From: an uncultured Gammaproteobacteria bacterium
Lineage (GTDB): Bacteria > Patescibacteriota > Patescibacteriia > Magasanikbacterales > UBA10003
Assembly (NCBI GenBank): GCA_964365025.1
Contig: CAYIOJ010000001.1
Coordinates: forward strand, 1 to 40,474
Reading direction: 5' to 3'
Length of the DNA stretch: 40,474 nt
Shown: piece by piece, positions 1 through 40,474 of the stretch
How positions within the stretch are numbered: position 1 is the first letter of the stretch
Layout of the letters: each line of letters opens with the position of its first letter
Made by a program: the position numbers and the translations under genes
The notes under the pieces: generated by a model
Databases searched by the model: none
What the model was told of the DNA's origin: nothing
The model's input: the letters and a program-made list of their open reading frames with translations, nothing else

Positions 1-1
1 T

Positions 2-349
2 TTTAAAATCAGGCGAAGGGTCGGGGCGATTATTAATAAAATCCCAGCCGTAAATATCATCCACATAGCCGTTTTTATCATCATCAATGCCATTGTAAGG
101 AAGTTCCGATTGATTGCGCCAGATATTATCAAATAAATCCGGATGCGCCACCTCAACCCCACTGTCAATCACAGCCACCACCACCTTGTTTGAACCGGTG
201 GTCTTGCCCCATGCCTCTGGCGCGTGAATGGCAGGCAAATACCATTGATTGGCAAATTGAGGGTCATTTGGTGTCTGAGCAAAAACAACCCCGACAGACA
301 TCTGGGTTATAATAACAAAAAATATCAGCAATAAAAAAATCCGTTGCAT
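2..349 (-). CDS. S8 family (subtilisin-like) serine peptidase, N-terminal part, runs off the window edge
   Basis: Not in the ORF track. Manual translation: MQRIFLLLIFFVIITQMSVGVVFAQTPNDPQFANQWYLPAIHAPEAWGKTTGSNKVVVAVIDSGVEVAHPDLFDNIWRN...NGIDDDKNGYVDDIYGWDF. Shows a signal peptide, PNDP, the catalytic-Asp motif VAVIDSG, HPDL and the DDDxNGYVDD loop. Confidence 0.93.
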   Translation of the reverse strand, partial: MQRIFLLLIFFVIITQMSVGVVFAQTPNDPQFANQWYLPAIHAPEAWGKTTGSNKVVVAVIDSGVEVAHPDLFDNIWRNQSELPYNGIDDDKNGYVDDIYGWDFINNRPDPSPDFK

Positions 350-362
350 AATTAATTATTCA

Positions 363-451
363 TGGCGTGCCTATATCTTTTTTTTTGCTGCGGACTGTCG
401 CCGCGACCCTGCCTACCGGCAGGCAGGTGCAAAAAAGATATAGGCACGCCA
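363..451. repeat. Long inverted-repeat element with nested 20-bp palindrome
   Basis: TGGCGTGCCTATATCTTTTTT (363-383) is the exact reverse complement of AAAAAAGATATAGGCACGCCA (431-451). Internal near-perfect palindrome CCTGCCTACCGGCAGGCAGG at 408-427. Confidence 0.9.
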
Positions 452-466
452 CTACTCATTATCAAA

Positions 467-1648
467 TTACATCTCCGCCTCCTCAATCGGCGCGCGATTT
501 ATTAAAGGATACAATAAAGTGAATAGAGAAGCGATAATGAACGATAAAGTAAAAGGATAAAAATCAATAATAAAAATCAGCATAATCAGGGGCATTACAA
601 TCAGACGACTGGCATTGAAAACCATATCCCTAAAAACCAGCAATTCAAAATATTTTTTACGCTGAAACATTTTATAAAACAGCGAAGCCCATGGTAAAAT
701 TAAAAATCTCTCGGAAACATTTTTATAAGAATCAATAAAAAACACTTTGACTGAAGCATCGGCAAACAAAGTTCCAAGCCAGCCAAAAAAATAAAACAAG
801 GTGCCTAGACGGAGAAGTTTTTGCGGGCTGAATTTATCCGCTAACTTGCCGGTCAAACGGATGACTACCACCGTGGCTAAAGCCGAAATGGCCGCCACAT
901 AACCGACCTGCTGGGCCGCGCCGAAAATAATTATGAGAAAAACCGGCCAAACATTGCGGCCAATGCTGGATTCAATGGCATAACCGGTAAAACTCAAAAT
1001 CAGGCTGGCATTTTTCTTTTGCCAAAATCTATTGATAATATTGCCGGCAGTAAAATTTATTCGCGGATGAATGTCTTTGGTAATCAAAAGCGGAATGACG
1101 GAAATGATAAGTAGTAGAGAGCCAATCAAAAACACAGCCACAAAACCGGAAAAAGCGATAATCAAACCGGCGGCCAAGGGCGAAAAAATCGCTCCAATAA
1201 TGGCAACCGTGGCCAAACCGGATAATAATTTGCCCACGCGGCGGCGATCCAGATGATCCACGAAATTCAAATCAAATCCGAAATTGTAAAACAAGGTGCG
1301 CAGAGTTAACAACAAAGGCAATAAATAAAAAAGCCACGGCGTCGCCTCCAAAAGATGCAGGCCAAGATAATAGATAATCAAAAACGGCGTGGAAAATAAA
1401 ATGGAGTGCTTGGCGCCGAATTTAGCCACCATTTTAGCCGCGGGTAAGGCCAAAACCACTGACCAAAAAGAACTTAAAAAAAAGAAAAAAAGAATCTGGG
1501 CCACTGAATAATGCAGATAATACAAATAAATCGGCACGAAAATACTGATCATGCTTTCGGCCAAATTCATGAGAAAGACCGAGAGATAAATCTCGTTCAT
1601 TTCCTTGCGGCAGAAAAATTGATGATGGCGGTGGATGTTGCGGAACAT
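467..1648 (-). CDS. MFS transporter
   Basis: 393 aa with about 12 hydrophobic segments and MFS motif-A-like loops (AKMVAKFGAK; GKLADKFSPQK). Confidence 0.88.
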   Translation of the reverse strand: MFRNIHRHHQFFCRKEMNEIYLSVFLMNLAESMISIFVPIYLYYLHYSVAQILFFFFLSSFWSVVLALPAAKMVAKFGAKHSILFSTPFLIIYYLGLHLLEATPWLFYLLPLLLTLRTLFYNFGFDLNFVDHLDRRRVGKLLSGLATVAIIGAIFSPLAAGLIIAFSGFVAVFLIGSLLLIISVIPLLITKDIHPRINFTAGNIINRFWQKKNASLILSFTGYAIESSIGRNVWPVFLIIIFGAAQQVGYVAAISALATVVVIRLTGKLADKFSPQKLLRLGTLFYFFGWLGTLFADASVKVFFIDSYKNVSERFLILPWASLFYKMFQRKKYFELLVFRDMVFNASRLIVMPLIMLIFIIDFYPFTLSFIIASLFTLLYPLINRAPIEEAEM

Positions 1649-1654
1649 AGAGGT

Positions 1655-1683
1655 ATTTTAGCATTTTTCAATCAAAGGCGCAA
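1655..1683 (-). promoter_or_regulatory. sigma70-type promoter of MFS gene, predicted leaderless transcript
   Basis: Minus strand TTGCGC-17 nt-TAAAAT with extended TG; the ATG starts 7 nt after the -10 box. Confidence 0.6.
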
Positions 1684-1687
1684 ACAC

Positions 1688-1716
1688 TTGACAAAAGATG
1701 GAAATTATGATAAGAT
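1688..1716 (+). promoter_or_regulatory. sigma70-type promoter of DMT gene
   Basis: TTGACA (1688-1693), 17-nt spacer, TGn-TAAGAT (1711-1716). Confidence 0.75.
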
Positions 1717-1783
1717 ACACAGCCAAACTTAACTTGGGTTGGGAGAGATTTTTAGCACTTTTACAACTCGCAAGGAGGAAGTC

Positions 1784-2677
1784 ATGTATTGGCAAATACC
1801 AGTCATGTGCCGAGTCATCATCGGTTACATGATCGCACCAGCATTGATCAAGAAGATCGCTACCGCGCCTTCACGCACACGCTCTTTGGTGTGGCAGTAT
1901 TTCTTCTCAGCCGTTTTCGCTTTGAGCATCGCCCTGATCGCAGGCGCGAATCTATGGGAAACACGAGTGATCGCGGTGGCTATCATCGGCGCGTTCAACG
2001 CCTTTGCCTGCTATTGTCATTGGCGGGCAGTAGATATCAGCTTGAGCCGCACTTCGCTTTTCACTCAAGCAGATGACCTTATTTGCTTGGCCTTAGGGTA
2101 CATTATTCTTGGCGAGGGCAAATTCTTGAGTACCTGGCTTGGCATAGGACTGACACTTTCACTAGTGTCAGTATCTATATTCACCTTTGCCAAGACACGA
2201 ACGCCAAAGGCCGATAACGCCCAAAAGCCAGAACAAAAAAAATGGACTATCGGCATCTGGGTAATGCTTTACAGTGTTATCTGGGGGGTGGCCGTCTTTT
2301 CCATGCGCTACTTTTCTCTTCAGGGAATGTCGCTCCCCGGTTACATTGCCGCTTGGTATAGCGGTTCGTATATCGGCGCGCTCGTGGTATTCTTGCTGGG
2401 AGGCAAAAAAGAAGCGGGAGCACCACTCAAGAGGGCACAGATTCTACGAGTTGCCCCGCTTTCTCTGGTCATCTGGCTCTCTCTTATGTCGGTCTACTGG
2501 GCCAAGATGCTCGCGCCGATCACCGTGGTCCAGCCAATCTTCCAGGTCTCCGAAATGATATTTCCAACCCTCATTGGGCTCTGGATTTTCAAAGAGGCCA
2601 AGGAAATGAATATCTGGAGTCGCTTGGCCATTGTCCTTGGTCTAGCCGGCGGCACCATCATTGCCTTGAGTTTTTGA
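1784..2677 (+). CDS. DMT/EamA-like membrane transporter
   Basis: 297 aa from ATG 1784, preceded by AAGGAGG (1772-1778). About 10 TM segments in two repeats, ending in LGYIILGE and IGLWIFKE (EamA-like). Confidence 0.75.
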   Translation: MYWQIPVMCRVIIGYMIAPALIKKIATAPSRTRSLVWQYFFSAVFALSIALIAGANLWETRVIAVAIIGAFNAFACYCHWRAVDISLSRTSLFTQADDLICLALGYIILGEGKFLSTWLGIGLTLSLVSVSIFTFAKTRTPKADNAQKPEQKKWTIGIWVMLYSVIWGVAVFSMRYFSLQGMSLPGYIAAWYSGSYIGALVVFLLGGKKEAGAPLKRAQILRVAPLSLVIWLSLMSVYWAKMLAPITVVQPIFQVSEMIFPTLIGLWIFKEAKEMNIWSRLAIVLGLAGGTIIALSF

Positions 2678-2701
2678 ACAACAAAGCAAAACACAACCCA
2701 C

Positions 2702-2738
2702 GCCCATCTCATGCCAGTTGAGGTGGGCATTTTTATTT
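2702..2738 (+). terminator. Intrinsic terminator of DMT gene
   Basis: GCCCATCTCA-7 nt loop-TGAGGTGGGC followed by ATTTTTATTT. Confidence 0.8.
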
Positions 2739-2769
2739 AAATTCTTCTTCTATTGCCAGAGGAAATCTA

Positions 2770-2797
2770 TTGACAATATCATATTTTGTGCTATTAT
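2770..2797 (+). promoter_or_regulatory. sigma70-type promoter of hypothetical gene A
   Basis: TTGACA (2770-2775), 16-nt spacer, TGn-TATTAT (2792-2797). Confidence 0.7.
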
Positions 2798-2868
2798 ATT
2801 AAACATATCTTAGGGCAAGCAAAGTGTTTGCCAAAAGAACAATGCTTTTTGACAAGTGAGGTGAGAGA

Positions 2869-3939
2869 ATGAACCCGACCATGACCCCTGAAGAATTCGC
2901 CGCTATGGCGAATACCGATGACACTATTCCCATCCCCGCCAATGATGACTGGAAGACAGACGCCGCACTCCGGCGCATTGAACGCAGGATGATCCGGGAT
3001 GAGAACAACCCAGCCGGCTTCGCGGCCTTCTGCCAGGCAGTCCTGGCCGTTGGCATTACCGACGCCGGTAACATGCTCTTCATCGAGCTGGGAGGAGTCA
3101 TCAACGGCCTCCGGCGCCTCAAGCCCTGCGACAATGACACGGTCCGAATCCTTTTCGAGAAAACGAGACGGGCAATCCACGACCTACCAGATGGACCGCG
3201 CAAGGAGCGGCTGGACGGCCTCTGGGACTACAATGCTGGCATTTTCGCTCGCGAGAACGGCGAATACGACCTCGCCGCTCGATCCCAGGAGAGTGGAGCA
3301 AAAAAGGCAGAACAGGCCGGCAACAGGGAGGGTGCGGCAATCTGTGCCTTCACGGCTGCGGTGGAATGGGTCAACCACGCCCTGGTCACTGACCATGGGC
3401 TCGCGCAGGCCGTGCAGCGCCTGCTGGACACGCAGAACAATATGGCTACTGTGCCGCCGACTAGCAACGAGTACCACTGGGTGATGTTCAATGCGCCCGC
3501 GCACCGCATCGTGGCAACTTTCTGGGCCGGCGTGCAGTATGATCAGCTTGATATTGATATTCAGACGCTTCGCCAACTCCACACTAACGACCCCAACATG
3601 GCCCAGGCACACGAGAGCACGCTCGCTGTGTGCTCCGCTATCCATGCCCTCGCGAAGGGAGACACGGATCGCGCTAGCCTCCTGGCCCAAGGTGTCATCT
3701 ACCACCACACCGACGAAGTCCATCCGGATTACTTGGCCACGGCCCACCTCGTTCTCGCAAGGATCACCCTGTTCCGCATCAGCGGACACAGAGGCTCCAA
3801 TCTCTCCCACAACCAGGAGGATGTCCATAGACAATACAAGTCCATCATCAACCTGCCACAAGAGGGCGCCTTCCAAGTGCGCGCCGTTGCTCGACGCGAG
3901 CTCGCCGGCATCAACGACACTGACAGGAACGCCGACTAG
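2869..3939 (+). CDS. Hypothetical all-helical (TPR-like) protein A, homologue of 8031-9050
   Basis: 356 aa, Ala-rich and helical. SD GAGGTGA at 2858-2864. GC-rich (39/60 G+C in 3001-3060 by hand count). Shares ordered motifs with protein B. Confidence 0.85.
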   Translation: MNPTMTPEEFAAMANTDDTIPIPANDDWKTDAALRRIERRMIRDENNPAGFAAFCQAVLAVGITDAGNMLFIELGGVINGLRRLKPCDNDTVRILFEKTRRAIHDLPDGPRKERLDGLWDYNAGIFARENGEYDLAARSQESGAKKAEQAGNREGAAICAFTAAVEWVNHALVTDHGLAQAVQRLLDTQNNMATVPPTSNEYHWVMFNAPAHRIVATFWAGVQYDQLDIDIQTLRQLHTNDPNMAQAHESTLAVCSAIHALAKGDTDRASLLAQGVIYHHTDEVHPDYLATAHLVLARITLFRISGHRGSNLSHNQEDVHRQYKSIINLPQEGAFQVRAVARRELAGINDTDRNAD

Positions 3940-4001
3940 CCGCTCTTGCCACCCGCCGCCTCACTTTTCATTGAGTGAAGCAACAGAAACGAGAAAAATA
4001 A

Positions 4002-4056
4002 AGGTCTGGTAGAGAAACTGCTTAACAGCGGCCAATCTGCCAGACTTCATTTTTTT
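4002..4056 (+). terminator. Probable terminator downstream of gene A
   Basis: AGGTCTGGTAGA (4002-4013) pairs with TCTGCCAGACTT (4036-4047, two G-U pairs), 22-nt loop, then a T run at 4050-4056. Confidence 0.6.
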
Positions 4057-4110
4057 ACCTATCCAAGCTCTTGTTTTCCTACCTTATTCCGTGCTAAACT
4101 CATTTCAGAT

Positions 4111-5475
4111 ATGTCCAACACCTTTAAACAACTCATAATCCTTGCCGGAGACGCTTTGGGGTTTTATTTAGCCCTATTTTTGGCTTTAACTCTGCGCTAC
4201 CAAAAAAACCCCTGGCCGGAAACCTGGTCCAGCCACTGGCCGACCTTTTCTCTGATTTTTTTTCTTTGGCTGGTTATTTTTTATTTAAACGGCCAGTATG
4301 ATTTGCGCAAAACCAAAAATGACTTGCAATTTTTTAGTTCTTTTTTAATTGGAATCGGCATCAACTTGCTTTTAGCCATTGGCTATTTTTACATTGTCAA
4401 TTTGCCGAATTTGAGTCCCAAGACTATTCTGTTATTGTTGGTAGCCATTTATCTGCCTTTGTTCGCCTTATGGAGGCTACTGGCGCATTTTTTACTGCGA
4501 TCCTCTACCTTTGGCGCGCGCCTGCTTTTTCTAGGCCTAACCAAAGAGGCGCAAGAATTGATTTCTATTTTTTCCAATAATCCGCAGTTGGGATATAACG
4601 CGGTAGCGGTGGTGTCAGAAGAACAAAATCAATTTCTTAATGAACTGCCGGCGGCAGTGGAAAAATTATCCGGCTTTGATGGACTCTTGAATTATGTTAA
4701 AATCAAAAAAATTGACACTCTAATTCTGTCTCTGCCTAATACCGACATCGGTCTGAATCGCTTGCTTTATGAAATCATTCTTTCCCGCGTCAACATCGCC
4801 AATATCAATTCTTTTTACGAAACAATCACTCACCGCGTGCCTTTGGCCGCGCTTTCGGAAACATGGTTTTTGGAAAATTTAAAAGAAACGCGTAAAAATG
4901 TTTACGACAAAATGAAATTGGCAACTGATTTTGCGCTGGCCATGATAATGATGACCGGTTTTTTGGTTCTGCTTCCAGTCTTGGCGTTGATAATTTATCT
5001 GAATGACCACGGGCCAATTTTTTATCGCCAAACCCGCGTGGGGCGCGACGGCCAAATTTTCACTATTTGGAAATTCCGAACCATGAAAATTGGAGCGGAA
5101 AACAACGGTCCTCAATTTGCCTCTGTGGGCGACAGCCGCGTAACCGCCGTAGGAAAAATCTTGCGGCTGCTGCGTTTGGATGAATTGCCGCAAGCCATCA
5201 ATATCCTTAAAAATGAGATGAGTTTTATTGGGCCAAGACCGGAACGACCGGAATTCGTGGCGGAATTGCAAAAATTAATGCCCTATTACAACGCGCGGCA
5301 CTTGATCAAGCCCGGGCTGACCGGTTGGGCGCAGGTAAATTACAATTACACTGATTCTTTTGAGGGCAATCTGATGAAATTGCAATTTGATTTGTTTTAT
5401 ATCAAAAATCGATCCCTTTTAGTGGACGCGATTACTCTTTTGAAGACGATAAAGTTGATTGGGGCGGGAAGATAA
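4111..5475 (+). CDS. Polyprenyl-phosphate glycosylphosphotransferase (WcaJ/WbaP family priming sugar transferase)
   Basis: N-terminal TM helices, central Rossmann-like domain, C-terminal Bac_transf motifs KFRTM, RLDELPQ, MSFIGPRPERP, KPGLTGWAQV. Confidence 0.95.
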   Translation: MSNTFKQLIILAGDALGFYLALFLALTLRYQKNPWPETWSSHWPTFSLIFFLWLVIFYLNGQYDLRKTKNDLQFFSSFLIGIGINLLLAIGYFYIVNLPNLSPKTILLLLVAIYLPLFALWRLLAHFLLRSSTFGARLLFLGLTKEAQELISIFSNNPQLGYNAVAVVSEEQNQFLNELPAAVEKLSGFDGLLNYVKIKKIDTLILSLPNTDIGLNRLLYEIILSRVNIANINSFYETITHRVPLAALSETWFLENLKETRKNVYDKMKLATDFALAMIMMTGFLVLLPVLALIIYLNDHGPIFYRQTRVGRDGQIFTIWKFRTMKIGAENNGPQFASVGDSRVTAVGKILRLLRLDELPQAINILKNEMSFIGPRPERPEFVAELQKLMPYYNARHLIKPGLTGWAQVNYNYTDSFEGNLMKLQFDLFYIKNRSLLVDAITLLKTIKLIGAGR

Positions 5476-5486
5476 CCAAAATTTTG

Positions 5487-5566
5487 GTCATTGCGAACGA
5501 AGTGAAGCAATCTCGTGCGGGATTGCTTCGTCGCTCCGCCAGCTGGCGGATGCTCCTCGCAATGAC
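5487..5566. repeat. REP/RPE-like palindromic element with nested 16-bp perfect palindrome
   Basis: Terminal IR GTCATTGCGA/TCGCAATGAC, inner stem GAAGCAATC/GATTGCTTC, nested TCCGCCAGCTGGCGGA (5535-5550). Lies between convergent genes. Confidence 0.88.
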
Positions 5567-6481
5567 TTACTCCATTCCCCAGTCCGCTTTCAACATTTTA
5601 ATGCCATCTTCCAGTTTTATTGATGGCTCCCAACCAAGCAATTTTTTGGCTTTGGCATTATCAGCTCCGGAAAAACGCTGATCGCCCGGACGAGGATCAA
5701 CGAAAACAAACTTGCCACCCATAATTTTTACCAATTCATTAACTGTGGTGGGGCGTCCGCAACCGATATTTATTGTCTCGCCTTTGCCAATATTTTTTGA
5801 AGTAGCCGCCAAGATATTGGCCGTGACAACATCATTCGCATGAGTGTAATCGCGAAAATATTCTCCGTCGCCGCAGACAGTCATGGGCTGTCCCAGTTTT
5901 TTTTGTTTTAAAAATTTACCAATAACCAGAGCATAAGCGCCGTCCGGGTCAAAATACGAGCCATAGACATTGAAATAAATCAGACTTACTGTTTCCAGGC
6001 CGTATAATTCAGAAAATATCCGGCAATAATTTTCACCAATCAGTTTGTGCAGGGCATAAGGGCTGACCGGTATTTTAACTGTGCCGTTTTCTTTTAATAA
6101 ATTACCCGCCTCTTGACCGCCATAAGTGGATGAGGAAGAAGAAAAAACCACTCGCCTGACCTTATGACGACGCGCGGCCATTAACACTTTAAATGTGCCG
6201 TTGACATTGATGTCATGTGTCAATTCCGGATTTTCCACGGAAAAAGTGACGCGAGGCAGAGCTGCCAAATGAAAAATTGTGTCCACCCCAGGGCAAACTT
6301 TATCCAAATCATTATCGTTTCTAATATCGCCTTCCACATACTCGGCGCCCGATTGCATTCTATCTTCTTTTTTGCCAGCTGCGTAATTATCCAAAACAAC
6401 CACTTGGTGTCCGTCAGCCAGTAATTGTTTGACTAAATTTGTGCCGATAAATCCGGCTCCGCCGGTGACAAGATGTTTCAT
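5567..6481 (-). CDS. NAD-dependent epimerase/dehydratase (extended SDR, WbpP/GalE-like)
   Basis: TGGAGFIG, HLAA, SSSS, SPYALHK (YxxxK), YFNVYG, RDYTH motifs. Confidence 0.93.
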   Translation of the reverse strand: MKHLVTGGAGFIGTNLVKQLLADGHQVVVLDNYAAGKKEDRMQSGAEYVEGDIRNDNDLDKVCPGVDTIFHLAALPRVTFSVENPELTHDINVNGTFKVLMAARRHKVRRVVFSSSSSTYGGQEAGNLLKENGTVKIPVSPYALHKLIGENYCRIFSELYGLETVSLIYFNVYGSYFDPDGAYALVIGKFLKQKKLGQPMTVCGDGEYFRDYTHANDVVTANILAATSKNIGKGETINIGCGRPTTVNELVKIMGGKFVFVDPRPGDQRFSGADNAKAKKLLGWEPSIKLEDGIKMLKADWGME

Positions 6482-7863
6482 ATTTTTTTAATTAATGTAC
6501 TGCCCACTGCGATAATCACATATCCCTTTTGCGCTAATTCCGCATATTGATGCTGCAAAATCCTGCGACCATCCATAATTAATGGCTTTTCCCCGGATTG
6601 CGCTAATAAAATATCGCCCAAACTTCTGAATTGCGGCCAATCGGTGGCAATGATTATCACATCCGCGCCTTTAATCGTGGCGACTTGATCGTCAAAATAT
6701 TTGATGATATCAGTTTTAGAAAATAATTGTTTGAAACCATCGGTGGCCGCTGGGTCGTATGCCTGAATCGCCCCAACTTGTTTTTCCAATAAAAAACTAA
6801 CGATGTCAATGCTGGCCGAATTGCGAGTGTCATTGGTTTCTTGTTTAAAAGCCAGACCCAACAGAGCCACAGTTTTCCCAGACCAGCTAAATCCAGTTTC
6901 TTTTTCAGCTCGACCAATAAATAATTCCAATTGTCGTTTATTGGCCAAATAAGTTTCATCCACCAAAACGGCATTTTGCCCGGCTGTTTGCAACTGATGC
7001 GACAGCGAACGCGCGTCTTTAATAAAACAGCTGCCGCCGGCGTACAAACTGTCATAAAGTCCCCACTTGCCAATGCGCGGATCACTTATTAAAATTTTAC
7101 GAAGATTTTCAAAATTTAATTCTGAAAAAGTTTCACAGGTTCTGCCGATGACATCAAAACAAACAGCCAATTTATTAAACAACATAAAATTGGCCAGCAA
7201 TTTTCCAGCCGCCGCTTCTTTGGGATTAGTTTCAATATATTGAACAGTGGAAGAATTATAAAAACGTTGATAAATTTGGCGCATCACCACAAAATCTTTT
7301 TCCTGCCAAGCGCCGACCACCACTCTATCAGGATGCAGTGAACCGATGATGGCCTTGCCTTCAACTAAAAATTCCGGATTGGATGCCACGCCAAAATTTT
7401 TTACGCCGGCTTTGGTCATTATTTTTTCCGTTTGCTCAACCATGTTAATGGGCACAGTGCTTTTGTTAACGATAACAACATCTTTTTCTTGCCGGCCATT
7501 GTTTCGTTTGGCCAAGGCCATGGCTAATTTTTCAGCCGCGGAAAAATAAAAAGTCAAATCACTCTCACCTGTCTCCCCTATTTCAGGCGTTGGCAAACAC
7601 ATAAAAATGGCATCGCAATCACTTAAAAACTTTTCCACTCGCGAGTAATCGGTTGTAAAAGAAATCCTTTCTTTATTGCGAATCAACAAATCGCCCAGCC
7701 CATCTTCAAAAAGGCAGGATTGAATAGTATCGCGGTCTACGGAGGATAGGGCGGCAATTTTCCGCGCGTCAACATCAAAAACAAAAACATCATGCCCGCT
7801 GTCAGCTGACACTGCCGCCGAACAGGCGCCAACGAATCCGGAGCCGATGTAGAGAAGGTGCAT
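6478..7863 (-). CDS. ugd: UDP-glucose/GDP-mannose dehydrogenase family protein
   Basis: GSGFVG, CLPTP, KSTVP, SNPEFLVEG, GGSCFIKD (catalytic Cys), GLAFKQETNDTRNS, DGRR motifs. Confidence 0.9.
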   Translation of the reverse strand: MHLLYIGSGFVGACSAAVSADSGHDVFVFDVDARKIAALSSVDRDTIQSCLFEDGLGDLLIRNKERISFTTDYSRVEKFLSDCDAIFMCLPTPEIGETGESDLTFYFSAAEKLAMALAKRNNGRQEKDVVIVNKSTVPINMVEQTEKIMTKAGVKNFGVASNPEFLVEGKAIIGSLHPDRVVVGAWQEKDFVVMRQIYQRFYNSSTVQYIETNPKEAAAGKLLANFMLFNKLAVCFDVIGRTCETFSELNFENLRKILISDPRIGKWGLYDSLYAGGSCFIKDARSLSHQLQTAGQNAVLVDETYLANKRQLELFIGRAEKETGFSWSGKTVALLGLAFKQETNDTRNSASIDIVSFLLEKQVGAIQAYDPAATDGFKQLFSKTDIIKYFDDQVATIKGADVIIIATDWPQFRSLGDILLAQSGEKPLIMDGRRILQHQYAELAQKGYVIIAVGSTLIKKI

Positions 7864-7888
7864 AATTTTTATTCTTTAAATTGTCTGT

Positions 7889-7917
7889 ATATTATCATAA
7901 ATTGTGTTTTTTGTCCA
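7889..7917 (-). promoter_or_regulatory. sigma70-type promoter of ugd-epimerase pair
   Basis: Minus strand TGGACA-17 nt-TAATAT with extended TG. Confidence 0.6.
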
Positions 7918-7932
7918 TTTTAGCGCCTACTA

Positions 7933-7961
7933 TTGACAAAAACAACTAAATTAAGTACAAT
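7933..7961 (+). promoter_or_regulatory. sigma70-type promoter of hypothetical gene B
   Basis: TTGACA (7933-7938), 17-nt spacer, TACAAT (7956-7961). Confidence 0.78.
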
Positions 7962-8030
7962 AATGATAGAAAATCCAATGATTGCCAAATGGTTTGGCTA
8001 TCAGCTGGATTACCAACCAAGGGGGAATCA

Positions 8031-9050
8031 ATGAACATTGACATGTCAAGAACCGACGCCGAGATTGCCGCTAAACTTGTGGCAACCAATTACACGGATG
8101 CGTCTTTGATTCATAGAGACATCTTAGGCGCTCTCATGGGCCAACCCGGCGGACCCGAACGATACGGCCGCATTTTCCGGATCATGAACGGACTTGTTGA
8201 TGATCCAGCGCGCCAGGCGGATTATCTGCTCTCGGCTGTCTACGGCTTCCGCAATGGCAGCGGCCTTTGGGACGCCGGAATGGTGCGCGGCCTGATTGAT
8301 ATCGTTTACAGACTTTTGCCTAAGGTGAGTGAAGACGCTCGCGTTGAGCTTCAGCGGCGATGTCTTTATCATTTGGGATTGGTCCAGCGCGAAGTGTACG
8401 TGCCCGACCATTTCCTTCATGCCGCCGAGACCCACGGACGCGCGGCCGCGCTTGCCGTAAACGAGGCAAAGAGGGCAATCGAGCTCGTTGTTGCCGCGGT
8501 GGAACGTTTGCATCACGCGATTGAAATCAATGATGCAAACGCTTTTAACACGCACCTGCTAGTACTTGGCCAGCTGGAGGAGATACTCTCATCTGTGGCC
8601 ACGAGCACCGGCGATGCCGAGGCAATGAAATGGCTCAAGGCGGATATTCCGGCCCACCGTTTCTACGCCTGTTATCTCATGGGCGTGCCATATTCCAAAT
8701 CCGGAACTGATCTCGCTTCGCTCACCGGGCTCACCGAGCCGCTGGCCTCGCAATACGCGGTTTGGATTGACATCTGCGCCGGGCTTAACAGCGTCAGAAT
8801 CACTGTTGCTGATAGCTATTGCTCATGGCAAGATAGAGAAGAAACATTCTCTATTGCCGAAAAGGTGTTGGCACGAAACGGCCATCCGACTCACATGGGC
8901 TTTGGCCTCCTCATCGCGGCTATCGCTCACCGCGACACCGGCCATCGTCAGCTGGCTTGTGAGCTCGCCCGCTTCATCGTGAACTACCCGACCCACGGCG
9001 CTCACTTTGTCCGCACCACCGCCAAATGTCTGTTCCTAGAGAGACGCTAA
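8031..9050 (+). CDS. Hypothetical all-helical (TPR-like) protein B, homologue of 2869-3939
   Basis: 339 aa from ATG 8031 with SD AAGGGGG (8019-8025); the ORF track starts at 7989. GC-rich (36/60 G+C in 8221-8280). Shares ordered motifs with protein A. Confidence 0.85.
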   Translation: MNIDMSRTDAEIAAKLVATNYTDASLIHRDILGALMGQPGGPERYGRIFRIMNGLVDDPARQADYLLSAVYGFRNGSGLWDAGMVRGLIDIVYRLLPKVSEDARVELQRRCLYHLGLVQREVYVPDHFLHAAETHGRAAALAVNEAKRAIELVVAAVERLHHAIEINDANAFNTHLLVLGQLEEILSSVATSTGDAEAMKWLKADIPAHRFYACYLMGVPYSKSGTDLASLTGLTEPLASQYAVWIDICAGLNSVRITVADSYCSWQDREETFSIAEKVLARNGHPTHMGFGLLIAAIAHRDTGHRQLACELARFIVNYPTHGAHFVRTTAKCLFLERR

Positions 9051-9065
9051 CAGCTCTCTTCCGCT

Positions 9066-9104
9066 CCGCACGTCTTCAAACTAACCAGACGTGCGGCTTT
9101 TTTT
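9066..9104 (+). terminator. Intrinsic terminator of gene B
   Basis: CCGCACGTCT-11 nt loop-AGACGTGCGG (perfect 10-bp stem), then C and a 7-T run. Confidence 0.85.
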
Positions 9105-9169
9105 AAAACTTTAACACATTTCTTTGCAACCATGGCCAAATTCCATATTCAACCACAAGTAATTATTTC

Positions 9170-10657
9170 TTACCCGCGCACAATTTCCTTTATCACTAGC
9201 CTTAAAGTCAACCAAGGACCTTTTTTAAACACGAAAGTAAACAACCAAAGAATAAATAAATAAAAAAATGCCAAAAAGATGATCCACGCAGCCAAAAGTG
9301 GTTTGCTAGAAAGAGAATGAATAAAATCTCTAAATAAAAAAACCACTAAAAAAGAGCACAAGCTTGCCGTTACCACGCCAAAAATAGAATAAAAAACCCT
9401 ATCTTCCAATAAACGCAAGAAAGATCTGGCCTGAATTAAAACATATATCAACAAAATTGCGGCGATTAAAACCGCCGAGGCGGCTATGCCATTCACACCG
9501 GCTATTTTTATTCCCAAAAAATAAATAGGTACGGAAATCAACAATTGAAATAAATTTGATTTAAAATTTAAATCAGGACGCCCAATCGCTCCAAAAATCG
9601 GTCGAATCATTCCTGTTAACCCAAAAAAAACACCATAAACAGACAAAATTTTTAATGGCACAACTATCGGTAGCCATTTTTGTCCGAACAGAACAGAGAC
9701 TATAAAACCGCCTTCCACCAAAAGCAGCAGACTAAACGGTATTGTCGACAGAAGTATAAGATCCAAACTTTTTAAAAACCCCTCCTGTATTTTATCCCGC
9801 TTATCCTGAACTTTGGCATAAGCGGAAAATCCTATTTTATTCAAAATCCCCGTCAGATTGGCCGAAAACATAGAAGGCAAATCTCTGGCGCGCGTGTAAT
9901 ATCCAAGATTGGTCGGTCCCAGCCACCTTCCAACAATCATGCTGTCTATCGCACCTAAAAAATACTCAAGCAAATTCTGGCCGTAAACCCATTTAGAATA
10001 CCCCACCAACCCTAAAAGATCGCGAAATCGAAAAGAAAAACGCGGCGCAGTAGGATACAAGACATAGGTAGAGACAGCGCCGACAATATGACGGGATACT
10101 TGCCCTATAAAAAGAGCCCAAACCGTAGAGCTGACAAAAATAGCCCAGGCAACAGAAACGATCGTATTGGCAATCTGACCGGCTAGGTCTCTAAAAAAAA
10201 TTTTTTTATAATCCAAGTCTCTAAAAAAATAAAGTTGTCGGCTGTTTGAAAAAGATCCAATAACAAAAAAAATGCCGCTCATTTTTATCAAGATTTTATA
10301 ACTTTCTTCAATTTTAAAAATTTCCGCAATTACTCCGCCCAACAAAAAAATTATAACGGCGAGCAGTGTGGCGCGCAATAAATCAAAAGTCCAAACAGTA
10401 TCAATCATTTTTTCAGGGCTCTCTTTCCTTTGTATCAAAGCGATGCTGAATCCTGGCGCCGCGAATCTATCTATTACACCGCTAAACAGCAAAGCCACGG
10501 TCAAGATACCATAATCTTTAGGCGACAAAAGACGAACTAATACAAAAAAAGAAACTAGATTGAGCAATTTTTGGGCGACCACGCTAATCATAAACCACTT
10601 ACCGCTCCGGATTGATTTTTGAAGCGATCCTTCATTTGTGTTTACTCCGTCTGTCAT
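9170..10657 (-). CDS. wzx: Wzx-type polysaccharide flippase (WzxC/PST family)
   Basis: 495 aa multi-TM; LVRLLSPKDYG, ALIQR, GRWLGPTNLGYY, LFGQKW motifs. Confidence 0.9.
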   Translation of the reverse strand: MTDGVNTNEGSLQKSIRSGKWFMISVVAQKLLNLVSFFVLVRLLSPKDYGILTVALLFSGVIDRFAAPGFSIALIQRKESPEKMIDTVWTFDLLRATLLAVIIFLLGGVIAEIFKIEESYKILIKMSGIFFVIGSFSNSRQLYFFRDLDYKKIFFRDLAGQIANTIVSVAWAIFVSSTVWALFIGQVSRHIVGAVSTYVLYPTAPRFSFRFRDLLGLVGYSKWVYGQNLLEYFLGAIDSMIVGRWLGPTNLGYYTRARDLPSMFSANLTGILNKIGFSAYAKVQDKRDKIQEGFLKSLDLILLSTIPFSLLLLVEGGFIVSVLFGQKWLPIVVPLKILSVYGVFFGLTGMIRPIFGAIGRPDLNFKSNLFQLLISVPIYFLGIKIAGVNGIAASAVLIAAILLIYVLIQARSFLRLLEDRVFYSIFGVVTASLCSFLVVFLFRDFIHSLSSKPLLAAWIIFLAFFYLFILWLFTFVFKKGPWLTLRLVIKEIVRG

Positions 10658-10682
10658 AAGCTAAATAAAAATTTGTCGTAAA

Positions 10683-11744
10683 TTAATTAAAATGGTGAAA
10701 TGTCGTCAAAAACCGTTGTTCTTCCTTATTAAGAACCGTCTTAATTTGGGACAATGCAAGAACCCGCTTGCCTTCCGTGCTATAATCCATTACTCGGCTT
10801 CTTTTTGCTCCCGGATAAATTTTGTCTATATTATGTCCGTTTTGAAACCGACCGATAACTGGCACGATGATAAACATATCCTTCGTTTCCAAAGCAAACA
10901 TGGATTCATCTTTAGTTAACAATTTTTCGTGAATACGTTCACCTGATTTTTTACCCACCACCTCAATTTTAACTTTCTTCGGATCAAAGCCAAAGTGCGG
11001 CGCATAAAGCTCTATCATGGCTTTGGCTAAATCAATAATCTTTAAAATTGGCATTTTAAAAATAAAGATCTCTCGCTCTTTCATCATCCCGGCAGCTTTC
11101 AACACCAAACCGACCGCCTCATCTTTTGACATAAAAAATCTCTCCATTTTTGTATCGGTCACCGTAACTGGACCGCCTCTCATTATTTGTTTGTAAAAAA
11201 GAGGTAAAACCGAACCCCTGGTATTTAAAACATTGCCAAAACGCACAAAACAAAATTTAGTCTGCTTTTTACCCTGATAATTATGAGAGGCCAACATAAT
11301 CTTTTCCGCCAAAAGTTTGGTGCATCCCATAACACTCACCGGATCAGTGGCCTTATCGGTAGAGATGCCAATTACTTTAGAAACGTTATTAGCCAAAGCG
11401 ACGTTTATAATATTTTGAGTGCCGATGACGTTGGTTTTGACCGCCTCAAACGGATCATTTTCACAAAATAAAACATGTTTCATGGCGGCGGCATGAAAAA
11501 CAATATCCACATCTTCCATGGCCATGTTTACCCGGTCATAATCCCGAATATCGCCTATTAAAAATCTTACTTTCTCGCTCTTTTTTCTCAATTCAAGCAT
11601 CAAATCGTGCTGTTTACTCTCATCGCGACTTAAAACACGCAAACTCCGCGGTTTAAGTTCTAACAACTTCTTCACCAATTCTGAACCAATAGAGCCTGTT
11701 CCGCCAGTCACCAATATCTTTTTGTTCTTAAATTCATTTTGCAT
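10683..11744 (-). CDS. UDP-GlcNAc 4,6-dehydratase family (Polysacc_synt_2; CapD/PglF/PseB-like)
   Basis: TGGTGSIG, SRDESKQ, HAAAMKHV, STDKA, SVMGCTK, VRFGNV, MERFFM motifs. Confidence 0.92.
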   Translation of the reverse strand: MQNEFKNKKILVTGGTGSIGSELVKKLLELKPRSLRVLSRDESKQHDLMLELRKKSEKVRFLIGDIRDYDRVNMAMEDVDIVFHAAAMKHVLFCENDPFEAVKTNVIGTQNIINVALANNVSKVIGISTDKATDPVSVMGCTKLLAEKIMLASHNYQGKKQTKFCFVRFGNVLNTRGSVLPLFYKQIMRGGPVTVTDTKMERFFMSKDEAVGLVLKAAGMMKEREIFIFKMPILKIIDLAKAMIELYAPHFGFDPKKVKIEVVGKKSGERIHEKLLTKDESMFALETKDMFIIVPVIGRFQNGHNIDKIYPGAKRSRVMDYSTEGKRVLALSQIKTVLNKEEQRFLTTFHHFN

Positions 11745-12858
11745 AATTTTTTAAGATATTAACTAATTTGTCACAAATATATTTTATCTCTTCTTTTTTT
11801 AAGCCAACATAAATTGGTAACGCCAAAGATACTTTACTAATTTCCTCGCTTACTGGATAATCCCCCAGTTTAAAACCGAATTTTTTTCTATAAAACTTAA
11901 ACAGATGAATAGACGGCAAATACGATTTGGAACTGATGCCTTTTTTAACCAATATTTTTATTACTTTATCACGGTTAATCCTATTATTTACAAACCTAAC
12001 CACGTAGACAAACCACGTGTGGGTGTTGCCCAACGCGATCTTTGGCGTTACTATTATGTCGCTATGCTTTTTGAGAAATTCGCCATACCAACCGGCCACC
12101 TGCCGCCGCTGGGATATCATAAGATCCAACTTTTTTAACTGGGTTAAACCCAAAGCGGCGCTCATTTCATCCAACCGGTAATTATAACCGAGATATTGGT
12201 GGTCAAGCCACTGCATGTTATCGCCCCGACCCTGATTGGCCAAACTTTTACACATTTTATATACTCTCTCGCTATTGGTGGTTATCATGCCTCCCTCACC
12301 CGTTGTCATCTGTTTGTTGGGATAAAAAGCAAACACGGCTGACCGGCCAAATGTGCCGACTTTTTTGCCCTTATATTCAGCCATGACACTCTCGCAGGCA
12401 TCTTCAATTATTTTAAGTTTATGTTTCTTGGCAATCTTTAAAATCGGATTCATGTCGGCCGATTGACCAAAAATATGAACGACCAGAATAGCTTTAGTTT
12501 TTTTGGTAATCCTGTCTTCAATCTTTTTTGGGTCGATATTGCCGGTCTGGAAATCCACATCCGCAAAAACCGGTTTCGCTCCAACATATAAAATACAATT
12601 GGCCGAGGCCACAAAAGAAAACGGACTGGTGATTACTTCGTCGCCCGGCCCAATACCGGCGGCCAGCATTGCCAAATGCAACCCGGCGGTGCCGCTGTTT
12701 ACCGCTATGGCGTATTTTGTGCCGATTGTTTTGGCAAAAAGTTTTTCAAATTCTAAATGTTTTGGCCCTAAACTAAGCTGCCCTGATTTTAAAACCGCCA
12801 TGACCACATTTATATCTTCTTTGGTAATGTAAGGTTTAGAAATGGAAATTTTTTTCAT
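11734..12858 (-). CDS. DegT/DnrJ/EryC1/StrS sugar aminotransferase
   Basis: NSGTAGLH, GPGDEVI, IEDACE, FAFYPNKQMTTGEGG (PLP Lys), GYNYRL. Confidence 0.95.
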   Translation of the reverse strand: MKKISISKPYITKEDINVVMAVLKSGQLSLGPKHLEFEKLFAKTIGTKYAIAVNSGTAGLHLAMLAAGIGPGDEVITSPFSFVASANCILYVGAKPVFADVDFQTGNIDPKKIEDRITKKTKAILVVHIFGQSADMNPILKIAKKHKLKIIEDACESVMAEYKGKKVGTFGRSAVFAFYPNKQMTTGEGGMITTNSERVYKMCKSLANQGRGDNMQWLDHQYLGYNYRLDEMSAALGLTQLKKLDLMISQRRQVAGWYGEFLKKHSDIIVTPKIALGNTHTWFVYVVRFVNNRINRDKVIKILVKKGISSKSYLPSIHLFKFYRKKFGFKLGDYPVSEEISKVSLALPIYVGLKKEEIKYICDKLVNILKNYAK

Positions 12859-13253
12859 AATGTTTTTTTAACCAATTTTGCTGGTATTCCTAGAGCCATA
12901 GAATTGGCCGGGATGTCGCTGGTCACAAAAGCAAACGCGCCCACCACGGCGTTTTCTCCCACTGTAATTCCAGGCATAATCACTGAGTGTGATCCAATTT
13001 TACAATTTTTCTTCAAGACAACCTTTCCACCTTTCCCATCTATTGTAGAAACGGAATATATGGAACAATGCGAACCAATTTGCACGCCATCCTCTACCAC
13101 TACGCCATTTTGGGCGTTGATGTAAGTAAAAGCCCCGATGTCGGTTTTTTTTCCCAACTTTAATTTATTCTTATTCTGCACCACCCAATTCCATTTGGTC
13201 AATTTTCCTTCCTTAATAATCGGGGACTGCCATTTATCAAATCTTTTTTTCAT
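12855..13253 (-). CDS. Hexapeptide-repeat (LbH) acyltransferase
   Basis: IGAFTYI, IGSHCSI, IGSHSVIMPGITVGENAVVGA, GIPAK repeats. ATG 13253 preferred over TTG 13268. Confidence 0.88.
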   Translation of the reverse strand: MKKRFDKWQSPIIKEGKLTKWNWVVQNKNKLKLGKKTDIGAFTYINAQNGVVVEDGVQIGSHCSIYSVSTIDGKGGKVVLKKNCKIGSHSVIMPGITVGENAVVGAFAFVTSDIPANSMALGIPAKLVKKTL

Positions 13254-13277
13254 ATAAAATTTATTCAAAAAAATTAT

Positions 13278-14399
13278 TTATTTCAATCTTTTTAAAACTT
13301 CCACAATTTTTTCGGCGGCCTGACCGTCTCCCCAAGGATTCTTTATTTTTTTAATTTTGGCAATGAAAACTTTATTCAAAAGACATTTTTTCATAGCGCG
13401 GACAATTTCTTTTTTATTATAATCGACATCTAACACATTGGCCCCATGCGGCCGACCAAATTGTCTTTTTCCAATGTTCACAACCGGCGTTCCGAAAGAG
13501 GCTGACTCTATAATGCCCGCGCTACTATTGCCCACCCAAACCGCGGCCTCTTTTTCCAAAGAAAGAAAATCTTTGTATGGCAAACTTTTAAATATCCTAA
13601 AAAATAAATTTTTTCTTTCTTTGGCTATTTCTTTTATTATCGCTGTCGATCCGGGATCGGCATTGGGATATATTATTACTATTGGAATTCTAAATGTTTT
13701 GGCAGCTGCGATAGTCTGTCTGACCTGATGAGCGGAATGGCCAATGGCCTCGCTAACAGGATGTTGTGTTATTAAAATAACTTTTTTTGCTGGATTTAAA
13801 CCGAGTTTGGCAAAAAATTTTTTTCGACCGACCAGTCGCGTCTTTTTAATTATGTCTATAGCCGGTGCGCCGGTTACAAATATTTGTTTTTTATCTATAC
13901 CCGCCTTTTTAAGACGCCGCGCCGAATCGTCAGTGGCCGCAAAATGTATCTGAGACAATTTGGTAATAACATACCTTCTCTCATCATCAAGCGTGGTAGT
14001 CTTATCGCCACCGTGGATGTGGGCAATCGGCACACCGAGATGGCGGGCGGCGATAGCCGCGCACAACATTTCCATCCGATCACCTAAAACCAAAACCAAA
14101 TCCGGTTTGTACATAAAAAATTTTTTTTCAAGCAGGGGTATCAATTTTTTTTTAAAAAATTCCAAACTTTTCTTGCTGTCTGAATCAAAAACAGCGCTCA
14201 CACGAACAGCGTTAGAAAATTCTTTTTTTACTTCTCTGGCAGTGAGGCCGAATTTGGGCATAAGATGCATACCGGTGACGAAAACTTTGAGATTAAAAGA
14301 GCGGTCTTTTTGTATGGCTTTCAAAACCGGCGTCATCAGGCCAAAATCAGCCCGCGTGCCGGTAAGATAAGCTATCTTTTTAATTTTTTTATTTTTCAT
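13278..14399 (-). CDS. neuC: Hydrolysing UDP-N-acetylhexosamine 2-epimerase (NeuC/LegG type)
   Basis: TGTRADFG, VTGMHL, LGDRME, HIHGGD, TQHPV, YPNAD, VGNSSAGIIE, NPWGDG. Confidence 0.93.
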   Translation of the reverse strand: MKNKKIKKIAYLTGTRADFGLMTPVLKAIQKDRSFNLKVFVTGMHLMPKFGLTAREVKKEFSNAVRVSAVFDSDSKKSLEFFKKKLIPLLEKKFFMYKPDLVLVLGDRMEMLCAAIAARHLGVPIAHIHGGDKTTTLDDERRYVITKLSQIHFAATDDSARRLKKAGIDKKQIFVTGAPAIDIIKKTRLVGRKKFFAKLGLNPAKKVILITQHPVSEAIGHSAHQVRQTIAAAKTFRIPIVIIYPNADPGSTAIIKEIAKERKNLFFRIFKSLPYKDFLSLEKEAAVWVGNSSAGIIESASFGTPVVNIGKRQFGRPHGANVLDVDYNKKEIVRAMKKCLLNKVFIAKIKKIKNPWGDGQAAEKIVEVLKRLK

Positions 14400-15447
14400 A
14401 ATCCCCAATTTTAATCATCGCGCTAGACAATAAATTCTTTTTAGCTTTTTGGCCAATAATTAAACTGAATAATTTCGGAGACAAACCGTTCCCGGGTCTT
14501 TTAATGCCTATATTTTCTCTAGTAAATTTTTCTCCTTTCTTAATATTCTTAATCGTCACCAAACTTTTTCTGGCAATTTTAATCAACGGAACTTCGCTTT
14601 TGTTCGGTTCTTTAATTGCGCTGCCAAGAACAATTTTTACTTTTCTTACATTTTCTATAATTTTCTTTAATTCCGCCGGTTCGGCCGAAGCTACCTGATC
14701 CGGACCGGCCATGTTTTTGTCCAATGTAAAATGTTTTTCCAAAACACAGGCGCCTAAAGTAGCCGCCATAATCGGTACTTGTGTCCCAAGGGTGTGGTCC
14801 GAATAACCAACCAAAACGCCCAACTTCTTCATCATCATAACCATCGCGGACAAATTAACCTCATCAAACGGACAAGGATAATTAGTGGTGCAGTGCAGAA
14901 TAATTATTTTTTCATTACCGGCCTTTTTTATGCAGGCAACGGCCTCCTTGACTTCTTTCATAGTTGCCATCCCGGTGCCGAGAATCATCGTTTTTTGTAA
15001 TCTGGCGGCATATTGCAAAACCGGCAAATTAGTTAGGTCGCCGGAACCAAATTTAAATGCCGGCACACCGAGTTTTTGTAAAAAATCCACGGATTCAAAC
15101 CCACCGTGCGGTGTGGATAAAAATATTATGCCTTTTTCTTTACACCTTTTGATGATAGGCTTATAAAATTTTTCTTTGAGTTCTAGCTTTTTAAGCATGG
15201 CCAGTTGACTTTCTTCTTTACCTAAATTCTTTTTCTGGTAAGCAGCCATTTTACCGGTTTCAATAACCACCTGCCCGGCTTTAAAGGTTTGAAATTTCAC
15301 CGCGTCAGCTCCGGCCGCGACGGCAGCATCCACCAGCTTGAGCGCTAAATCCAGTCGACCATTATGATTCACTCCCGCTTCGGCAATTATAAAAACCGGC
15401 TGATTTTTGCCAATAAATTTACTGCCAATTTTAATTTTTTTTATCAT
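14389..15447 (-). CDS. neuB: Nonulosonic acid synthase (NeuB/LegI type)
   Basis: IIAEAGVNHNG, AVKFQTF, LHCTTNYP, GYSDHT, EKHFTLD and a C-terminal SAF domain (KRPGNG). Confidence 0.95.
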   Translation of the reverse strand: MIKKIKIGSKFIGKNQPVFIIAEAGVNHNGRLDLALKLVDAAVAAGADAVKFQTFKAGQVVIETGKMAAYQKKNLGKEESQLAMLKKLELKEKFYKPIIKRCKEKGIIFLSTPHGGFESVDFLQKLGVPAFKFGSGDLTNLPVLQYAARLQKTMILGTGMATMKEVKEAVACIKKAGNEKIIILHCTTNYPCPFDEVNLSAMVMMMKKLGVLVGYSDHTLGTQVPIMAATLGACVLEKHFTLDKNMAGPDQVASAEPAELKKIIENVRKVKIVLGSAIKEPNKSEVPLIKIARKSLVTIKNIKKGEKFTRENIGIKRPGNGLSPKLFSLIIGQKAKKNLLSSAMIKIGDYEK

Positions 15448-16459
15448 AATCACTTTTTAAAGAAACAGCCTTTCCTGTTTTGCTGCTTTTTTCCAAAGCA
15501 TACAATGTCTTCAAAAGATGGCGGCTATCAACAAAAGCGTGAGGAAACTTTTTCTTACCCTTAATCGCGTCCAAAAAGGCTCTGATTTCATCATTGTACA
15601 TCTCCTCTTCGTTAACATAACCCTTTTCCGGATGACCTTGAGGAACAATGATATTTTCCGATTTTCCTGATTTGGCGTCATATATTTTTATAATTGAATC
15701 AAATCGCTCCCACTCCAAAACCCCGTCCAAACCCAAAATACGCAAAGTTCTAAACGGTTTTCTGGAAATCACATCAACGATCACATTACCCCTAACCCCA
15801 TTCTCATATTTTAAATTGGCCAAAATTATATCATCGGCGTCCATATCTAAATCGGAAATTTTACCAATAAACCCGGAAATTGCCGCCACCTTGGATTTCA
15901 TCAACCAGCTAAGCCAAATCAGTTCAAAAGGCAGCATTTCCCGGCAGGCACCGGTTTCTTTTTGGGAAAAATATACCTGGCGATAATCCTCCCAAGAATG
16001 CCAATCCGGCAAATACTGACCCATATGATATTGAAACGTCAAAATTTTACCGATTCTTCCACTGTCTAAAATTTCTTTTATCATTTTAACCGGTTTATAG
16101 AAACGCAATGTGCAGGACGGCGCTTTTACTAATTTTGAATTTTTATTTTTTAAAATGTCTTCGTAGCCATCATCGCTCGTAGGGTGTTCAACAAAAAAAT
16201 GTTTTTTTTGTTTTAAGGCCATTCGAATATAATCGCCGTGCTGGTCAGGCGGAGTGGAAATTATAACCACGTCGTAATCTTTTTCTGATAATTCATTCAA
16301 ATTGACGACCGTTTTGATTCCATATTTTTCTTTAGCTTCTTTAATTCTGTCTTTGCGAATATCATACCCCACAATCTGCCGCTGGCCATTGACAAAAAGA
16401 TTACGGATGCGCCTTTTGCCCATTGACCCTAATCCTACTATTAAAAATTTTAAATTCAT
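15431..16459 (-). CDS. Gfo/Idh/MocA family oxidoreductase
   Basis: IVGLGSMG, STPPDQH, FVEHP (EKP variant), GQYLPDWH. ATG 16459 overlaps the neuA stop (ATGA). Confidence 0.88.
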   Translation of the reverse strand: MNLKFLIVGLGSMGKRRIRNLFVNGQRQIVGYDIRKDRIKEAKEKYGIKTVVNLNELSEKDYDVVIISTPPDQHGDYIRMALKQKKHFFVEHPTSDDGYEDILKNKNSKLVKAPSCTLRFYKPVKMIKEILDSGRIGKILTFQYHMGQYLPDWHSWEDYRQVYFSQKETGACREMLPFELIWLSWLMKSKVAAISGFIGKISDLDMDADDIILANLKYENGVRGNVIVDVISRKPFRTLRILGLDGVLEWERFDSIIKIYDAKSGKSENIIVPQGHPEKGYVNEEEMYNDEIRAFLDAIKGKKKFPHAFVDSRHLLKTLYALEKSSKTGKAVSLKSDYDKKN

Positions 16460-17181
16460 ATCTTTTTTATGCAAGATTCAATTATCTTTTTATTTTTGAA
16501 TAAAATTTCAGCCATTGCCCATTCTTCGGGAGTGTCTAAATCAATTGAACGCCACTTCGGACAAACCACTGCCTTAGTTTTTTTGGTAATAATAATTCTT
16601 TCGCGGAGCAAGGCGGTTGTTTTTACGATATAAACAAAACAGCCATTTAAAATGTACCCTTTGAGCCATTCCTGCATGTTAGTGGACATTTTTTCTGACC
16701 CACTTACCAAAATAATATTATCCTTTTTATCTAAATAATAAAGTCGCGGGTGTGTTTCGCACACAGTCAAGACGGTGGTGGCTCCGCCTTTTTTCATCTT
16801 CTTCCAACAATTTTCAATGTCTTTTATTTCTCTAAGCGGCGAAGTAGTCTGCAATAAAACTATAAAATCTGGCTGATAATTTTCTTGTTTTTTTAATCTC
16901 CCCAACAAATAAATTATACTATCAACAACTTTGGATTTGTCTTGAGCCAATTCTGCGGGACGTAAAAAAGGAACTTCCGCGCCATATTTTTTTGCTAGAG
17001 CGGCGATCTTTGGAGAATCCGTGTCCACGATAATACGATTGGCAAAATTTATTTTTTTAGCCTGTTCAATGGTCCGCGCCAAAAGCGATTTTCCGCAAAA
17101 ATCGCGAATATTTTTATTCGGTATTCTTTTTGACCCGGCCCGAGCCGGAATTATTACTAACACTTTTTCTTTTTTTAACAT
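16456..17181 (-). CDS. neuA: Acylneuraminate cytidylyltransferase (CMP-nonulosonate synthetase)
   Basis: IPARAGSKRIPNKN, VPFLRPAELAQD, LQTTSPLR, SIDLDT. Confidence 0.95.
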   Translation of the reverse strand: MLKKEKVLVIIPARAGSKRIPNKNIRDFCGKSLLARTIEQAKKINFANRIIVDTDSPKIAALAKKYGAEVPFLRPAELAQDKSKVVDSIIYLLGRLKKQENYQPDFIVLLQTTSPLREIKDIENCWKKMKKGGATTVLTVCETHPRLYYLDKKDNIILVSGSEKMSTNMQEWLKGYILNGCFVYIVKTTALLRERIIITKKTKAVVCPKWRSIDLDTPEEWAMAEILFKNKKIIESCIKKI

Positions 17182-17186
17182 ATCGT

Positions 17187-18041
17187 TTAATTAAATTTAA
17201 AATGATCTTCGAGCTTGGCCGCTGATTCTTTGTAAGCGGACAAACCAATGTTTTTTTCTCCCGGACGAGGCAAAATATAAGCCACCACTTTTTCTAAAAA
17301 ACCCAGGCGCACGCCCGCTTTATAAAATCTATCTTGCAAATCAGTGTCATTAACCCGATTCCAATTTTTGCGCCAACAATTTATATTGTAACGCATAAAT
17401 TTAAGATAAGAACGATACAGCCATGTCTGGGTGCCGCCAATACGCGGATTGTCTCTTTTGACATCTACTATGGCCATCTGCCCATATCTTTCCGCTTCAT
17501 AGGCCGCCGAGACAAATTCATAATTTCCTAACCGGGCAAAATTGAGCAAACTATCCAAGTGGTCGGATGTCCACAGATCATCGTCATCAATCCTCGCGAT
17601 CCACTTACCACGAACCATACTCAACGCCTGATTAGCCGCCACTACCGGCCCGGCCAGCCAGTGATTCTCGGCCGTGGGCGGATAGCGATAACCGCGTTTG
17701 GGTAAATTATAAAAACGAATGCGCGAATCTTTTATCGCCTTAACGCGTGCCGCCGTGTCATCGGTACAACAGTCCCCCACTATAATAAATTCAAAATTTT
17801 TATAAGTTTGAGCCAAGACCGTCGGGATGGCTCTTTCCAATAAAATATTGGCTCGATTGTAAGTTGGCGTGTAAACAGAAATTAACGAGTTTTTATTTTT
17901 GTTAAGAGCGTACTCGCCTTCATGCAACAAACGCGCCAATTTTACTAATGGTCGTTCGATCAAACCAAAACGCCAGTCATTCAAGCCGCTAATTAATTTG
18001 TCCATTGCAGACCTCTGATTTTGAAGGGAACTCTCTGCCAT
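17187..18041 (-). CDS. Glycosyltransferase family 2
   Basis: ISVYTPTYNR, IIVGDCCTDDT, ARIDDDD (DxD). Confidence 0.9.
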   Translation of the reverse strand: MAESSLQNQRSAMDKLISGLNDWRFGLIERPLVKLARLLHEGEYALNKNKNSLISVYTPTYNRANILLERAIPTVLAQTYKNFEFIIVGDCCTDDTAARVKAIKDSRIRFYNLPKRGYRYPPTAENHWLAGPVVAANQALSMVRGKWIARIDDDDLWTSDHLDSLLNFARLGNYEFVSAAYEAERYGQMAIVDVKRDNPRIGGTQTWLYRSYLKFMRYNINCWRKNWNRVNDTDLQDRFYKAGVRLGFLEKVVAYILPRPGEKNIGLSAYKESAAKLEDHFKFN

Positions 18042-18049
18042 AATAAAAA

Positions 18050-18943
18050 TTAAATCAGATCCGGTTCTTTTAAATTAACCTGTTTCACTGAAATTTTTTT
18101 ACCCGGCGCTGATTGTTTATACGGCCGATGGCTCCACGGCGTCCACCCATCTTTAACTGTTTTTTCTATATCCGCCTCGGACAAATGCAAATCCACCAAT
18201 TTAAAATCACCGCGTAAAAATTTGGGGGAACTAACTTTTTTTAATTTTTCCGCAACGCTTGAGGAAACCTTATCATAGCGATCGTGCGCGTTTTGCCGCT
18301 CCATGGGGATAGCCGCGCTGCAATTGGGGCAATATCTTTTTACCTGATCCATAAATTCATTGGGATTTTTGTTCCACCAGCCCTTTTCCAATGGATAACC
18401 ACCAGGACCGTCAAATAAGTAATCCTGAGCCGCCGCCACTTCGCAAAAAAATCCTCCTTTTGGAGTAATGGAAGCGGCCCAACGCCATTGGACCCAGCAA
18501 TTACCTATTAATCTCCACATCAATTCTTTATCATCCACAATATCGGTAGCGGCTAAAAGCAATGACTGATGTTCGCCAACATCTTCGTCTTTGTGGTCAT
18601 TATAAATAATTTTGTCAGCGTCAAATGTCTCTTTAATAATATCTTTATACTTATCCCAATTTTGGCCGTTAGTCCATAGAGCGCGCTGGCGACGATTGGT
18701 AATTTTTTCTTGTACCAGGCGACAAATCTCCGCGAATTGAGGATGCAGGGTCGGCTCACCGCCCATTATTCCTATCTCATGCGGATACCCTTCTAGCGAG
18801 TCTATTGCCATAGCAACCGTGTCTAAATCCATAAAAAACGGTTTTTTGTGATGACCAACAAACCTGGTGCAATTTGAACAAATCAAATTACAGGCGTTTG
18901 TTATCTCTATTTGAATTACCGGCATTCTATAAATTGGAATCAT
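18050..18943 (-). CDS. Radical SAM protein with extra C-terminal cysteines
   Basis: CNLICSNC (CxxxCxxC), MGGEPTLHP, WTNG; C-terminal CW..FFCE..CPNC. Confidence 0.9.
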   Translation of the reverse strand: MIPIYRMPVIQIEITNACNLICSNCTRFVGHHKKPFFMDLDTVAMAIDSLEGYPHEIGIMGGEPTLHPQFAEICRLVQEKITNRRQRALWTNGQNWDKYKDIIKETFDADKIIYNDHKDEDVGEHQSLLLAATDIVDDKELMWRLIGNCWVQWRWAASITPKGGFFCEVAAAQDYLFDGPGGYPLEKGWWNKNPNEFMDQVKRYCPNCSAAIPMERQNAHDRYDKVSSSVAEKLKKVSSPKFLRGDFKLVDLHLSEADIEKTVKDGWTPWSHRPYKQSAPGKKISVKQVNLKEPDLI

Positions 18944-18954
18944 ACAAAAATGAA

Positions 18955-20163
18955 TTATTTTTTATCTTCTGTCCCGCCACCCCAAACAGTATGTTTTAAT
19001 TTCCATTCGTCGTTGACCTTTTTCCATAAATGCGGCGGCCGATAAGAATCAACTATCTCCCAAAAATGTTTTTCCGTAATGTTCAGGTACTCTAAAAAAT
19101 CTTTAAAGTATTTTTTAGGAAATTCCCCGTCATAACGTTTTACTAAAGATACGCCTTCTTCGCGAGTTATGTGTCCATCGCGAATTTCATGAGCGGCATC
19201 AGAAGTACAGCGACCAATACCAAATTTGATATAGGCTAAATAAAAATGAAAACCATCGGTCCGATCATCAAGGCTCGCATATTTAGAATAGGTGCCTTCT
19301 GAACGACCGTCTTCGTTGGCGGTTAAACCGGTATATTTTTGGGCATAATAAAAATTTTCCTGTGGCACCCACTTGCGATAATAAGACAACCAATGCATTT
19401 GGATGTCCAATTTTTCTATTTCCTCCAAAGACGGCTGGCTATATAATTCAAAAGTTTTTGTCTTAATTTCCGCGTCAGAAAAAATGTCCATTTCTTTTCC
19501 CGCCGCCACCACCTTATCAACTCCCGCCCCCTTAAAATACAAATCTTCCCAATCCGAAACTGTTTCATATGGTTTATCAGCGTTTTTTAACGAGCCGCCA
19601 TATTCGATCTCGCCATTTTCTCCATAAAAAATTAAAGGAATTTTAAATTTTAAAGCCATGTGAAAAGCCATGGTTTTTTGTCCATAAGCAAAAGGTTCCC
19701 AGGCGTCACCCTTTAACTCAAACGCGGCTCGGGCTAATTTTCTATGTAGATCTCCATTAGGGTAACAAGAAATGACATCAAAACCGGACTTAACAAAATT
19801 GTTAAAATTTTTCCAACCGACATCAGTATAAATAAACGGCGCCCAAGTGACTGTTAGAGGATGCATGCCATATTTAGTTTTCAAATAATGGGCAGTGTAA
19901 CCGCTGTCTTTGCCGCCACTCCCTGGCACAATTACATCAAAACTGCCGTCATTAGAGCGATGTTTATCACACAAAACAGCTAATTCTTTTTCTCGTTCTT
20001 CCCAGTTTATCAGATGATGCTTTTTATACGCATATTCGCACGCGCTACATACTCCATTAGCATTAAAAGTAAGGCGCGGACGCTGATTGGAAACAACGCA
20101 AAGTTTACAAAATTTAACTTCTTTAGGTTGAGACAATAATTGTTTATCTAATTTTTGTAACAT
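18955..20163 (-). CDS. N-acetyl sugar amidotransferase (WbuX/PseA family)
   Basis: N-terminal CKLC..CSAC, PP-loop SGGKDS, YGENGE, EGTYSKYASLDD, KFGIGR. ATG 20163 preferred. Confidence 0.92.
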   Translation of the reverse strand: MLQKLDKQLLSQPKEVKFCKLCVVSNQRPRLTFNANGVCSACEYAYKKHHLINWEEREKELAVLCDKHRSNDGSFDVIVPGSGGKDSGYTAHYLKTKYGMHPLTVTWAPFIYTDVGWKNFNNFVKSGFDVISCYPNGDLHRKLARAAFELKGDAWEPFAYGQKTMAFHMALKFKIPLIFYGENGEIEYGGSLKNADKPYETVSDWEDLYFKGAGVDKVVAAGKEMDIFSDAEIKTKTFELYSQPSLEEIEKLDIQMHWLSYYRKWVPQENFYYAQKYTGLTANEDGRSEGTYSKYASLDDRTDGFHFYLAYIKFGIGRCTSDAAHEIRDGHITREEGVSLVKRYDGEFPKKYFKDFLEYLNITEKHFWEIVDSYRPPHLWKKVNDEWKLKHTVWGGGTEDKK

Positions 20164-20170
20164 ATAAATT

Positions 20171-20824
20171 CTAATTACTTTTTTCAATCAACTTAACAAA
20201 ATTATTAATAATAGCCAAACCAACTAAGCCGCTTTTTTCTGGATGAAACTGACAACCATAGATATTACCTTTTTTAATTGCCGAACAAAATTCATAACCT
20301 CCATAGACAGCCGTAGCCAAACAATCAACTTCGTCTTGCGGCTTTAAAATATAAGAGTGCACAAAATAGACCTCTTTTTCTTCTTGATTTTTCAAAATCG
20401 TGTCTTGCCATAAAACGGATTTTGGCGGCCGAATTTTATTCCAACCGATGTGAGGAATCTTTTCTTTTTCCGCCAGAACCGGAAAAGGCATTACTTGTCC
20501 GAAAATAATCCCCAAACCGGCGTATTCGCCAAATTCATAACCTTTTGATAAAAGCAGTTGAGCGCCGAGACAAATGCCCAAAATTGGAATATCTTTGAGG
20601 GCAACGCTTTTTAACACTTCTTCCAGACCGCGCAATTTTAAACCACGCATGCCCGCCTCAAAAGAACCAACCCCGGGCAAAATTATTGCTTGAGCTGATT
20701 TTATTTTGTCCGCTTCTTCGGTAATTTCCACTTCAACATCGCAAGCCTGTAAAGCCTTATTAATACTCTGCAAATTACCTACGCCATAATCTACGACAGT
20801 AATTTTTTTTGATTTTTCACTCAT
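20171..20824 (-). CDS. HisH-like glutamine amidotransferase subunit (WbuY type)
   Basis: DYGVGNL, LPGVGSF, GICLG (catalytic Cys), PHIGWN, YFVHSY, QFHPEKS. Confidence 0.92.
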   Translation of the reverse strand: MSEKSKKITVVDYGVGNLQSINKALQACDVEVEITEEADKIKSAQAIILPGVGSFEAGMRGLKLRGLEEVLKSVALKDIPILGICLGAQLLLSKGYEFGEYAGLGIIFGQVMPFPVLAEKEKIPHIGWNKIRPPKSVLWQDTILKNQEEKEVYFVHSYILKPQDEVDCLATAVYGGYEFCSAIKKGNIYGCQFHPEKSGLVGLAIINNFVKLIEKSN

Positions 20825-21582
20825 ACCGTCCGCACATTTATACCTTCTGTTTTTAAAAATGTTTTTAACTCTTTAATACTGTAATCCTGATAATGAAATA
20901 CTGAGGAGGCGGCTAGTGCGTCGGCCTTGCCTTCGTGTACTGCTTCTAAAAATGAATTCTTGTGTCCCACACCGCCATGAGCGATAACCGGCACGCCGCA
21001 AGCTTGAGAAATTTTTTTGATCAACTCTACATCATAACCGCGGCGGGTGCCATCACGATCAATGGAACAAATAAGTATCTCGCCGGCGCCCAACTCTACC
21101 CCTTTTTGTACCCACTCGTAAACATCTAAATTGGTCTTTTCTCTTCCGCCGTCGGTATAAACCAAATAATGCCCATCCGGCTGTTTTTTTGCCTCAATAA
21201 AAAGCGTGATACACTGCGAACCAAACTCTCTAGAGGCGGTGCGCAAAAATTCGGGATTTTTCGTGGCATAAGTATTTATAGCCACTTTGTCGGCGCCGGC
21301 GCGCAAGGCATTATTAATATCCTGAATTGTTCTAATGCCGCCGCCGGCTGTCACCGGAATAAAAACCTTTTCCGTTATTGTTTTTAAAAGAGTGAAGTCA
21401 AGGTTGCGTTGGTATAAACTGGCGACTATGTCCAAATAAATAAGTTCATCCGCACCCTCTTCATAGTAATGCAAAAACATTTCTTGCGGATTACCCACCA
21501 CGCGCAGAGCCTCCGTCTGCACGGGCTTCACCGCGTTTGGCCCTTTTATATTAAGCAAGGGAATAATACGAATGTTTTTCAT
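20821..21582 (-). CDS. HisF-like cyclase-fold subunit (WbuZ type)
   Basis: RIIPLLNI (catalytic Asp of RIIPCLD absent), GADEL, GGGIR, GADKVAINT, GAGEIL, SIDRDGT. ATG 21582 overlaps the upstream stop. Confidence 0.9.
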   Translation of the reverse strand: MKNIRIIPLLNIKGPNAVKPVQTEALRVVGNPQEMFLHYYEEGADELIYLDIVASLYQRNLDFTLLKTITEKVFIPVTAGGGIRTIQDINNALRAGADKVAINTYATKNPEFLRTASREFGSQCITLFIEAKKQPDGHYLVYTDGGREKTNLDVYEWVQKGVELGAGEILICSIDRDGTRRGYDVELIKKISQACGVPVIAHGGVGHKNSFLEAVHEGKADALAASSVFHYQDYSIKELKTFLKTEGINVRTV

Positions 21583-23591
21583 AGCCGCGTCCATACTGGC
21601 CACAGGTCTTTTGTATAGCCATCACGATAAATTATCTGCCAAGACAAATCTGAATCTTTATTATCGTCTTTTAATTTACTAAACATGGCCTCTTGTTCAA
21701 CAGTGAAGGAAACCGCATATTCAACAGATCCTGCAAAATCCGACAACGGACGGACTTCCTCGTTTGTTCCTCGCGACCAATTTGGGATATCATATTTTAA
21801 AGACACTGTTTTTTCTATGTTATTTTTTTCAAAAAAAACTCGTAAATCTCTAGTTGATAAAAATTTCTCCAAATCTTTTAGCATTTTATCAAATTCTTGG
21901 CTGTTTTGATGAACAACCAACAAGGCCTCTGCTCCTTTTATAGCCAGGGCCAAGCACGATGAAAACCTTTTAGATAACAATTCATATTTATATTTTCTTA
22001 ATAAATTGTCCCCTTTTTCACCTTTTAACAATGCGGAAAAATTGTCCTCTTGTTCATAAAACTTCAGTAGCTCTTCGCGGCTGGCAAACAATTCTTCACG
22101 CGTCTCTTTAATAAAATTTTCGTATTGGGCATTGATGTCATGGTAACTTTTAATATTTTGATGTATATTTAAAACCCACTCAAACAAATCGGCGCCGACT
22201 TCAAGCAAAAATTTCTTTAGAGGCAACAGTTCGGCGGAACTAAAGAAAGCGGCAATGACAAAACACAGTCCTCTTAAATCTATATAATCCTCAAACGACA
22301 TGTCTTTGGTGCCCACGATTACCTCTTCGGTATCCAGAATCTTTTTGCCGTCTATGTCGCTGAATTGTCTGGGTACCACGCGATGGCGCACTACATATTG
22401 AAACTCTCTCGCCTTTTCTTCTGCCGCCAAAGGAGTGCCGGCCAATTTCATTAAAGTAAGAACGACCACGGTTTGCACGCCTGAATTGATGACCTGACTA
22501 AGCGTTTTCAAAAATGTCTCTTTTGTCTCGCCAGGCAAATTCAAAATCAATTCTGTGGCAGTGGTATCTCCTCTTTGAGAAAGCACTTTTTTCTGAAAAT
22601 TAGTGTACTCTTCTAACGGGATATTCCTCCTGCAGATATTTTTTAAAACTTCTGGAGTCAGGGTCTGGATCGCTATACCCGGCTCAAAATCAACAATAGA
22701 CAACATCTCTAAAAGCTTTTGTGGATCCTTACCGGTGCTCAAATTAATATATTTAGGCCAATTGTATTTTTTTTGACTATCCCGAACTATCCGCGCCATT
22801 TCCATATCCTCATTATAAAAACCCATGTTACTGTTACTAAAAAATAAAAAAATGTCGGATTGCCCGGCTAAACGTTTGCCTATATATTCCATGTCTGCCT
22901 TAAAAAATTCCGGACTAAGAAAAAGCAATCTTGAGTTGTAAATGTCGCTGGCGTGACAAAAAGCGCAGTTAAACGGACAACCGCGCACCGTTTCCATGAG
23001 CGGATGATAACCGGCAACTAAAAATTTATCCAATATACCGCTGGCATAAATCGCGCCAAAAACATTAATGGAATCAAGCCGCGGCGCCGGCGCGCTTGAC
23101 AAGGTATATTCAAGAGTATCCGGATGAACGCTAAAAACTCCGGCTGGCGGGTTCCTCCTTAAATCAGACGCGCTCTCTCCGGTCATAAATCGTTTTACAA
23201 TATTCAATAAAGGAATTTCACCGTCATAGGCCACGGCTAAATCAACAAAATTATTAATTTTTAAATATTCCGCTCTGGCTTTGGGCGATGATTCCAAATT
23301 AGGCCCGCCGGCCACCACCAAACACTTGGGATTATTTTTTTTAGCCAAGCTGGCAAAATATAAATTCAACTGGCTGTTCCAGCTATATTGAGAAATACCG
23401 ACTACATCGGGAACCCAATCGGCGTTTTTTAAAACATCACTAATTTCATTGGGATTTTTAAATAATTTTATATCTAATTCACCAAGAATATTTTTTATAA
23501 GATAAGTAGCCAACAAACCAATACCCAAAGGTACGGTATTGCTATGCCCGCCGCGCGTTAAATGAACCGAATCTATTAAAGCTATTTTCAT
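21579..23591 (-). CDS. Cobalamin-binding radical SAM protein with long C-terminal extension
   Basis: PLGIGLLATY, PDVVGISQYSWN, VAGGPN, DGE (B12-binding domain); ETVRGCPFNCAFC; ELILNLPGET. ATG 23591 preferred. Confidence 0.9.
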   Translation of the reverse strand: MKIALIDSVHLTRGGHSNTVPLGIGLLATYLIKNILGELDIKLFKNPNEISDVLKNADWVPDVVGISQYSWNSQLNLYFASLAKKNNPKCLVVAGGPNLESSPKARAEYLKINNFVDLAVAYDGEIPLLNIVKRFMTGESASDLRRNPPAGVFSVHPDTLEYTLSSAPAPRLDSINVFGAIYASGILDKFLVAGYHPLMETVRGCPFNCAFCHASDIYNSRLLFLSPEFFKADMEYIGKRLAGQSDIFLFFSNSNMGFYNEDMEMARIVRDSQKKYNWPKYINLSTGKDPQKLLEMLSIVDFEPGIAIQTLTPEVLKNICRRNIPLEEYTNFQKKVLSQRGDTTATELILNLPGETKETFLKTLSQVINSGVQTVVVLTLMKLAGTPLAAEEKAREFQYVVRHRVVPRQFSDIDGKKILDTEEVIVGTKDMSFEDYIDLRGLCFVIAAFFSSAELLPLKKFLLEVGADLFEWVLNIHQNIKSYHDINAQYENFIKETREELFASREELLKFYEQEDNFSALLKGEKGDNLLRKYKYELLSKRFSSCLALAIKGAEALLVVHQNSQEFDKMLKDLEKFLSTRDLRVFFEKNNIEKTVSLKYDIPNWSRGTNEEVRPLSDFAGSVEYAVSFTVEQEAMFSKLKDDNKDSDLSWQIIYRDGYTKDLWPVWTRL

Positions 23592-23608
23592 AACATTACT
23601 TTTTAAAT

Positions 23609-24427
23609 TTAAAGCTCTATCTTGTCCCAACCCTCTTTGGATTTTCTAACAGCCCAAAAACCGTCTTTCATACTAACGCCATCATTGCCAAAAAATTCCT
23701 TTATAGCCAAAAAAACTCCCGGACAGCAATTTATTTTAGTGAGCGGATCTCTGGCGGCATTTTCTTCACTGTATTTTTTAAAAAATTCATCCAAATCATC
23801 GCGGGTTGTCATAATTGGTAGGTCATCTCCGCAAATGATTCCACCGATTTTACACAATTTTGAATAATTTTTCAAATCTTTGCTAACCTGGTTATAAGCG
23901 TGATCGCCATCAATATAAACAAAATCAAACTCATCTTCCTTTAATATTTCAGCCGTCTCATCACTAGTGCCTCTTATAGGAATAATGTAATTTTCTACTC
24001 CGCTTGCTCTTATGTTATACAAAAAAAATTTAAACATTTTATCTTTTGCAACAAGTTTTTTGTGTTCAGGAATATTTTCAGGTGACATCCATGTATCAAC
24101 GCAGTAAACTTTTCCCTTCTGATATTTTTTACAGAGAGACGCCCAAAGAATTGTAGAATGTCCGCCCCAAGAACCAACCTCAAGTACTTTATATGTTTGG
24201 CTCTCAGACTTTAATTCATTTTCCAATAATTTCTTCATCACTTCTAATCGCTCCAGCGGCTGCATACAAGCATCTAAATATGTCCCAAAGTAGGGTTTAT
24301 TAAAAAGACAGGCCGACTTAAAATAAATCCATCCATCTATTTTATAAAGAAGCATTCTTACTCTATAAGGTAAAAATAATAATGATGCCTTTCTGTTTAG
24401 CATATTCTTAATTCTAATTTTAAACAC
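23609..24427 (-). CDS. Class I SAM-dependent methyltransferase (Methyltransf_24-like)
   Basis: LEVGSWGGHST, CVDTW, FDFVYIDGDHAY, GGIICGDD. Alternative ATG at 24403. Confidence 0.9.
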   Translation of the reverse strand: MFKIRIKNMLNRKASLLFLPYRVRMLLYKIDGWIYFKSACLFNKPYFGTYLDACMQPLERLEVMKKLLENELKSESQTYKVLEVGSWGGHSTILWASLCKKYQKGKVYCVDTWMSPENIPEHKKLVAKDKMFKFFLYNIRASGVENYIIPIRGTSDETAEILKEDEFDFVYIDGDHAYNQVSKDLKNYSKLCKIGGIICGDDLPIMTTRDDLDEFFKKYSEENAARDPLTKINCCPGVFLAIKEFFGNDGVSMKDGFWAVRKSKEGWDKIEL

Positions 24428-24435
24428 CTTACTTG

Positions 24436-25464
24436 TTAATACACAGCGAGCAAACTATTCGCAACGCCATCAATATCAGATTCAACGGGCGAACCAATTA
24501 CAACATGGCAATCTGCGCAGATATTAATTTTTTTCCGCTCTCCTTTTAAATGTAACATTCTGAAATTGCGTAATTTTTTACCTCTCCAAATATCAACGAG
24601 ACTTTCTTTATTGACGTTGCCGATTATGACATTAAAACCCCAATCTATACAACAAACCGAAACAGAACCATTAAAATTTATCGCCATCGAATAAAATGGA
24701 TGGGGACAAACCTGCCTATCCATTTTTGACATGGTATTTGCATAAGCCGTGGCTGAAGAAATCCCCTGTCCTAAAGTAAAATCATACCCTTGTGAATTGC
24801 TTCTTCCATCTACCGGATTAATGTTTATGAAATCTGAAATACCGCTGAAATCATCTGTAAATTTTTTCTTTTCAAAATCCGACAAGCCCGTGTCAATTAA
24901 TTTAGCGTAAATTTTTAAACCGCTTTTTCTTTTTCTTTTTTCATTAAATAAATATTCAACATTTCTTCGAACGTGCTCATATTTGGTTGGTGTATTTGTA
25001 ACCTTTTTATAACCAGCATCATCCACATGCTCAATTGAAATTCGGATTGAATCAAGCCCCGCATCTATTAAGCCTCTGGCATCAAATTCATTTATCAGTG
25101 CCCCATTAGAAGTGATGCTAATGTTATTAGCGATGTCTTTTTTTTTGGCATAAGCGACCATTTTGACCAAATTCTTATTTAAGAACGGCTCACCGTCTTT
25201 ACACAAATTAATCTTTTCTAATTTTTTATCAAATTTCTGCACATCGTCTACTATTTTACAAAATAAATCAAAATTCATCATCCCATTCGGTCGAGCGGCT
25301 TTGGCAAGCATTTGCGGATGCCCGGTGGGACAAAAAGAACATTTAAAATTACAAACACTGCTGGGATCTATCAGGAGCGAAAGTGGCACTTCTAGCGGCA
25401 ACACTTCCGACAATTGCTTAAAATTGCACGGTTCATCAAGATGTTTTATTTTTTTTATGCCCAT
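24436..25464 (-). CDS. Radical SAM/SPASM-twitch domain protein
   Basis: CNFKCSFC, DGEPFLN, TSNG; C-terminal CPHPF..GSVSVCC..IGN..CADC. Confidence 0.92.
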   Translation of the reverse strand: MGIKKIKHLDEPCNFKQLSEVLPLEVPLSLLIDPSSVCNFKCSFCPTGHPQMLAKAARPNGMMNFDLFCKIVDDVQKFDKKLEKINLCKDGEPFLNKNLVKMVAYAKKKDIANNISITSNGALINEFDARGLIDAGLDSIRISIEHVDDAGYKKVTNTPTKYEHVRRNVEYLFNEKRKRKSGLKIYAKLIDTGLSDFEKKKFTDDFSGISDFININPVDGRSNSQGYDFTLGQGISSATAYANTMSKMDRQVCPHPFYSMAINFNGSVSVCCIDWGFNVIIGNVNKESLVDIWRGKKLRNFRMLHLKGERKKINICADCHVVIGSPVESDIDGVANSLLAVY

Positions 25465-25504
25465 ACAGACAATATCAAATTAATTATAAAACATTCGAAC
25501 AAAC

Positions 25505-26662
25505 TCAACCGTATAGCCCCTCTCCAACAATCTCCAATTTTTCTTCGTTAAACGATTTACCGGTCTTCTTTTTTATCCACTCCAGTATATTCATTTTATT
25601 GCGCGGTGACAATATTATTAACAAGTTGCTATCTTTTATATGTTCCAGACAATCAATGGGCTGACGGACTAATATTTTTTTATCTTCTAAATAATTTCTC
25701 TTACGAATATCCGAGTCCACCACAATGGAATTTTGAGGAAGTTTAAAATTATCAATTATCTTATAGAGAAAATCCGTAACGCACCACAAAGTAACCTTTT
25801 TATCCTCTTCGTTTAATTGGATTATCCTCTCCTGCAAACGACCAATCTGGCTTCGTAACCGCTCAACTTGTTCGCCCCCGTCCTTCAAGCAAGCCAGGCT
25901 ATCTAAATATTCTGTTGGAGCTTCATCAAAATCATTGTTATTTTCTTTTTTAAATACTGCCGAAAAACCTGTGAGTGGCCGACTGGATGTAGCGCGCCTT
26001 ACTTCAATTAATTTAAAACCGCAATTACTGGCAATTCTTTCCAACGTATGTACCGAAAAATGATTTACATGTTCAACACAAAACAACATCAAATTGTTGG
26101 AATAAAATTTAATATCCGGCACTTCTACCATCATAATCCCGCCGTTTTTTAAAACCCGCAAACAAGCTTGTAGAAAGTCTCTAATCTTTGGTAGGTGTTC
26201 TAAAACATCGTAACAAGCTAAGACATCAACCGATGCTTTGGGCAAGACATCTATTGTTTTTAAGTTAGACAAACATTCGTCATTTAAGTCAACATTCTGA
26301 ATTGAACCTACATATTCTGAAAGTCTTTCGTGAAATTTTCCCGATTGATTGCCGCCAATCTCTACAAAAGTTGTTTTTTTAGAAATATATCTTTTCAAAG
26401 CATCAATGCGGGCATCAATGGAATAATGAAACGGCGGTGCCTCATTAATAGAGAAACAACTGACATAATAATTTTCCAAATCTTCTTTTGTGGGACAGGG
26501 CGAATTAAAACAAAATCCGCAGCGGCGGCAAATAACGACGCGTTGCCGAAACAAATAAGTTTCACTGCGATCCTTGATATAATTCTCACCTGAATAAACT
26601 GGTTCCAAATCATTCCCGCCGCAACACTCGCAATTACGTTTTTCCAAAGATAATTCTTTCAT
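25505..26662 (-). CDS. SAM-dependent methyltransferase with N-terminal Zn-binding motif (sugar C-methyltransferase-like)
   Basis: CECC..CRRC N-terminus, VEIGG, DVLEH, LKNGG..VEVPD, EHVNHFS, C-terminal Rossmann-like tail. Confidence 0.82.
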   Translation of the reverse strand: MKELSLEKRNCECCGGNDLEPVYSGENYIKDRSETYLFRQRVVICRRCGFCFNSPCPTKEDLENYYVSCFSINEAPPFHYSIDARIDALKRYISKKTTFVEIGGNQSGKFHERLSEYVGSIQNVDLNDECLSNLKTIDVLPKASVDVLACYDVLEHLPKIRDFLQACLRVLKNGGIMMVEVPDIKFYSNNLMLFCVEHVNHFSVHTLERIASNCGFKLIEVRRATSSRPLTGFSAVFKKENNNDFDEAPTEYLDSLACLKDGGEQVERLRSQIGRLQERIIQLNEEDKKVTLWCVTDFLYKIIDNFKLPQNSIVVDSDIRKRNYLEDKKILVRQPIDCLEHIKDSNLLIILSPRNKMNILEWIKKKTGKSFNEEKLEIVGEGLYG

Positions 26663-26682
26663 AATAAAACTACTCTGCCAAT

Positions 26683-28146
26683 TTAAGATTCTTTATACCG
26701 CAAAGGATAATTTTCTGGAATGCCGACGCTTTGTCTTTTTTGTTTCATAAAATCTCGACACTTCCCTAAAAACTCCATAATATCATCTTCTGTGCAATTA
26801 TGCGGTTTAAAATGAGGGCGCAAGGCATAGAGATATTCTCTTTTGTAATTATAACCCCGTTCATGATCATATTTTAACAAACCGTGTTCAACACAATATT
26901 CATACAATCTTGTGCCAGGATATGGCGTAGCCAATGAAAAGCTAACCCGGTCAACTGGCAATTTTGTTATCATTTCATAGGTTTCTTGCATTGTTTCACG
27001 TGTCTCTTGAGGCATGCCGATAACAAAGTAAGCTCCTATATACAGATGTTTATGTCTAGCGCAATTTTGAAAAACCTCATAAATCTTTTCGGTTTTAAGC
27101 CTCTTGCCAATCGCCTCATTTCTAATATATTCCGACCCGCTTTCAGGAGAAAGATTAATTTTAACTAAACCGGCTTTAACCATGGCATCTATAACTTCTT
27201 GATCTAGAGAATTTATCATTGCGCCGTTCGGAGTATCAAATTGAATATTCATTCCTCTTTTAAGAATCTCATCGCAAATGGCTAATATCCTCTTTTTATC
27301 CAATGTAAGATTATCATCTAAAAAAGAAAAATACCGCGCGTTGTGCTTAATATACAAATTCTCCATCTCATTTACAACATGGCGCGGTGTTCTGAATCTA
27401 GCTGTCGGCCCATGCACTAACCACATACCACAAAAGGAGCATTTAAAAGGACAACTCCTGCTTGAAAGAATGGGGAAAGGCGTGCCAATTTTTATTTTTT
27501 TGGGCGAATACCACTTAGATGTGTCAAATTCATAATTTTTAGAATCTAAAATATCAAAATCAACAAATGGCAATTCATCTAAATTGCCAATGAACGTTGT
27601 TTTGTTTTTCTTAACCGCTTGCCCGTCTTTTCTAAAAACTATGCCGTCTATGGAGTCTATTATTTGACTGCCGCCAGTTAAATATTTTACCAATTTTAAA
27701 AAAGTTTCTTCCCCCTCACCTAAAACAATATAATCAACATAGTCACACTCTTTCAATATTTCCACAGGAAAAAGAGTGGCGTGAAGGCCGCCCATTACAA
27801 TCGGTGCGCTCGGAAAAAGATCTTTGGCTTTTTGGGCTATCATTTTTCCACAATCAAACGCTCCGGAAAAAAGACAACCAACCCCGATAATATCAGGCAC
27901 AAAATCTCCAATCTGTTGAGAAATATTTTTTTCAATATACTCTTGAGGTGAGTAATCGCGCAATTGCCCCTTAAGCAGTCTGGAATAATATGTATTATAA
28001 AAATCCACTATTTTCACTTCTATATTATTTTTTTTTAGTACGGACGCCAAATAAAGCAATCCCAAAGGATAATGATAAAGCGGGTCGGTGTTAGAAAAAT
28101 CAACTTCCGCGGCTATTGAGTTTATGAGCAATACTTTGGTGGGCAT
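26683..28146 (-). CDS. Cobalamin-binding radical SAM protein
   Basis: PLGLLYLASVL, PDIIGVG, MGGLHAT, GEGE; SSRSCPFKCSFC; DDNLT, ESGS, FVIGMPQET, PYPGT. ATG 28146 preferred. Confidence 0.93.
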   Translation of the reverse strand: MPTKVLLINSIAAEVDFSNTDPLYHYPLGLLYLASVLKKNNIEVKIVDFYNTYYSRLLKGQLRDYSPQEYIEKNISQQIGDFVPDIIGVGCLFSGAFDCGKMIAQKAKDLFPSAPIVMGGLHATLFPVEILKECDYVDYIVLGEGEETFLKLVKYLTGGSQIIDSIDGIVFRKDGQAVKKNKTTFIGNLDELPFVDFDILDSKNYEFDTSKWYSPKKIKIGTPFPILSSRSCPFKCSFCGMWLVHGPTARFRTPRHVVNEMENLYIKHNARYFSFLDDNLTLDKKRILAICDEILKRGMNIQFDTPNGAMINSLDQEVIDAMVKAGLVKINLSPESGSEYIRNEAIGKRLKTEKIYEVFQNCARHKHLYIGAYFVIGMPQETRETMQETYEMITKLPVDRVSFSLATPYPGTRLYEYCVEHGLLKYDHERGYNYKREYLYALRPHFKPHNCTEDDIMEFLGKCRDFMKQKRQSVGIPENYPLRYKES

Positions 28147-28162
28147 AATTGTGAGCGGACGG

Positions 28163-28411
28163 TCACCATTTATTAATCTTGTTGACAACCTTCTGTTTTA
28201 ATTTGAGATAAGAATGAACTGCCGTAGCTTCGACCTGCGGCGAGACTATTCGTAACAGCTCTTTACCTAAAATACGATACTGACGGCCCAATTTATTAGC
28301 CTTAATCAGTCCATTTTTAAGGAACCTCTTCATGGTACTTTTACTTATTTTTAATAGCTGTTGCGCTTCATCAGTGGTGTATACCGAATAAGGCCTAATT
28401 TCTTGATCCAT
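28163..28411 (-). CDS. Small helix-turn-helix protein (excisionase/HTH_17-like)
   Basis: YTTDEAQQLLKISKSTMKRFLKNGLIKANKLGRQYRI matches the Xis/MerR-like winged HTH pattern. Confidence 0.88.
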   Translation of the reverse strand: MDQEIRPYSVYTTDEAQQLLKISKSTMKRFLKNGLIKANKLGRQYRILGKELLRIVSPQVEATAVHSYLKLKQKVVNKINKW

Positions 28412-28446
28412 AATTCAGAACTTTAAATAAATCTATCTTTTCAATC

Positions 28447-28475
28447 ATTATATCTCCAATAATTCGAGGTGTCAA
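28447..28475 (-). promoter_or_regulatory. Perfect-consensus sigma70 promoter for HTH gene and downstream operon
   Basis: Plus strand ATTATA (28447-28452), 17 nt, TGTCAA (28470-28475), i.e. TTGACA-17-TATAAT on the minus strand. Confidence 0.85.
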
Positions 28476-28498
28476 TAGAGTTATTAACAGCTCTTTAG

Positions 28499-28527
28499 TT
28501 GACGCCTGTTTTATTGAATGATATGCT
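28499..28527 (+). promoter_or_regulatory. Divergent sigma70 promoter for 28598 gene
   Basis: TTGACG (28499-28504), 17 nt, TGn-TATGCT (28522-28527). Confidence 0.7.
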
Positions 28528-28597
28528 TAATTTACCATTAAATATCCATTATCAAATAATCGCTCTTGGCTAGTTTTTATTTTATTCAAATTCAAAC

Positions 28598-30091
28598 ATG
28601 AAAATTTGTTTTTTTCTACAACGCCGTTTTGCTTATTTAGGCCATAATTTGGCTGTCATCCTTAAAGAAAAATATACCGAACTGGATTTTTGTGGTTATG
28701 TCAATTTGCGCTCCAGCTTTGATTTTTTATCTTCTCAAAAGGATATCAAATACAGCACCCTTCTCTTGGATGAAGACATGCAAAAAAAGTATAAAGAAGA
28801 AAAACTGGATCTAAATTATCTCCAATGGCTAGAAAAAGAGTATGGCACACCGAATCTTTGGCCTTACATCGCCGTTGACCGTATTATTATATCTAATCAG
28901 CTGGTGCGGGAATACCCTTATGACAAACCATCTTATACGCACGAGGAAATGTTGCAACTTCTGCAAGTAATGTCTAAAGCCATCTTATCTTTTTTAGAAA
29001 AAGAAAAACCCAACGCCATATTCTTCTCTGTTATTGGCAGCATGGGTAGTACCCTACTTTTTGAAATGGCTAAAAAAATGGGTATTAAATGTTACCGAAT
29101 CGCAAATTGTCTCAAAGATTTAACTACAGTAACAGACGCTCCCAATTTATCACTTATCAATCCAGCGGAGGCAAGCTCTTTAACCGATATTCAACAAAAA
29201 CAACTGTTAACAAAAGCGATGGTCTTTTTAGAACAGTATCGGTCCATGCCTGTATCCTATTTTACAAAATCAGACCCCCAATATCAACAAATTGATCGAA
29301 CAAAACAATTACAAATTTTATTACCTAAAAATTTTCTAAATTTTATAAAATGGGTTTTTAAATACTTTTATAGTTACCTAACAAGCAAAGAACGCTTTGA
29401 CTATTCTTATACAAAACCGTGGTATTATTTAATAGATGGACTTAAAAGAAAAGTTAGAAATATTATCGGCGTAAACGATCTGTATGACGAACCGGATTGG
29501 AACGAAAATTTTGTTTTTTTTCCACTTCAATTCGAGCCGGAATCTGGCCTTTTACATGTCGCTTATTTTAAAACGAACCAACTAGAAGTTATTAAGCAAA
29601 CCGCCCGCGCCTTACCGGTCGGTTATAAATTATATATTAAAGAACATCCCACCATGGTAATGTACCGACCACGCTCCTTTTATAGAGCGATTAAAAAGAA
29701 CCCTAATGTTAAATTAATTAATCCGGCAATCAAAAGCTTTGATATTATATCACGAGCTAGATTAATTATTTCCATCACTGGCAGCTGCGGCTGGGAAGCA
29801 ACTTTGTTAAAAAAACCGGTTATCACTTTTGGGCTCGCCTTTTATAATCAACTGTCTTTCATAAAAAAATGTCGCGCCTTTGAAGATTTGCCCCAGATGG
29901 TTAAAGAACAGATTGAAAATTTTAATTATAATGAAAACGAACTCCTGGAATATTTAATAAAAATTTTTGAATCTTCGGCGCCGGTAGACTTAATCAGTAC
30001 TTGGGACGACGCCGGTGATAGCCAGCGACAAAAAAAAGCCTTGGAACCATTAGCTGATTTAATCGCTAAAAAACTTGGAATCAGAGCTTAA
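28598..30091 (+). CDS. Capsule_synth/KpsS-like protein; putative CMP-ulosonate transferase
   Basis: FFPLQFEPES, YIKEHP, SITGSCGWEA, KPVITFG..FY in the C-terminal half. Confidence 0.75.
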   Translation: MKICFFLQRRFAYLGHNLAVILKEKYTELDFCGYVNLRSSFDFLSSQKDIKYSTLLLDEDMQKKYKEEKLDLNYLQWLEKEYGTPNLWPYIAVDRIIISNQLVREYPYDKPSYTHEEMLQLLQVMSKAILSFLEKEKPNAIFFSVIGSMGSTLLFEMAKKMGIKCYRIANCLKDLTTVTDAPNLSLINPAEASSLTDIQQKQLLTKAMVFLEQYRSMPVSYFTKSDPQYQQIDRTKQLQILLPKNFLNFIKWVFKYFYSYLTSKERFDYSYTKPWYYLIDGLKRKVRNIIGVNDLYDEPDWNENFVFFPLQFEPESGLLHVAYFKTNQLEVIKQTARALPVGYKLYIKEHPTMVMYRPRSFYRAIKKNPNVKLINPAIKSFDIISRARLIISITGSCGWEATLLKKPVITFGLAFYNQLSFIKKCRAFEDLPQMVKEQIENFNYNENELLEYLIKIFESSAPVDLISTWDDAGDSQRQKKALEPLADLIAKKLGIRA

Positions 30092-30107
30092 GCAAACTTC
30101 TTACTAT

Positions 30108-30140
30108 AAAAAGAATGGCCAGAGTTGGCCATTCTTTTTT
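30108..30140. terminator. Bidirectional intrinsic terminator
   Basis: AAAAAGAATGGCCA-GAGT-TGGCCATTCTTTTT, a perfect IR between convergent genes. Confidence 0.88.
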
Positions 30141-30149
30141 ATTTTGTCT

Positions 30150-30938
30150 CTATTTACTAACCCAATAATATTCGCAGCCGTAATGATTTTTATTCAAAAA
30201 TTCACATCTAAAACCCAGCTCACTCAACAATTTTAAAACATCTTCTTTGGTGTTGCCAAATTTTTTTATCACATCGCGGTGAAGCTCTAATAAGATATTT
30301 ATGCTTTTAATTTTTTTTAAATAATCCTTCATCCCGGAAAAAGCTAAATACTCAGCGCCCTCTATATCCATTTTAATTAAAGTCGGATTTATATTATTTT
30401 TCTCTAACCAATCATCTAAGGTCAAGCCGTCAATTTGAAAATTGCTGTCATCCGATATTCTGCCGGTTTCTCTACCCCTAAATTCAGAAAAAAATACTGA
30501 CCTTATTTTATCAGTAACTATTGCCTTGAGTACTGTAACATTGTGTAAATCATTTAAAATAATATTTTTTTTAATATGCTCATAATTCACAATATCCGGT
30601 TCAAAAATGTATATCCTTGAGGCCGGACAGGCTTTAGCGGCCAGCAATCCATAAAAACCATTATATCCACCAAAATCAATAATATCAGTTGCTGTTTGTG
30701 GTAAATGCTTCTTCCAAATACTAAATAAATTATATTCGTAATATTTTTTGTTTTTACTTCTTATAACGAAATAATGATGGTTGGGATGGGAAAAAGTCAT
30801 TTTTACTTTTAAGCCATCAACTTCAACTTCAATAAATTTTCTAAAATCCAAGTAATACTTAATATATATAAATAATCTTTTCAGGCAATAACGAAATGCC
30901 CAACCGTATTTCATTGTGAACAAAGTCTTAAACTTCAT
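30150..30938 (-). CDS. FkbM family methyltransferase
   Basis: IDFGGYNGFYG, IFEPD, TLDD, IKMDIEGAE, LELH. Confidence 0.92.
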   Translation of the reverse strand: MKFKTLFTMKYGWAFRYCLKRLFIYIKYYLDFRKFIEVEVDGLKVKMTFSHPNHHYFVIRSKNKKYYEYNLFSIWKKHLPQTATDIIDFGGYNGFYGLLAAKACPASRIYIFEPDIVNYEHIKKNIILNDLHNVTVLKAIVTDKIRSVFFSEFRGRETGRISDDSNFQIDGLTLDDWLEKNNINPTLIKMDIEGAEYLAFSGMKDYLKKIKSINILLELHRDVIKKFGNTKEDVLKLLSELGFRCEFLNKNHYGCEYYWVSK

Positions 30939-30946
30939 ACGCTGTT

Positions 30947-32026
30947 TTATTTTATATAAAATCTCTTTGGAGTATCAACCGAGTGTCCCAAACTCATTTC
31001 CATTTTGGCATACTCAAAATCAGCCTCAGTCATCAACTTGGCCAGAGCTTTAAATGTCGTTTTCGGTTTCCAACCTAAAACATCGCGCGCTTTTGACGAA
31101 TCCCCCAACAATACGTCCACTTCATTCGGTCTAAAATAAATAGGATCCACCTCAATAATGATTTTGCCGGTTTTACGGTCTATGCCATTTTCTTTCAGTC
31201 CCTGGCCGACCCAGTCAATTTCCATGTCTAAGTTTTTTGCCACCTCTTCAATAAATTCACGTACGCTGTGATTTTCGCCAGTGGCAATCACAAAATCATC
31301 CGGCTCCTTGTTCTGTAAAATCATCCAAATTGCCTCTACATAATCTTTGGAATATCCCCAGTCTCTTTTCGCGTCTAAATTACCCAGTTTTAACACCTGC
31401 CGCGTCCCAACTTTTATTTGTGCCAAACCAAGAGTTATCTTACGGGTAACAAAATTCAAGCCCCTCCGAGGTGACTCATGATTAAACAAAATACCATTCG
31501 AGGCAAAAATCCCGTAACCATTGCGGAAAATCTTCGTTATGTGAAAAGCAAAAACTTTTGAAAGACCGTAGGGAGATTGCGGATTGAATGGTGTTTCTTC
31601 ATTTTGCGGCGTAGCCAAAACATTGCCGAACATTTCCGAGGAGCTGGCTTGATAAAATTTTACTGGTAAACGCAAATTACGGATGGTCTCTAAAATGCGT
31701 AAAGGGCCAAGTGCGTTGATATTGGCCGTGTACTCCGGCACATCAAAACTGACAGCCACGTGACTCATGGCGCCCAAATTATAAATTTCGTCCGGCTTAA
31801 TTTCGTTGATTATTCGCACCAAGTTAGAGCTGTCAGATAAATCAGCGTAAGTCATCTCAATGTTGGGCTCATCAACTTCTTCGCACAGATGATCAATCCG
31901 CTGAGTATTTGGCGAACTGCTACGGCGCTTAAGCCCAAATACCTGGTAGCCTTTTTCTAAAAGAAATTCAGATAAATACGACCCGTCTTGTCCGGTTGTT
32001 CCCGTTATCAATGCTTTTTTAGACAT
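30947..32026 (-). CDS. gmd: GDP-mannose 4,6-dehydratase
   Basis: [58 protein letters not shown]. Confidence 0.97.
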
Positions 32027-32062
32027 ACTTTATTTAAAAAATATCTTATTAATCAATTAATT

Positions 32063-32443
32063 TTATTTCCCCAATTGTTTTTTAATTATCTTCCGATATG
32101 GCTCATAGTATCGCGCCATGTAACGACCAGCAAACCATTCTATCATCACCGTGTCAATTATAAATTTATAAAGATGGGGGGTATTGGGCGGGATAATGAT
32201 TAATTCATTTGGCCCATACTGTTTAGAAATGTCTTTATTTTTTTGGCGCAAAGTTAATTTTATTTTTCCTTTCAAAACAACATTATACTGTTCTGTCGGA
32301 TGATAATCACCAGCCCTGTAACCTCCGGCATTAGTGAAGATAACGTTAAACTCTGTTCCTTTAAATTTATTTATGAATATTTCTCCTCGCCGGTCGCTAA
32401 AAAATTTATAACTTAACTCTTTGTTTTCTTTTTGGACTGTCAT
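32063..32443 (-). CDS. Cupin domain protein (sugar-nucleotide isomerase/epimerase-like)
   Basis: SDRRG, RAGDYH, VLKG, IIPPNTPH; 126 aa beta-rich. Confidence 0.78.
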   Translation of the reverse strand: MTVQKENKELSYKFFSDRRGEIFINKFKGTEFNVIFTNAGGYRAGDYHPTEQYNVVLKGKIKLTLRQKNKDISKQYGPNELIIIPPNTPHLYKFIIDTVMIEWFAGRYMARYYEPYRKIIKKQLGK

Positions 32444-32457
32444 AATTAAACAGATAT

Positions 32458-33663
32458 TTAAATATCTTTCTTGGCGTTAGCAACAGCTTCTTTCATCCTT
32501 TGGTCTAATTCGGCAATTCTGCTTCTATGGTTTAATTCCGGTTCATCCATTCTTATATAACACTGCTTTGAAAGTTTTTCCCGCAACTGATAATCGTCCA
32601 CCAATTGTTCAATTTTCCGCGCCAAATCATCTGAATCGTTATCTTTAAAATAAAGCGCGCTACCACGAGCAACCCATTCCAATCCCCCGCCTCCGGGAAT
32701 AATTGACGGCAAACCGAACATCATGGCTGTCATCAAAGACATGGCCGTCAAATCTTTTCTCCAATGGGCCTGAACATAAATGTCCGCCTGCTTAAAACGA
32801 TTATAAAGATCCTCTTTTGTCATCCATCCGGGTAATTCCACATACGGCTCAAGATGCAAATCATGAATCATTTTATGGACAAACTTTTCTTCCGACCCGT
32901 CTCCACCTAAAACCAGATGAAAATTATCCTTGTTTTTAACCTTAGAAAAAGCAGTCAAAATAAGATCAAATCCTTTTCCCGGGGCCATTTTACTTGAATA
33001 TAAAAGAGTATAAGGCCCGTGCTTTTTATTTCTTTTACTGTAAGTATCTTCAGAAATATCATACTTTTTCATCAGTCCGCGATAATCAAACGGATCGCCA
33101 TAAATAAAACAGCGGATGTCTATCTTCATGCGAAAATTTCTATAACTTTCCGTTAAACAGGAATTAGCAAAACCAATGATATCAATATAATCAGTCAATG
33201 GCATTAAAAAGCAACGTTCAAAATTAAAACGAACAAACTTTTTAAACTTCCGCAATAAACCATCTCTTTTGTGAGGAAACAGGTAGGAAACATTTCCCGG
33301 CCAAGCAGTAAGCTCGCGATTAAAATAACCCACCACAGGAATTTTTCCGCCCAGTAACCGATAAAGACCGGCGCCATATAAAAAAACTTGACCATCTACA
33401 AAAAAAATATCGGCTTGATTGGAATATTTTCTTAAAACCCTAAAAACGCCTTTTTGTATTCCCAACATTCGACCTGATTTGACATCCTCTTCAATTACGG
33501 TATAAGGCAATTTTAAGGGGATATTATTCGATTTGGGATGAGTTGTGCAAACAAAAATCTCATGACCCAAATCTTGCAGGGTTCTATAGGTTAAATCGTA
33601 TTCATCGGTTGTTCCGCCTGAAGTTAAAAAATTTAATTTAGGCGTAACAAAAAATATTTTCAT
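32458..33663 (-). CDS. Glycosyltransferase family 4 (GT-B)
   Basis: SGG N-terminal loop, LGHEI, KGFD, GDG, LPGW, ADIYV; the ExF..E motif is degenerate (DLTAMSLMTAM). Confidence 0.85.
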   Translation of the reverse strand: MKIFFVTPKLNFLTSGGTTDEYDLTYRTLQDLGHEIFVCTTHPKSNNIPLKLPYTVIEEDVKSGRMLGIQKGVFRVLRKYSNQADIFFVDGQVFLYGAGLYRLLGGKIPVVGYFNRELTAWPGNVSYLFPHKRDGLLRKFKKFVRFNFERCFLMPLTDYIDIIGFANSCLTESYRNFRMKIDIRCFIYGDPFDYRGLMKKYDISEDTYSKRNKKHGPYTLLYSSKMAPGKGFDLILTAFSKVKNKDNFHLVLGGDGSEEKFVHKMIHDLHLEPYVELPGWMTKEDLYNRFKQADIYVQAHWRKDLTAMSLMTAMMFGLPSIIPGGGGLEWVARGSALYFKDNDSDDLARKIEQLVDDYQLREKLSKQCYIRMDEPELNHRSRIAELDQRMKEAVANAKKDI

Positions 33664-33726
33664 ATGATTAGTCTATTTTAGCAAAAACTATGCAATTTTG
33701 CAATCACTCAAATACCCACAAATACA

Positions 33727-35493
33727 TCATTGATAAACATAAACCGGCCCAAATTCCCCTACCAGACGCGCAAAACCAAATTGTTTCACAAGCGTCACGG
33801 ATAATGGATCTTCGCTCATTAAATAATCTATCTTGTATTTTTTCAATTCTGTCAAAAAATCTTTGCCAAGAAACGCGCGATATTCAGCCGCAACCTGTTT
33901 GACTGTTTCTTTAAATTTCTTATCTGGCATTCTAGACAAACTTTCCTTCCAATCTCCGGTATAATGAGTGCCGGACCATTGTAAATTCTCTCGTAAAAAT
34001 CGTTCGGCATTTTCTGCTGTCGCCCCGCTCAATGCCATCCAAATCATAGAATTATGTTTTGCGCGTTCAAGCGGCACGGAGCTTAAACCAAACAGGTTGG
34101 TCATATAAACATTACACTGCGTAAAAGCCGGTATCAAGAAAGCCAACTTTTCTTCCTTGTTTTCTTTTATTAAAACAACGCAATCTTTTTCGCCATTAAC
34201 ACGTAGCCAACTAAGTACTGCGTGATATTTTTGAAGTTCCCGCATCCCTTCTACTCCATACTTATAACTCTTGGCCACCGCCGTTCCATAAACAAAAAAA
34301 ACCAAAATAACTAAAAAATTCATAACCAAAATGATTCTCGGTAATTTGCTTTTAAAAACTAGGTATAGTGGAACCATGGCGGCTACAATGGCCAGGGGAG
34401 CTGTATATTGAGAAAAATGATAATACCAAACTGTTCTACCGGTGATTATTTGCTGATTTAAAGCAATAAATCCGCCCAAAATAAAAGATAAACAAAACCA
34501 CCAAACGCGCCCGAGTTTCTCTCCATTTTTTTTTCTGCTTAAACATTCATAAAAAAATGTCGGCAAAAAAATCAACAAAGCGAGCGTTAAAATTTTATTA
34601 AAAACCGGTTGATGAGTGAACGACATGCCGTAAGACGCTGAAGCTAGCCCTTCTTGGCCAATCCCAACAGAAAAAACTCTATAAAAATACGGTAACAACA
34701 AACCAAATCCGAGCAGTCCGACAAAAAAAATCGCTCGCGCTGTTAACCAGTCTTTCTTTAGCAAAAAAACAAACATGAGCACCGCCCAAACAGAGGCGGC
34801 CGTTCCCCAACTAAAAAAATATCCGACCATTAAAGACAAAACCATACCCGCCATTACACCGCTGTAAATTCGTCGTTTGTTGTTATTACTATTTACTAGC
34901 GACCAAAGCAACAACAAAAAACAAAATAACAAAATCGCTCCTGTTATTGGGTTCACCGGCCTGACCCAAGAAAGATAAGCGGCGTGTTTGTATTGATCGC
35001 TCACTATGGCCCAAACGATTTTAAGGGCTGGCAAGTCTAAACTTAAAATAACTAACAATCCGCAGGCGATCGCGTTGATTCTACCTCGAAAATCAACGAC
35101 CTTGGTTAATTTACACATCAAAAGATAAACCAAAAAAAATAGAATTGCCGGTAACAAAAAACCATTGAATAAGACGGCTGTTTCAGCAGCTGAAAGCCCT
35201 AATACAAAAGCCGGAATCGCGTAAAAATATTCTCCAATCGGCAAAACCAAAGACGGCAAATTTTTATATTCAAAAATATAAGGGGCGTTAACCCAGCCGT
35301 GCCCATCCAATATCTCTTGAATCCTGACGGTATAAAAAATATTGTCGTTCACATAAAAAAATGGAATGCCGCGATATTCACTACCCAAGGATTTTATGGC
35401 CAAAAATTGCGGCGCAATGGAAAAAGCGCCAACCACGAAAAAGCAAATGATGGCCAAATAGTGATTTCTAATTAGAGTACTTATTTTTGTCAT
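33727..35493 (-). CDS. Polytopic membrane protein, GT-C-fold glycosyltransferase-like
   Basis: 588 aa with about 11-13 TM segments. First external loop NDNIFYTVRIQEILDG..P..FEYK; soluble C-terminal domain ending KYKIDY..VYVY. Confidence 0.6.
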   Translation of the reverse strand: MTKISTLIRNHYLAIICFFVVGAFSIAPQFLAIKSLGSEYRGIPFFYVNDNIFYTVRIQEILDGHGWVNAPYIFEYKNLPSLVLPIGEYFYAIPAFVLGLSAAETAVLFNGFLLPAILFFLVYLLMCKLTKVVDFRGRINAIACGLLVILSLDLPALKIVWAIVSDQYKHAAYLSWVRPVNPITGAILLFCFLLLLWSLVNSNNNKRRIYSGVMAGMVLSLMVGYFFSWGTAASVWAVLMFVFLLKKDWLTARAIFFVGLLGFGLLLPYFYRVFSVGIGQEGLASASYGMSFTHQPVFNKILTLALLIFLPTFFYECLSRKKNGEKLGRVWWFCLSFILGGFIALNQQIITGRTVWYYHFSQYTAPLAIVAAMVPLYLVFKSKLPRIILVMNFLVILVFFVYGTAVAKSYKYGVEGMRELQKYHAVLSWLRVNGEKDCVVLIKENKEEKLAFLIPAFTQCNVYMTNLFGLSSVPLERAKHNSMIWMALSGATAENAERFLRENLQWSGTHYTGDWKESLSRMPDKKFKETVKQVAAEYRAFLGKDFLTELKKYKIDYLMSEDPLSVTLVKQFGFARLVGEFGPVYVYQ

Positions 35494-36794
35494 ATAAATT
35501 GCGCCGAAAATTTGTCAAAAACACTGACAACATATTTAAGCATTTCTTTCGTCAAACCGGGGTAGCATCCTATCCAAAAAGTATTATTCATTACTGCATC
35601 TGTGTTGATTAAATCACCAACAACCCTATAATTCACCTTACAATCAATAAAATATGGCTGTTTTAAAATATTACCAGCGAACAAATATCTAGTGCCTATT
35701 TTTGCCTTTTGCAGATATTGAATAATCTGATTCCTGTCAAATGGCGCTTTCTCTTTTACGGTCAACAGAAATCCGAACCAACTTGGGTCGGCCTTATCTT
35801 GCCACGATGGTAGAATAAAATATTTTTCGTATTTTTTTAGATGATCGTACAAAAACTCAAAATTTTCTTTCCGTTTTTTAATAAAACCGTCCAATTTTTC
35901 CAATTGAGCCACGCCGATGGCGGCCTGTATGTCCGTCAACTTTAAATTATAACCAATCTCTGAATAAATATATTTATGGTCATAACCCAATGGCAATTCT
36001 CCCAACTGCCACTCAAATCTTTTACCACAAGTGTTGTCGTGTCCGGTTTTACACCAACAATCCCGGCCCCAATCACGCATTGACCTAATAATTTTATTAA
36101 GTACCGTGTCATTTGTAAAAAGCGCGCCGCCTTCACCCATAGTTATGTGATGAGCCGGATAAAAACTACTAGTTGAAATATGACCGAATGTGCCGGTAAA
36201 TTTTCCATTGTATTTGGAGCCCAGCGCGTCGCAATTATCTTCTATTAACCAAAGATTATTTTTCTGACAAATTTTGACAAGAGCGGCCAAATCAAACGGG
36301 TTGCCCAAGGTGTGGGCGATAAACACCGCTCTCGTTTTTGGCCCGATGGCTTTTTTAAATTTTTCAACATTAATATTATAACTACCCAAATCCACATCCA
36401 CAAATACCGGTGTCAAATTATTCTGGATTATAGGATTGACCGTGCTGGGAAAACCGGCGGCCACGGTTATGACTTCATCGCCATTTTTTAGCCTTTTATC
36501 TCCCAAACGCGCGGATTTCAAGGCAGACAGAGCCAGAAGATTGGCTGATGAACCGGAATTTACCAAAATGGCATATTTTATCCCGAGCCATTTACTTATT
36601 TTTTCTTCAAACAAATCACTAAACCGTCCTTCGGTCCACCAACCGTCTAAAATTGCCTCGGTAGCCAAAAAAATCTCCTGCTGATCAAATATTTTACCGG
36701 CGACAGGTATAAATGACTGCCCGGGGACAAACTTTTTTGGCAAAAATTTTGTCTTATACTCATCCAAAAGCGTCTGATGTAAATTTTTATTCAT
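35490..36794 (-). CDS. rfbH: RfbH/DdhC-type NDP-4-keto-6-deoxyhexose 3-dehydrase
   Basis: NSGSSANL, AHTLGNPFD, IEDNCDALG, SFYPAHHITMGEGG (His in place of PLP Lys), RDWGRDCWC..NTC, YDHKY. ATG 36794 preferred. Confidence 0.93.
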   Translation of the reverse strand: MNKNLHQTLLDEYKTKFLPKKFVPGQSFIPVAGKIFDQQEIFLATEAILDGWWTEGRFSDLFEEKISKWLGIKYAILVNSGSSANLLALSALKSARLGDKRLKNGDEVITVAAGFPSTVNPIIQNNLTPVFVDVDLGSYNINVEKFKKAIGPKTRAVFIAHTLGNPFDLAALVKICQKNNLWLIEDNCDALGSKYNGKFTGTFGHISTSSFYPAHHITMGEGGALFTNDTVLNKIIRSMRDWGRDCWCKTGHDNTCGKRFEWQLGELPLGYDHKYIYSEIGYNLKLTDIQAAIGVAQLEKLDGFIKKRKENFEFLYDHLKKYEKYFILPSWQDKADPSWFGFLLTVKEKAPFDRNQIIQYLQKAKIGTRYLFAGNILKQPYFIDCKVNYRVVGDLINTDAVMNNTFWIGCYPGLTKEMLKYVVSVFDKFSAQFI

Positions 36795-36799
36795 AAAAT

Positions 36800-37405
36800 T
36801 TATTCTTTCACACAAGTGATAAAAATACCATTAACCGGAATGTGCGCCAAATCGTTTCGCGTTTCATGTGCCACATTGTTGAATGCCTGGCGCGCAAGAT
36901 TTAAATAACTTTCTTTATCACGAACATGTTTACCACGATCCAGTGACAAAACTACTTTCGAGATTAATCCCTCATCAACCGAGCGGCACCCATCGCAAGT
37001 TACCAATCTACCTCCCAGCTTCAAGCATTTCTTGGCCAATTTGAACAAATCGATAGCTTCACCATCATTTAAATGATGTAAAACATTATTTGCCAAAACT
37101 ATATCAAAGCCGATGTTGGGGATACTTGTCTCGCTTAATTCTTGACAAAAAAATTCTCCACGATCGCCGTATTTTATTTTCGCCTCATTAATATACTTAG
37201 GACTTAAATCAAATCCATAATATCTAATTTGGGGCAAAAAATCAAGAATATCTGCTGGTCCGCAACCTATATCCAATATCGCGCCGCCTTCAACTGGTTT
37301 AACATATTTATCAACATATTCCTGAGTATGTTTTTTGTTTCTAACTAAATTTTGAAGCAACTTATAAATTGACGGATAAATTAAAATAGACCTTAAATCT
37401 AACAT
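36800..37405 (-). CDS. Class I SAM-dependent methyltransferase
   Basis: LDIGCGPA, GFDLS, FDIV..VLHHL, LKLGG, LDRG. ATG 37405 preferred. Confidence 0.9.
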   Translation of the reverse strand: MLDLRSILIYPSIYKLLQNLVRNKKHTQEYVDKYVKPVEGGAILDIGCGPADILDFLPQIRYYGFDLSPKYINEAKIKYGDRGEFFCQELSETSIPNIGFDIVLANNVLHHLNDGEAIDLFKLAKKCLKLGGRLVTCDGCRSVDEGLISKVVLSLDRGKHVRDKESYLNLARQAFNNVAHETRNDLAHIPVNGIFITCVKE

Positions 37406-37431
37406 AGCATAAATCAAAGATACTTTTGATT

Positions 37432-37460
37432 ATTTTATCATTTTTATCTTAAAATAGCAA
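37432..37460 (-). promoter_or_regulatory. sigma70-type internal promoter
   Basis: Minus strand TTGCTA-17 nt-TAAAAT with extended TG. Confidence 0.6.
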
Positions 37461-37636
37461 TGCCAGCGTTATTCATCACTATCTTACGGATTGACCGATA
37501 TCTGATAATCCTTGCTTCCAATCTGTCATCATCTTAAAACAATAACTGGATCGTTAAGTGTCGCAATCATACCGACAGGCAACTTCTATTGTGAGGGCAA
37601 GACTTTCTATTTTAATCAATTTGTGTCCAGTTGTAA

Positions 37637-39166
37637 TTATTTCTTAAGCACTTTGCGTCCCAAAAAATAAGTCCCTAAATAATATCTAATGACTCTTACC
37701 CGTCTAAAAATACAAAATTCGAGCGAAGGGGAAAAATAAAAAAGCGCCTGAGATAATTTGGCGAGTAATAAATCCGATTTTAAAAGCAAAAAAACACCCG
37801 GGTGCTTCTTATTAAAAACTGACCCGTGAAAAATGTGTTTAAATGTTAAATAAAAATCCGCAATCTCTTTCTTTAAATCATCTGAAAAATTAAAGAAGTT
37901 TTTATCAAGCGCGTATAAAGAGCTGACTTCCAAAATATTCGTAAAATATGCCCTCTGTTTAAAATAATAATCGGCATCCAAATACCATTCTTTCGCCTCT
38001 GGCGTTTCATCATAATAAATTGTGCCGGGTGTAGGACTTAATACGGTTGCCAGTAGTCTGTTGGTGTATTTTGTTAAACCCAAAAATGCTTCTTTCTCTT
38101 TTCTTATCAGTTCTGTATTTTCAAAAGGAAATCCAACCAGTATAAAGACTGCTGGGACTATGTTTTGCTTAGTGAACAAAGGAAAAACTTTATGAACAAG
38201 CTCAACCGATGTGTTTTTGTTTATTCCTTTAAGCGAGTCGGGCACCAGGCGCTCTAAACCAAAATTAAACCGGTAGAATCCGGCTTCTTTCATCAGGCGT
38301 ATGAGATCTTCATCGACGGTTTCTAGCTTTGTCTGACAAGAAAAGGTGATTTTTTTGTTTAAACCAGACTCAATAATTTTATTACAGAATTTAACAACTC
38401 GTTCGCGATTAAGCGTAAAATTATTATCGCAAAAAATTAAATAAAAAACTTTATATTTATCATATAAATCAACCACATTTTTAAATAGCCAATCCGCTGA
38501 TGCCATTCTTTTATCGTCTCTTTGGATTGAATCGGAGCAAAAATTACATCCAAAAGGACAGCCTCTTTGCCCGGTGATATTAAATAATCCGGGTTCATTT
38601 TTTGTTTTAATGTAATCATCGATGTTAAAAAGTTGATAATTTACAATAGGAACATCGTCTAAATTTTCTAAGGCTGGGAATTCTTTGGCAAAATGAAAAC
38701 TTCCGTCTTCTTTGATAAAGGAAACGCCGGGAATCAATTTGAGATCTTGTTTATACTGCGTCCTCTGATTCTCTATGTGCTTTAAAAGCGGAAGAATAAC
38801 TTTTTCGCCATCCCTATTGACTACCACGTCAACTCCGTGCCGCAGTGCTTCTTCAAAAGATCTCCTCATGTGGATTCCACCCGCAATTATCGGCATATTT
38901 GGAAAAATGGATTTAAATTTTAGAATTTGCCGATAAGTTTCATAGGCATTTTGGATTGATATGGCATAGGCCAGAACATCCGGCTTATATAAATTTATGG
39001 CTCTCAAAAAATCTTTTTCAGTATAATACTTGTAATGAGTATTATTATCTATAACTTTAACATCGTGTCCGGCATTGTGAGCTATCGTTGCGACAATCCC
39101 CACCCCAACACCAAGCACAGAGGTGGAAGATGTTAAACAAGAATTTCTGATAAATAATATCTTCAT
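37637..39166 (-). CDS. Cobalamin-binding radical SAM protein
   Basis: GHDVKVID, PDVL, IAGGIH, DGE; QRGCPFGCNFC; DNNFT, GLE, GFPFE, PTPGT. Confidence 0.92.
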   Translation of the reverse strand: MKILFIRNSCLTSSTSVLGVGVGIVATIAHNAGHDVKVIDNNTHYKYYTEKDFLRAINLYKPDVLAYAISIQNAYETYRQILKFKSIFPNMPIIAGGIHMRRSFEEALRHGVDVVVNRDGEKVILPLLKHIENQRTQYKQDLKLIPGVSFIKEDGSFHFAKEFPALENLDDVPIVNYQLFNIDDYIKTKNEPGLFNITGQRGCPFGCNFCSDSIQRDDKRMASADWLFKNVVDLYDKYKVFYLIFCDNNFTLNRERVVKFCNKIIESGLNKKITFSCQTKLETVDEDLIRLMKEAGFYRFNFGLERLVPDSLKGINKNTSVELVHKVFPLFTKQNIVPAVFILVGFPFENTELIRKEKEAFLGLTKYTNRLLATVLSPTPGTIYYDETPEAKEWYLDADYYFKQRAYFTNILEVSSLYALDKNFFNFSDDLKKEIADFYLTFKHIFHGSVFNKKHPGVFLLLKSDLLLAKLSQALFYFSPSLEFCIFRRVRVIRYYLGTYFLGRKVLKK

Positions 39167-39248
39167 GGTGTTCTCTAAGTCATTAAGTTAATTTTTATTA
39201 TCAAAACTTTTTTATCATATCTTGACAATCTAAACCTGGCACCAAACT

Positions 39249-40196
39249 CTAATCAAAATTTATTCTTTCTTTTTCAACCACCAGCGGTCTATGCTTTACT
39301 TGAGTATAAATTGCGCCAATGTATTCCCCAAGAATACCAATAAAAAATAATTGCACGGAGGCAAATAAAAATATACCGACAACGAGCGGCGCCAAACCGA
39401 GTTGAAATTCTTGCCAATTTAATAACTTACGGATTAAATAAATCAGGGCGACAGTAAAACTTATCATGGACATGCCAAATCCAATGAAACTAGCAAGCCG
39501 CAGTGGCAACTTAGAGTGATTGACAAAACCAAGCATGGCCACATCATAAAGAGTAAAAAAATTATTTTTGGTTTTTCCTTTTTTGCGAGTTGGCTGAAAA
39601 TATTCAACTTTCGCGCACAAACCACCAAATTCATTAATCAAACCGCGAAAATAAGGATACGGGTCGTCCAACTTTTTTAAAATATCTATAAATTTGCGAT
39701 CGTATAAACCAAAGCCAATAAAATTTTTAATATGATCATCTTCCGTAATCATTTTCAAAAGCACGTAATACAACTGACGCGCCCACTTAATTAATCCTTT
39801 TTCTTCGCTGTTGCTCCTAACGCCCACTACCACTTCGTAACCAGCTTCCCATTGTTCAAAAAATTTCTTGATTAATTCTGGCGGATCTTGCAGATCCGCT
39901 GCCAAAAATATAGCCGCGTCCCCTACGGTTTGAAGCAACGCGTGATAAGGTGACCGGATATGGCCAAAATTTCTGACATTTACTATAATTTTAACTCGCT
40001 TATCTTCTTTTGCAATATCTTTTAAAATCTCCACCGTTTTGTCCTTGGAAGCATTATCAATAAATATGTGTTCATAGTCATATTGCGGCAACGACGCAAA
40101 AATATCTTTGACTTGCTCATAAACAGCAACGACATTCTCCTGCTCATTAAAGCAGGGAGTAACAATGCTTATTTTTTTTCTAGATAATTCCAGCAT
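39249..40196 (-). CDS. GT2 polyprenyl-phosphate glycosyltransferase (GtrB/ArnC-like)
   Basis: PCFNEQEN, IDNASKD, RNFG, ADLQDPP, two C-terminal TM helices, GILGEYIG..RP. Confidence 0.93.
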   Translation of the reverse strand: MLELSRKKISIVTPCFNEQENVVAVYEQVKDIFASLPQYDYEHIFIDNASKDKTVEILKDIAKEDKRVKIIVNVRNFGHIRSPYHALLQTVGDAAIFLAADLQDPPELIKKFFEQWEAGYEVVVGVRSNSEEKGLIKWARQLYYVLLKMITEDDHIKNFIGFGLYDRKFIDILKKLDDPYPYFRGLINEFGGLCAKVEYFQPTRKKGKTKNNFFTLYDVAMLGFVNHSKLPLRLASFIGFGMSMISFTVALIYLIRKLLNWQEFQLGLAPLVVGIFLFASVQLFFIGILGEYIGAIYTQVKHRPLVVEKERINFD

Positions 40197-40208
40197 ATTA
40201 ATATTAAT

Positions 40209-40237
40209 AATGTACCATTTTTCTTCTAAAATGACAA
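40209..40237 (-). promoter_or_regulatory. sigma70-type promoter of GT2 gene
   Basis: Minus strand TTGTCA-17 nt-TACATT with extended TG, 12 nt before the ATG. Confidence 0.62.
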
Positions 40238-40250
40238 TATTTTTCTATGA

Positions 40251-40303
40251 TAAAATAAATTGCGCCCCGTCCTTAACTCCCTTGAGTTTTTTGGACGGAG
40301 CGC
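40251..40303 (-). terminator. Terminator of GC-rich gene entering from the right edge
   Basis: Minus strand GCGCTCCGTCC..AACTC-AAGG-GAGTT..GGACGGGGCGC followed by AATTTATTTT. Confidence 0.7.
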
Positions 40304-40339
40304 GCGTTGTGTCCGCTGTTTAAGTAGGTCTAATTGGCA

Positions 40340-40474
40340 CTATAGGCCTTGGCCACCATAGGCCTTGGCCACCATAGGGATGATGCTATCCCGATGGTGG
40401 TGGCAAGTGTTCGGCGGAAGCTGGTCAACAGGAAACCAACTGTGCCGATCGTCCTCGCGCGGCGGACCGCCAAG
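40340..40474 (-). CDS. C-terminal end of a GC-rich gene, possibly a NUDIX hydrolase (partial)
   Basis: Manual translation LGGPPREDDRHSWFPVDQLPPNTCHHHRDSIIPMVAKAYGGQGL*. WFPVDQLP resembles NUDIX C-termini; the Nudix box would be outside the window. Confidence 0.5.
   Translation of the reverse strand, partial: LGGPPREDDRHSWFPVDQLPPNTCHHHRDSIIPMVAKAYGGQGL
40342..40378. repeat. 16-bp tandem duplication (2.3 copies)
   Basis: ATAGGCCTTGGCCACC ATAGGCCTTGGCCACC ATAGG. Confidence 0.92.

Follow-up and report, generated by a model that had tools for sequence, protein, structure and literature searches.

This locus raises the question of how single genes much richer in GC than their surroundings come to stand, each with its own promoter and terminator, among the surface-glycan genes of a Candidatus Magasanikbacteria (CPR) host. 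The window, that is, the whole 40-kb stretch analysed (40,474 nucleotides) of a contig of 107 kb in total, is a glycan/nonulosonic-acid locus of approximately 38% GC with NeuB, CMP-transferase, PseB-like, DegT, wzx, GT, and radical-SAM genes. The 900-nt segments of host DNA across 9200–40200 had a mean GC content of 37.8 ± 2.8% (maximum 45.0%), and the GC3 of the pooled host genes (n = 16) was 38.8. A sequence-only reading had regarded the span 1688–40474 as the site of recurrent GC-rich single-gene cassettes; GC-rich units do occur in it, but most of the span is an ordinary native operon.

Three complete monocistronic units were delimited (A, 1688–2738; B, 2770–4056; C, 7933–9104), and the common promoter-to-terminator plan proposed for them was confirmed, as each consists of an exact TTGACA −35 box, a near-consensus −10 box, a 67–71 nt leader, an SD site, one ORF, and a strong terminator (Table 1). 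The bounds of the units were upheld, while the ORF starts of A and C were corrected to 1784 and 8031. The ORFs are indeed richer in GC than their flanks (51–60% vs. approximately 38% in the host) and the excess is concentrated in them, with promoters at 21–24%, leaders at 37–43%, and 3′UTRs at 44–52% GC. All four predicted hairpins with their U-runs folded better than shuffled sequences (z −3.9 to −5.3; 0/200 as good), in agreement with the terminators claimed earlier. As to the fourth unit said to be cut by the right edge, 135 nt of a 61% GC ORF end and the terminator are present, whereas a complete unit is plausible but unprovable. The last codons of this ORF overlap a 16-nt tandem repeat (40334–40378, 2.9 copies).

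Table 1. Features of the GC-rich units and of a native control operon in the window
Feature	Position	Strand	Details
Unit A promoter, TTGACA-17-TAAGAT with TG extension	1688..1716	+	24% GC
Gene A, predicted DMT-fold (EamA-like) transporter, 297 aa	1784..2677	+	50.8% GC, GC3 59.7; leader 67 nt, SD site GGAGG
Unit A intrinsic terminator, 10-bp stem and T-run	2702..2738	+	−18.3 kcal/mol, z −3.9
Unit B promoter, TTGACA-16-TATTAT with TG extension	2770..2797	+	motif search
Gene B, predicted TPR-like solenoid, unnamed family, 356 aa	2869..3939	+	59.9% GC, GC3 72.8; leader 71 nt
Unit B terminator, long two-tier hairpin and T-run	3992..4056	+	−38.1 kcal/mol for 3940–4062, z −4.8
Unit C promoter, TTGACA-17-TACAAT	7933..7961	+	motif search
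Gene C, putative distant B paralogue, 339 aa	8031..9050	+	55.8% GC, GC3 61.8; leader 69 nt
Unit C terminator, 10-bp stem and T-run	9066..9104	+	z −5.3
Fourth GC-rich ORF, 3′ end only, cut at window edge	40340..40474	−	61% GC
Fourth-unit terminator, two-tier hairpin and T-run	40251..40303	−	−31.1 kcal/mol, z −5.0
Native operon head (control), HTH_17 gene 28163–28411, promoter TTGACA-17-TATAAT	28447..28475	−	perfect promoter

The high GC content of the ORFs argues for a foreign origin of the coding DNA, which may come from, or circulate in, a gene pool of approximately 55–70% GC. By the regressions of Lawrence & Ochman 1997, which reportedly relate codon-position GC to genome GC, GC1, GC2, and GC3 of gene B each imply a source of 59–62% GC, while the values for gene C and for the GC-rich gene of the related locus L014 are 56–61% and 67–72%, respectively. 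An unaltered fragment from a genome of 60% GC would nevertheless look otherwise, since the excess is largely confined to the ORFs and the signals are AT-rich, and this confinement fits transfer only if whole transcription units move together with their AT-rich signals. The same distribution, as well as codon-position GC values that show no drift toward those of the host, would suit an alternative origin as long-resident Magasanikbacteria genes with unusually strong promoters, whose coding regions would be kept GC-high, for example because a recombination hot spot undergoes GC-biased gene conversion or because selection acts on mRNA or codons. We regard such residence as unlikely, and against it stands that we know of no mechanism that keeps single ORFs 20–30 GC points above the genome.

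The predicted structure of the gene A product (AF2 pLDDT 87.6) gave 33 PDB matches at E ≤ 1e-3 in Foldseek, the best being the CMP-sialic acid transporter 6i1r (TM 0.75; 5i20, TM 0.76), and every listed PDB match with E below 8e-3 was a DMT transporter or PfCRT. The model thus predicts a ten-TM DMT fold of two five-helix repeats, which gene A would have in common with the DMT superfamily (EamA/YddG, nucleotide-sugar transporters), although it differs from the superfamily in lying under the Pfam thresholds and in giving no match in the PDB sequence search; Pfam EamA matched 7 of 25 aligned family members (best E 5.1e-7). Gene A had 177 homologues, the named ones being nearly all from CPR bacteria; it is a member of a CPR-wide family, and other CPR bacteria are probably its source pool. 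The nucleotide-sugar transporter fold and, in L001 and L005, the presence of A-like genes immediately after the CMP-transferase gene indicate that gene A suits the locus. Orthologues of A (88–91% identity) and B (73–78%) were found in two closer relatives, where they appear to be adjacent as judged from the equal sizes of the contigs carrying them (4678, 5830). This apparent pairing on two short contigs suggests vertical persistence and, like the CPR-wide family of A, speaks for long residence.

Gene C aligned with gene B at 24% identity over 269 aa (E 2e-10), and the two, which fall into different subfamilies, are distantly related paralogues. Their family is unnamed and TPR-like and comprises 330 clusters at E ≤ 1e-3, with proteins of approximately 340 residues. 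The model of gene B (AF2 pLDDT 88.1) is all-helical with 18 helices and matched generic TPR folds (best E 2.7e-3, TM 0.52–0.57, rmsd 6–10 Å), none of the 500 counted Foldseek matches reaching E ≤ 1e-3. Gene B gave no Pfam, NCBIfam, PADLOC, or PHROG match, neither B nor C matched any Pfam family at E ≤ 0.05, hence no TPR model, and the sole PDB match of the family profile was a designed CTPR (E 0.013). Gene B would resemble the TPR solenoids, including those of the RRNPP-type receptors Rap, NprR, and AimR and of LGN, in its all-helical repeat architecture and a length of approximately 340 residues, but the likeness is limited to the generic fold. None of the tests run marked B or C as glycan enzymes. 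The family occurs three times in this locus type, twice in the window and once in L002, which is easier to reconcile with residence than with three independent imports of a rare family; the family, defined here, merits a functional test.

For comparison, 16 ugd loci were taken from Magasanikbacteria MAGs, which are relatives at species level or deeper rather than strains. Their Ugd proteins were at most 81% identical to that of the window and nucleotide identity to the window was up to approximately 74%, and none of the 16 loci was near enough to map the junctions of the window's own units. Genes A, B, and C were absent from the corresponding positions in the relatives compared. Within 5 kb upstream of ugd, five loci (L001, L002, L005, L011, and L014) carried other GC-rich genes (54–68% GC) and 11 carried none, and the families found in this slot were EamA, beta-rich, TPR-like, MopE-repeat, GT-like, and secreted proteins. 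The sugarT–S8 interval, which holds MFS, A, and B in the window, measured 145 bp in L014, contained one native-GC gene of 480–527 aa in L012 and L009, and two ORFs of 101 and 392 aa in L002. It had been claimed that one unit splits ugd from wzx; the comparison did not show this, as ugd stood beside wzx in no relative, and in L012 PseB adjoins ugd while wzx and C are both missing.

The loci L001 and L002 documented an exchange. Their upstream flanks are approximately 93% identical until about 10 nt before the −35 box, and some 100 nt of the 3′UTR together with the terminator are homologous, while the spacer, leader, and ORF between these homologous flanks are unrelated. One ORF has been replaced here between conserved flanks, and in this single case the exchanged stretch runs from approximately 10 nt ahead of the −35 box to the stop codon. 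Outright replacement argues against long residence, and so do the unrelated families that fill the slot in different genomes, the 11 loci lacking any GC-rich gene there, and the wide spread of unit GC across genomes (51–68%), as varied sources would give. The view of the units as accessory genes subject to turnover was supported by the relatives, in which A, B, and C are missing from these positions and other GC-rich genes lie upstream of ugd.

Considering these results, it is with moderate confidence that we interpret the units as accessory genes that are exchanged horizontally and occupy variable slots in a surface-glycan locus. Each is an ordinary stand-alone transcription unit, in which a sigma-70 promoter, a leader, and an SD site precede a single ORF that is followed by an intrinsic terminator. 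Their gain, loss, and replacement would proceed with no mobility gene in the unit itself, presumably by DNA uptake and subsequent recombination within the conserved neighbouring genes or close to them. Transformation or HGT with recombination in conserved flanks is enough to explain the pattern. The composition and anatomy of the units, their differing presence among relatives, the one ORF replacement, and the lack of end motifs and recombinases are observed, while we infer where the genes came from and in which direction they moved, how they were taken up and recombined, and why their promoters are strong. The taxa given by Atlas were uninformative and no donor emerged, which counts against exchange.

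The motif TTGACA-N16-18-TANNNT was found four times on the two strands of the window (1.2 expected; 6 of 100 shuffles reach four), namely at 1688, 2770, and 7933 and at the native operon at 28475(−). Among seven genomes, a near-perfect promoter preceded 10 of 12 GC-rich genes and 2 of 49 ordinary ones (Fisher p 4.5e-8), and 11 of 29 strong promoter sites preceded GC-rich DNA, compared with 3.8% of positions, while 7 of the 18 strong sites with exact TTGACA were native. Since the control operon of Table 1 carries the perfect form, and a native operon of L010 (17706) has the same type, the promoter is of the ordinary sigma-70 type, the host's own and not unit-specific. Its regularity in the 10 of 12 genes exceeds the prediction from random HGT, which counts against exchange, and its association with GC-rich ORFs favours long residence. 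If the units are exchanged, the near-consensus promoters would most plausibly reflect a retention filter or compensation, in that a foreign gene would be expressed and kept only if it arrived with, or soon gained, a universally recognised promoter.

A dedicated cassette system was also considered, in which an unknown site- or structure-specific process encoded elsewhere would move promoter-to-terminator or promoter-to-stop pieces into fixed expression slots. It is consistent with the one plan present in 11 of the 12 complete GC-rich genes of the seven genomes, with the end points of the L001/L002 exchange, with the two-tier long terminator hairpins of B, of the fourth unit and, by eye, of the L010 unit, and with the orientation of the islands lying between co-directional host genes, six of six being antiparallel to these (our own count; binomial p ~0.016). 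However, the 37 ORFs of the window contained no integrase, transposase, or other recombinase domain, the window contained no tRNA or tmRNA gene, the flanks of A, B, and C showed no direct or inverted repeats at the unit ends, and reading and folding of the 3′ regions of the window units revealed no attC-like R′/R″ boxes. The absence of integrase, transposase, attC, and target duplication noted earlier was thereby corroborated. The ACACAAC heptamer noted just before the hairpin in unit A and in the fourth unit occurs at chance level (3 observed vs. 3.05 expected), and an HMM of the conserved L001/L002 3′UTR matched only that of window B, at E 7.9. The sequence-only reading had named irregular junctions lacking shared boundary features as one of the outcomes that would refute it, and motif discovery on the unit ends gave nothing in common beyond generic promoter hexamers and hairpins. 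As ORF-precise exchange is moreover a single case, we consider a dedicated system highly doubtful. Unit composition, promoters, and terminators stood up in that reading while ACACAAC and the ugd/wzx split did not, and accessory units with turnover can be retained from its interpretation without a special capture route, for which boundary motif, repeat, attC-like site, and recombinase were all wanting.

Assignment to integron cassettes, transposable elements, and classical genomic islands was negative. The hairpins are terminators with U-runs and no GTTRRRY box, and the units have their own TTGACA-16/17-TAnnnT promoter and no integrase among the ORFs of the window, which rejects integron cassettes; terminal repeats, target duplication, and transposase are absent at the units, which rejects an insertion sequence, transposon, or MITE; and no tRNA/tmRNA gene, integrase, or flanking repeats of a classical genomic island were present in the window. 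Integron cassettes typically have no promoter of their own, depend on IntI, and terminate in attC (RYYYAAC...GTTRRRY). The units resemble them as compact single-ORF units stacked between other genes, but differ in having a promoter, in lacking attC-like boxes, and in the absence of an integrase within 40 kb. An assembly or binning artefact, in which GC-rich foreign pieces were joined into an AT-rich contig, might be suspected as these are metagenome assemblies and the related contigs L008 and L012 carry an implausible Gammaproteobacteria label. We judge it extremely improbable, since the same arrangement recurs in seven independent assemblies, the ORFs are intact and framed in phase by AT-rich promoters and terminators between intact host genes, and the homologues of A are CPR proteins.

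Minimal mobile elements are reported from Neisseria, reportedly by Saunders & Snyder 2002 and Snyder 2007. Like the units described here, they consist, as defined in PMC3787668, of one or few genes of differing composition and content between specific conserved flanks, with no mobility genes or end repeats, and their exchange is credited to transformation and homologous recombination in the flanks. Differing content and composition between the same flanks were found here among distant relatives, mobility genes were absent from the 40-kb window, and repeats were absent from the unit ends. The one pointer to exchange by recombination in the flanks is the L001/L002 replacement. In contrast to the Neisseria elements, the variation lies between species-level or deeper relatives and not strains, and the units are markedly GC-rich, nearly all having their own consensus promoter and terminator. 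In the serotype-specific central regions of capsule and O-antigen loci, variable genes of atypical GC are framed by conserved genes (ugd, wzx, initiating sugar transferase) and swapped by recombination. The present locus is similar in that variable, atypical-GC genes lie inside a conserved polysaccharide frame, but those regions usually have a GC content below that of the genome and are operon-transcribed, while the units described here exceed it, are monocistronic, and mostly run antiparallel to the operon.

CPR bacteria, with their tiny genomes, are considered dependent on hosts, which raises the question of how they acquire new functions at the surface and in transport. In a study on 125 Patescibacteria genomes, hundreds of islands and individually transferred genes, mostly intra-phylum, were described (PMC12455944), and natural competence was reported in Saccharibacteria (PMC10187176). 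Mobility-gene-free gene shuffling in this phylum was not found described in a limited targeted search. What is new here is the family of A, the B/C family, the recurrence of the unit plan in relatives, and the L001/L002 replacement; should such ORF-precise exchange be general, it would represent a mode of gene shuffling without mobility genes that is new for the phylum. An ORF 15–30 GC points above the genome, with its own consensus promoter and strong terminator beside conserved glycan genes, may serve as a signature of recently exchanged genes in these uncultured lineages, which could help to trace the origin of such genes, possibly in the hosts. A further, quite unlikely proposal is that Magasanikbacteria, and perhaps other CPR bacteria, keep fixed expression slots beside conserved envelope genes such as ugd, in which GC-rich single ORFs, each with its near-consensus promoter and long hairpin terminator, would be swapped nearly ORF-precisely and preferentially antiparallel without a linked mobility gene; if true, this would amount to a new kind of cassette system or to a gene pool keeping its own composition across AT-rich genomes. 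In the window, the promoter of unit C lies back to back with a promoter-like site of ugd at 7917–7889(−).

The sequence-only reading had proposed that the window carries recurrent GC-rich gene cassettes, each running from a promoter to a terminator around a single ORF, and this feature proved to be real and neatly regular, and is extended here to related genomes. The ORFs of the three plus-strand units A, B and C were richer in GC than their flanks, as had been claimed (values are listed in the table; the host sequence had 37.8 ± 2.8% GC per 900-nt window, none exceeding 45%), and the GC3 of 16 pooled host genes was 38.8. An exact −35 box and a near-consensus −10 box preceded all three ORFs as described, with a TG extension in two of the three promoters, and the leaders of A, B and C were 67, 71 and 69 nt long, respectively, each with a GGAGG-type SD box. 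The promoters were only 21–24% GC and the leaders 37–43%. All four terminators that had been claimed, including that of a putative fourth unit cut by the right edge of the window, were strong hairpins followed by a U-run (z −3.9 to −5.3, with none of 200 shuffles equal). The pattern TTGACA-N16-18-TANNNT was found four times on the two strands of the window versus 1.2 expected, the fourth copy being a perfect TTGACA-17-TATAAT before a native HTH-led operon. Regulatory RNAs in the leaders were considered and rejected, as Rfam families had no match in the window, which also lacked tRNA genes, and the leaders folded no better than shuffles (z −0.8 to −1.3). Long two-tier hairpins, consisting of an 11–12 bp outer stem, an internal loop, a 5-bp inner stem and a tetraloop, ended several GC-rich units (3992–4056; 40251–40303, minus strand; and about 16660–16710, minus strand, in the related locus L010), and simple stems were seen in units A and C as well as in the native terminator at 30108–30139.

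Features of the window and GC-rich islands of the related loci (L numbers); island coordinates are given for islands lying between co-directional host genes
Feature	Position	Strand	Characteristics or basis
Promoter A	1688	+	TTGACA-17-TAAGAT
ORF A	1784-2677	+	50.8% GC, GC3 59.7
Promoter B	2770	+	TTGACA-16-TATTAT
ORF B	2869-3939	+	59.9% GC, GC3 72.8
Promoter C	7933	+	TTGACA-17-TACAAT
ORF C	8031-9050	+	55.8% GC, GC3 61.8
Unit C	7933-9104	+	window island
MFS gene and subtilase start	left part of window	-	Pfam
Initiating sugar transferase	4111-5475	+	Pfam
Epimerase	5567-6481	-	Pfam
ugd	6478-7863	-	Pfam
wzx	9170-10657	-	long operon, Pfam
HTH_17 gene, head of long operon	28163-28411	-	Pfam
L001 island	6373-8418		EamA transporter and beta-rich protein
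L002 island	2932-4035		B/C-family protein
L005 island	5597-9935		beta-rich, MopE-repeat and TPR-plus-membrane proteins
L010 island	16729-17562		protein of no assigned kind
L011 island			secreted protein
L014 island	8750-9877		weakly GT-like protein

No integrase or transposase domain was found in the window ORFs, in line with the claim that no mobility gene is visible. A repeat search of positions 1–10800 gave no direct or inverted repeats flanking the units, and alignments of four upstream and four downstream regions yielded only hexamers and hairpins, with no common end sequence. The motif ACACAAC, put forward as a shared feature ahead of the hairpins, had to be given up, because its three occurrences compare with 3.05 expected, and nothing shows that unit C split a former ugd–wzx pair, as had also been proposed.

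The ugd protein was searched against 185,579 species genomes, and 16 ugd-bearing loci (designated by L numbers) were obtained. The loci closest to the window (ugd 68–81% identity) came from Candidatus Magasanikbacteria or Patescibacteria MAGs, apart from two labelled Gammaproteobacteria. These two, L008 and L012 (labelled 'uncultured Gammaproteobacteria'; ugd 81% and 68% identical in protein to that of the window), are syntenic with Magasanikbacteria loci and are probably mis-binned. Accordingly, a CPR bacterium of the Magasanikbacteria lineage is the source of the window. Alignment of the loci to the window gave nothing outside the conserved genes (identity at most 74%), and the junctions of the window units were not mappable in this way. 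By tblastn of the window proteins against the 16 loci, the conserved backbone comprised ugd, the epimerase, the sugar transferase (reverse) and the subtilase. The interval between the sugar transferase and the subtilase is occupied by the MFS gene, A and B in the window, by two ORFs (101 and 392 aa) in L002 and by one native-GC gene (480–527 aa) in L012 and L009, and measures 145 bp in L014; in L012, ugd is adjoined by a PseB-like gene, and both wzx and C are missing. GC profiles of five of the 16 loci (L001, L002, L005, L011 and L014) showed sharp islands of high GC no more than 5 kb upstream of ugd, and the island of L010 lies 6.7 kb downstream of ugd. The island genes had 54–68% GC and GC3 of 0.61–0.89, versus 41–50% GC in their genomes. 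All six islands situated between co-directional host genes, unit C among them, were antiparallel to these genes (binomial p about 0.016). In the window, the GC-rich units lie on the C-rich plus strand, and the GC skew drops steadily over the 40 kb.

Loci L001 and L002, which belong to two related Magasanikbacteria, are collinear at 75–82% nucleotide identity over a stretch that extends from an AbiE pair past ugd as far as the sugar transferase, and their GC-rich slots are at L001:7400–8490 and L002:2830–4102. Read in the direction of the GC-rich gene, the flanks upstream of it were about 93% identical until about 10 nt before the −35 box, and TTGACA and GCCATAATA were retained in both slots, while the spacer, leader and ORF were unrelated, the latter encoding a 305-aa beta-rich protein versus a TPR-like protein. 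Homology returned at the stop codon and extended over about 100 nt of 3′UTR through the terminator, where the hairpins had the same position and different stems. In this single case, the promoter core, leader and ORF have been replaced while the flanks stayed conserved. Minimal mobile elements are defined by gene content that varies between constant flanking genes in the absence of mobility genes (PMC3787668), and the same pattern is seen here. A conserved 3′UTR element, noticed by eye in B, L002 and L001, was rejected: BLAST-short gave no matches, a three-sequence model was circular, and the HMM subsequently built from the L001 and L002 3′UTRs matched that of B at E 7.9 (ninth match) and nothing behind the other GC-rich genes. 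Between the slot and ugd, both loci carry an AbiEii-type toxin gene (Pfam PF08843) preceded by a 205-aa gene without clear family, at L001:8595–9996 and L002:4213–5608; the slot therefore seems to adjoin a toxin–antitoxin or abortive-infection pair.

The unit plan was read in the L002, L014 and L010 units and in the upstream regions of L001, L005 and L011. Of the 12 GC-rich genes having a complete 5′ end, 10 were preceded by an exact TTGACA spaced 17 nt from a good −10 box, mostly with TG; one of the remaining two had TTGACT, and the EamA gene of L001 was without such a promoter. The same promoter score was reached by 2 of 49 ordinary-GC genes with an upstream gap of at least 60 nt (Fisher p 4.5e-8), a control set based on rough gene calls, in which two island genes were miscalled and genes shorter than 100 aa were omitted. 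In a reverse test independent of gene calls, covering both strands of 267,158 bp, 11 of the 29 sites scoring at least 11.5 were followed by GC-rich DNA (at least 0.11 above its own locus), versus 3.8% of positions (binomial p 4e-9). Eighteen of the 29 sites had an exact TTGACA, and 7 of these 18 precede ordinary genes (e.g., 28475 in the window and 17706 in L010); thus, the TTGACA-type promoter is normal for the lineage and is no mark of the units.

A Pfam scan of 37 ORFs identified the window as a cell-envelope glycan locus, whose long minus-strand operon encodes five B12-binding or SPASM radical-SAM enzymes, methyltransferases, glycosyltransferases, Wzx and a nonulosonic-acid set (NeuB, CMP-transferase, GFO oxidoreductase, 2-epimerase, hexapeptide transferase, DegT and PseB-like). 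NCBIfam provided no name for A, B or C. Gene A had 177 homologues in a set of 5.8 billion proteins; the named sources were Staskawicz-, Pace-, Wildermuth-, Taylor-, Uhr- and Giovannonibacteria and one Omnitrophica, some others being called only 'bacterium'. Pfam EamA was matched by 7 of 25 aligned members of the A family. The AlphaFold model of A (pLDDT 87.6) had 33 matches at E ≤ 1e-3 and resembled DMT transporters, with TM values of 0.75 to the CMP-sialic acid transporter 6i1r and 0.76 to 5i20; the GDP-mannose transporter, SLC35B1 and LicB were also matched. In both L001 and L005, the gene immediately after that of the CMP-transferase is distantly A-like (27–29% identity); a transporter with the predicted DMT fold would therefore fit the nonulosonic-acid pathway.

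B and C belong to no Pfam, NCBIfam, PADLOC or PHROG family. Comparison of the two proteins showed homology, at 24% identity across 269 residues (E 2e-10). A profile of 11 B/C-family members detected 330 clusters at E ≤ 1e-3 and 68 at E ≤ 1e-30, nearly all of 320–375 residues and matched end to end, with B and C falling into different subfamilies. B was modelled (pLDDT 88.1) as a solenoid of 18 helices, whose PDB neighbours were TPR proteins (LGN, Rap, NprR and AimR), none at E ≤ 1e-3, and B can be called a predicted TPR-like scaffold without a more specific assignment. Carriage of B by plasmids or phages was rejected on tblastn, which gave no match in 72,556 plasmid and 50,697 phage records, and a defence or phage function found no favour either, as nine proteins had no PADLOC match and one weak match in PHROGs (E 0.0042). 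The Atlas neighbours were clusters with 2–9 members of known phylum and were uninformative on the donor. Within the 267 kb, the only members of the family were B, C and one protein in L002.

By the regression relating codon-position GC to genome GC, B, C and the island genes had codon-position values like those of genes from genomes of 56–72% GC, with no visible decay of GC3. Taken together with the patchy distribution and the L001/L002 replacement, this points to transfer, and we give the ordinary explanation, horizontal transfer of accessory genes, an even chance of being right. Widespread HGT and islands, mostly within the phylum, are described for Patescibacteria (PMC12455944), and natural competence is reported in Saccharibacteria (PMC10187176). 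The strong promoters could be accommodated in two ways. Consensus sigma-70 promoters would be the only type to function in every host, and units bearing them would be the ones retained. Promoter up-mutations can compensate for poorly adapted codons, and here they might have offset the ill-adapted codons of the units. Plain transfer sits awkwardly with the AT-rich promoters and leaders, the very regular unit plan, the recurrence of the B/C family and the apparent persistence of A orthologues (91% and 88% identity) beside B orthologues (78% and 73%) on two further short contigs (4,678 and 5,830 bp), a pairing inferred only from equal contig sizes. On these grounds two rivals are kept alive beside the observations pointing to transfer: a class of resident genes whose composition is maintained, and a true cassette mechanism. 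The capture route of a new kind, one of two options raised by the sequence-only reading, is not called for by the evidence, and the units are best classed with accessory 'islets' that carry no mobility gene, as a distinctive variant that is GC-rich, equipped with promoters and sited in a hypervariable glycan locus.

The promoter of unit A (1690–1719) and a promoter-like site of ugd (7886–7915, minus strand) agree at 80% across a 30-nt stretch that contains TTATGATAA-ATACA, a likeness dismissed as a signal because by estimate it is about chance level in 10.8 kb. The best tandem repeat of the window (TTGGCCACCATAGGCC, 16 nt; 40334–40378, 2.9 copies, score 76) spans the last codons of the edge-cut ORF, of which only 135 nt lie inside the window, and because a 16-nt period cannot be divided by three, PMVAKAY is read in two minus-strand frames. 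The HTH_17 gene encodes an 82-aa excisionase/MerR-like helix-turn-helix protein and shares 26 nt with the gene that follows; its perfect promoter (28447–28475, minus strand) lies ahead of the long glycan operon, and the protein is a possible regulator of this operon. Radical-SAM enzymes (three carrying B12-binding domains, a fourth scoring below the B12 cut-off, one with SPASM and one plain) and methyltransferases are unusually dense at 18050–28188 and 37637–39166 within the nonulosonic-acid/glycan operon, which suggests that the sugars may be heavily modified.

Follow-up and report, generated by a model that had tools for sequence, protein, structure and literature searches.

A pair of distantly related proteins from an unnamed, divergent TPR-type family, each encoded by a stand-alone gene

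The window described here, meaning the whole stretch of DNA that was analysed, comes from a tiny bacterium of groundwater, is 40,474 nucleotides long and carries two genes, A and B, whose features are collected in Table 1. Gene A encodes a protein of 356 amino acids. The open reading frame of gene B runs from 7989 to 9050 on the same strand and contains an internal ATG at 8031, from which a protein of 339 amino acids would be made, so that the two products are similar in length, as the earlier note on this DNA had stated. We take 8031 as the start of B because the purine-rich string AGGGGG lies just 5′ of this ATG, because the best promoter-like site ends at 7961, and because the closest homologue of B, P0010 (336 aa, 48% identity), has its N-terminus in register with this start. 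A GAGGTGAG stretch lies directly 5′ of the ATG of gene A, and the promoter of A, about 70 nt upstream of the start, matches 11 of 12 positions and is tied for the best site within 2500-9300. Genes A and B thus each have one of the two best promoter-like sites of that interval immediately upstream, which bears out the description of both genes as stand-alone cassettes, and each would form its own transcription unit. The 10-nt string CTATTGACAA is common to the two promoters. Our terminator scan covered loops of at most 8 nt and for that reason did not list the hairpin after B, which has an 11-nt loop. The possible terminator of A is a low-confidence part of the cassette, since it is absent from the scan and its loop exceeds 8 nt.

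Table 1. Positions of the features of genes A and B, counted from the first nucleotide of the window.
Feature	Position	Strand	Basis
Sigma-70-like promoter of gene A	2770..2797	+	TTGACA, 16 nt spacer, TATTAT; TG before the second hexamer
Gene A, stand-alone TPR-like superhelix protein, subfamily 1	2869..3939	+	ORF; homologues; AF2 model
Possible weak terminator of A	4004..4056	+	6-bp stem, 30-nt loop, then T run; by eye
Sigma-70-like promoter of gene B	7933..7961	+	TTGACA, 17 nt spacer, TACAAT; 11/12 positions
Gene B, stand-alone TPR-like protein, subfamily 2	8031..9050	+	ORF; BLASTP to A E 2e-10
Intrinsic-terminator-like hairpin 3′ of B	9067..9105	+	10-bp G+C-rich stem, 11-nt loop, T run; by eye

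The five sequence blocks from which a relationship between A and B had been proposed are all colinear inside a single BLASTP alignment of the two proteins (47 bits, 64 of 269 positions identical or 24%, with 12% gaps). The relationship is significant against shuffled sequences: the Smith-Waterman score of A against B is 127, as compared to a mean of 35.6 (sd 5.2, maximum 68; z 17.6) for 1000 shuffles of B and a mean of 35.9 (maximum 64; z 17.5) for 1000 shuffles of A, with a Gumbel p of 6e-11. A six-frame search of the whole genome with A returned B as its sole other match (E 3e-6), and the family profile detects A at E 5e-114 and B at E 2e-75. Judged by their sequences, A and B are homologous. 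No transmembrane segment is evident in either protein, the maximum Kyte-Doolittle mean over 19 residues being 1.49 for A and 1.19 for B, and both N-termini are acidic, in agreement with the earlier view that the proteins have neither a signal peptide nor a membrane segment.

Homologues of A share 35-78% identity with it, and the family profile gave 278 matches at E≤1e-3 among 1.84 billion representatives, 189 of them at E≤1e-10 and 60 at E≤1e-30; among the 150 of these 278 matches that were listed, nearly all are 320-375 aa long and align from end to end. Neither A nor B matches any model in Pfam, NCBIfam or PADLOC, in Pfam and PADLOC even at E≤10, so to that extent the statement that they fall in no known family stands. 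By profile, however, theirs looks like a divergent TPR family: over its most conserved block (Y121-A144) the family profile matches consensus designs of the canonical 34-residue TPR, with E from 1.4e-4 to 0.06. None of the curated models covers this family; 7 of 60 members match TPR_12, TPR_21 or TPR_19, the best match of any member to Pfam TPR_12 being 9.7e-6. The YNAGIFARE block of protein A is itself a canonical TPR signature rather than a catalytic motif. Features of the family's own are an N-terminal D-x-T-x-P...W segment, the arginines of NGLRR and PRKxRL, a W-x5-P-x-H motif and a C-terminal QVRAVA helix. The two genes had been called paralogues, in the sense of an expansion within this genome, and this we reject: in a tree of 104 rows a split with 99% SH-aLRT support separates A from B, and the AU test rejects an A+B clade (delta lnL 257, p 1.9e-36). 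On these phylogenetic grounds A and B are placed in different deep subfamilies, anciently diverged and without recent duplication.

The AF2 model of A (pLDDT 88.8, pTM 0.87) is all helical, with 18 helices, and its helical repeat extends over residues 7-354. The modelled protein has the tandem helix-turn-helix repeats in a superhelix by which the TPR superfamily is recognised, so the alpha-solenoid predicted by the earlier note is obtained and is of TPR type. When the model was compared with 48,161 chains by VIA-align, the nearest folds were AimR (Z 19.0 over 271 aa, rmsd 3.6), NprR (18.9), APPBP2 (18.5), MalT domain III (17.7), LGN (17.6), Rap (16.0-16.9) and PlcR (14.7), while a second look gave APPBP2 (20.4), NprR (19.6), phi3T Rap (18.4) and RapF (18.0), its best 50 rows being TPR entries in a flat list with Z 15.6-20.4 over 266-316 residues. 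Since the list is flat, and since helical-repeat models reach a Z of about 14 even against unrelated repeats, these matches mean a TPR superhelix and not an RRNPP receptor. In the Foldseek comparison that had also been suggested, the best match, to LGN, had an E of 2.5e-3, and none in PDB or BFVD reached E≤1e-3. Structure neighbours in the ESM Atlas belong to kinases, cyclases and sigma-54 activators, in which they serve as TPR_12 sensor modules, and the nearest folds in the model comparison are compatible with the sensor or receptor role that had been put forward. Sequence profile and model together identify the family as a divergent TPR family without a name.

Among known systems, the RRNPP quorum-sensing receptors (NprR, AimR, Rap, PlcR), which occur in Bacillota and in phages and plasmids of these bacteria, call for the closest comparison. 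These receptors are defined by five criteria, which include a length of about 250-500 aa, a directly adjacent small gene (10-100 aa) for a secreted propeptide, and a TPR HMM match at E<1e-5 with coverage >65% across several libraries (PMC10075063). The lengths of A and B fall inside this range, and the predicted cytoplasmic, all-helical TPR superhelix resembles these receptors (Z 19.0 for AimR, 18.9-19.6 for NprR, 16-18.4 for Rap and 14.7 for PlcR, over 211-300 aligned residues), in particular Rap, in that the helical repeat of A and B runs over the whole length without a DNA-binding domain. In contrast, sequence identity is only 5-12%, and the hosts of the A/B family are bacteria with tiny genomes rather than Bacillota. 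Pfam and NCBIfam, the two libraries searched for TPR HMMs, gave no match for A or B. A crude test for a propeptide gene among ORFs of 10-100 aa in the four flanking intergenic regions found none with both a signal-like N-terminus and a ribosome-binding stretch; just two of the small ORFs have the latter, one encoding 10 aa inside the promoter of A and the other 13 aa antisense to the end of A. The output module of RRNPP receptors is either an N-terminal HTH (PlcR, NprR, AimR, PrgX, Rgg) or the N-terminal helical bundle of Rap. Neither A nor B matches an HTH family in Pfam, and the HTH has no counterpart in A because the AimR and NprR alignments start at residues 67-78 of those proteins; a Rap-like bundle in A is possible given model alignments over Rap residues 3-372. 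Our literature search for a link between RRNPP and Patescibacteria found none beyond one review that merely contains both words. As no propeptide gene was found in the flanking intergenic regions, and no HTH in Pfam or in the structural alignments, we reject membership of A and B in RRNPP.

The degron receptor APPBP2 (Z 20.4, 316 aligned residues) and LGN/Pins (Z 17.6, TM 0.52-0.55) are best or nearly best among the structural matches, and both form a superhelix of about eight repeats around an extended peptide. These proteins are, however, eukaryotic and part of larger complexes, sequence identity is 7-13%, and homology by sequence is undetectable save for weak profile matches to LGN/Pins (E 0.02). 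Domain III of MalT, a ligand-sensing superhelix, aligns over 295-300 residues (model residues 1-354, Z 17.7-17.8). A STAND or MalT-type sensor was nevertheless rejected, since the N-terminal P-loop NTPase is missing: TPR repeats take up the entire length of A and B, the repeat model fills residues 7-354, and no P-loop or NTPase match was found in Pfam.

The copy-number search of this genome that the earlier note had recommended did reveal a third family member, copy C, on another contig (G000:C10:13829-15280, 483 aa, profile E 6e-25). Its residues 330-483 are receiver-like, as judged by Atlas features (0.93), structure (TM 0.66-0.70) and PF00072 annotation of 8 of 10 rows, and this C-terminal part has (beta-alpha)5 secondary structure in a low-confidence AF2 model (pLDDT 58). 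In VIA that model gives a tie between TIR (10.2), receiver domains (9.8-9.9) and SDR folds (9.7). Pfam has no match to the receiver-like domain at E≤1, a response regulator with E 0.47 is the best sequence match in PDB, and the strand-3 stretch, at whose end a receiver domain carries its phospho-acceptor Asp, seems by eye to end in Glu. The fusion is a single orphan, having no homologue in a search of 5.8 billion proteins. Rap acts on receiver proteins, and the fusion in copy C recalls this activity; we read it as tying the family to signal transduction.

Both A and B are compositionally foreign to the genome. Gene A has a GC of 0.60 and a GC3 of 0.73, ranking 7 of 878 ORFs, and gene B (the 7989-9050 ORF) has 0.55 and 0.61, ranking 33, where the mean GC3 of the genome's ORFs is 0.456 (sd 0.089). 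The two proteins contain 2.3% Lys against 8.1% for the genome, 7.6% Arg against 4.6%, and 13-14% Ala against 7.9%. Similar single-gene spikes occur in two other genomes, G488 (GC3 0.86 against 0.33-0.55) and G567 (0.77 against 0.41-0.52); one relative (L006) has no GC3 excess. Since the 147 family members examined are rich in Ala (median 13.3%) and Arg (median R/(R+K) 0.62), the GC excess is partly intrinsic to the family. A profile search of further genomes, also recommended earlier, found no family member in any of 400 others sampled from the phylum, and members in 4 of 400 others sampled from the class. The family is present in 1 of 6 genomes of the taxonomic family of G488 and in 3 of 14 of that of G567, all three in one genus (g401), and the genomes located so far are all very small, low in GC and of the Patescibacteria/CPR kind. 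Within genus g401 the gene is syntenic but 54-61% identical, as compared to 63-96% for its neighbours, with a dN of 0.36 as compared to 0.09-0.26. The family genes are accessory, compositionally foreign, patchily distributed and fast-evolving. A and B may well have been acquired horizontally, but because the gene in g401 is GC3-rich and yet vertically syntenic, recent transfer is one reading among others.

The neighbourhoods of the family genes raise the possibility that the protein is an accessory of a glycan pathway, namely that it serves the surface-glycan machinery as a TPR adaptor or chaperone. In that role it might recognise the substrate of a glycosyltransferase, whether protein or lipid-linked, or scaffold the nearby cytoplasmic nonulosonic-acid or deoxysugar enzymes. 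Five of eight independent contexts are glycan loci: A adjoins a Bac_transf priming transferase, B lies between UDP-glucose dehydrogenase and a Polysacc_synt_3 flippase, copy C between an RmlB-like dehydratase and FdtA/RmlD, the L006 copy between GT1 and methyltransferase/DegT genes, and the G488 copy between NeuB and a PglD-like acetyltransferase within a same-strand operon. However, three of these five come from this one genome, the fraction is a raw count, and the remaining three contexts are non-glycan (uvrD/DUF3800 and ABC1 kinase in g401; AbiE, CYTH, ABC-F and histidine kinase at L016; His_Phos_1 and HIT at L017). The adjacent enzyme differs in every case, and no conserved partner gene was found across the eight contexts. 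The gene has its own promoter and a foreign composition, and a GIY-YIG ORF and AbiE genes occur in the same loci; promoter and composition suggest that glycan loci may instead be tolerated insertion sites. We regard this explanation as the strongest of the alternatives, though an improbable one.

Somewhat less probable still is a role in biological conflict, in which a fast-evolving TPR sensor would detect an invader protein, as an anti-phage defence or a mobile-element counter-measure, with the C-terminal domain of copy C as the effector or signalling part. A defence factor and a host-interaction protein had been among the candidate roles in the earlier note. In favour of a conflict system are the genus-level patchiness, a dN above that of all syntenic neighbours and the single-gene islands of foreign composition. 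In 2 of the 8 contexts AbiE toxin-antitoxin genes are found no more than 7 kb away, and the nearest folds include MalT domain III, which represents the type of sensor used by STAND NTPases. For the C-terminal part of copy C a TIR chain shares first place, but it does so with receiver and Rossmann folds and on a model of low confidence. PADLOC gave no match, relatives are absent from two pattern scans of viral contigs and from a tblastn of phages and plasmids, and A and B have neither an effector domain nor a conserved neighbouring effector.

The earlier note proposed that a catalytic or metal site may be made up of conserved E, H, H-R and H-P residues, and this is very unlikely to be correct. 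Among 60 members W204 (58/60), P210 (56/60) and H212 (50/60) do hold, and His makes up 4.2-4.4% of A and B as compared to 1.8% for the genome, but most of the proposed site is poorly kept (E129 15/60, H170 15/60, R213 16/60, H293 9/60; no residue exceeds 8/60 in the H285 column), the family median for His is 2.4%, and fold and profile are those of a TPR with no enzyme family matched. An artefact, in which the GC-rich genes are chimeric assembly inserts or non-functional remnants, can be practically dismissed: the GC steps are sharp and confined to coding sequences and genome contamination is estimated at 2.09%, but contigs from two other samples (runs X2 and X4) span all four gene/flank junctions with no differing letter, which excludes a chimera, parts of both genes are present in a second study (runs X5 and X6), both reading frames are unbroken and preceded by promoter and ribosome-binding stretches, full-length homologues exist and the AF2 model is confident.

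We consider it somewhat better than an even chance, at a probability of roughly 0.55, that A and B, long since diverged, belong to a family of single-domain, cytoplasmic TPR-type superhelical proteins of about 340 residues that serve as ligand- or protein-binding adaptors or regulators and are encoded by accessory genes. The two would have arrived separately or been retained from different subfamilies, with no duplication in this genome, and genes of the family would tend towards variable surface-glycan loci. The model shows a right-handed TPR superhelix with some eight helical hairpins, and its shape is like that of intracellular receptors whose concave groove closes around a peptide, a protein tail or a small ligand. 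A candidate binding site would consist of the family-conserved polar residues R82, R111, R114, Y121, W204, N208, P210, H212 and R338. The protein may bind a ligand in this groove and would exert a regulatory role by contacting other proteins, not DNA.

The reading that we favor for A and B, the two TPR-like genes of the window, is that their products are cytoplasmic TPR adaptors or regulators with predicted ligand binding in the groove, and we give it a probability of roughly 0.55. The groove would bind a peptide, a protein tail or a small ligand, and signaling would take place by protein-protein contact. The homology of the two proteins, which the earlier note had proposed from five colinear blocks, is real: residues 88-342 of A align with residues 81-332 of B in BLASTP (47 bits, E 2e-10, 64/269 identical, 12% gaps), and all five blocks fall inside this single alignment. 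The comparison with shuffled sequences that had been suggested as a check was significant in both directions: the Smith-Waterman score was 127, whereas 1000 shuffles of B averaged 35.6 +/- 5.2 (maximum 68) and 1000 shuffles of A averaged 35.9 +/- 5.2 (maximum 64), for a z of about 17.5. Both N-termini are acidic, and the stated absence of a transmembrane segment agrees with maximal 19-residue Kyte-Doolittle means of 1.49 and 1.19. For B, three features favor 8031 over 7989 as the start: the ATG at 8031 is preceded by an AGGGGG stretch, the best promoter-like site ends at 7961, and the closest homologue of B begins in register with this start.

Features of the window and of copy C, the third family copy of the host genome G000 (window coordinates unless a contig is named; GC3 ranks are among ORFs of at least 100 aa)
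Feature	Coordinates	Strand	Details
Gene A	2869-3939	+	ORF, 356 aa; GC 0.60; GC3 0.73, rank 7 of 878
Gene B	8031-9050, within ORF 7989-9050	+	internal ATG at 8031, giving 339 aa; GC 0.55; GC3 0.61, rank 33 of 878
Copy C	G000:C10:13829-15280	-	483 aa; profile E 6e-25; GC 0.52; GC3 0.53, rank 143 of 878
Terminator of gene preceding A	2702-2728		terminator scan
Sigma-70-like promoter of A	2770-2797	+	11/12 positions
Weak long-loop hairpin after A	4004-4056		sole terminator candidate after A
Sigma-70-like promoter of B	7933-7961	+	11/12 positions
Hairpin after B	9067-9105		10-bp G+C-rich stem and T run, by eye
Very large glycan cluster	10683-40196	-	
Very large glycan cluster, additional part	28598-30091	+	

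Neither protein belongs to a named family, as had been thought, since A and B have no match in Pfam, NCBIfam or PADLOC at E<=10. The sole PHROG match is phrog_1949, of unknown function (E 0.025), and the sole PDB sequence match of A, a Dps protein (E 0.15), was dismissed. A word-indexed search returned just seven other relatives of A (35-78% identity) and one of B (48%), and a profile built from these 10 sequences and run over 1.84 billion representatives matched 278 proteins at E<=1e-3, 189 at E<=1e-10 and 60 at E<=1e-30. Nearly all of the 150 matches listed are 320-375 aa in length and matched end to end, so we regard the family as a real one, with a single domain and no name; among extended members (P0012, P0078, P0088, P0122, P0139, P0079, P0053 and P0077) no recognizable extra domain was seen by eye. 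The profile of 60 members matches consensus TPR designs (E 1.4e-4) precisely at the Y121-A144 block, 7 of the 60 reach Pfam TPR_12, TPR_21 or TPR_19, and the structure neighbors in the ESM Atlas are sensor modules of the TPR_12 type from kinases, cyclases and sigma-54 activators. The YNAGIFARE block, one of the five shared blocks of the earlier note, is an ordinary TPR signature. The A/B family is new and unnamed, within the very well-known kind TPR, and no published description of it was found in searches of the literature on RRNPP proteins and Patescibacteria or on CPR TPR proteins.

The AlphaFold2 model of A (pLDDT 88.8, pTM 0.87) is all helical, with 18 helices and zero strands, as expected of the proposed alpha-solenoid. 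In Foldseek, nothing in PDB or BFVD was matched at E<=1e-3, and the top rows are TPR proteins, with LGN best at E 2.5e-3. In VIA-align over 48,161 chains, phage AimR came first (Z 19.0, 271 residues, rmsd 3.6), followed by NprR (18.9), APPBP2 (18.5), MalT domain III (17.7), LGN (17.6), Rap (16.0-16.9) and PlcR (14.7), and a second comparison gave APPBP2 20.4, NprR 19.6, phi3T Rap 18.4 and RapF 18.0. The Z values hardly separate the matches, and high scores come naturally to helical repeats; the comparison therefore shows a TPR superhelix of the kind that encloses a peptide and does not establish membership in any one matched family. With peptide-enclosing TPR receptors as the nearest folds of the model, the receptor role suggested earlier holds as a possibility, and the closest working analogy would be the Rap-type RRNPP proteins. 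Membership in RRNPP is judged by five criteria (PMC10075063), of which that of length fits A and B. However, no adjacent secreted propeptide gene was found beside either gene, both lack an HTH and both miss the Pfam TPR models, so by these criteria they are not RRNPP members. Two parts of the earlier interpretation have failed, the catalytic motif and the in-genome expansion. What survives is that the fold is an alpha-solenoid with no named family, that each gene is a stand-alone cassette and that a receptor role is possible.

The neighborhood of the two genes raises the alternative that A and B are adaptors of the glycan machinery, which we consider unlikely, although it survives best among the alternatives. 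The interval between A and B holds three genes, for a Bac_transf priming transferase, an NAD-dependent epimerase and a UDP-glucose dehydrogenase, and B is followed by a Polysacc_synt_3 flippase and then by the long minus-strand cluster. The core of this cluster is of the nonulosonic-acid type (Polysacc_synt_2, DegT, hexapeptide transferase, Epimerase_2, NeuB, GFO/IDH/MocA and CTP_transf_3), and the cluster also encodes six radical-SAM proteins, of which two carry B12-binding domains and one carries SPASM, as well as a Capsule_synth protein, a HisF/HisH-like pair and at least five methyltransferases. Its sugar product seems to carry an unusual amount of tailoring. Of eight independent contexts examined, those of A, B, C, the relative L006 and the copy in genome G488 are glycan loci, five in all, of which three come from one genome; the other three contexts, in genus g401 and at the relatives L016 and L017, are non-glycan, and no neighbor gene recurs across the eight. 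The glycan loci may be functional partners or mere permissive insertion sites. In G488, the family gene is part of a same-strand operon, flanked by NeuB and a PglD-like acetyltransferase, and by eye it seems to have its own promoter-like hexamers, ribosome-binding stretch and hairpin with a T run, none of which was listed by the automated scan of the locus. The same glycan operon contains a 91-aa GIY-YIG ORF (L011:3625-3900), an AbiEii toxin gene (L011:14241-15014) lies 6 kb from the G488 family gene, and an AbiEi/AbiEii pair (L016:1129-2486) lies 4.5 kb from that of L016; these genes are signs of mobile-gene uptake at these loci.

A role as the sensor of a conflict system is more doubtful than one as a glycan adaptor. 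With A as the query, tblastn found no match among phages and plasmids, and two pattern scans of viral contigs, insensitive for so divergent a family, yielded 0 relatives. Searches for related loci returned one relative locus in metagenome contigs and two more in genome contigs, none with an earlier alignment. In profile searches, the family was absent from all 400 other genomes sampled across the phylum and present in 4/400 sampled across the class. It occurs in one of the six genomes of the family of G488 and in 3/14 of the family of G567, another genome with a copy; all three belong to one genus, g401, where three of five genomes carry the gene and the two without it are 80% and 86% complete.

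Far less probable is the enzyme or metal-binding site that the earlier note had proposed from E, H, H-R and H-P residues. Counted across 60 family members, the nearly invariant residues are R82, Y121 and W204 (58 each), P210 (56), A341 and A136 (55 each), followed by H212, R114 and D17 (50 each), R111, P21 and W28 (47 each) and N208 (46). The other residues of the proposed site are not conserved: E129 and H170 are present in 15/60 each, R213 in 16/60 and H293 in 9/60, and the H285 column has no residue in more than 8/60. What remains of the PAHR motif is W-x5-P-x-H, the other proposed residues being poorly kept. Specific to the family are arginines (NGLRR, PRKxRL, QVRAVA-x-R) and a non-helical N-terminal segment, D-x-T-x-P...W, and an arginine-rich groove with an acidic peptide or anionic ligand bound is a reasonable guess.

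G000 has a GC content of 43.4%, GC3 averages 0.456 (sd 0.089) over the 878 ORFs that reach 100 aa or more, and the GC step in the window is restricted to the coding sequences of A and B. That the two genes are an assembly artefact can be discounted, since contigs from two other samples span all four junctions of GC-rich gene and AT-rich flank with zero differences and pieces of both genes are also present in a second study. The proteins are low in Lys (2.2-2.4% versus 8.1%) and enriched in Arg (7.6-7.7% versus 4.6%), Ala (13-14% versus 7.9%) and His (4.2-4.4% versus 1.8%). Part of this bias is intrinsic to the family, because the medians over 147 members are 13.3% for Ala and 0.62 for R/(R+K), the latter being 0.31-0.49 in neighbors. 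The third-position GC excess is not intrinsic to the family and recurs in other genomes: GC3 is 0.86 in the G488 copy versus 0.33-0.55 in 14 neighbors, 0.77 versus 0.41-0.52 for G567, 0.44 versus 0.27-0.49 for L016 and 0.37 versus 0.27-0.31 for L017, and the excess is absent from the L006 copy. A and B are part of a wider mosaic of GC-rich genes in G000, given that other ORFs there have GC3 of 0.71-0.86 (C5:8000-20000, C13:5000-18000, C6:18609-20225, C11:12180-13304 and C7:29394-29825). Among them are two repeat proteins rich in Cys, one of 735 aa with MopE motifs and the other of 1158 aa with 13 Dicty_CTDC repeats, as well as a 1231-aa DEAD/HA2 helicase and several others with no Pfam match. 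Just 5' of A, the ORF at 1739-2677 (+), of 312 aa, is multi-pass hydrophobic, has no Pfam match and is higher in GC (0.50) and GC3 (0.59) than its neighbors; it may be a further foreign gene.

Each of A and B is its own transcription unit, in keeping with their description as stand-alone cassettes. The two best sigma-70-like sites within 2500-9300 lie about 70 nt 5' of A and B, match 11/12 positions each and have the string CTATTGACAA in common. Repeats around the two genes are short and at chance level, with none of the mobile-element kind, Rfam gave 0 matches at E<=1 over 2500-9300, and no RNA dataset was among the runs found to contain A or B, which are DNA from groundwater communities. The leaders of A (2803-2875), B (7967-8037), G488 (L011:8501-8572, minus strand) and C (L005:2481-2560, minus strand) can each form a stable hairpin whose distance from the start codon is 30-45 nt, with energies of -16.6 to -21.8 kcal/mol and z of -1.5 to -3.3; over all leader hairpins folded, z is -1.4 to -3.3, only modestly better than shuffles. 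GGCAAG was seen by eye in the hairpins of A, C and G488, possibly by chance. Outside genus g401, the leaders of nine family genes have nothing conserved besides the -35 box.

G000 (64 contigs totaling 1.0 Mb, completeness estimated at 99.8%) carries three family copies, A, B and C. A tree of 104 rows places A with P0002-P0007 (99% SH-aLRT) and B with P0010 (98%) across a 99% split from A, the B side also carrying the copies of G488, G567, G487 and G630. An AU test on 42 rows rejected an A+B clade (delta lnL 257, p 1.9e-36), and A and B therefore belong to two old subfamilies and did not arise by local expansion. Copy C is a long-branch orphan, found no homologue except itself in the word-indexed search, and has about 150 extra C-terminal residues whose identity is left with mixed evidence. 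By the Atlas this part is receiver-like (features 0.93, structure TM 0.66-0.70, PF00072 in 8 of 10 rows), and it has no Pfam match; the single-sequence model is poor (pLDDT 58) yet has a (beta-alpha)5 pattern, tying TIR, receiver and Rossmann folds at Z 9-10.

In genus g401, synteny is kept, with uvrD/DUF3800 on one side of the family gene and an ABC1 kinase on the other, and the gene changes faster than its neighbors (54-61% identical versus 63-96%; dN 0.36 versus 0.09-0.26, with synonymous sites saturated at pS 0.60-0.79). In contrast, a 5' leader of about 85 nt with two hairpins is nearly identical in two of these genomes (L012:8691-8790, minus strand, and L013:7288-7382, plus strand), whose family proteins share 56% identity; this leader could be a conserved operator or regulatory RNA. 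Fast protein change, a conserved leader and high GC3 (about 0.5 in neighbors) fit both diversifying selection with allelic replacement and gene-specific constraint. A bolder and rather speculative proposal is that the family is a lineage-specific, mobile "one-gene receptor" of Patescibacteria, a Rap-like TPR cassette without propeptide, repeatedly inserted with foreign GC-rich codons in surface-glycan loci. It would sense a peptide or protein cue, possibly of a phage or host cell, and switch the surface-glycan program or a receiver-type pathway by protein-protein contacts. If so, diversifying selection on the sensing groove would account for fast protein evolution beside a strongly conserved leader.

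Patescibacteria have genomes of about 1 Mb, and to our knowledge classical signal transduction is almost absent from them. In G000, classical two-component signaling is nearly absent: only two PF00072 receiver-domain matches were found (C41:7558-7833 and C2:102-254), both at contig ends, and they may be halves of one gene. How such cells sense and tune their surface is hard to reach while they are uncultivated. Given the scant classical signaling, an accessory, fast-evolving, receptor-shaped TPR family placed in glycan loci is a candidate for the sensing of partners or phages and the tuning of the surface by these episymbionts. No Pfam or NCBIfam model covers the family, which comprises 278 clusters at 50% identity, and one could be made. 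The more interesting side is evolutionary, in that single-gene islands of foreign composition recur in the surface-glycan loci of reduced genomes, and their GC3 spikes (0.73-0.86 versus about 0.46) are a clean marker for gene flow into such genomes.

Follow-up and report, generated by a model that had tools for sequence, protein, structure and literature searches.

The window, the 40,474-nucleotide stretch of DNA analysed, belongs to a groundwater bacterium of the Patescibacteria (CPR) with a genome of 1.0 Mb (99.8% complete). It comprises two co-directional operons that form part of a large surface-glycan island. Features are on the minus strand unless the plus strand is given. A preliminary description of the sequence had reported five radical SAM and four methyltransferase genes between 18050 and 39166. 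Gene calls and Radical_SAM scores above the cut-off of 29.5 confirmed the former, and Pfam domains were found in all four of the latter. The CxxxCxxC motif was present in 5/5 radical SAM proteins. The nine genes do outnumber the glycosyltransferases, of which two lie within 18050–39166 (GT4 at 32458, KpsS-like at 28598) and five in the entire window. The 107-kb contig from which the window comes carried 13 of the 18 PF04055 matches of the genome (binomial P 1.2e-9), with 5/18 inside the 21-kb span 18050–39166 (binomial P 2.7e-5); by these values the clustering of radical SAM genes is not chance. All 6 of the PF02310 (B12-domain) matches of the genome were located on the same contig. A NifS-NifU-ferredoxin trio, which the preliminary description had proposed looking for as Fe-S assembly and ferredoxin genes, was found in the genome and provides the means to build and reduce Fe-S clusters.

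Operon 1 runs from 28411 to 9170 and contains 19 genes, four radical SAM and two methyltransferase genes among them. From the HTH gene to Wzx, 18/18 junctions overlap or have a gap of ≤40 nt. It carries genes for a complete nonulosonic acid (NulO) pathway of the legionaminic acid type, for enzymes that form acetamidino groups, for a GT2 and for a Wzx flippase. The first gene (28163–28411; HTH_17 46.2 bits) encodes a small protein, a likely regulator, with relatives of 46-63% identity within NulO/radical SAM clusters (loci L002, L043, L136 and L202). NulO genes at 10683–17181 were assigned with Pfam as 4,6-dehydratase, aminotransferase, hexapeptide acetyltransferase, NeuC, NeuB, Gfo/Idh/MocA oxidoreductase and CMP-synthetase. 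NeuC and NeuB exceeded their NCBIfam cut-offs (TIGR03568, 384.1 bits vs 235.9; TIGR03569, 436.9 bits vs 399.65), and the PseB, PseC, LegC and PseF models all scored the NulO genes below their respective cut-offs. A WbuX/HisH/HisF-like acetamidino-forming trio at 18955–21603 was assigned with NCBIfam (WbuX, TIGR03573, 364.5 bits vs 203.2; HisH, TIGR01855, 201.7 bits vs 105.4); the WbuZ model scored the HisF-like gene at 266.5 bits, below its cut-off of 299.7. The GT2 gene (17187–18041; Glycos_transf_2 73.7 bits) adjoins the small (297-aa) radical SAM gene with an 8-nt gap, and the final gene (9170–10657; Polysacc_synt_3 226.5 bits), 25 nt from the preceding one, encodes a Wzx-type MOP flippase. 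Divergent from the operon on the plus strand is a gene for a KpsS-like capsule-synthesis protein (28598–30091; Capsule_synth 31.5 bits), a candidate ulosonic acid transferase with a 26% relative between NeuC and a B12 enzyme at locus L140.

Legionaminic acid pathways with acetamidino modification, as in the Legionella pneumophila serogroup 1 O-antigen and Leg5Am7Ac of Campylobacter flagellin, use the enzymes seen here (4,6-dehydratase, aminotransferase, N-acetyltransferase, NeuC-type hydrolysing epimerase, NeuB-type synthase, CMP-synthetase and WbuX/HisH/HisF-type amidotransferase). Leg and its epimers differ in stereochemistry that is not readable from sequence. Operon 1 differs from the described pathways in its inserted radical SAM and methyltransferase genes. 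A literature search found no description of radical SAM or B12-type enzymes in legionaminic acid pathways.

Operon 2 runs from 40196 to 30150. Its first gene (39249–40196; Glycos_transf_2 96.3 bits) encodes a GT2 of the PgfS/ArnC type, resembling polyprenyl-phosphate sugar synthases, with a PgfS model score of 184.8 bits, below the cut-off of 500. A deoxyhexose branch at 30150–37417 contains an FkbM methyltransferase (30150–30938), a GDP-mannose 4,6-dehydratase (Gmd; TIGR01472, 505.5 bits vs 415), a cupin, a GT4, a 588-aa polytopic membrane protein with no Pfam match, an E1-type 3-dehydrase and a Methyltransf_25 methyltransferase (36800–37417). The E1-type protein (35490–36815; RfbH PRK15407, 697.7 bits vs 423) matched structure 3bcx at 1.4e-169 and keeps the His220-equivalent and C-x-C-x7-C of the CDP-3,6-dideoxyhexose E1 of Yersinia pseudotuberculosis (DdhC/RfbH, PDB 3BCX). 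The genome differs from the E1 system in that a search for a Fer2-domain E3 reductase gave no match. At the other end of the window lie a polyprenyl glycosylphosphotransferase, the initiating transferase (4111–5475, plus strand; Bac_transf 193.6 bits; TIGR03025 346.5 vs 295.55), a NAD-dependent sugar epimerase (5567–6481; Epimerase 203.5 bits) and a UDP-glucose-type dehydrogenase (6478–7863; three UDPG_MGDP_dh domains; TIGR03026 266.2 vs 189.8).

Two radical SAM enzymes of operon 1 resemble twitch-type sugar dehydrogenases. The smaller (297 aa, 18050–18943; Radical_SAM 37.5 bits; C18/22/25) has a twitch-dehydrogenase-like fold. Its AF2 model (pLDDT 91.3) gave SpeY (TMq 0.47-0.53) and BtrN as top folds, matches that are only moderate (TMq 0.39-0.53). 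The family numbers 1319 proteins at E≤1e-5, of which the best 119 listed are 58-84% identical, and the closest of the relatives listed (84%) occur in other Magasanikbacteria. The larger (342 aa, 24436–25464; Radical_SAM 61 bits, SPASM 63.2 bits; C38/42/45) has an N-terminal part that is MoaA-like, closer to MoaA than to BtrN. Cys253/271/316/319 align with Cys169/187/232/235 of BtrN, the ligands of its auxiliary cluster. Its relatives in CPR genomes adjoin CMP-synthetase, PseB-like, NeuC-like and aminotransferase genes. BtrN (butirosin) and SpeY (spectinomycin) are twitch-domain radical SAM dehydrogenases with which a role in sugar-like pathways is shared; they act on aminocyclitols, whereas aminocyclitol genes are absent at this locus. 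The methyltransferases of the operon are a Methyltransf_24 (CmcI/TylF-like) enzyme (23609–24427), whose gene overlaps that of the 683-aa enzyme by 22 nt, and a 385-aa Methyltransf_23 enzyme with a Cys-rich N-terminus (25505–26662).

The 683-aa enzyme (21579–23630; Radical_SAM 44.2 bits; C218/222/225) is a three-domain B12-type protein and a candidate sequential C-methylase. Sequence searches of the PDB matched CysS (2e-27) and TokK (2e-25). TokK and ThnK (carbapenem C6 side chain) and CysS (cystobactamid alkoxy groups) are sequential cobalamin-dependent radical SAM C-methylases (PDB 7KDX/7KDY, 9N1B-D). An AF2 model (pLDDT 92.7, pTM 0.92) was compared with known structures using Foldseek. TokK was matched at TMq 0.73-0.75 over 722-736 columns and CysS at 0.69-0.70 over ~720 columns with the C-terminal domain covered; the runners-up were OxsB (0.46-0.47) and TsrM (0.42-0.44). 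The enzyme shares with TokK/CysS the CxxxCxxC motif and, over the full length, the Rossmann cobalamin domain, radical SAM barrel and helical C-terminal domain (TMq 0.69-0.75), although identity in the structural alignment is only ~19%. With the NCBIfam KedN5 subfamily model the score was 112.7 bits (cut-off 700). W84 aligns with Trp76 of TokK and Trp75 of CysS and is invariant in 69/69 family sequences. According to excerpts of bioRxiv 10.1101/2021.07.10.451909 and PMC12846815, this Trp sits 3.8 Å under the cobalt, is common to TokK, ThnK and CysS and is absent from TsrM, Fom3, PhpK and GenK. Against a TokK/CysS-like role, the active-site Trp215 of TokK is replaced by A227 (after H226) and the gate Trp271 of CysS by N296. 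TokK/CysS substrates are pantetheine-linked and their genes lie in antibiotic clusters, whereas the 683-aa gene is in a nonulosonic acid operon that shows no sign of a carrier protein or of a pantetheine-linked substrate; we infer a CMP or UDP handle for the substrate.

The proposal that the window encodes three cobalamin-binding enzymes is a domain-level prediction only, made with Pfam for the 501- and 509-aa enzymes; the match of the 683-aa enzyme, at 25.2 bits, is below the B12-binding cut-off of 32.1. That match is backed by scores of 35-43 bits in its orthologues and by the full-length match of the model to TokK/CysS. At the level of residue signatures, W84 of the 683-aa enzyme is the one feature among the three B12-type enzymes that points to cobalamin binding.

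The genomic setting of the 683-aa family was compared with that of generic B12 radical SAM enzymes. Among seven full-length relatives from genomes, five (L002, L003, L004, L005 and L007, from Magnetovibrio, an acidobacterium, two CPR bacteria and a MAG titled Ca. Taenariivivens baikalensis) lie among NeuB, NeuC, CMP-synthetase or aminotransferase genes. In metagenome loci with a flank of at least 12 kb, NeuB, NeuC or CMP-synthetase homologues were present in 12/19, compared with NulO markers in 4/56 generic control loci. The family thus tracks NulO genes across phyla. This linkage, with the packing of radical SAM and methyltransferase genes into the NulO operon, upholds the assignment of the enzymes to glycan synthesis. 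The closest relative (L111, 49% identical) neighbours CTP_transf_3, CBS-nucleotidyltransferase, aminotransferase and methyltransferase genes and four more radical SAM genes, one with a B12 domain and one with a SPASM domain. Several observations run the other way. Seven of the 19 metagenome loci have no NulO marker, and some of these adjoin PEP mutase, phage capsid or PAP2 genes; no sugar genes were seen downstream of one genomic relative (L006). Co-conservation of the methyltransferases and of the 342-, 501- and 509-aa enzymes with the 683-aa enzyme is weak in L007, L111 and L147 and lacking in the other loci, and the 297-aa enzyme was absent from every NulO locus fetched. A search of RNA runs gave none that contained the locus.

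The remaining B12-type enzymes are of 501 aa (26683–28188; B12-binding 65.7 bits, Radical_SAM 71.2 bits; C246/250/253) and 509 aa (37637–39166; 48.4 and 56.7 bits; C203/207/210). The top NCBIfam matches of the former were below cut-off (Sden_1168, 182.6 vs 575; BchE, 175.5 vs 481). The latter belongs to a small unnamed family of 48 clusters at E≤1e-70, 33-78% identical, with a functional name in 0/48. In sequence searches of the PDB the closest solved relative of both was AprD4 (501-aa, 3.1e-18; 509-aa, 4.1e-12), which with AprD3 forms the radical SAM diol dehydratase of apramycin C3' deoxygenation. AprD4 carries a B12-like domain that is not known to bind cobalamin. The N-terminal Rossmann-like domain and, probably, a sugar substrate are shared with it, and no AprD3-like partner was identified here.

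It is possible, if on balance unlikely, that cobalamin is not bound by the B12-like domains of the 501-aa and the 509-aa enzyme, and conceivably not by that of the 683-aa enzyme either. The enzymes would then carry out cofactor-independent radical sugar chemistry, for example oxidation, rearrangement or deoxygenation by diol dehydration of the AprD4 type, and the island would need no vitamin B12. The AprD4 matches and the deoxysugar genes Gmd and E1 adjoining the 509-aa gene favour this, as does the genome. A search for B12 uptake, proposed in the preliminary description, found no route (BtuC-type permease, EcfT), and CobS, PduO adenosyltransferase, NrdJ and a cobalamin riboswitch also gave no match. 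Cobalamin synthesis by the host is unlikely, which is consistent with the scavenged B12 of the preliminary description, and a B12-dependent step would stand without visible cofactor supply, as no marker of corrinoid synthesis, uptake or sensing was found. However, the AprD4 match spans the radical SAM core alone (residues 240-438 of the 501-aa and 190-394 of the 509-aa enzyme), and the NCBIfam AprD4 model (96.9 and 54.1, cut-off 500) scores under BchE (175.5 and 143.3) and P-methylase models. The B12-binding scores of both are well over the cut-off, and in the 683-aa enzyme the invariant Trp favours cobalamin.

A recently acquired, partly non-functional cargo, with the B12-type enzymes inactive for want of corrinoid and the classical sugar steps alone operating, is considered improbable. 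The missing B12 supply genes fit it, as does a GC content of 0.35-0.40 over 10-40 kb compared with ~0.44 in most contigs. The one same-family genome sampled had no 297-aa or B12-domain match and a weak partial 342-aa match (4.7e-11); same-order genomes gave no match to the 297- or 342-aa query and a B12-domain match in 4/9. Against it, the open frames of 9/9 genes are intact, as are the cluster motifs, and the 84% identical 297-aa relatives are in other Magasanikbacteria. B12-domain proteins were present in 111/400 other sampled Patescibacteria genomes (including the unpublished genome G154), a spread hard to keep if they were useless there. Least probable is action on lipid, peptide (RiPP) or RNA with the sugar-operon placement an accident of gene order: 297-aa relatives do occur in modules of phage head genes where no sugar gene was recognised (save an epimerase in L193), and weak, sub-threshold NCBIfam likeness to RiPP maturases, lipid B12 radical SAM enzymes, hopanoid methylases and tRNA enzymes was seen, but 0/5 radical SAM proteins reached the cut-off of any characterised family, tRNA and lipid families included, so that no characterised non-glycan function is indicated, a Pfam scan of 36 ORFs showed no carrier protein, lipid gene or RiPP-typical transporter, the genes abut or overlap sugar genes, the 683-aa family is linked to NulO genes in unrelated phyla (against the 4/56 background), and 342-aa relatives have sugar-gene neighbours in CPR genomes.

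With moderate confidence, the locus as a whole is read as a two-operon glycan island in which a legionaminic-type NulO with TokK/CysS-like radical tailoring is combined with a methylated deoxyhexose. Operon 1 would yield a CMP-activated 5,7-diamino-tetradeoxy-nonulosonic acid of legionaminic type, one N-acetyl of which WbuX/HisH/HisF would convert to an acetamidino group. At the [4Fe-4S]/SAM site of the 683-aa enzyme, hydrogen would be taken off an unactivated sp3 carbon, as in TokK/CysS, and methylcobalamin over Trp84, its corrinoid presumably imported from outside the cell, would donate a methyl to that carbon, possibly repeatedly. This enzyme most likely acts on the NulO or on its nucleotide-activated form. 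The two class I methyltransferases of operon 1 may add O- or N-methylation, the 297- and 342-aa enzymes may, like BtrN and SpeY, carry out an NAD-independent oxidation or epimerisation at a sugar hydroxyl, and the 501-aa B12-type enzyme may add one further radical step. The tailored sugar would then be handled by the GT2 and exported by the Wzx flippase on a lipid carrier. Operon 2 would produce the methylated deoxyhexose through Gmd, the true E1 3-dehydrase, the FkbM and Methyltransf_25 methylases, the 509-aa B12-type enzyme and transferases. The island points to an unstudied, probably B12-dependent carbon methylation of a sialic-acid-like surface sugar.

The five radical SAM genes and four methyltransferase genes reported in the preliminary description were all recovered in place by an ORF listing and a Pfam scan. 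The radical SAM proteins, named here by length, are encoded on the reverse strand at 18050-18943 (297 aa), 21579-23630 (683 aa), 24436-25464 (342 aa, twitch/SPASM type), 26683-28188 (501 aa) and 37637-39166 (509 aa). Membership of the superfamily was assigned from a CxxxCxxC motif and a PF04055 match above cut-off, both present in 5/5 proteins. The methyltransferases, assigned by Pfam and on the same strand, comprise a CmcI/TylF-like Methyltransf_24 protein (23609-24427), a Methyltransf_23 protein (25505-26662), an FkbM methyltransferase (30150-30938) and a Methyltransf_25 protein (36800-37417). As had been proposed, these nine genes outnumber the glycosyltransferases, of which there are 2 in the span 18050-39166 and 5 in the window. 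Three of the radical SAM enzymes had been described as cobalamin-binding. The B12-binding domain (PF02310, cut-off 32.1 bits) was found above threshold in the 501-aa (65.7 bits) and 509-aa (48.4 bits) enzymes, where cobalamin binding itself is unreadable from sequence, and fell below it in the 683-aa enzyme (25.2 bits).

The genome (G000; 1,008,712 bases in 64 contigs, rated 99.8% complete) contains 18 PF04055 matches, 13 of which lie on the 107-kb contig that opens with the window (binomial P 1.2e-9) and 5 inside the span 18050-39166 (binomial P 2.7e-5). All 6 PF02310 matches of the genome are on the same contig. Genes for a TylF-like methylase, a ThDP enzyme and a NeuB-cupin fusion were located at 40-50 kb of the contig, beyond the window, and with these further sugar genes the glycan region is continuous. 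Two ORFs (312 and 356 aa) at 1739-3939 on the forward strand belong to no Pfam family, and GC content rises to 0.54 at 2001-4000, compared with about 0.40-0.43 on either side. The locus was found in 7 DNA sequencing runs from 2 studies, the 4 runs with a named organism being groundwater metagenomes; the sequencing-run search returned no RNA run containing it.

Operon 1 comprises 19 co-directional genes running from an HTH gene (28411) to Wzx (9170), with all junctions at most 40 nt or overlapping. The gene order is HTH, 501-aa B12 radical SAM, Methyltransf_23, 342-aa twitch/SPASM radical SAM, Methyltransf_24, 683-aa B12 radical SAM, HisF, HisH, WbuX, 297-aa radical SAM, GT2, CMP-synthetase, Gfo/Idh/MocA oxidoreductase, NeuB, NeuC, hexapeptide acetyltransferase, aminotransferase, PseB/PglF-like dehydratase and Wzx. 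The NeuC-type hydrolysing 2-epimerase (TIGR03568, 384.1 bits against a cut-off of 235.9) and the NeuB-type synthase (TIGR03569, 436.9 against 399.65) passed their models, as did WbuX, an N-acetyl sugar amidotransferase (364.5 against 203.2), and its HisH partner (201.7 against 105.4). The HisF-like partner scored just under the cut-offs for both WbuZ (266.5 against 299.7) and HisF (287.9 against 294.55). The three genes overlap one another and correspond to the WbuX/WbuY/WbuZ definition of acetamidino machinery. From its gene content, operon 1 is read as encoding legionaminic-acid-type synthesis with an acetamidino modification; sequence alone does not fix the stereoisomer. A pseudaminic acid pathway was rejected on the presence of NeuC and on sub-threshold scores for PseB (312 against 407.75 bits), PseC (338 against 423.5), PseI (297.9 against 340.25) and PseF (163.1 against 205.7).

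The first gene of operon 1 encodes an HTH_17 protein (excisionase/MerR-like, 28163-28411, reverse strand) and overlaps the start of the 501-aa gene by 26 nt. Relatives 46-63% identical to it were found in nonulosonic acid (NulO)/radical SAM clusters of other organisms, at ~12221 in locus L002, ~4804 in L043, 7842-8054 in L136 and ~15.2 kb in L202, and this small protein may be a dedicated regulator of such operons. For operon 1 there is good support for a tie between the radical SAM/methyltransferase set and glycan synthesis, the 683-aa enzyme being the strongest case.

The closest solved relatives of the 683-aa enzyme by sequence are the sequential cobalamin-dependent C-methylases CysS (2.2e-27) and TokK (2.1e-25). 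An AlphaFold2 model (mean pLDDT 92.7, pTM 0.92) was searched against the PDB with Foldseek. TokK was the top match (TMq 0.73-0.75, TMt 0.75-0.77, 722-736 columns), followed by CysS (TMq 0.69-0.70, TMt 0.75-0.76), with OxsB (TMq 0.46-0.47), TsrM (0.42-0.44), AprD4 (0.41) and MgmA (0.39) at a distance. Since the match to TokK and CysS is full-length, the common part extends beyond the core to the C-terminal domain, and the predicted structure has the three-domain architecture of these two enzymes. In phmmer alignments W84 takes the position of TokK Trp76 and CysS Trp75, and it is invariant in 69/69 aligned members of the 683-aa family. According to the TokK and CysS reports, this Trp lies 3.8 Å beneath the cobalt on the lower axial face, and it is described as common to TokK, ThnK and CysS and absent from TsrM, Fom3, PhpK and GenK (bioRxiv 10.1101/2021.07.10.451909; PMC12846815).

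Two other Trp residues are lost. TokK Trp215, an active-site residue two positions after the third cluster Cys, has no equivalent in the 683-aa enzyme, in which C225 is followed by H226-A227; the family consensus likewise lacks a Trp at this position. CysS Trp271 is replaced by N296. For the NCBIfam KedN5 subfamily model NF033712 the score was 112.7 bits (cut-off 700). With the TokK/CysS fold and W84 kept, the other two Trp lost and the KedN5 model failed, the 683-aa enzyme is predicted to act like TokK, ThnK and CysS while belonging to no curated subfamily, and its use of cobalamin is plausible. The context differs from that of the characterised enzymes: the substrates of TokK, ThnK and CysS are pantetheine- or carrier-linked, whereas the 683-aa gene lies among nucleotide-sugar genes, and no carrier-protein domain was found in the 36 window ORFs scanned by Pfam.

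Gene neighbourhoods of the 683-aa family were compared in genomes and metagenomes. A genome scan with one genome per species gave 79 loci, among which full-length relatives were confined to L001-L007 (29-44% identical). NeuB, NeuC, dehydratase, aminotransferase or CMP-synthetase genes surround the relative in five of these, L002, L003, L004, L005 and L007, from Magnetovibrio, an acidobacterium, Parcubacteria, Saccharibacteria and a MAG titled Ca. Taenariivivens baikalensis; L003 also shares WbuX, HisH and HisF with the window. L001 is a 2.9-kb fragment, and in L006 the sequence starts 0.5 kb ahead of the gene and sugar genes are absent downstream. Scanning metagenomes with an alignment of 7 family sequences gave 80 loci. 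NeuB, NeuC or CMP-synthetase homologues were present in 21/80, rising to 13/29 where the flank was at least 9 kb and 12/19 where it was at least 12 kb, against 4 of the 56 long loci in a control of 72 generic B12 radical SAM loci from the genome scan. The gene order of L003 recurs in the metagenome locus L112, which is probably the same DNA.

Pfam annotation of nine long marker-less loci revealed an adjoining CTP_transf_3 gene in two, PAP2 in two and glycosyltransferases in one. Together with the marker counts against the control, these loci argue for a NulO/CMP-sugar link that is strong, not universal. In the marker-less metagenome locus L157 the relative stands beside PEP mutase, a ThDP decarboxylase-like gene, two NTP_transf_3 genes and sulfatases, a context that is phosphonate-type, not NulO. 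On the metagenome contig L145 (~4.4-16.7 kb), another of the marker-less loci, a family member accompanies Phage_capsid_2 and dTDP-sugar genes, which suggests a phage-borne copy. The closest relative of all, 49% identical, is in L111, with CTP_transf_3, CBS-nucleotidyltransferase, aminotransferase, formyltransferase and two methyltransferase genes as neighbours, together with another four radical SAM genes, of which one encodes a B12 domain and one a SPASM domain.

The other two B12-type enzymes reached no curated family cut-off. The 501-aa enzyme scored 175.5 bits against 481 for BchE (TIGR02026), 182.6 against 575 for the Sden_1168 P-methyltransferase (NF038361) and 96.9 against 500 for AprD4 (NF033070); the corresponding scores of the 509-aa enzyme were 143.3, 72 and 54.1, and both fell under the HpnJ and HpnR cut-offs too. 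The best solved match of either is the radical SAM core of the diol dehydratase AprD4. AprD4-like proteins share the B12-domain fold and are not known to bind cobalamin. A search within a cobalamin-domain review gave no sequence rule separating cobalamin binders from non-binders (PMC13331322). Relatives of the 501-aa enzyme in a protein cluster search were solely generically named B12 radical SAM clusters, and the 509-aa family is small and unnamed (48 clusters at E<=1e-70). Among the B12 loci fetched from CPR bacteria, the best relatives reached 36% identity with the 501-aa enzyme and 28% with the 509-aa enzyme.

The 509-aa gene belongs to operon 2 (40196 to 30150), a deoxyhexose branch that begins with a PgfS/ArnC-like GT2, the 509-aa B12 radical SAM enzyme, Methyltransf_25 and a predicted E1 CDP-hexulose 3-dehydrase, and continues with a 588-aa polytopic membrane protein, GT4, cupin, Gmd and FkbM. 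The E1 protein (35490-36815) scored 697.7 bits against a cut-off of 423 for PRK15407 and matched Yersinia E1 (3BCX) at 1.4e-169, keeping the His220-equivalent that replaces the aminotransferase Lys and the C-x-C-x7-C [2Fe-2S] motif. A ColD-type GDP-sugar dehydrase was rejected for this gene, the match to ColD being only ~1e-57. The genome yielded no Fer2-domain protein, and the classical E3 reductase partner of E1 was thus not found. The membrane protein (33727-35493, reverse strand), encoded between the GT4 and E1 dehydrase genes, matched no Pfam family even at E<=1 and may be a polymerase, a ligase or a GT-C-like transferase. In L228, from genome G192 of the same order, RfbH (76% identical) and Gmd (59%) lie near each other, with a 736-aa B12-domain frame in the vicinity; the joint occurrence of RfbH and Gmd indicates that part of operon 2 is common within the order.

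The two remaining enzymes resemble the twitch type. The 342-aa enzyme scored 68.3 bits against a cut-off of 170 with the twitch model NF033640; its C-terminal part matches BtrN, its N-terminal part MoaA. Its Cys253, 271, 316 and 319 align with Cys169, 187, 232 and 235 of BtrN, which we take to be the auxiliary-cluster ligands. Relatives at no more than 36% identity were found in 18/400 other sampled Patescibacteria genomes, neighboured by CMP-synthetase, methyltransferase, PseB-like, NeuC-like, aminotransferase or B12 radical SAM genes. The 297-aa enzyme, whose gene adjoins the GT2 gene, gave a model with pLDDT 91.3 and best fold matches to the twitch dehydrogenases SpeY (TMq 0.47-0.53) and BtrN. 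Its family numbers 1319 proteins at E<=1e-5. The best 119 listed relatives are 58-84% identical, come by source name from CPR bacteria, Nanoarchaeota, Omnitrophica, Victivallaceae, Alphaproteobacteria and SAR324, and are annotated always just as 'radical SAM protein'. In the 400 sampled Patescibacteria genomes it occurred once, as a partial copy. Relatives 37-41% identical were present on viral contigs L191-L193 in phage head-gene modules (portal, coat protein) with methyltransferases adjoining: in L191 the relative comes after a Methyltransf_24 gene, and in L192 it lies within a 597-aa frame, with a Methyltransf_23 gene coming next.

B12-domain proteins were found in 111/400 other sampled Patescibacteria genomes, including one unpublished (G154), with 78 above cut-off. 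The six copies in G000 are near the top of the range, whose maximum is nine. Homologues of the window's sugar or methyltransferase genes were present in 21/40 stretches fetched around Patescibacteria B12-domain genes, and NeuB-family genes in 16/60 other genomes of the class. The scavenging of B12 supposed in the preliminary description found no cofactor-supply marker in the genome: a cobalamin riboswitch, BtuC-type permease, NrdJ, PduO adenosyltransferase, EcfT and CobS all gave no match. The Fe-S machinery and electron carriers also in question were recovered in part, with no match for SufBD or flavodoxin; adjacent genes for NifS, NifU and a 62-aa single-cluster ferredoxin lie on contig C14 (17037-19131, locus L194), and no others for Fe-S assembly or small electron carriers were found in G000.

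Nonulosonic acids (sialic, legionaminic, pseudaminic) decorate capsules, O-antigens, flagella and S-layers, and shape host, phage and immune recognition. To our knowledge, the groups described on them so far are N-acyl, O-acetyl and O- or N-methyl, each introduced by ordinary enzymes. It is possible, if on balance doubtful, that the TokK/CysS-like enzyme repeatedly methylates a legionaminic-acid-type sugar to give ethyl- or isopropyl-type branches, for example by extending the N-acyl, O-methyl or C9 methyl group; the products would form an undescribed class of C-alkylated nonulosonic acids, in a surface chemistry dependent on host or community B12 taken up via an unrecognised importer. Under repeated methylation, that dependence on outside B12 would follow from a minimal genome with no corrinoid synthesis or recognisable uptake genes.

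Searches of the literature covered, thin for subscription journals, returned, judged by the listing, nothing relevant on radical SAM enzymes and legionaminic acid, and no match for cobalamin-dependent radical or radical SAM with nonulosonic acid, or for CPR/Patescibacteria with B12 or cobalamin and radical SAM. On the same basis, none of the items on radical SAM and pseudaminic acid concerned such sugar tailoring. One of them includes a species-specific Campylobacter phasome table in which phase-variable radical SAM genes stand among methyltransferase and formyltransferase genes (PMC6321876).

A B12-type radical methylase in NulO operons of several phyla would, if true, add carbon-carbon bond formation to the decorations of these sugars, and the 683-aa enzyme is a concrete, testable case. 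A single glycan island takes up about a tenth of this 1-Mb CPR genome. Its holding of 13 of 18 radical SAM genes and every B12-domain gene, with no visible corrinoid supply, suggests that the surface chemistry is strictly anaerobic and that the cell may rely on partner organisms for its cofactor.
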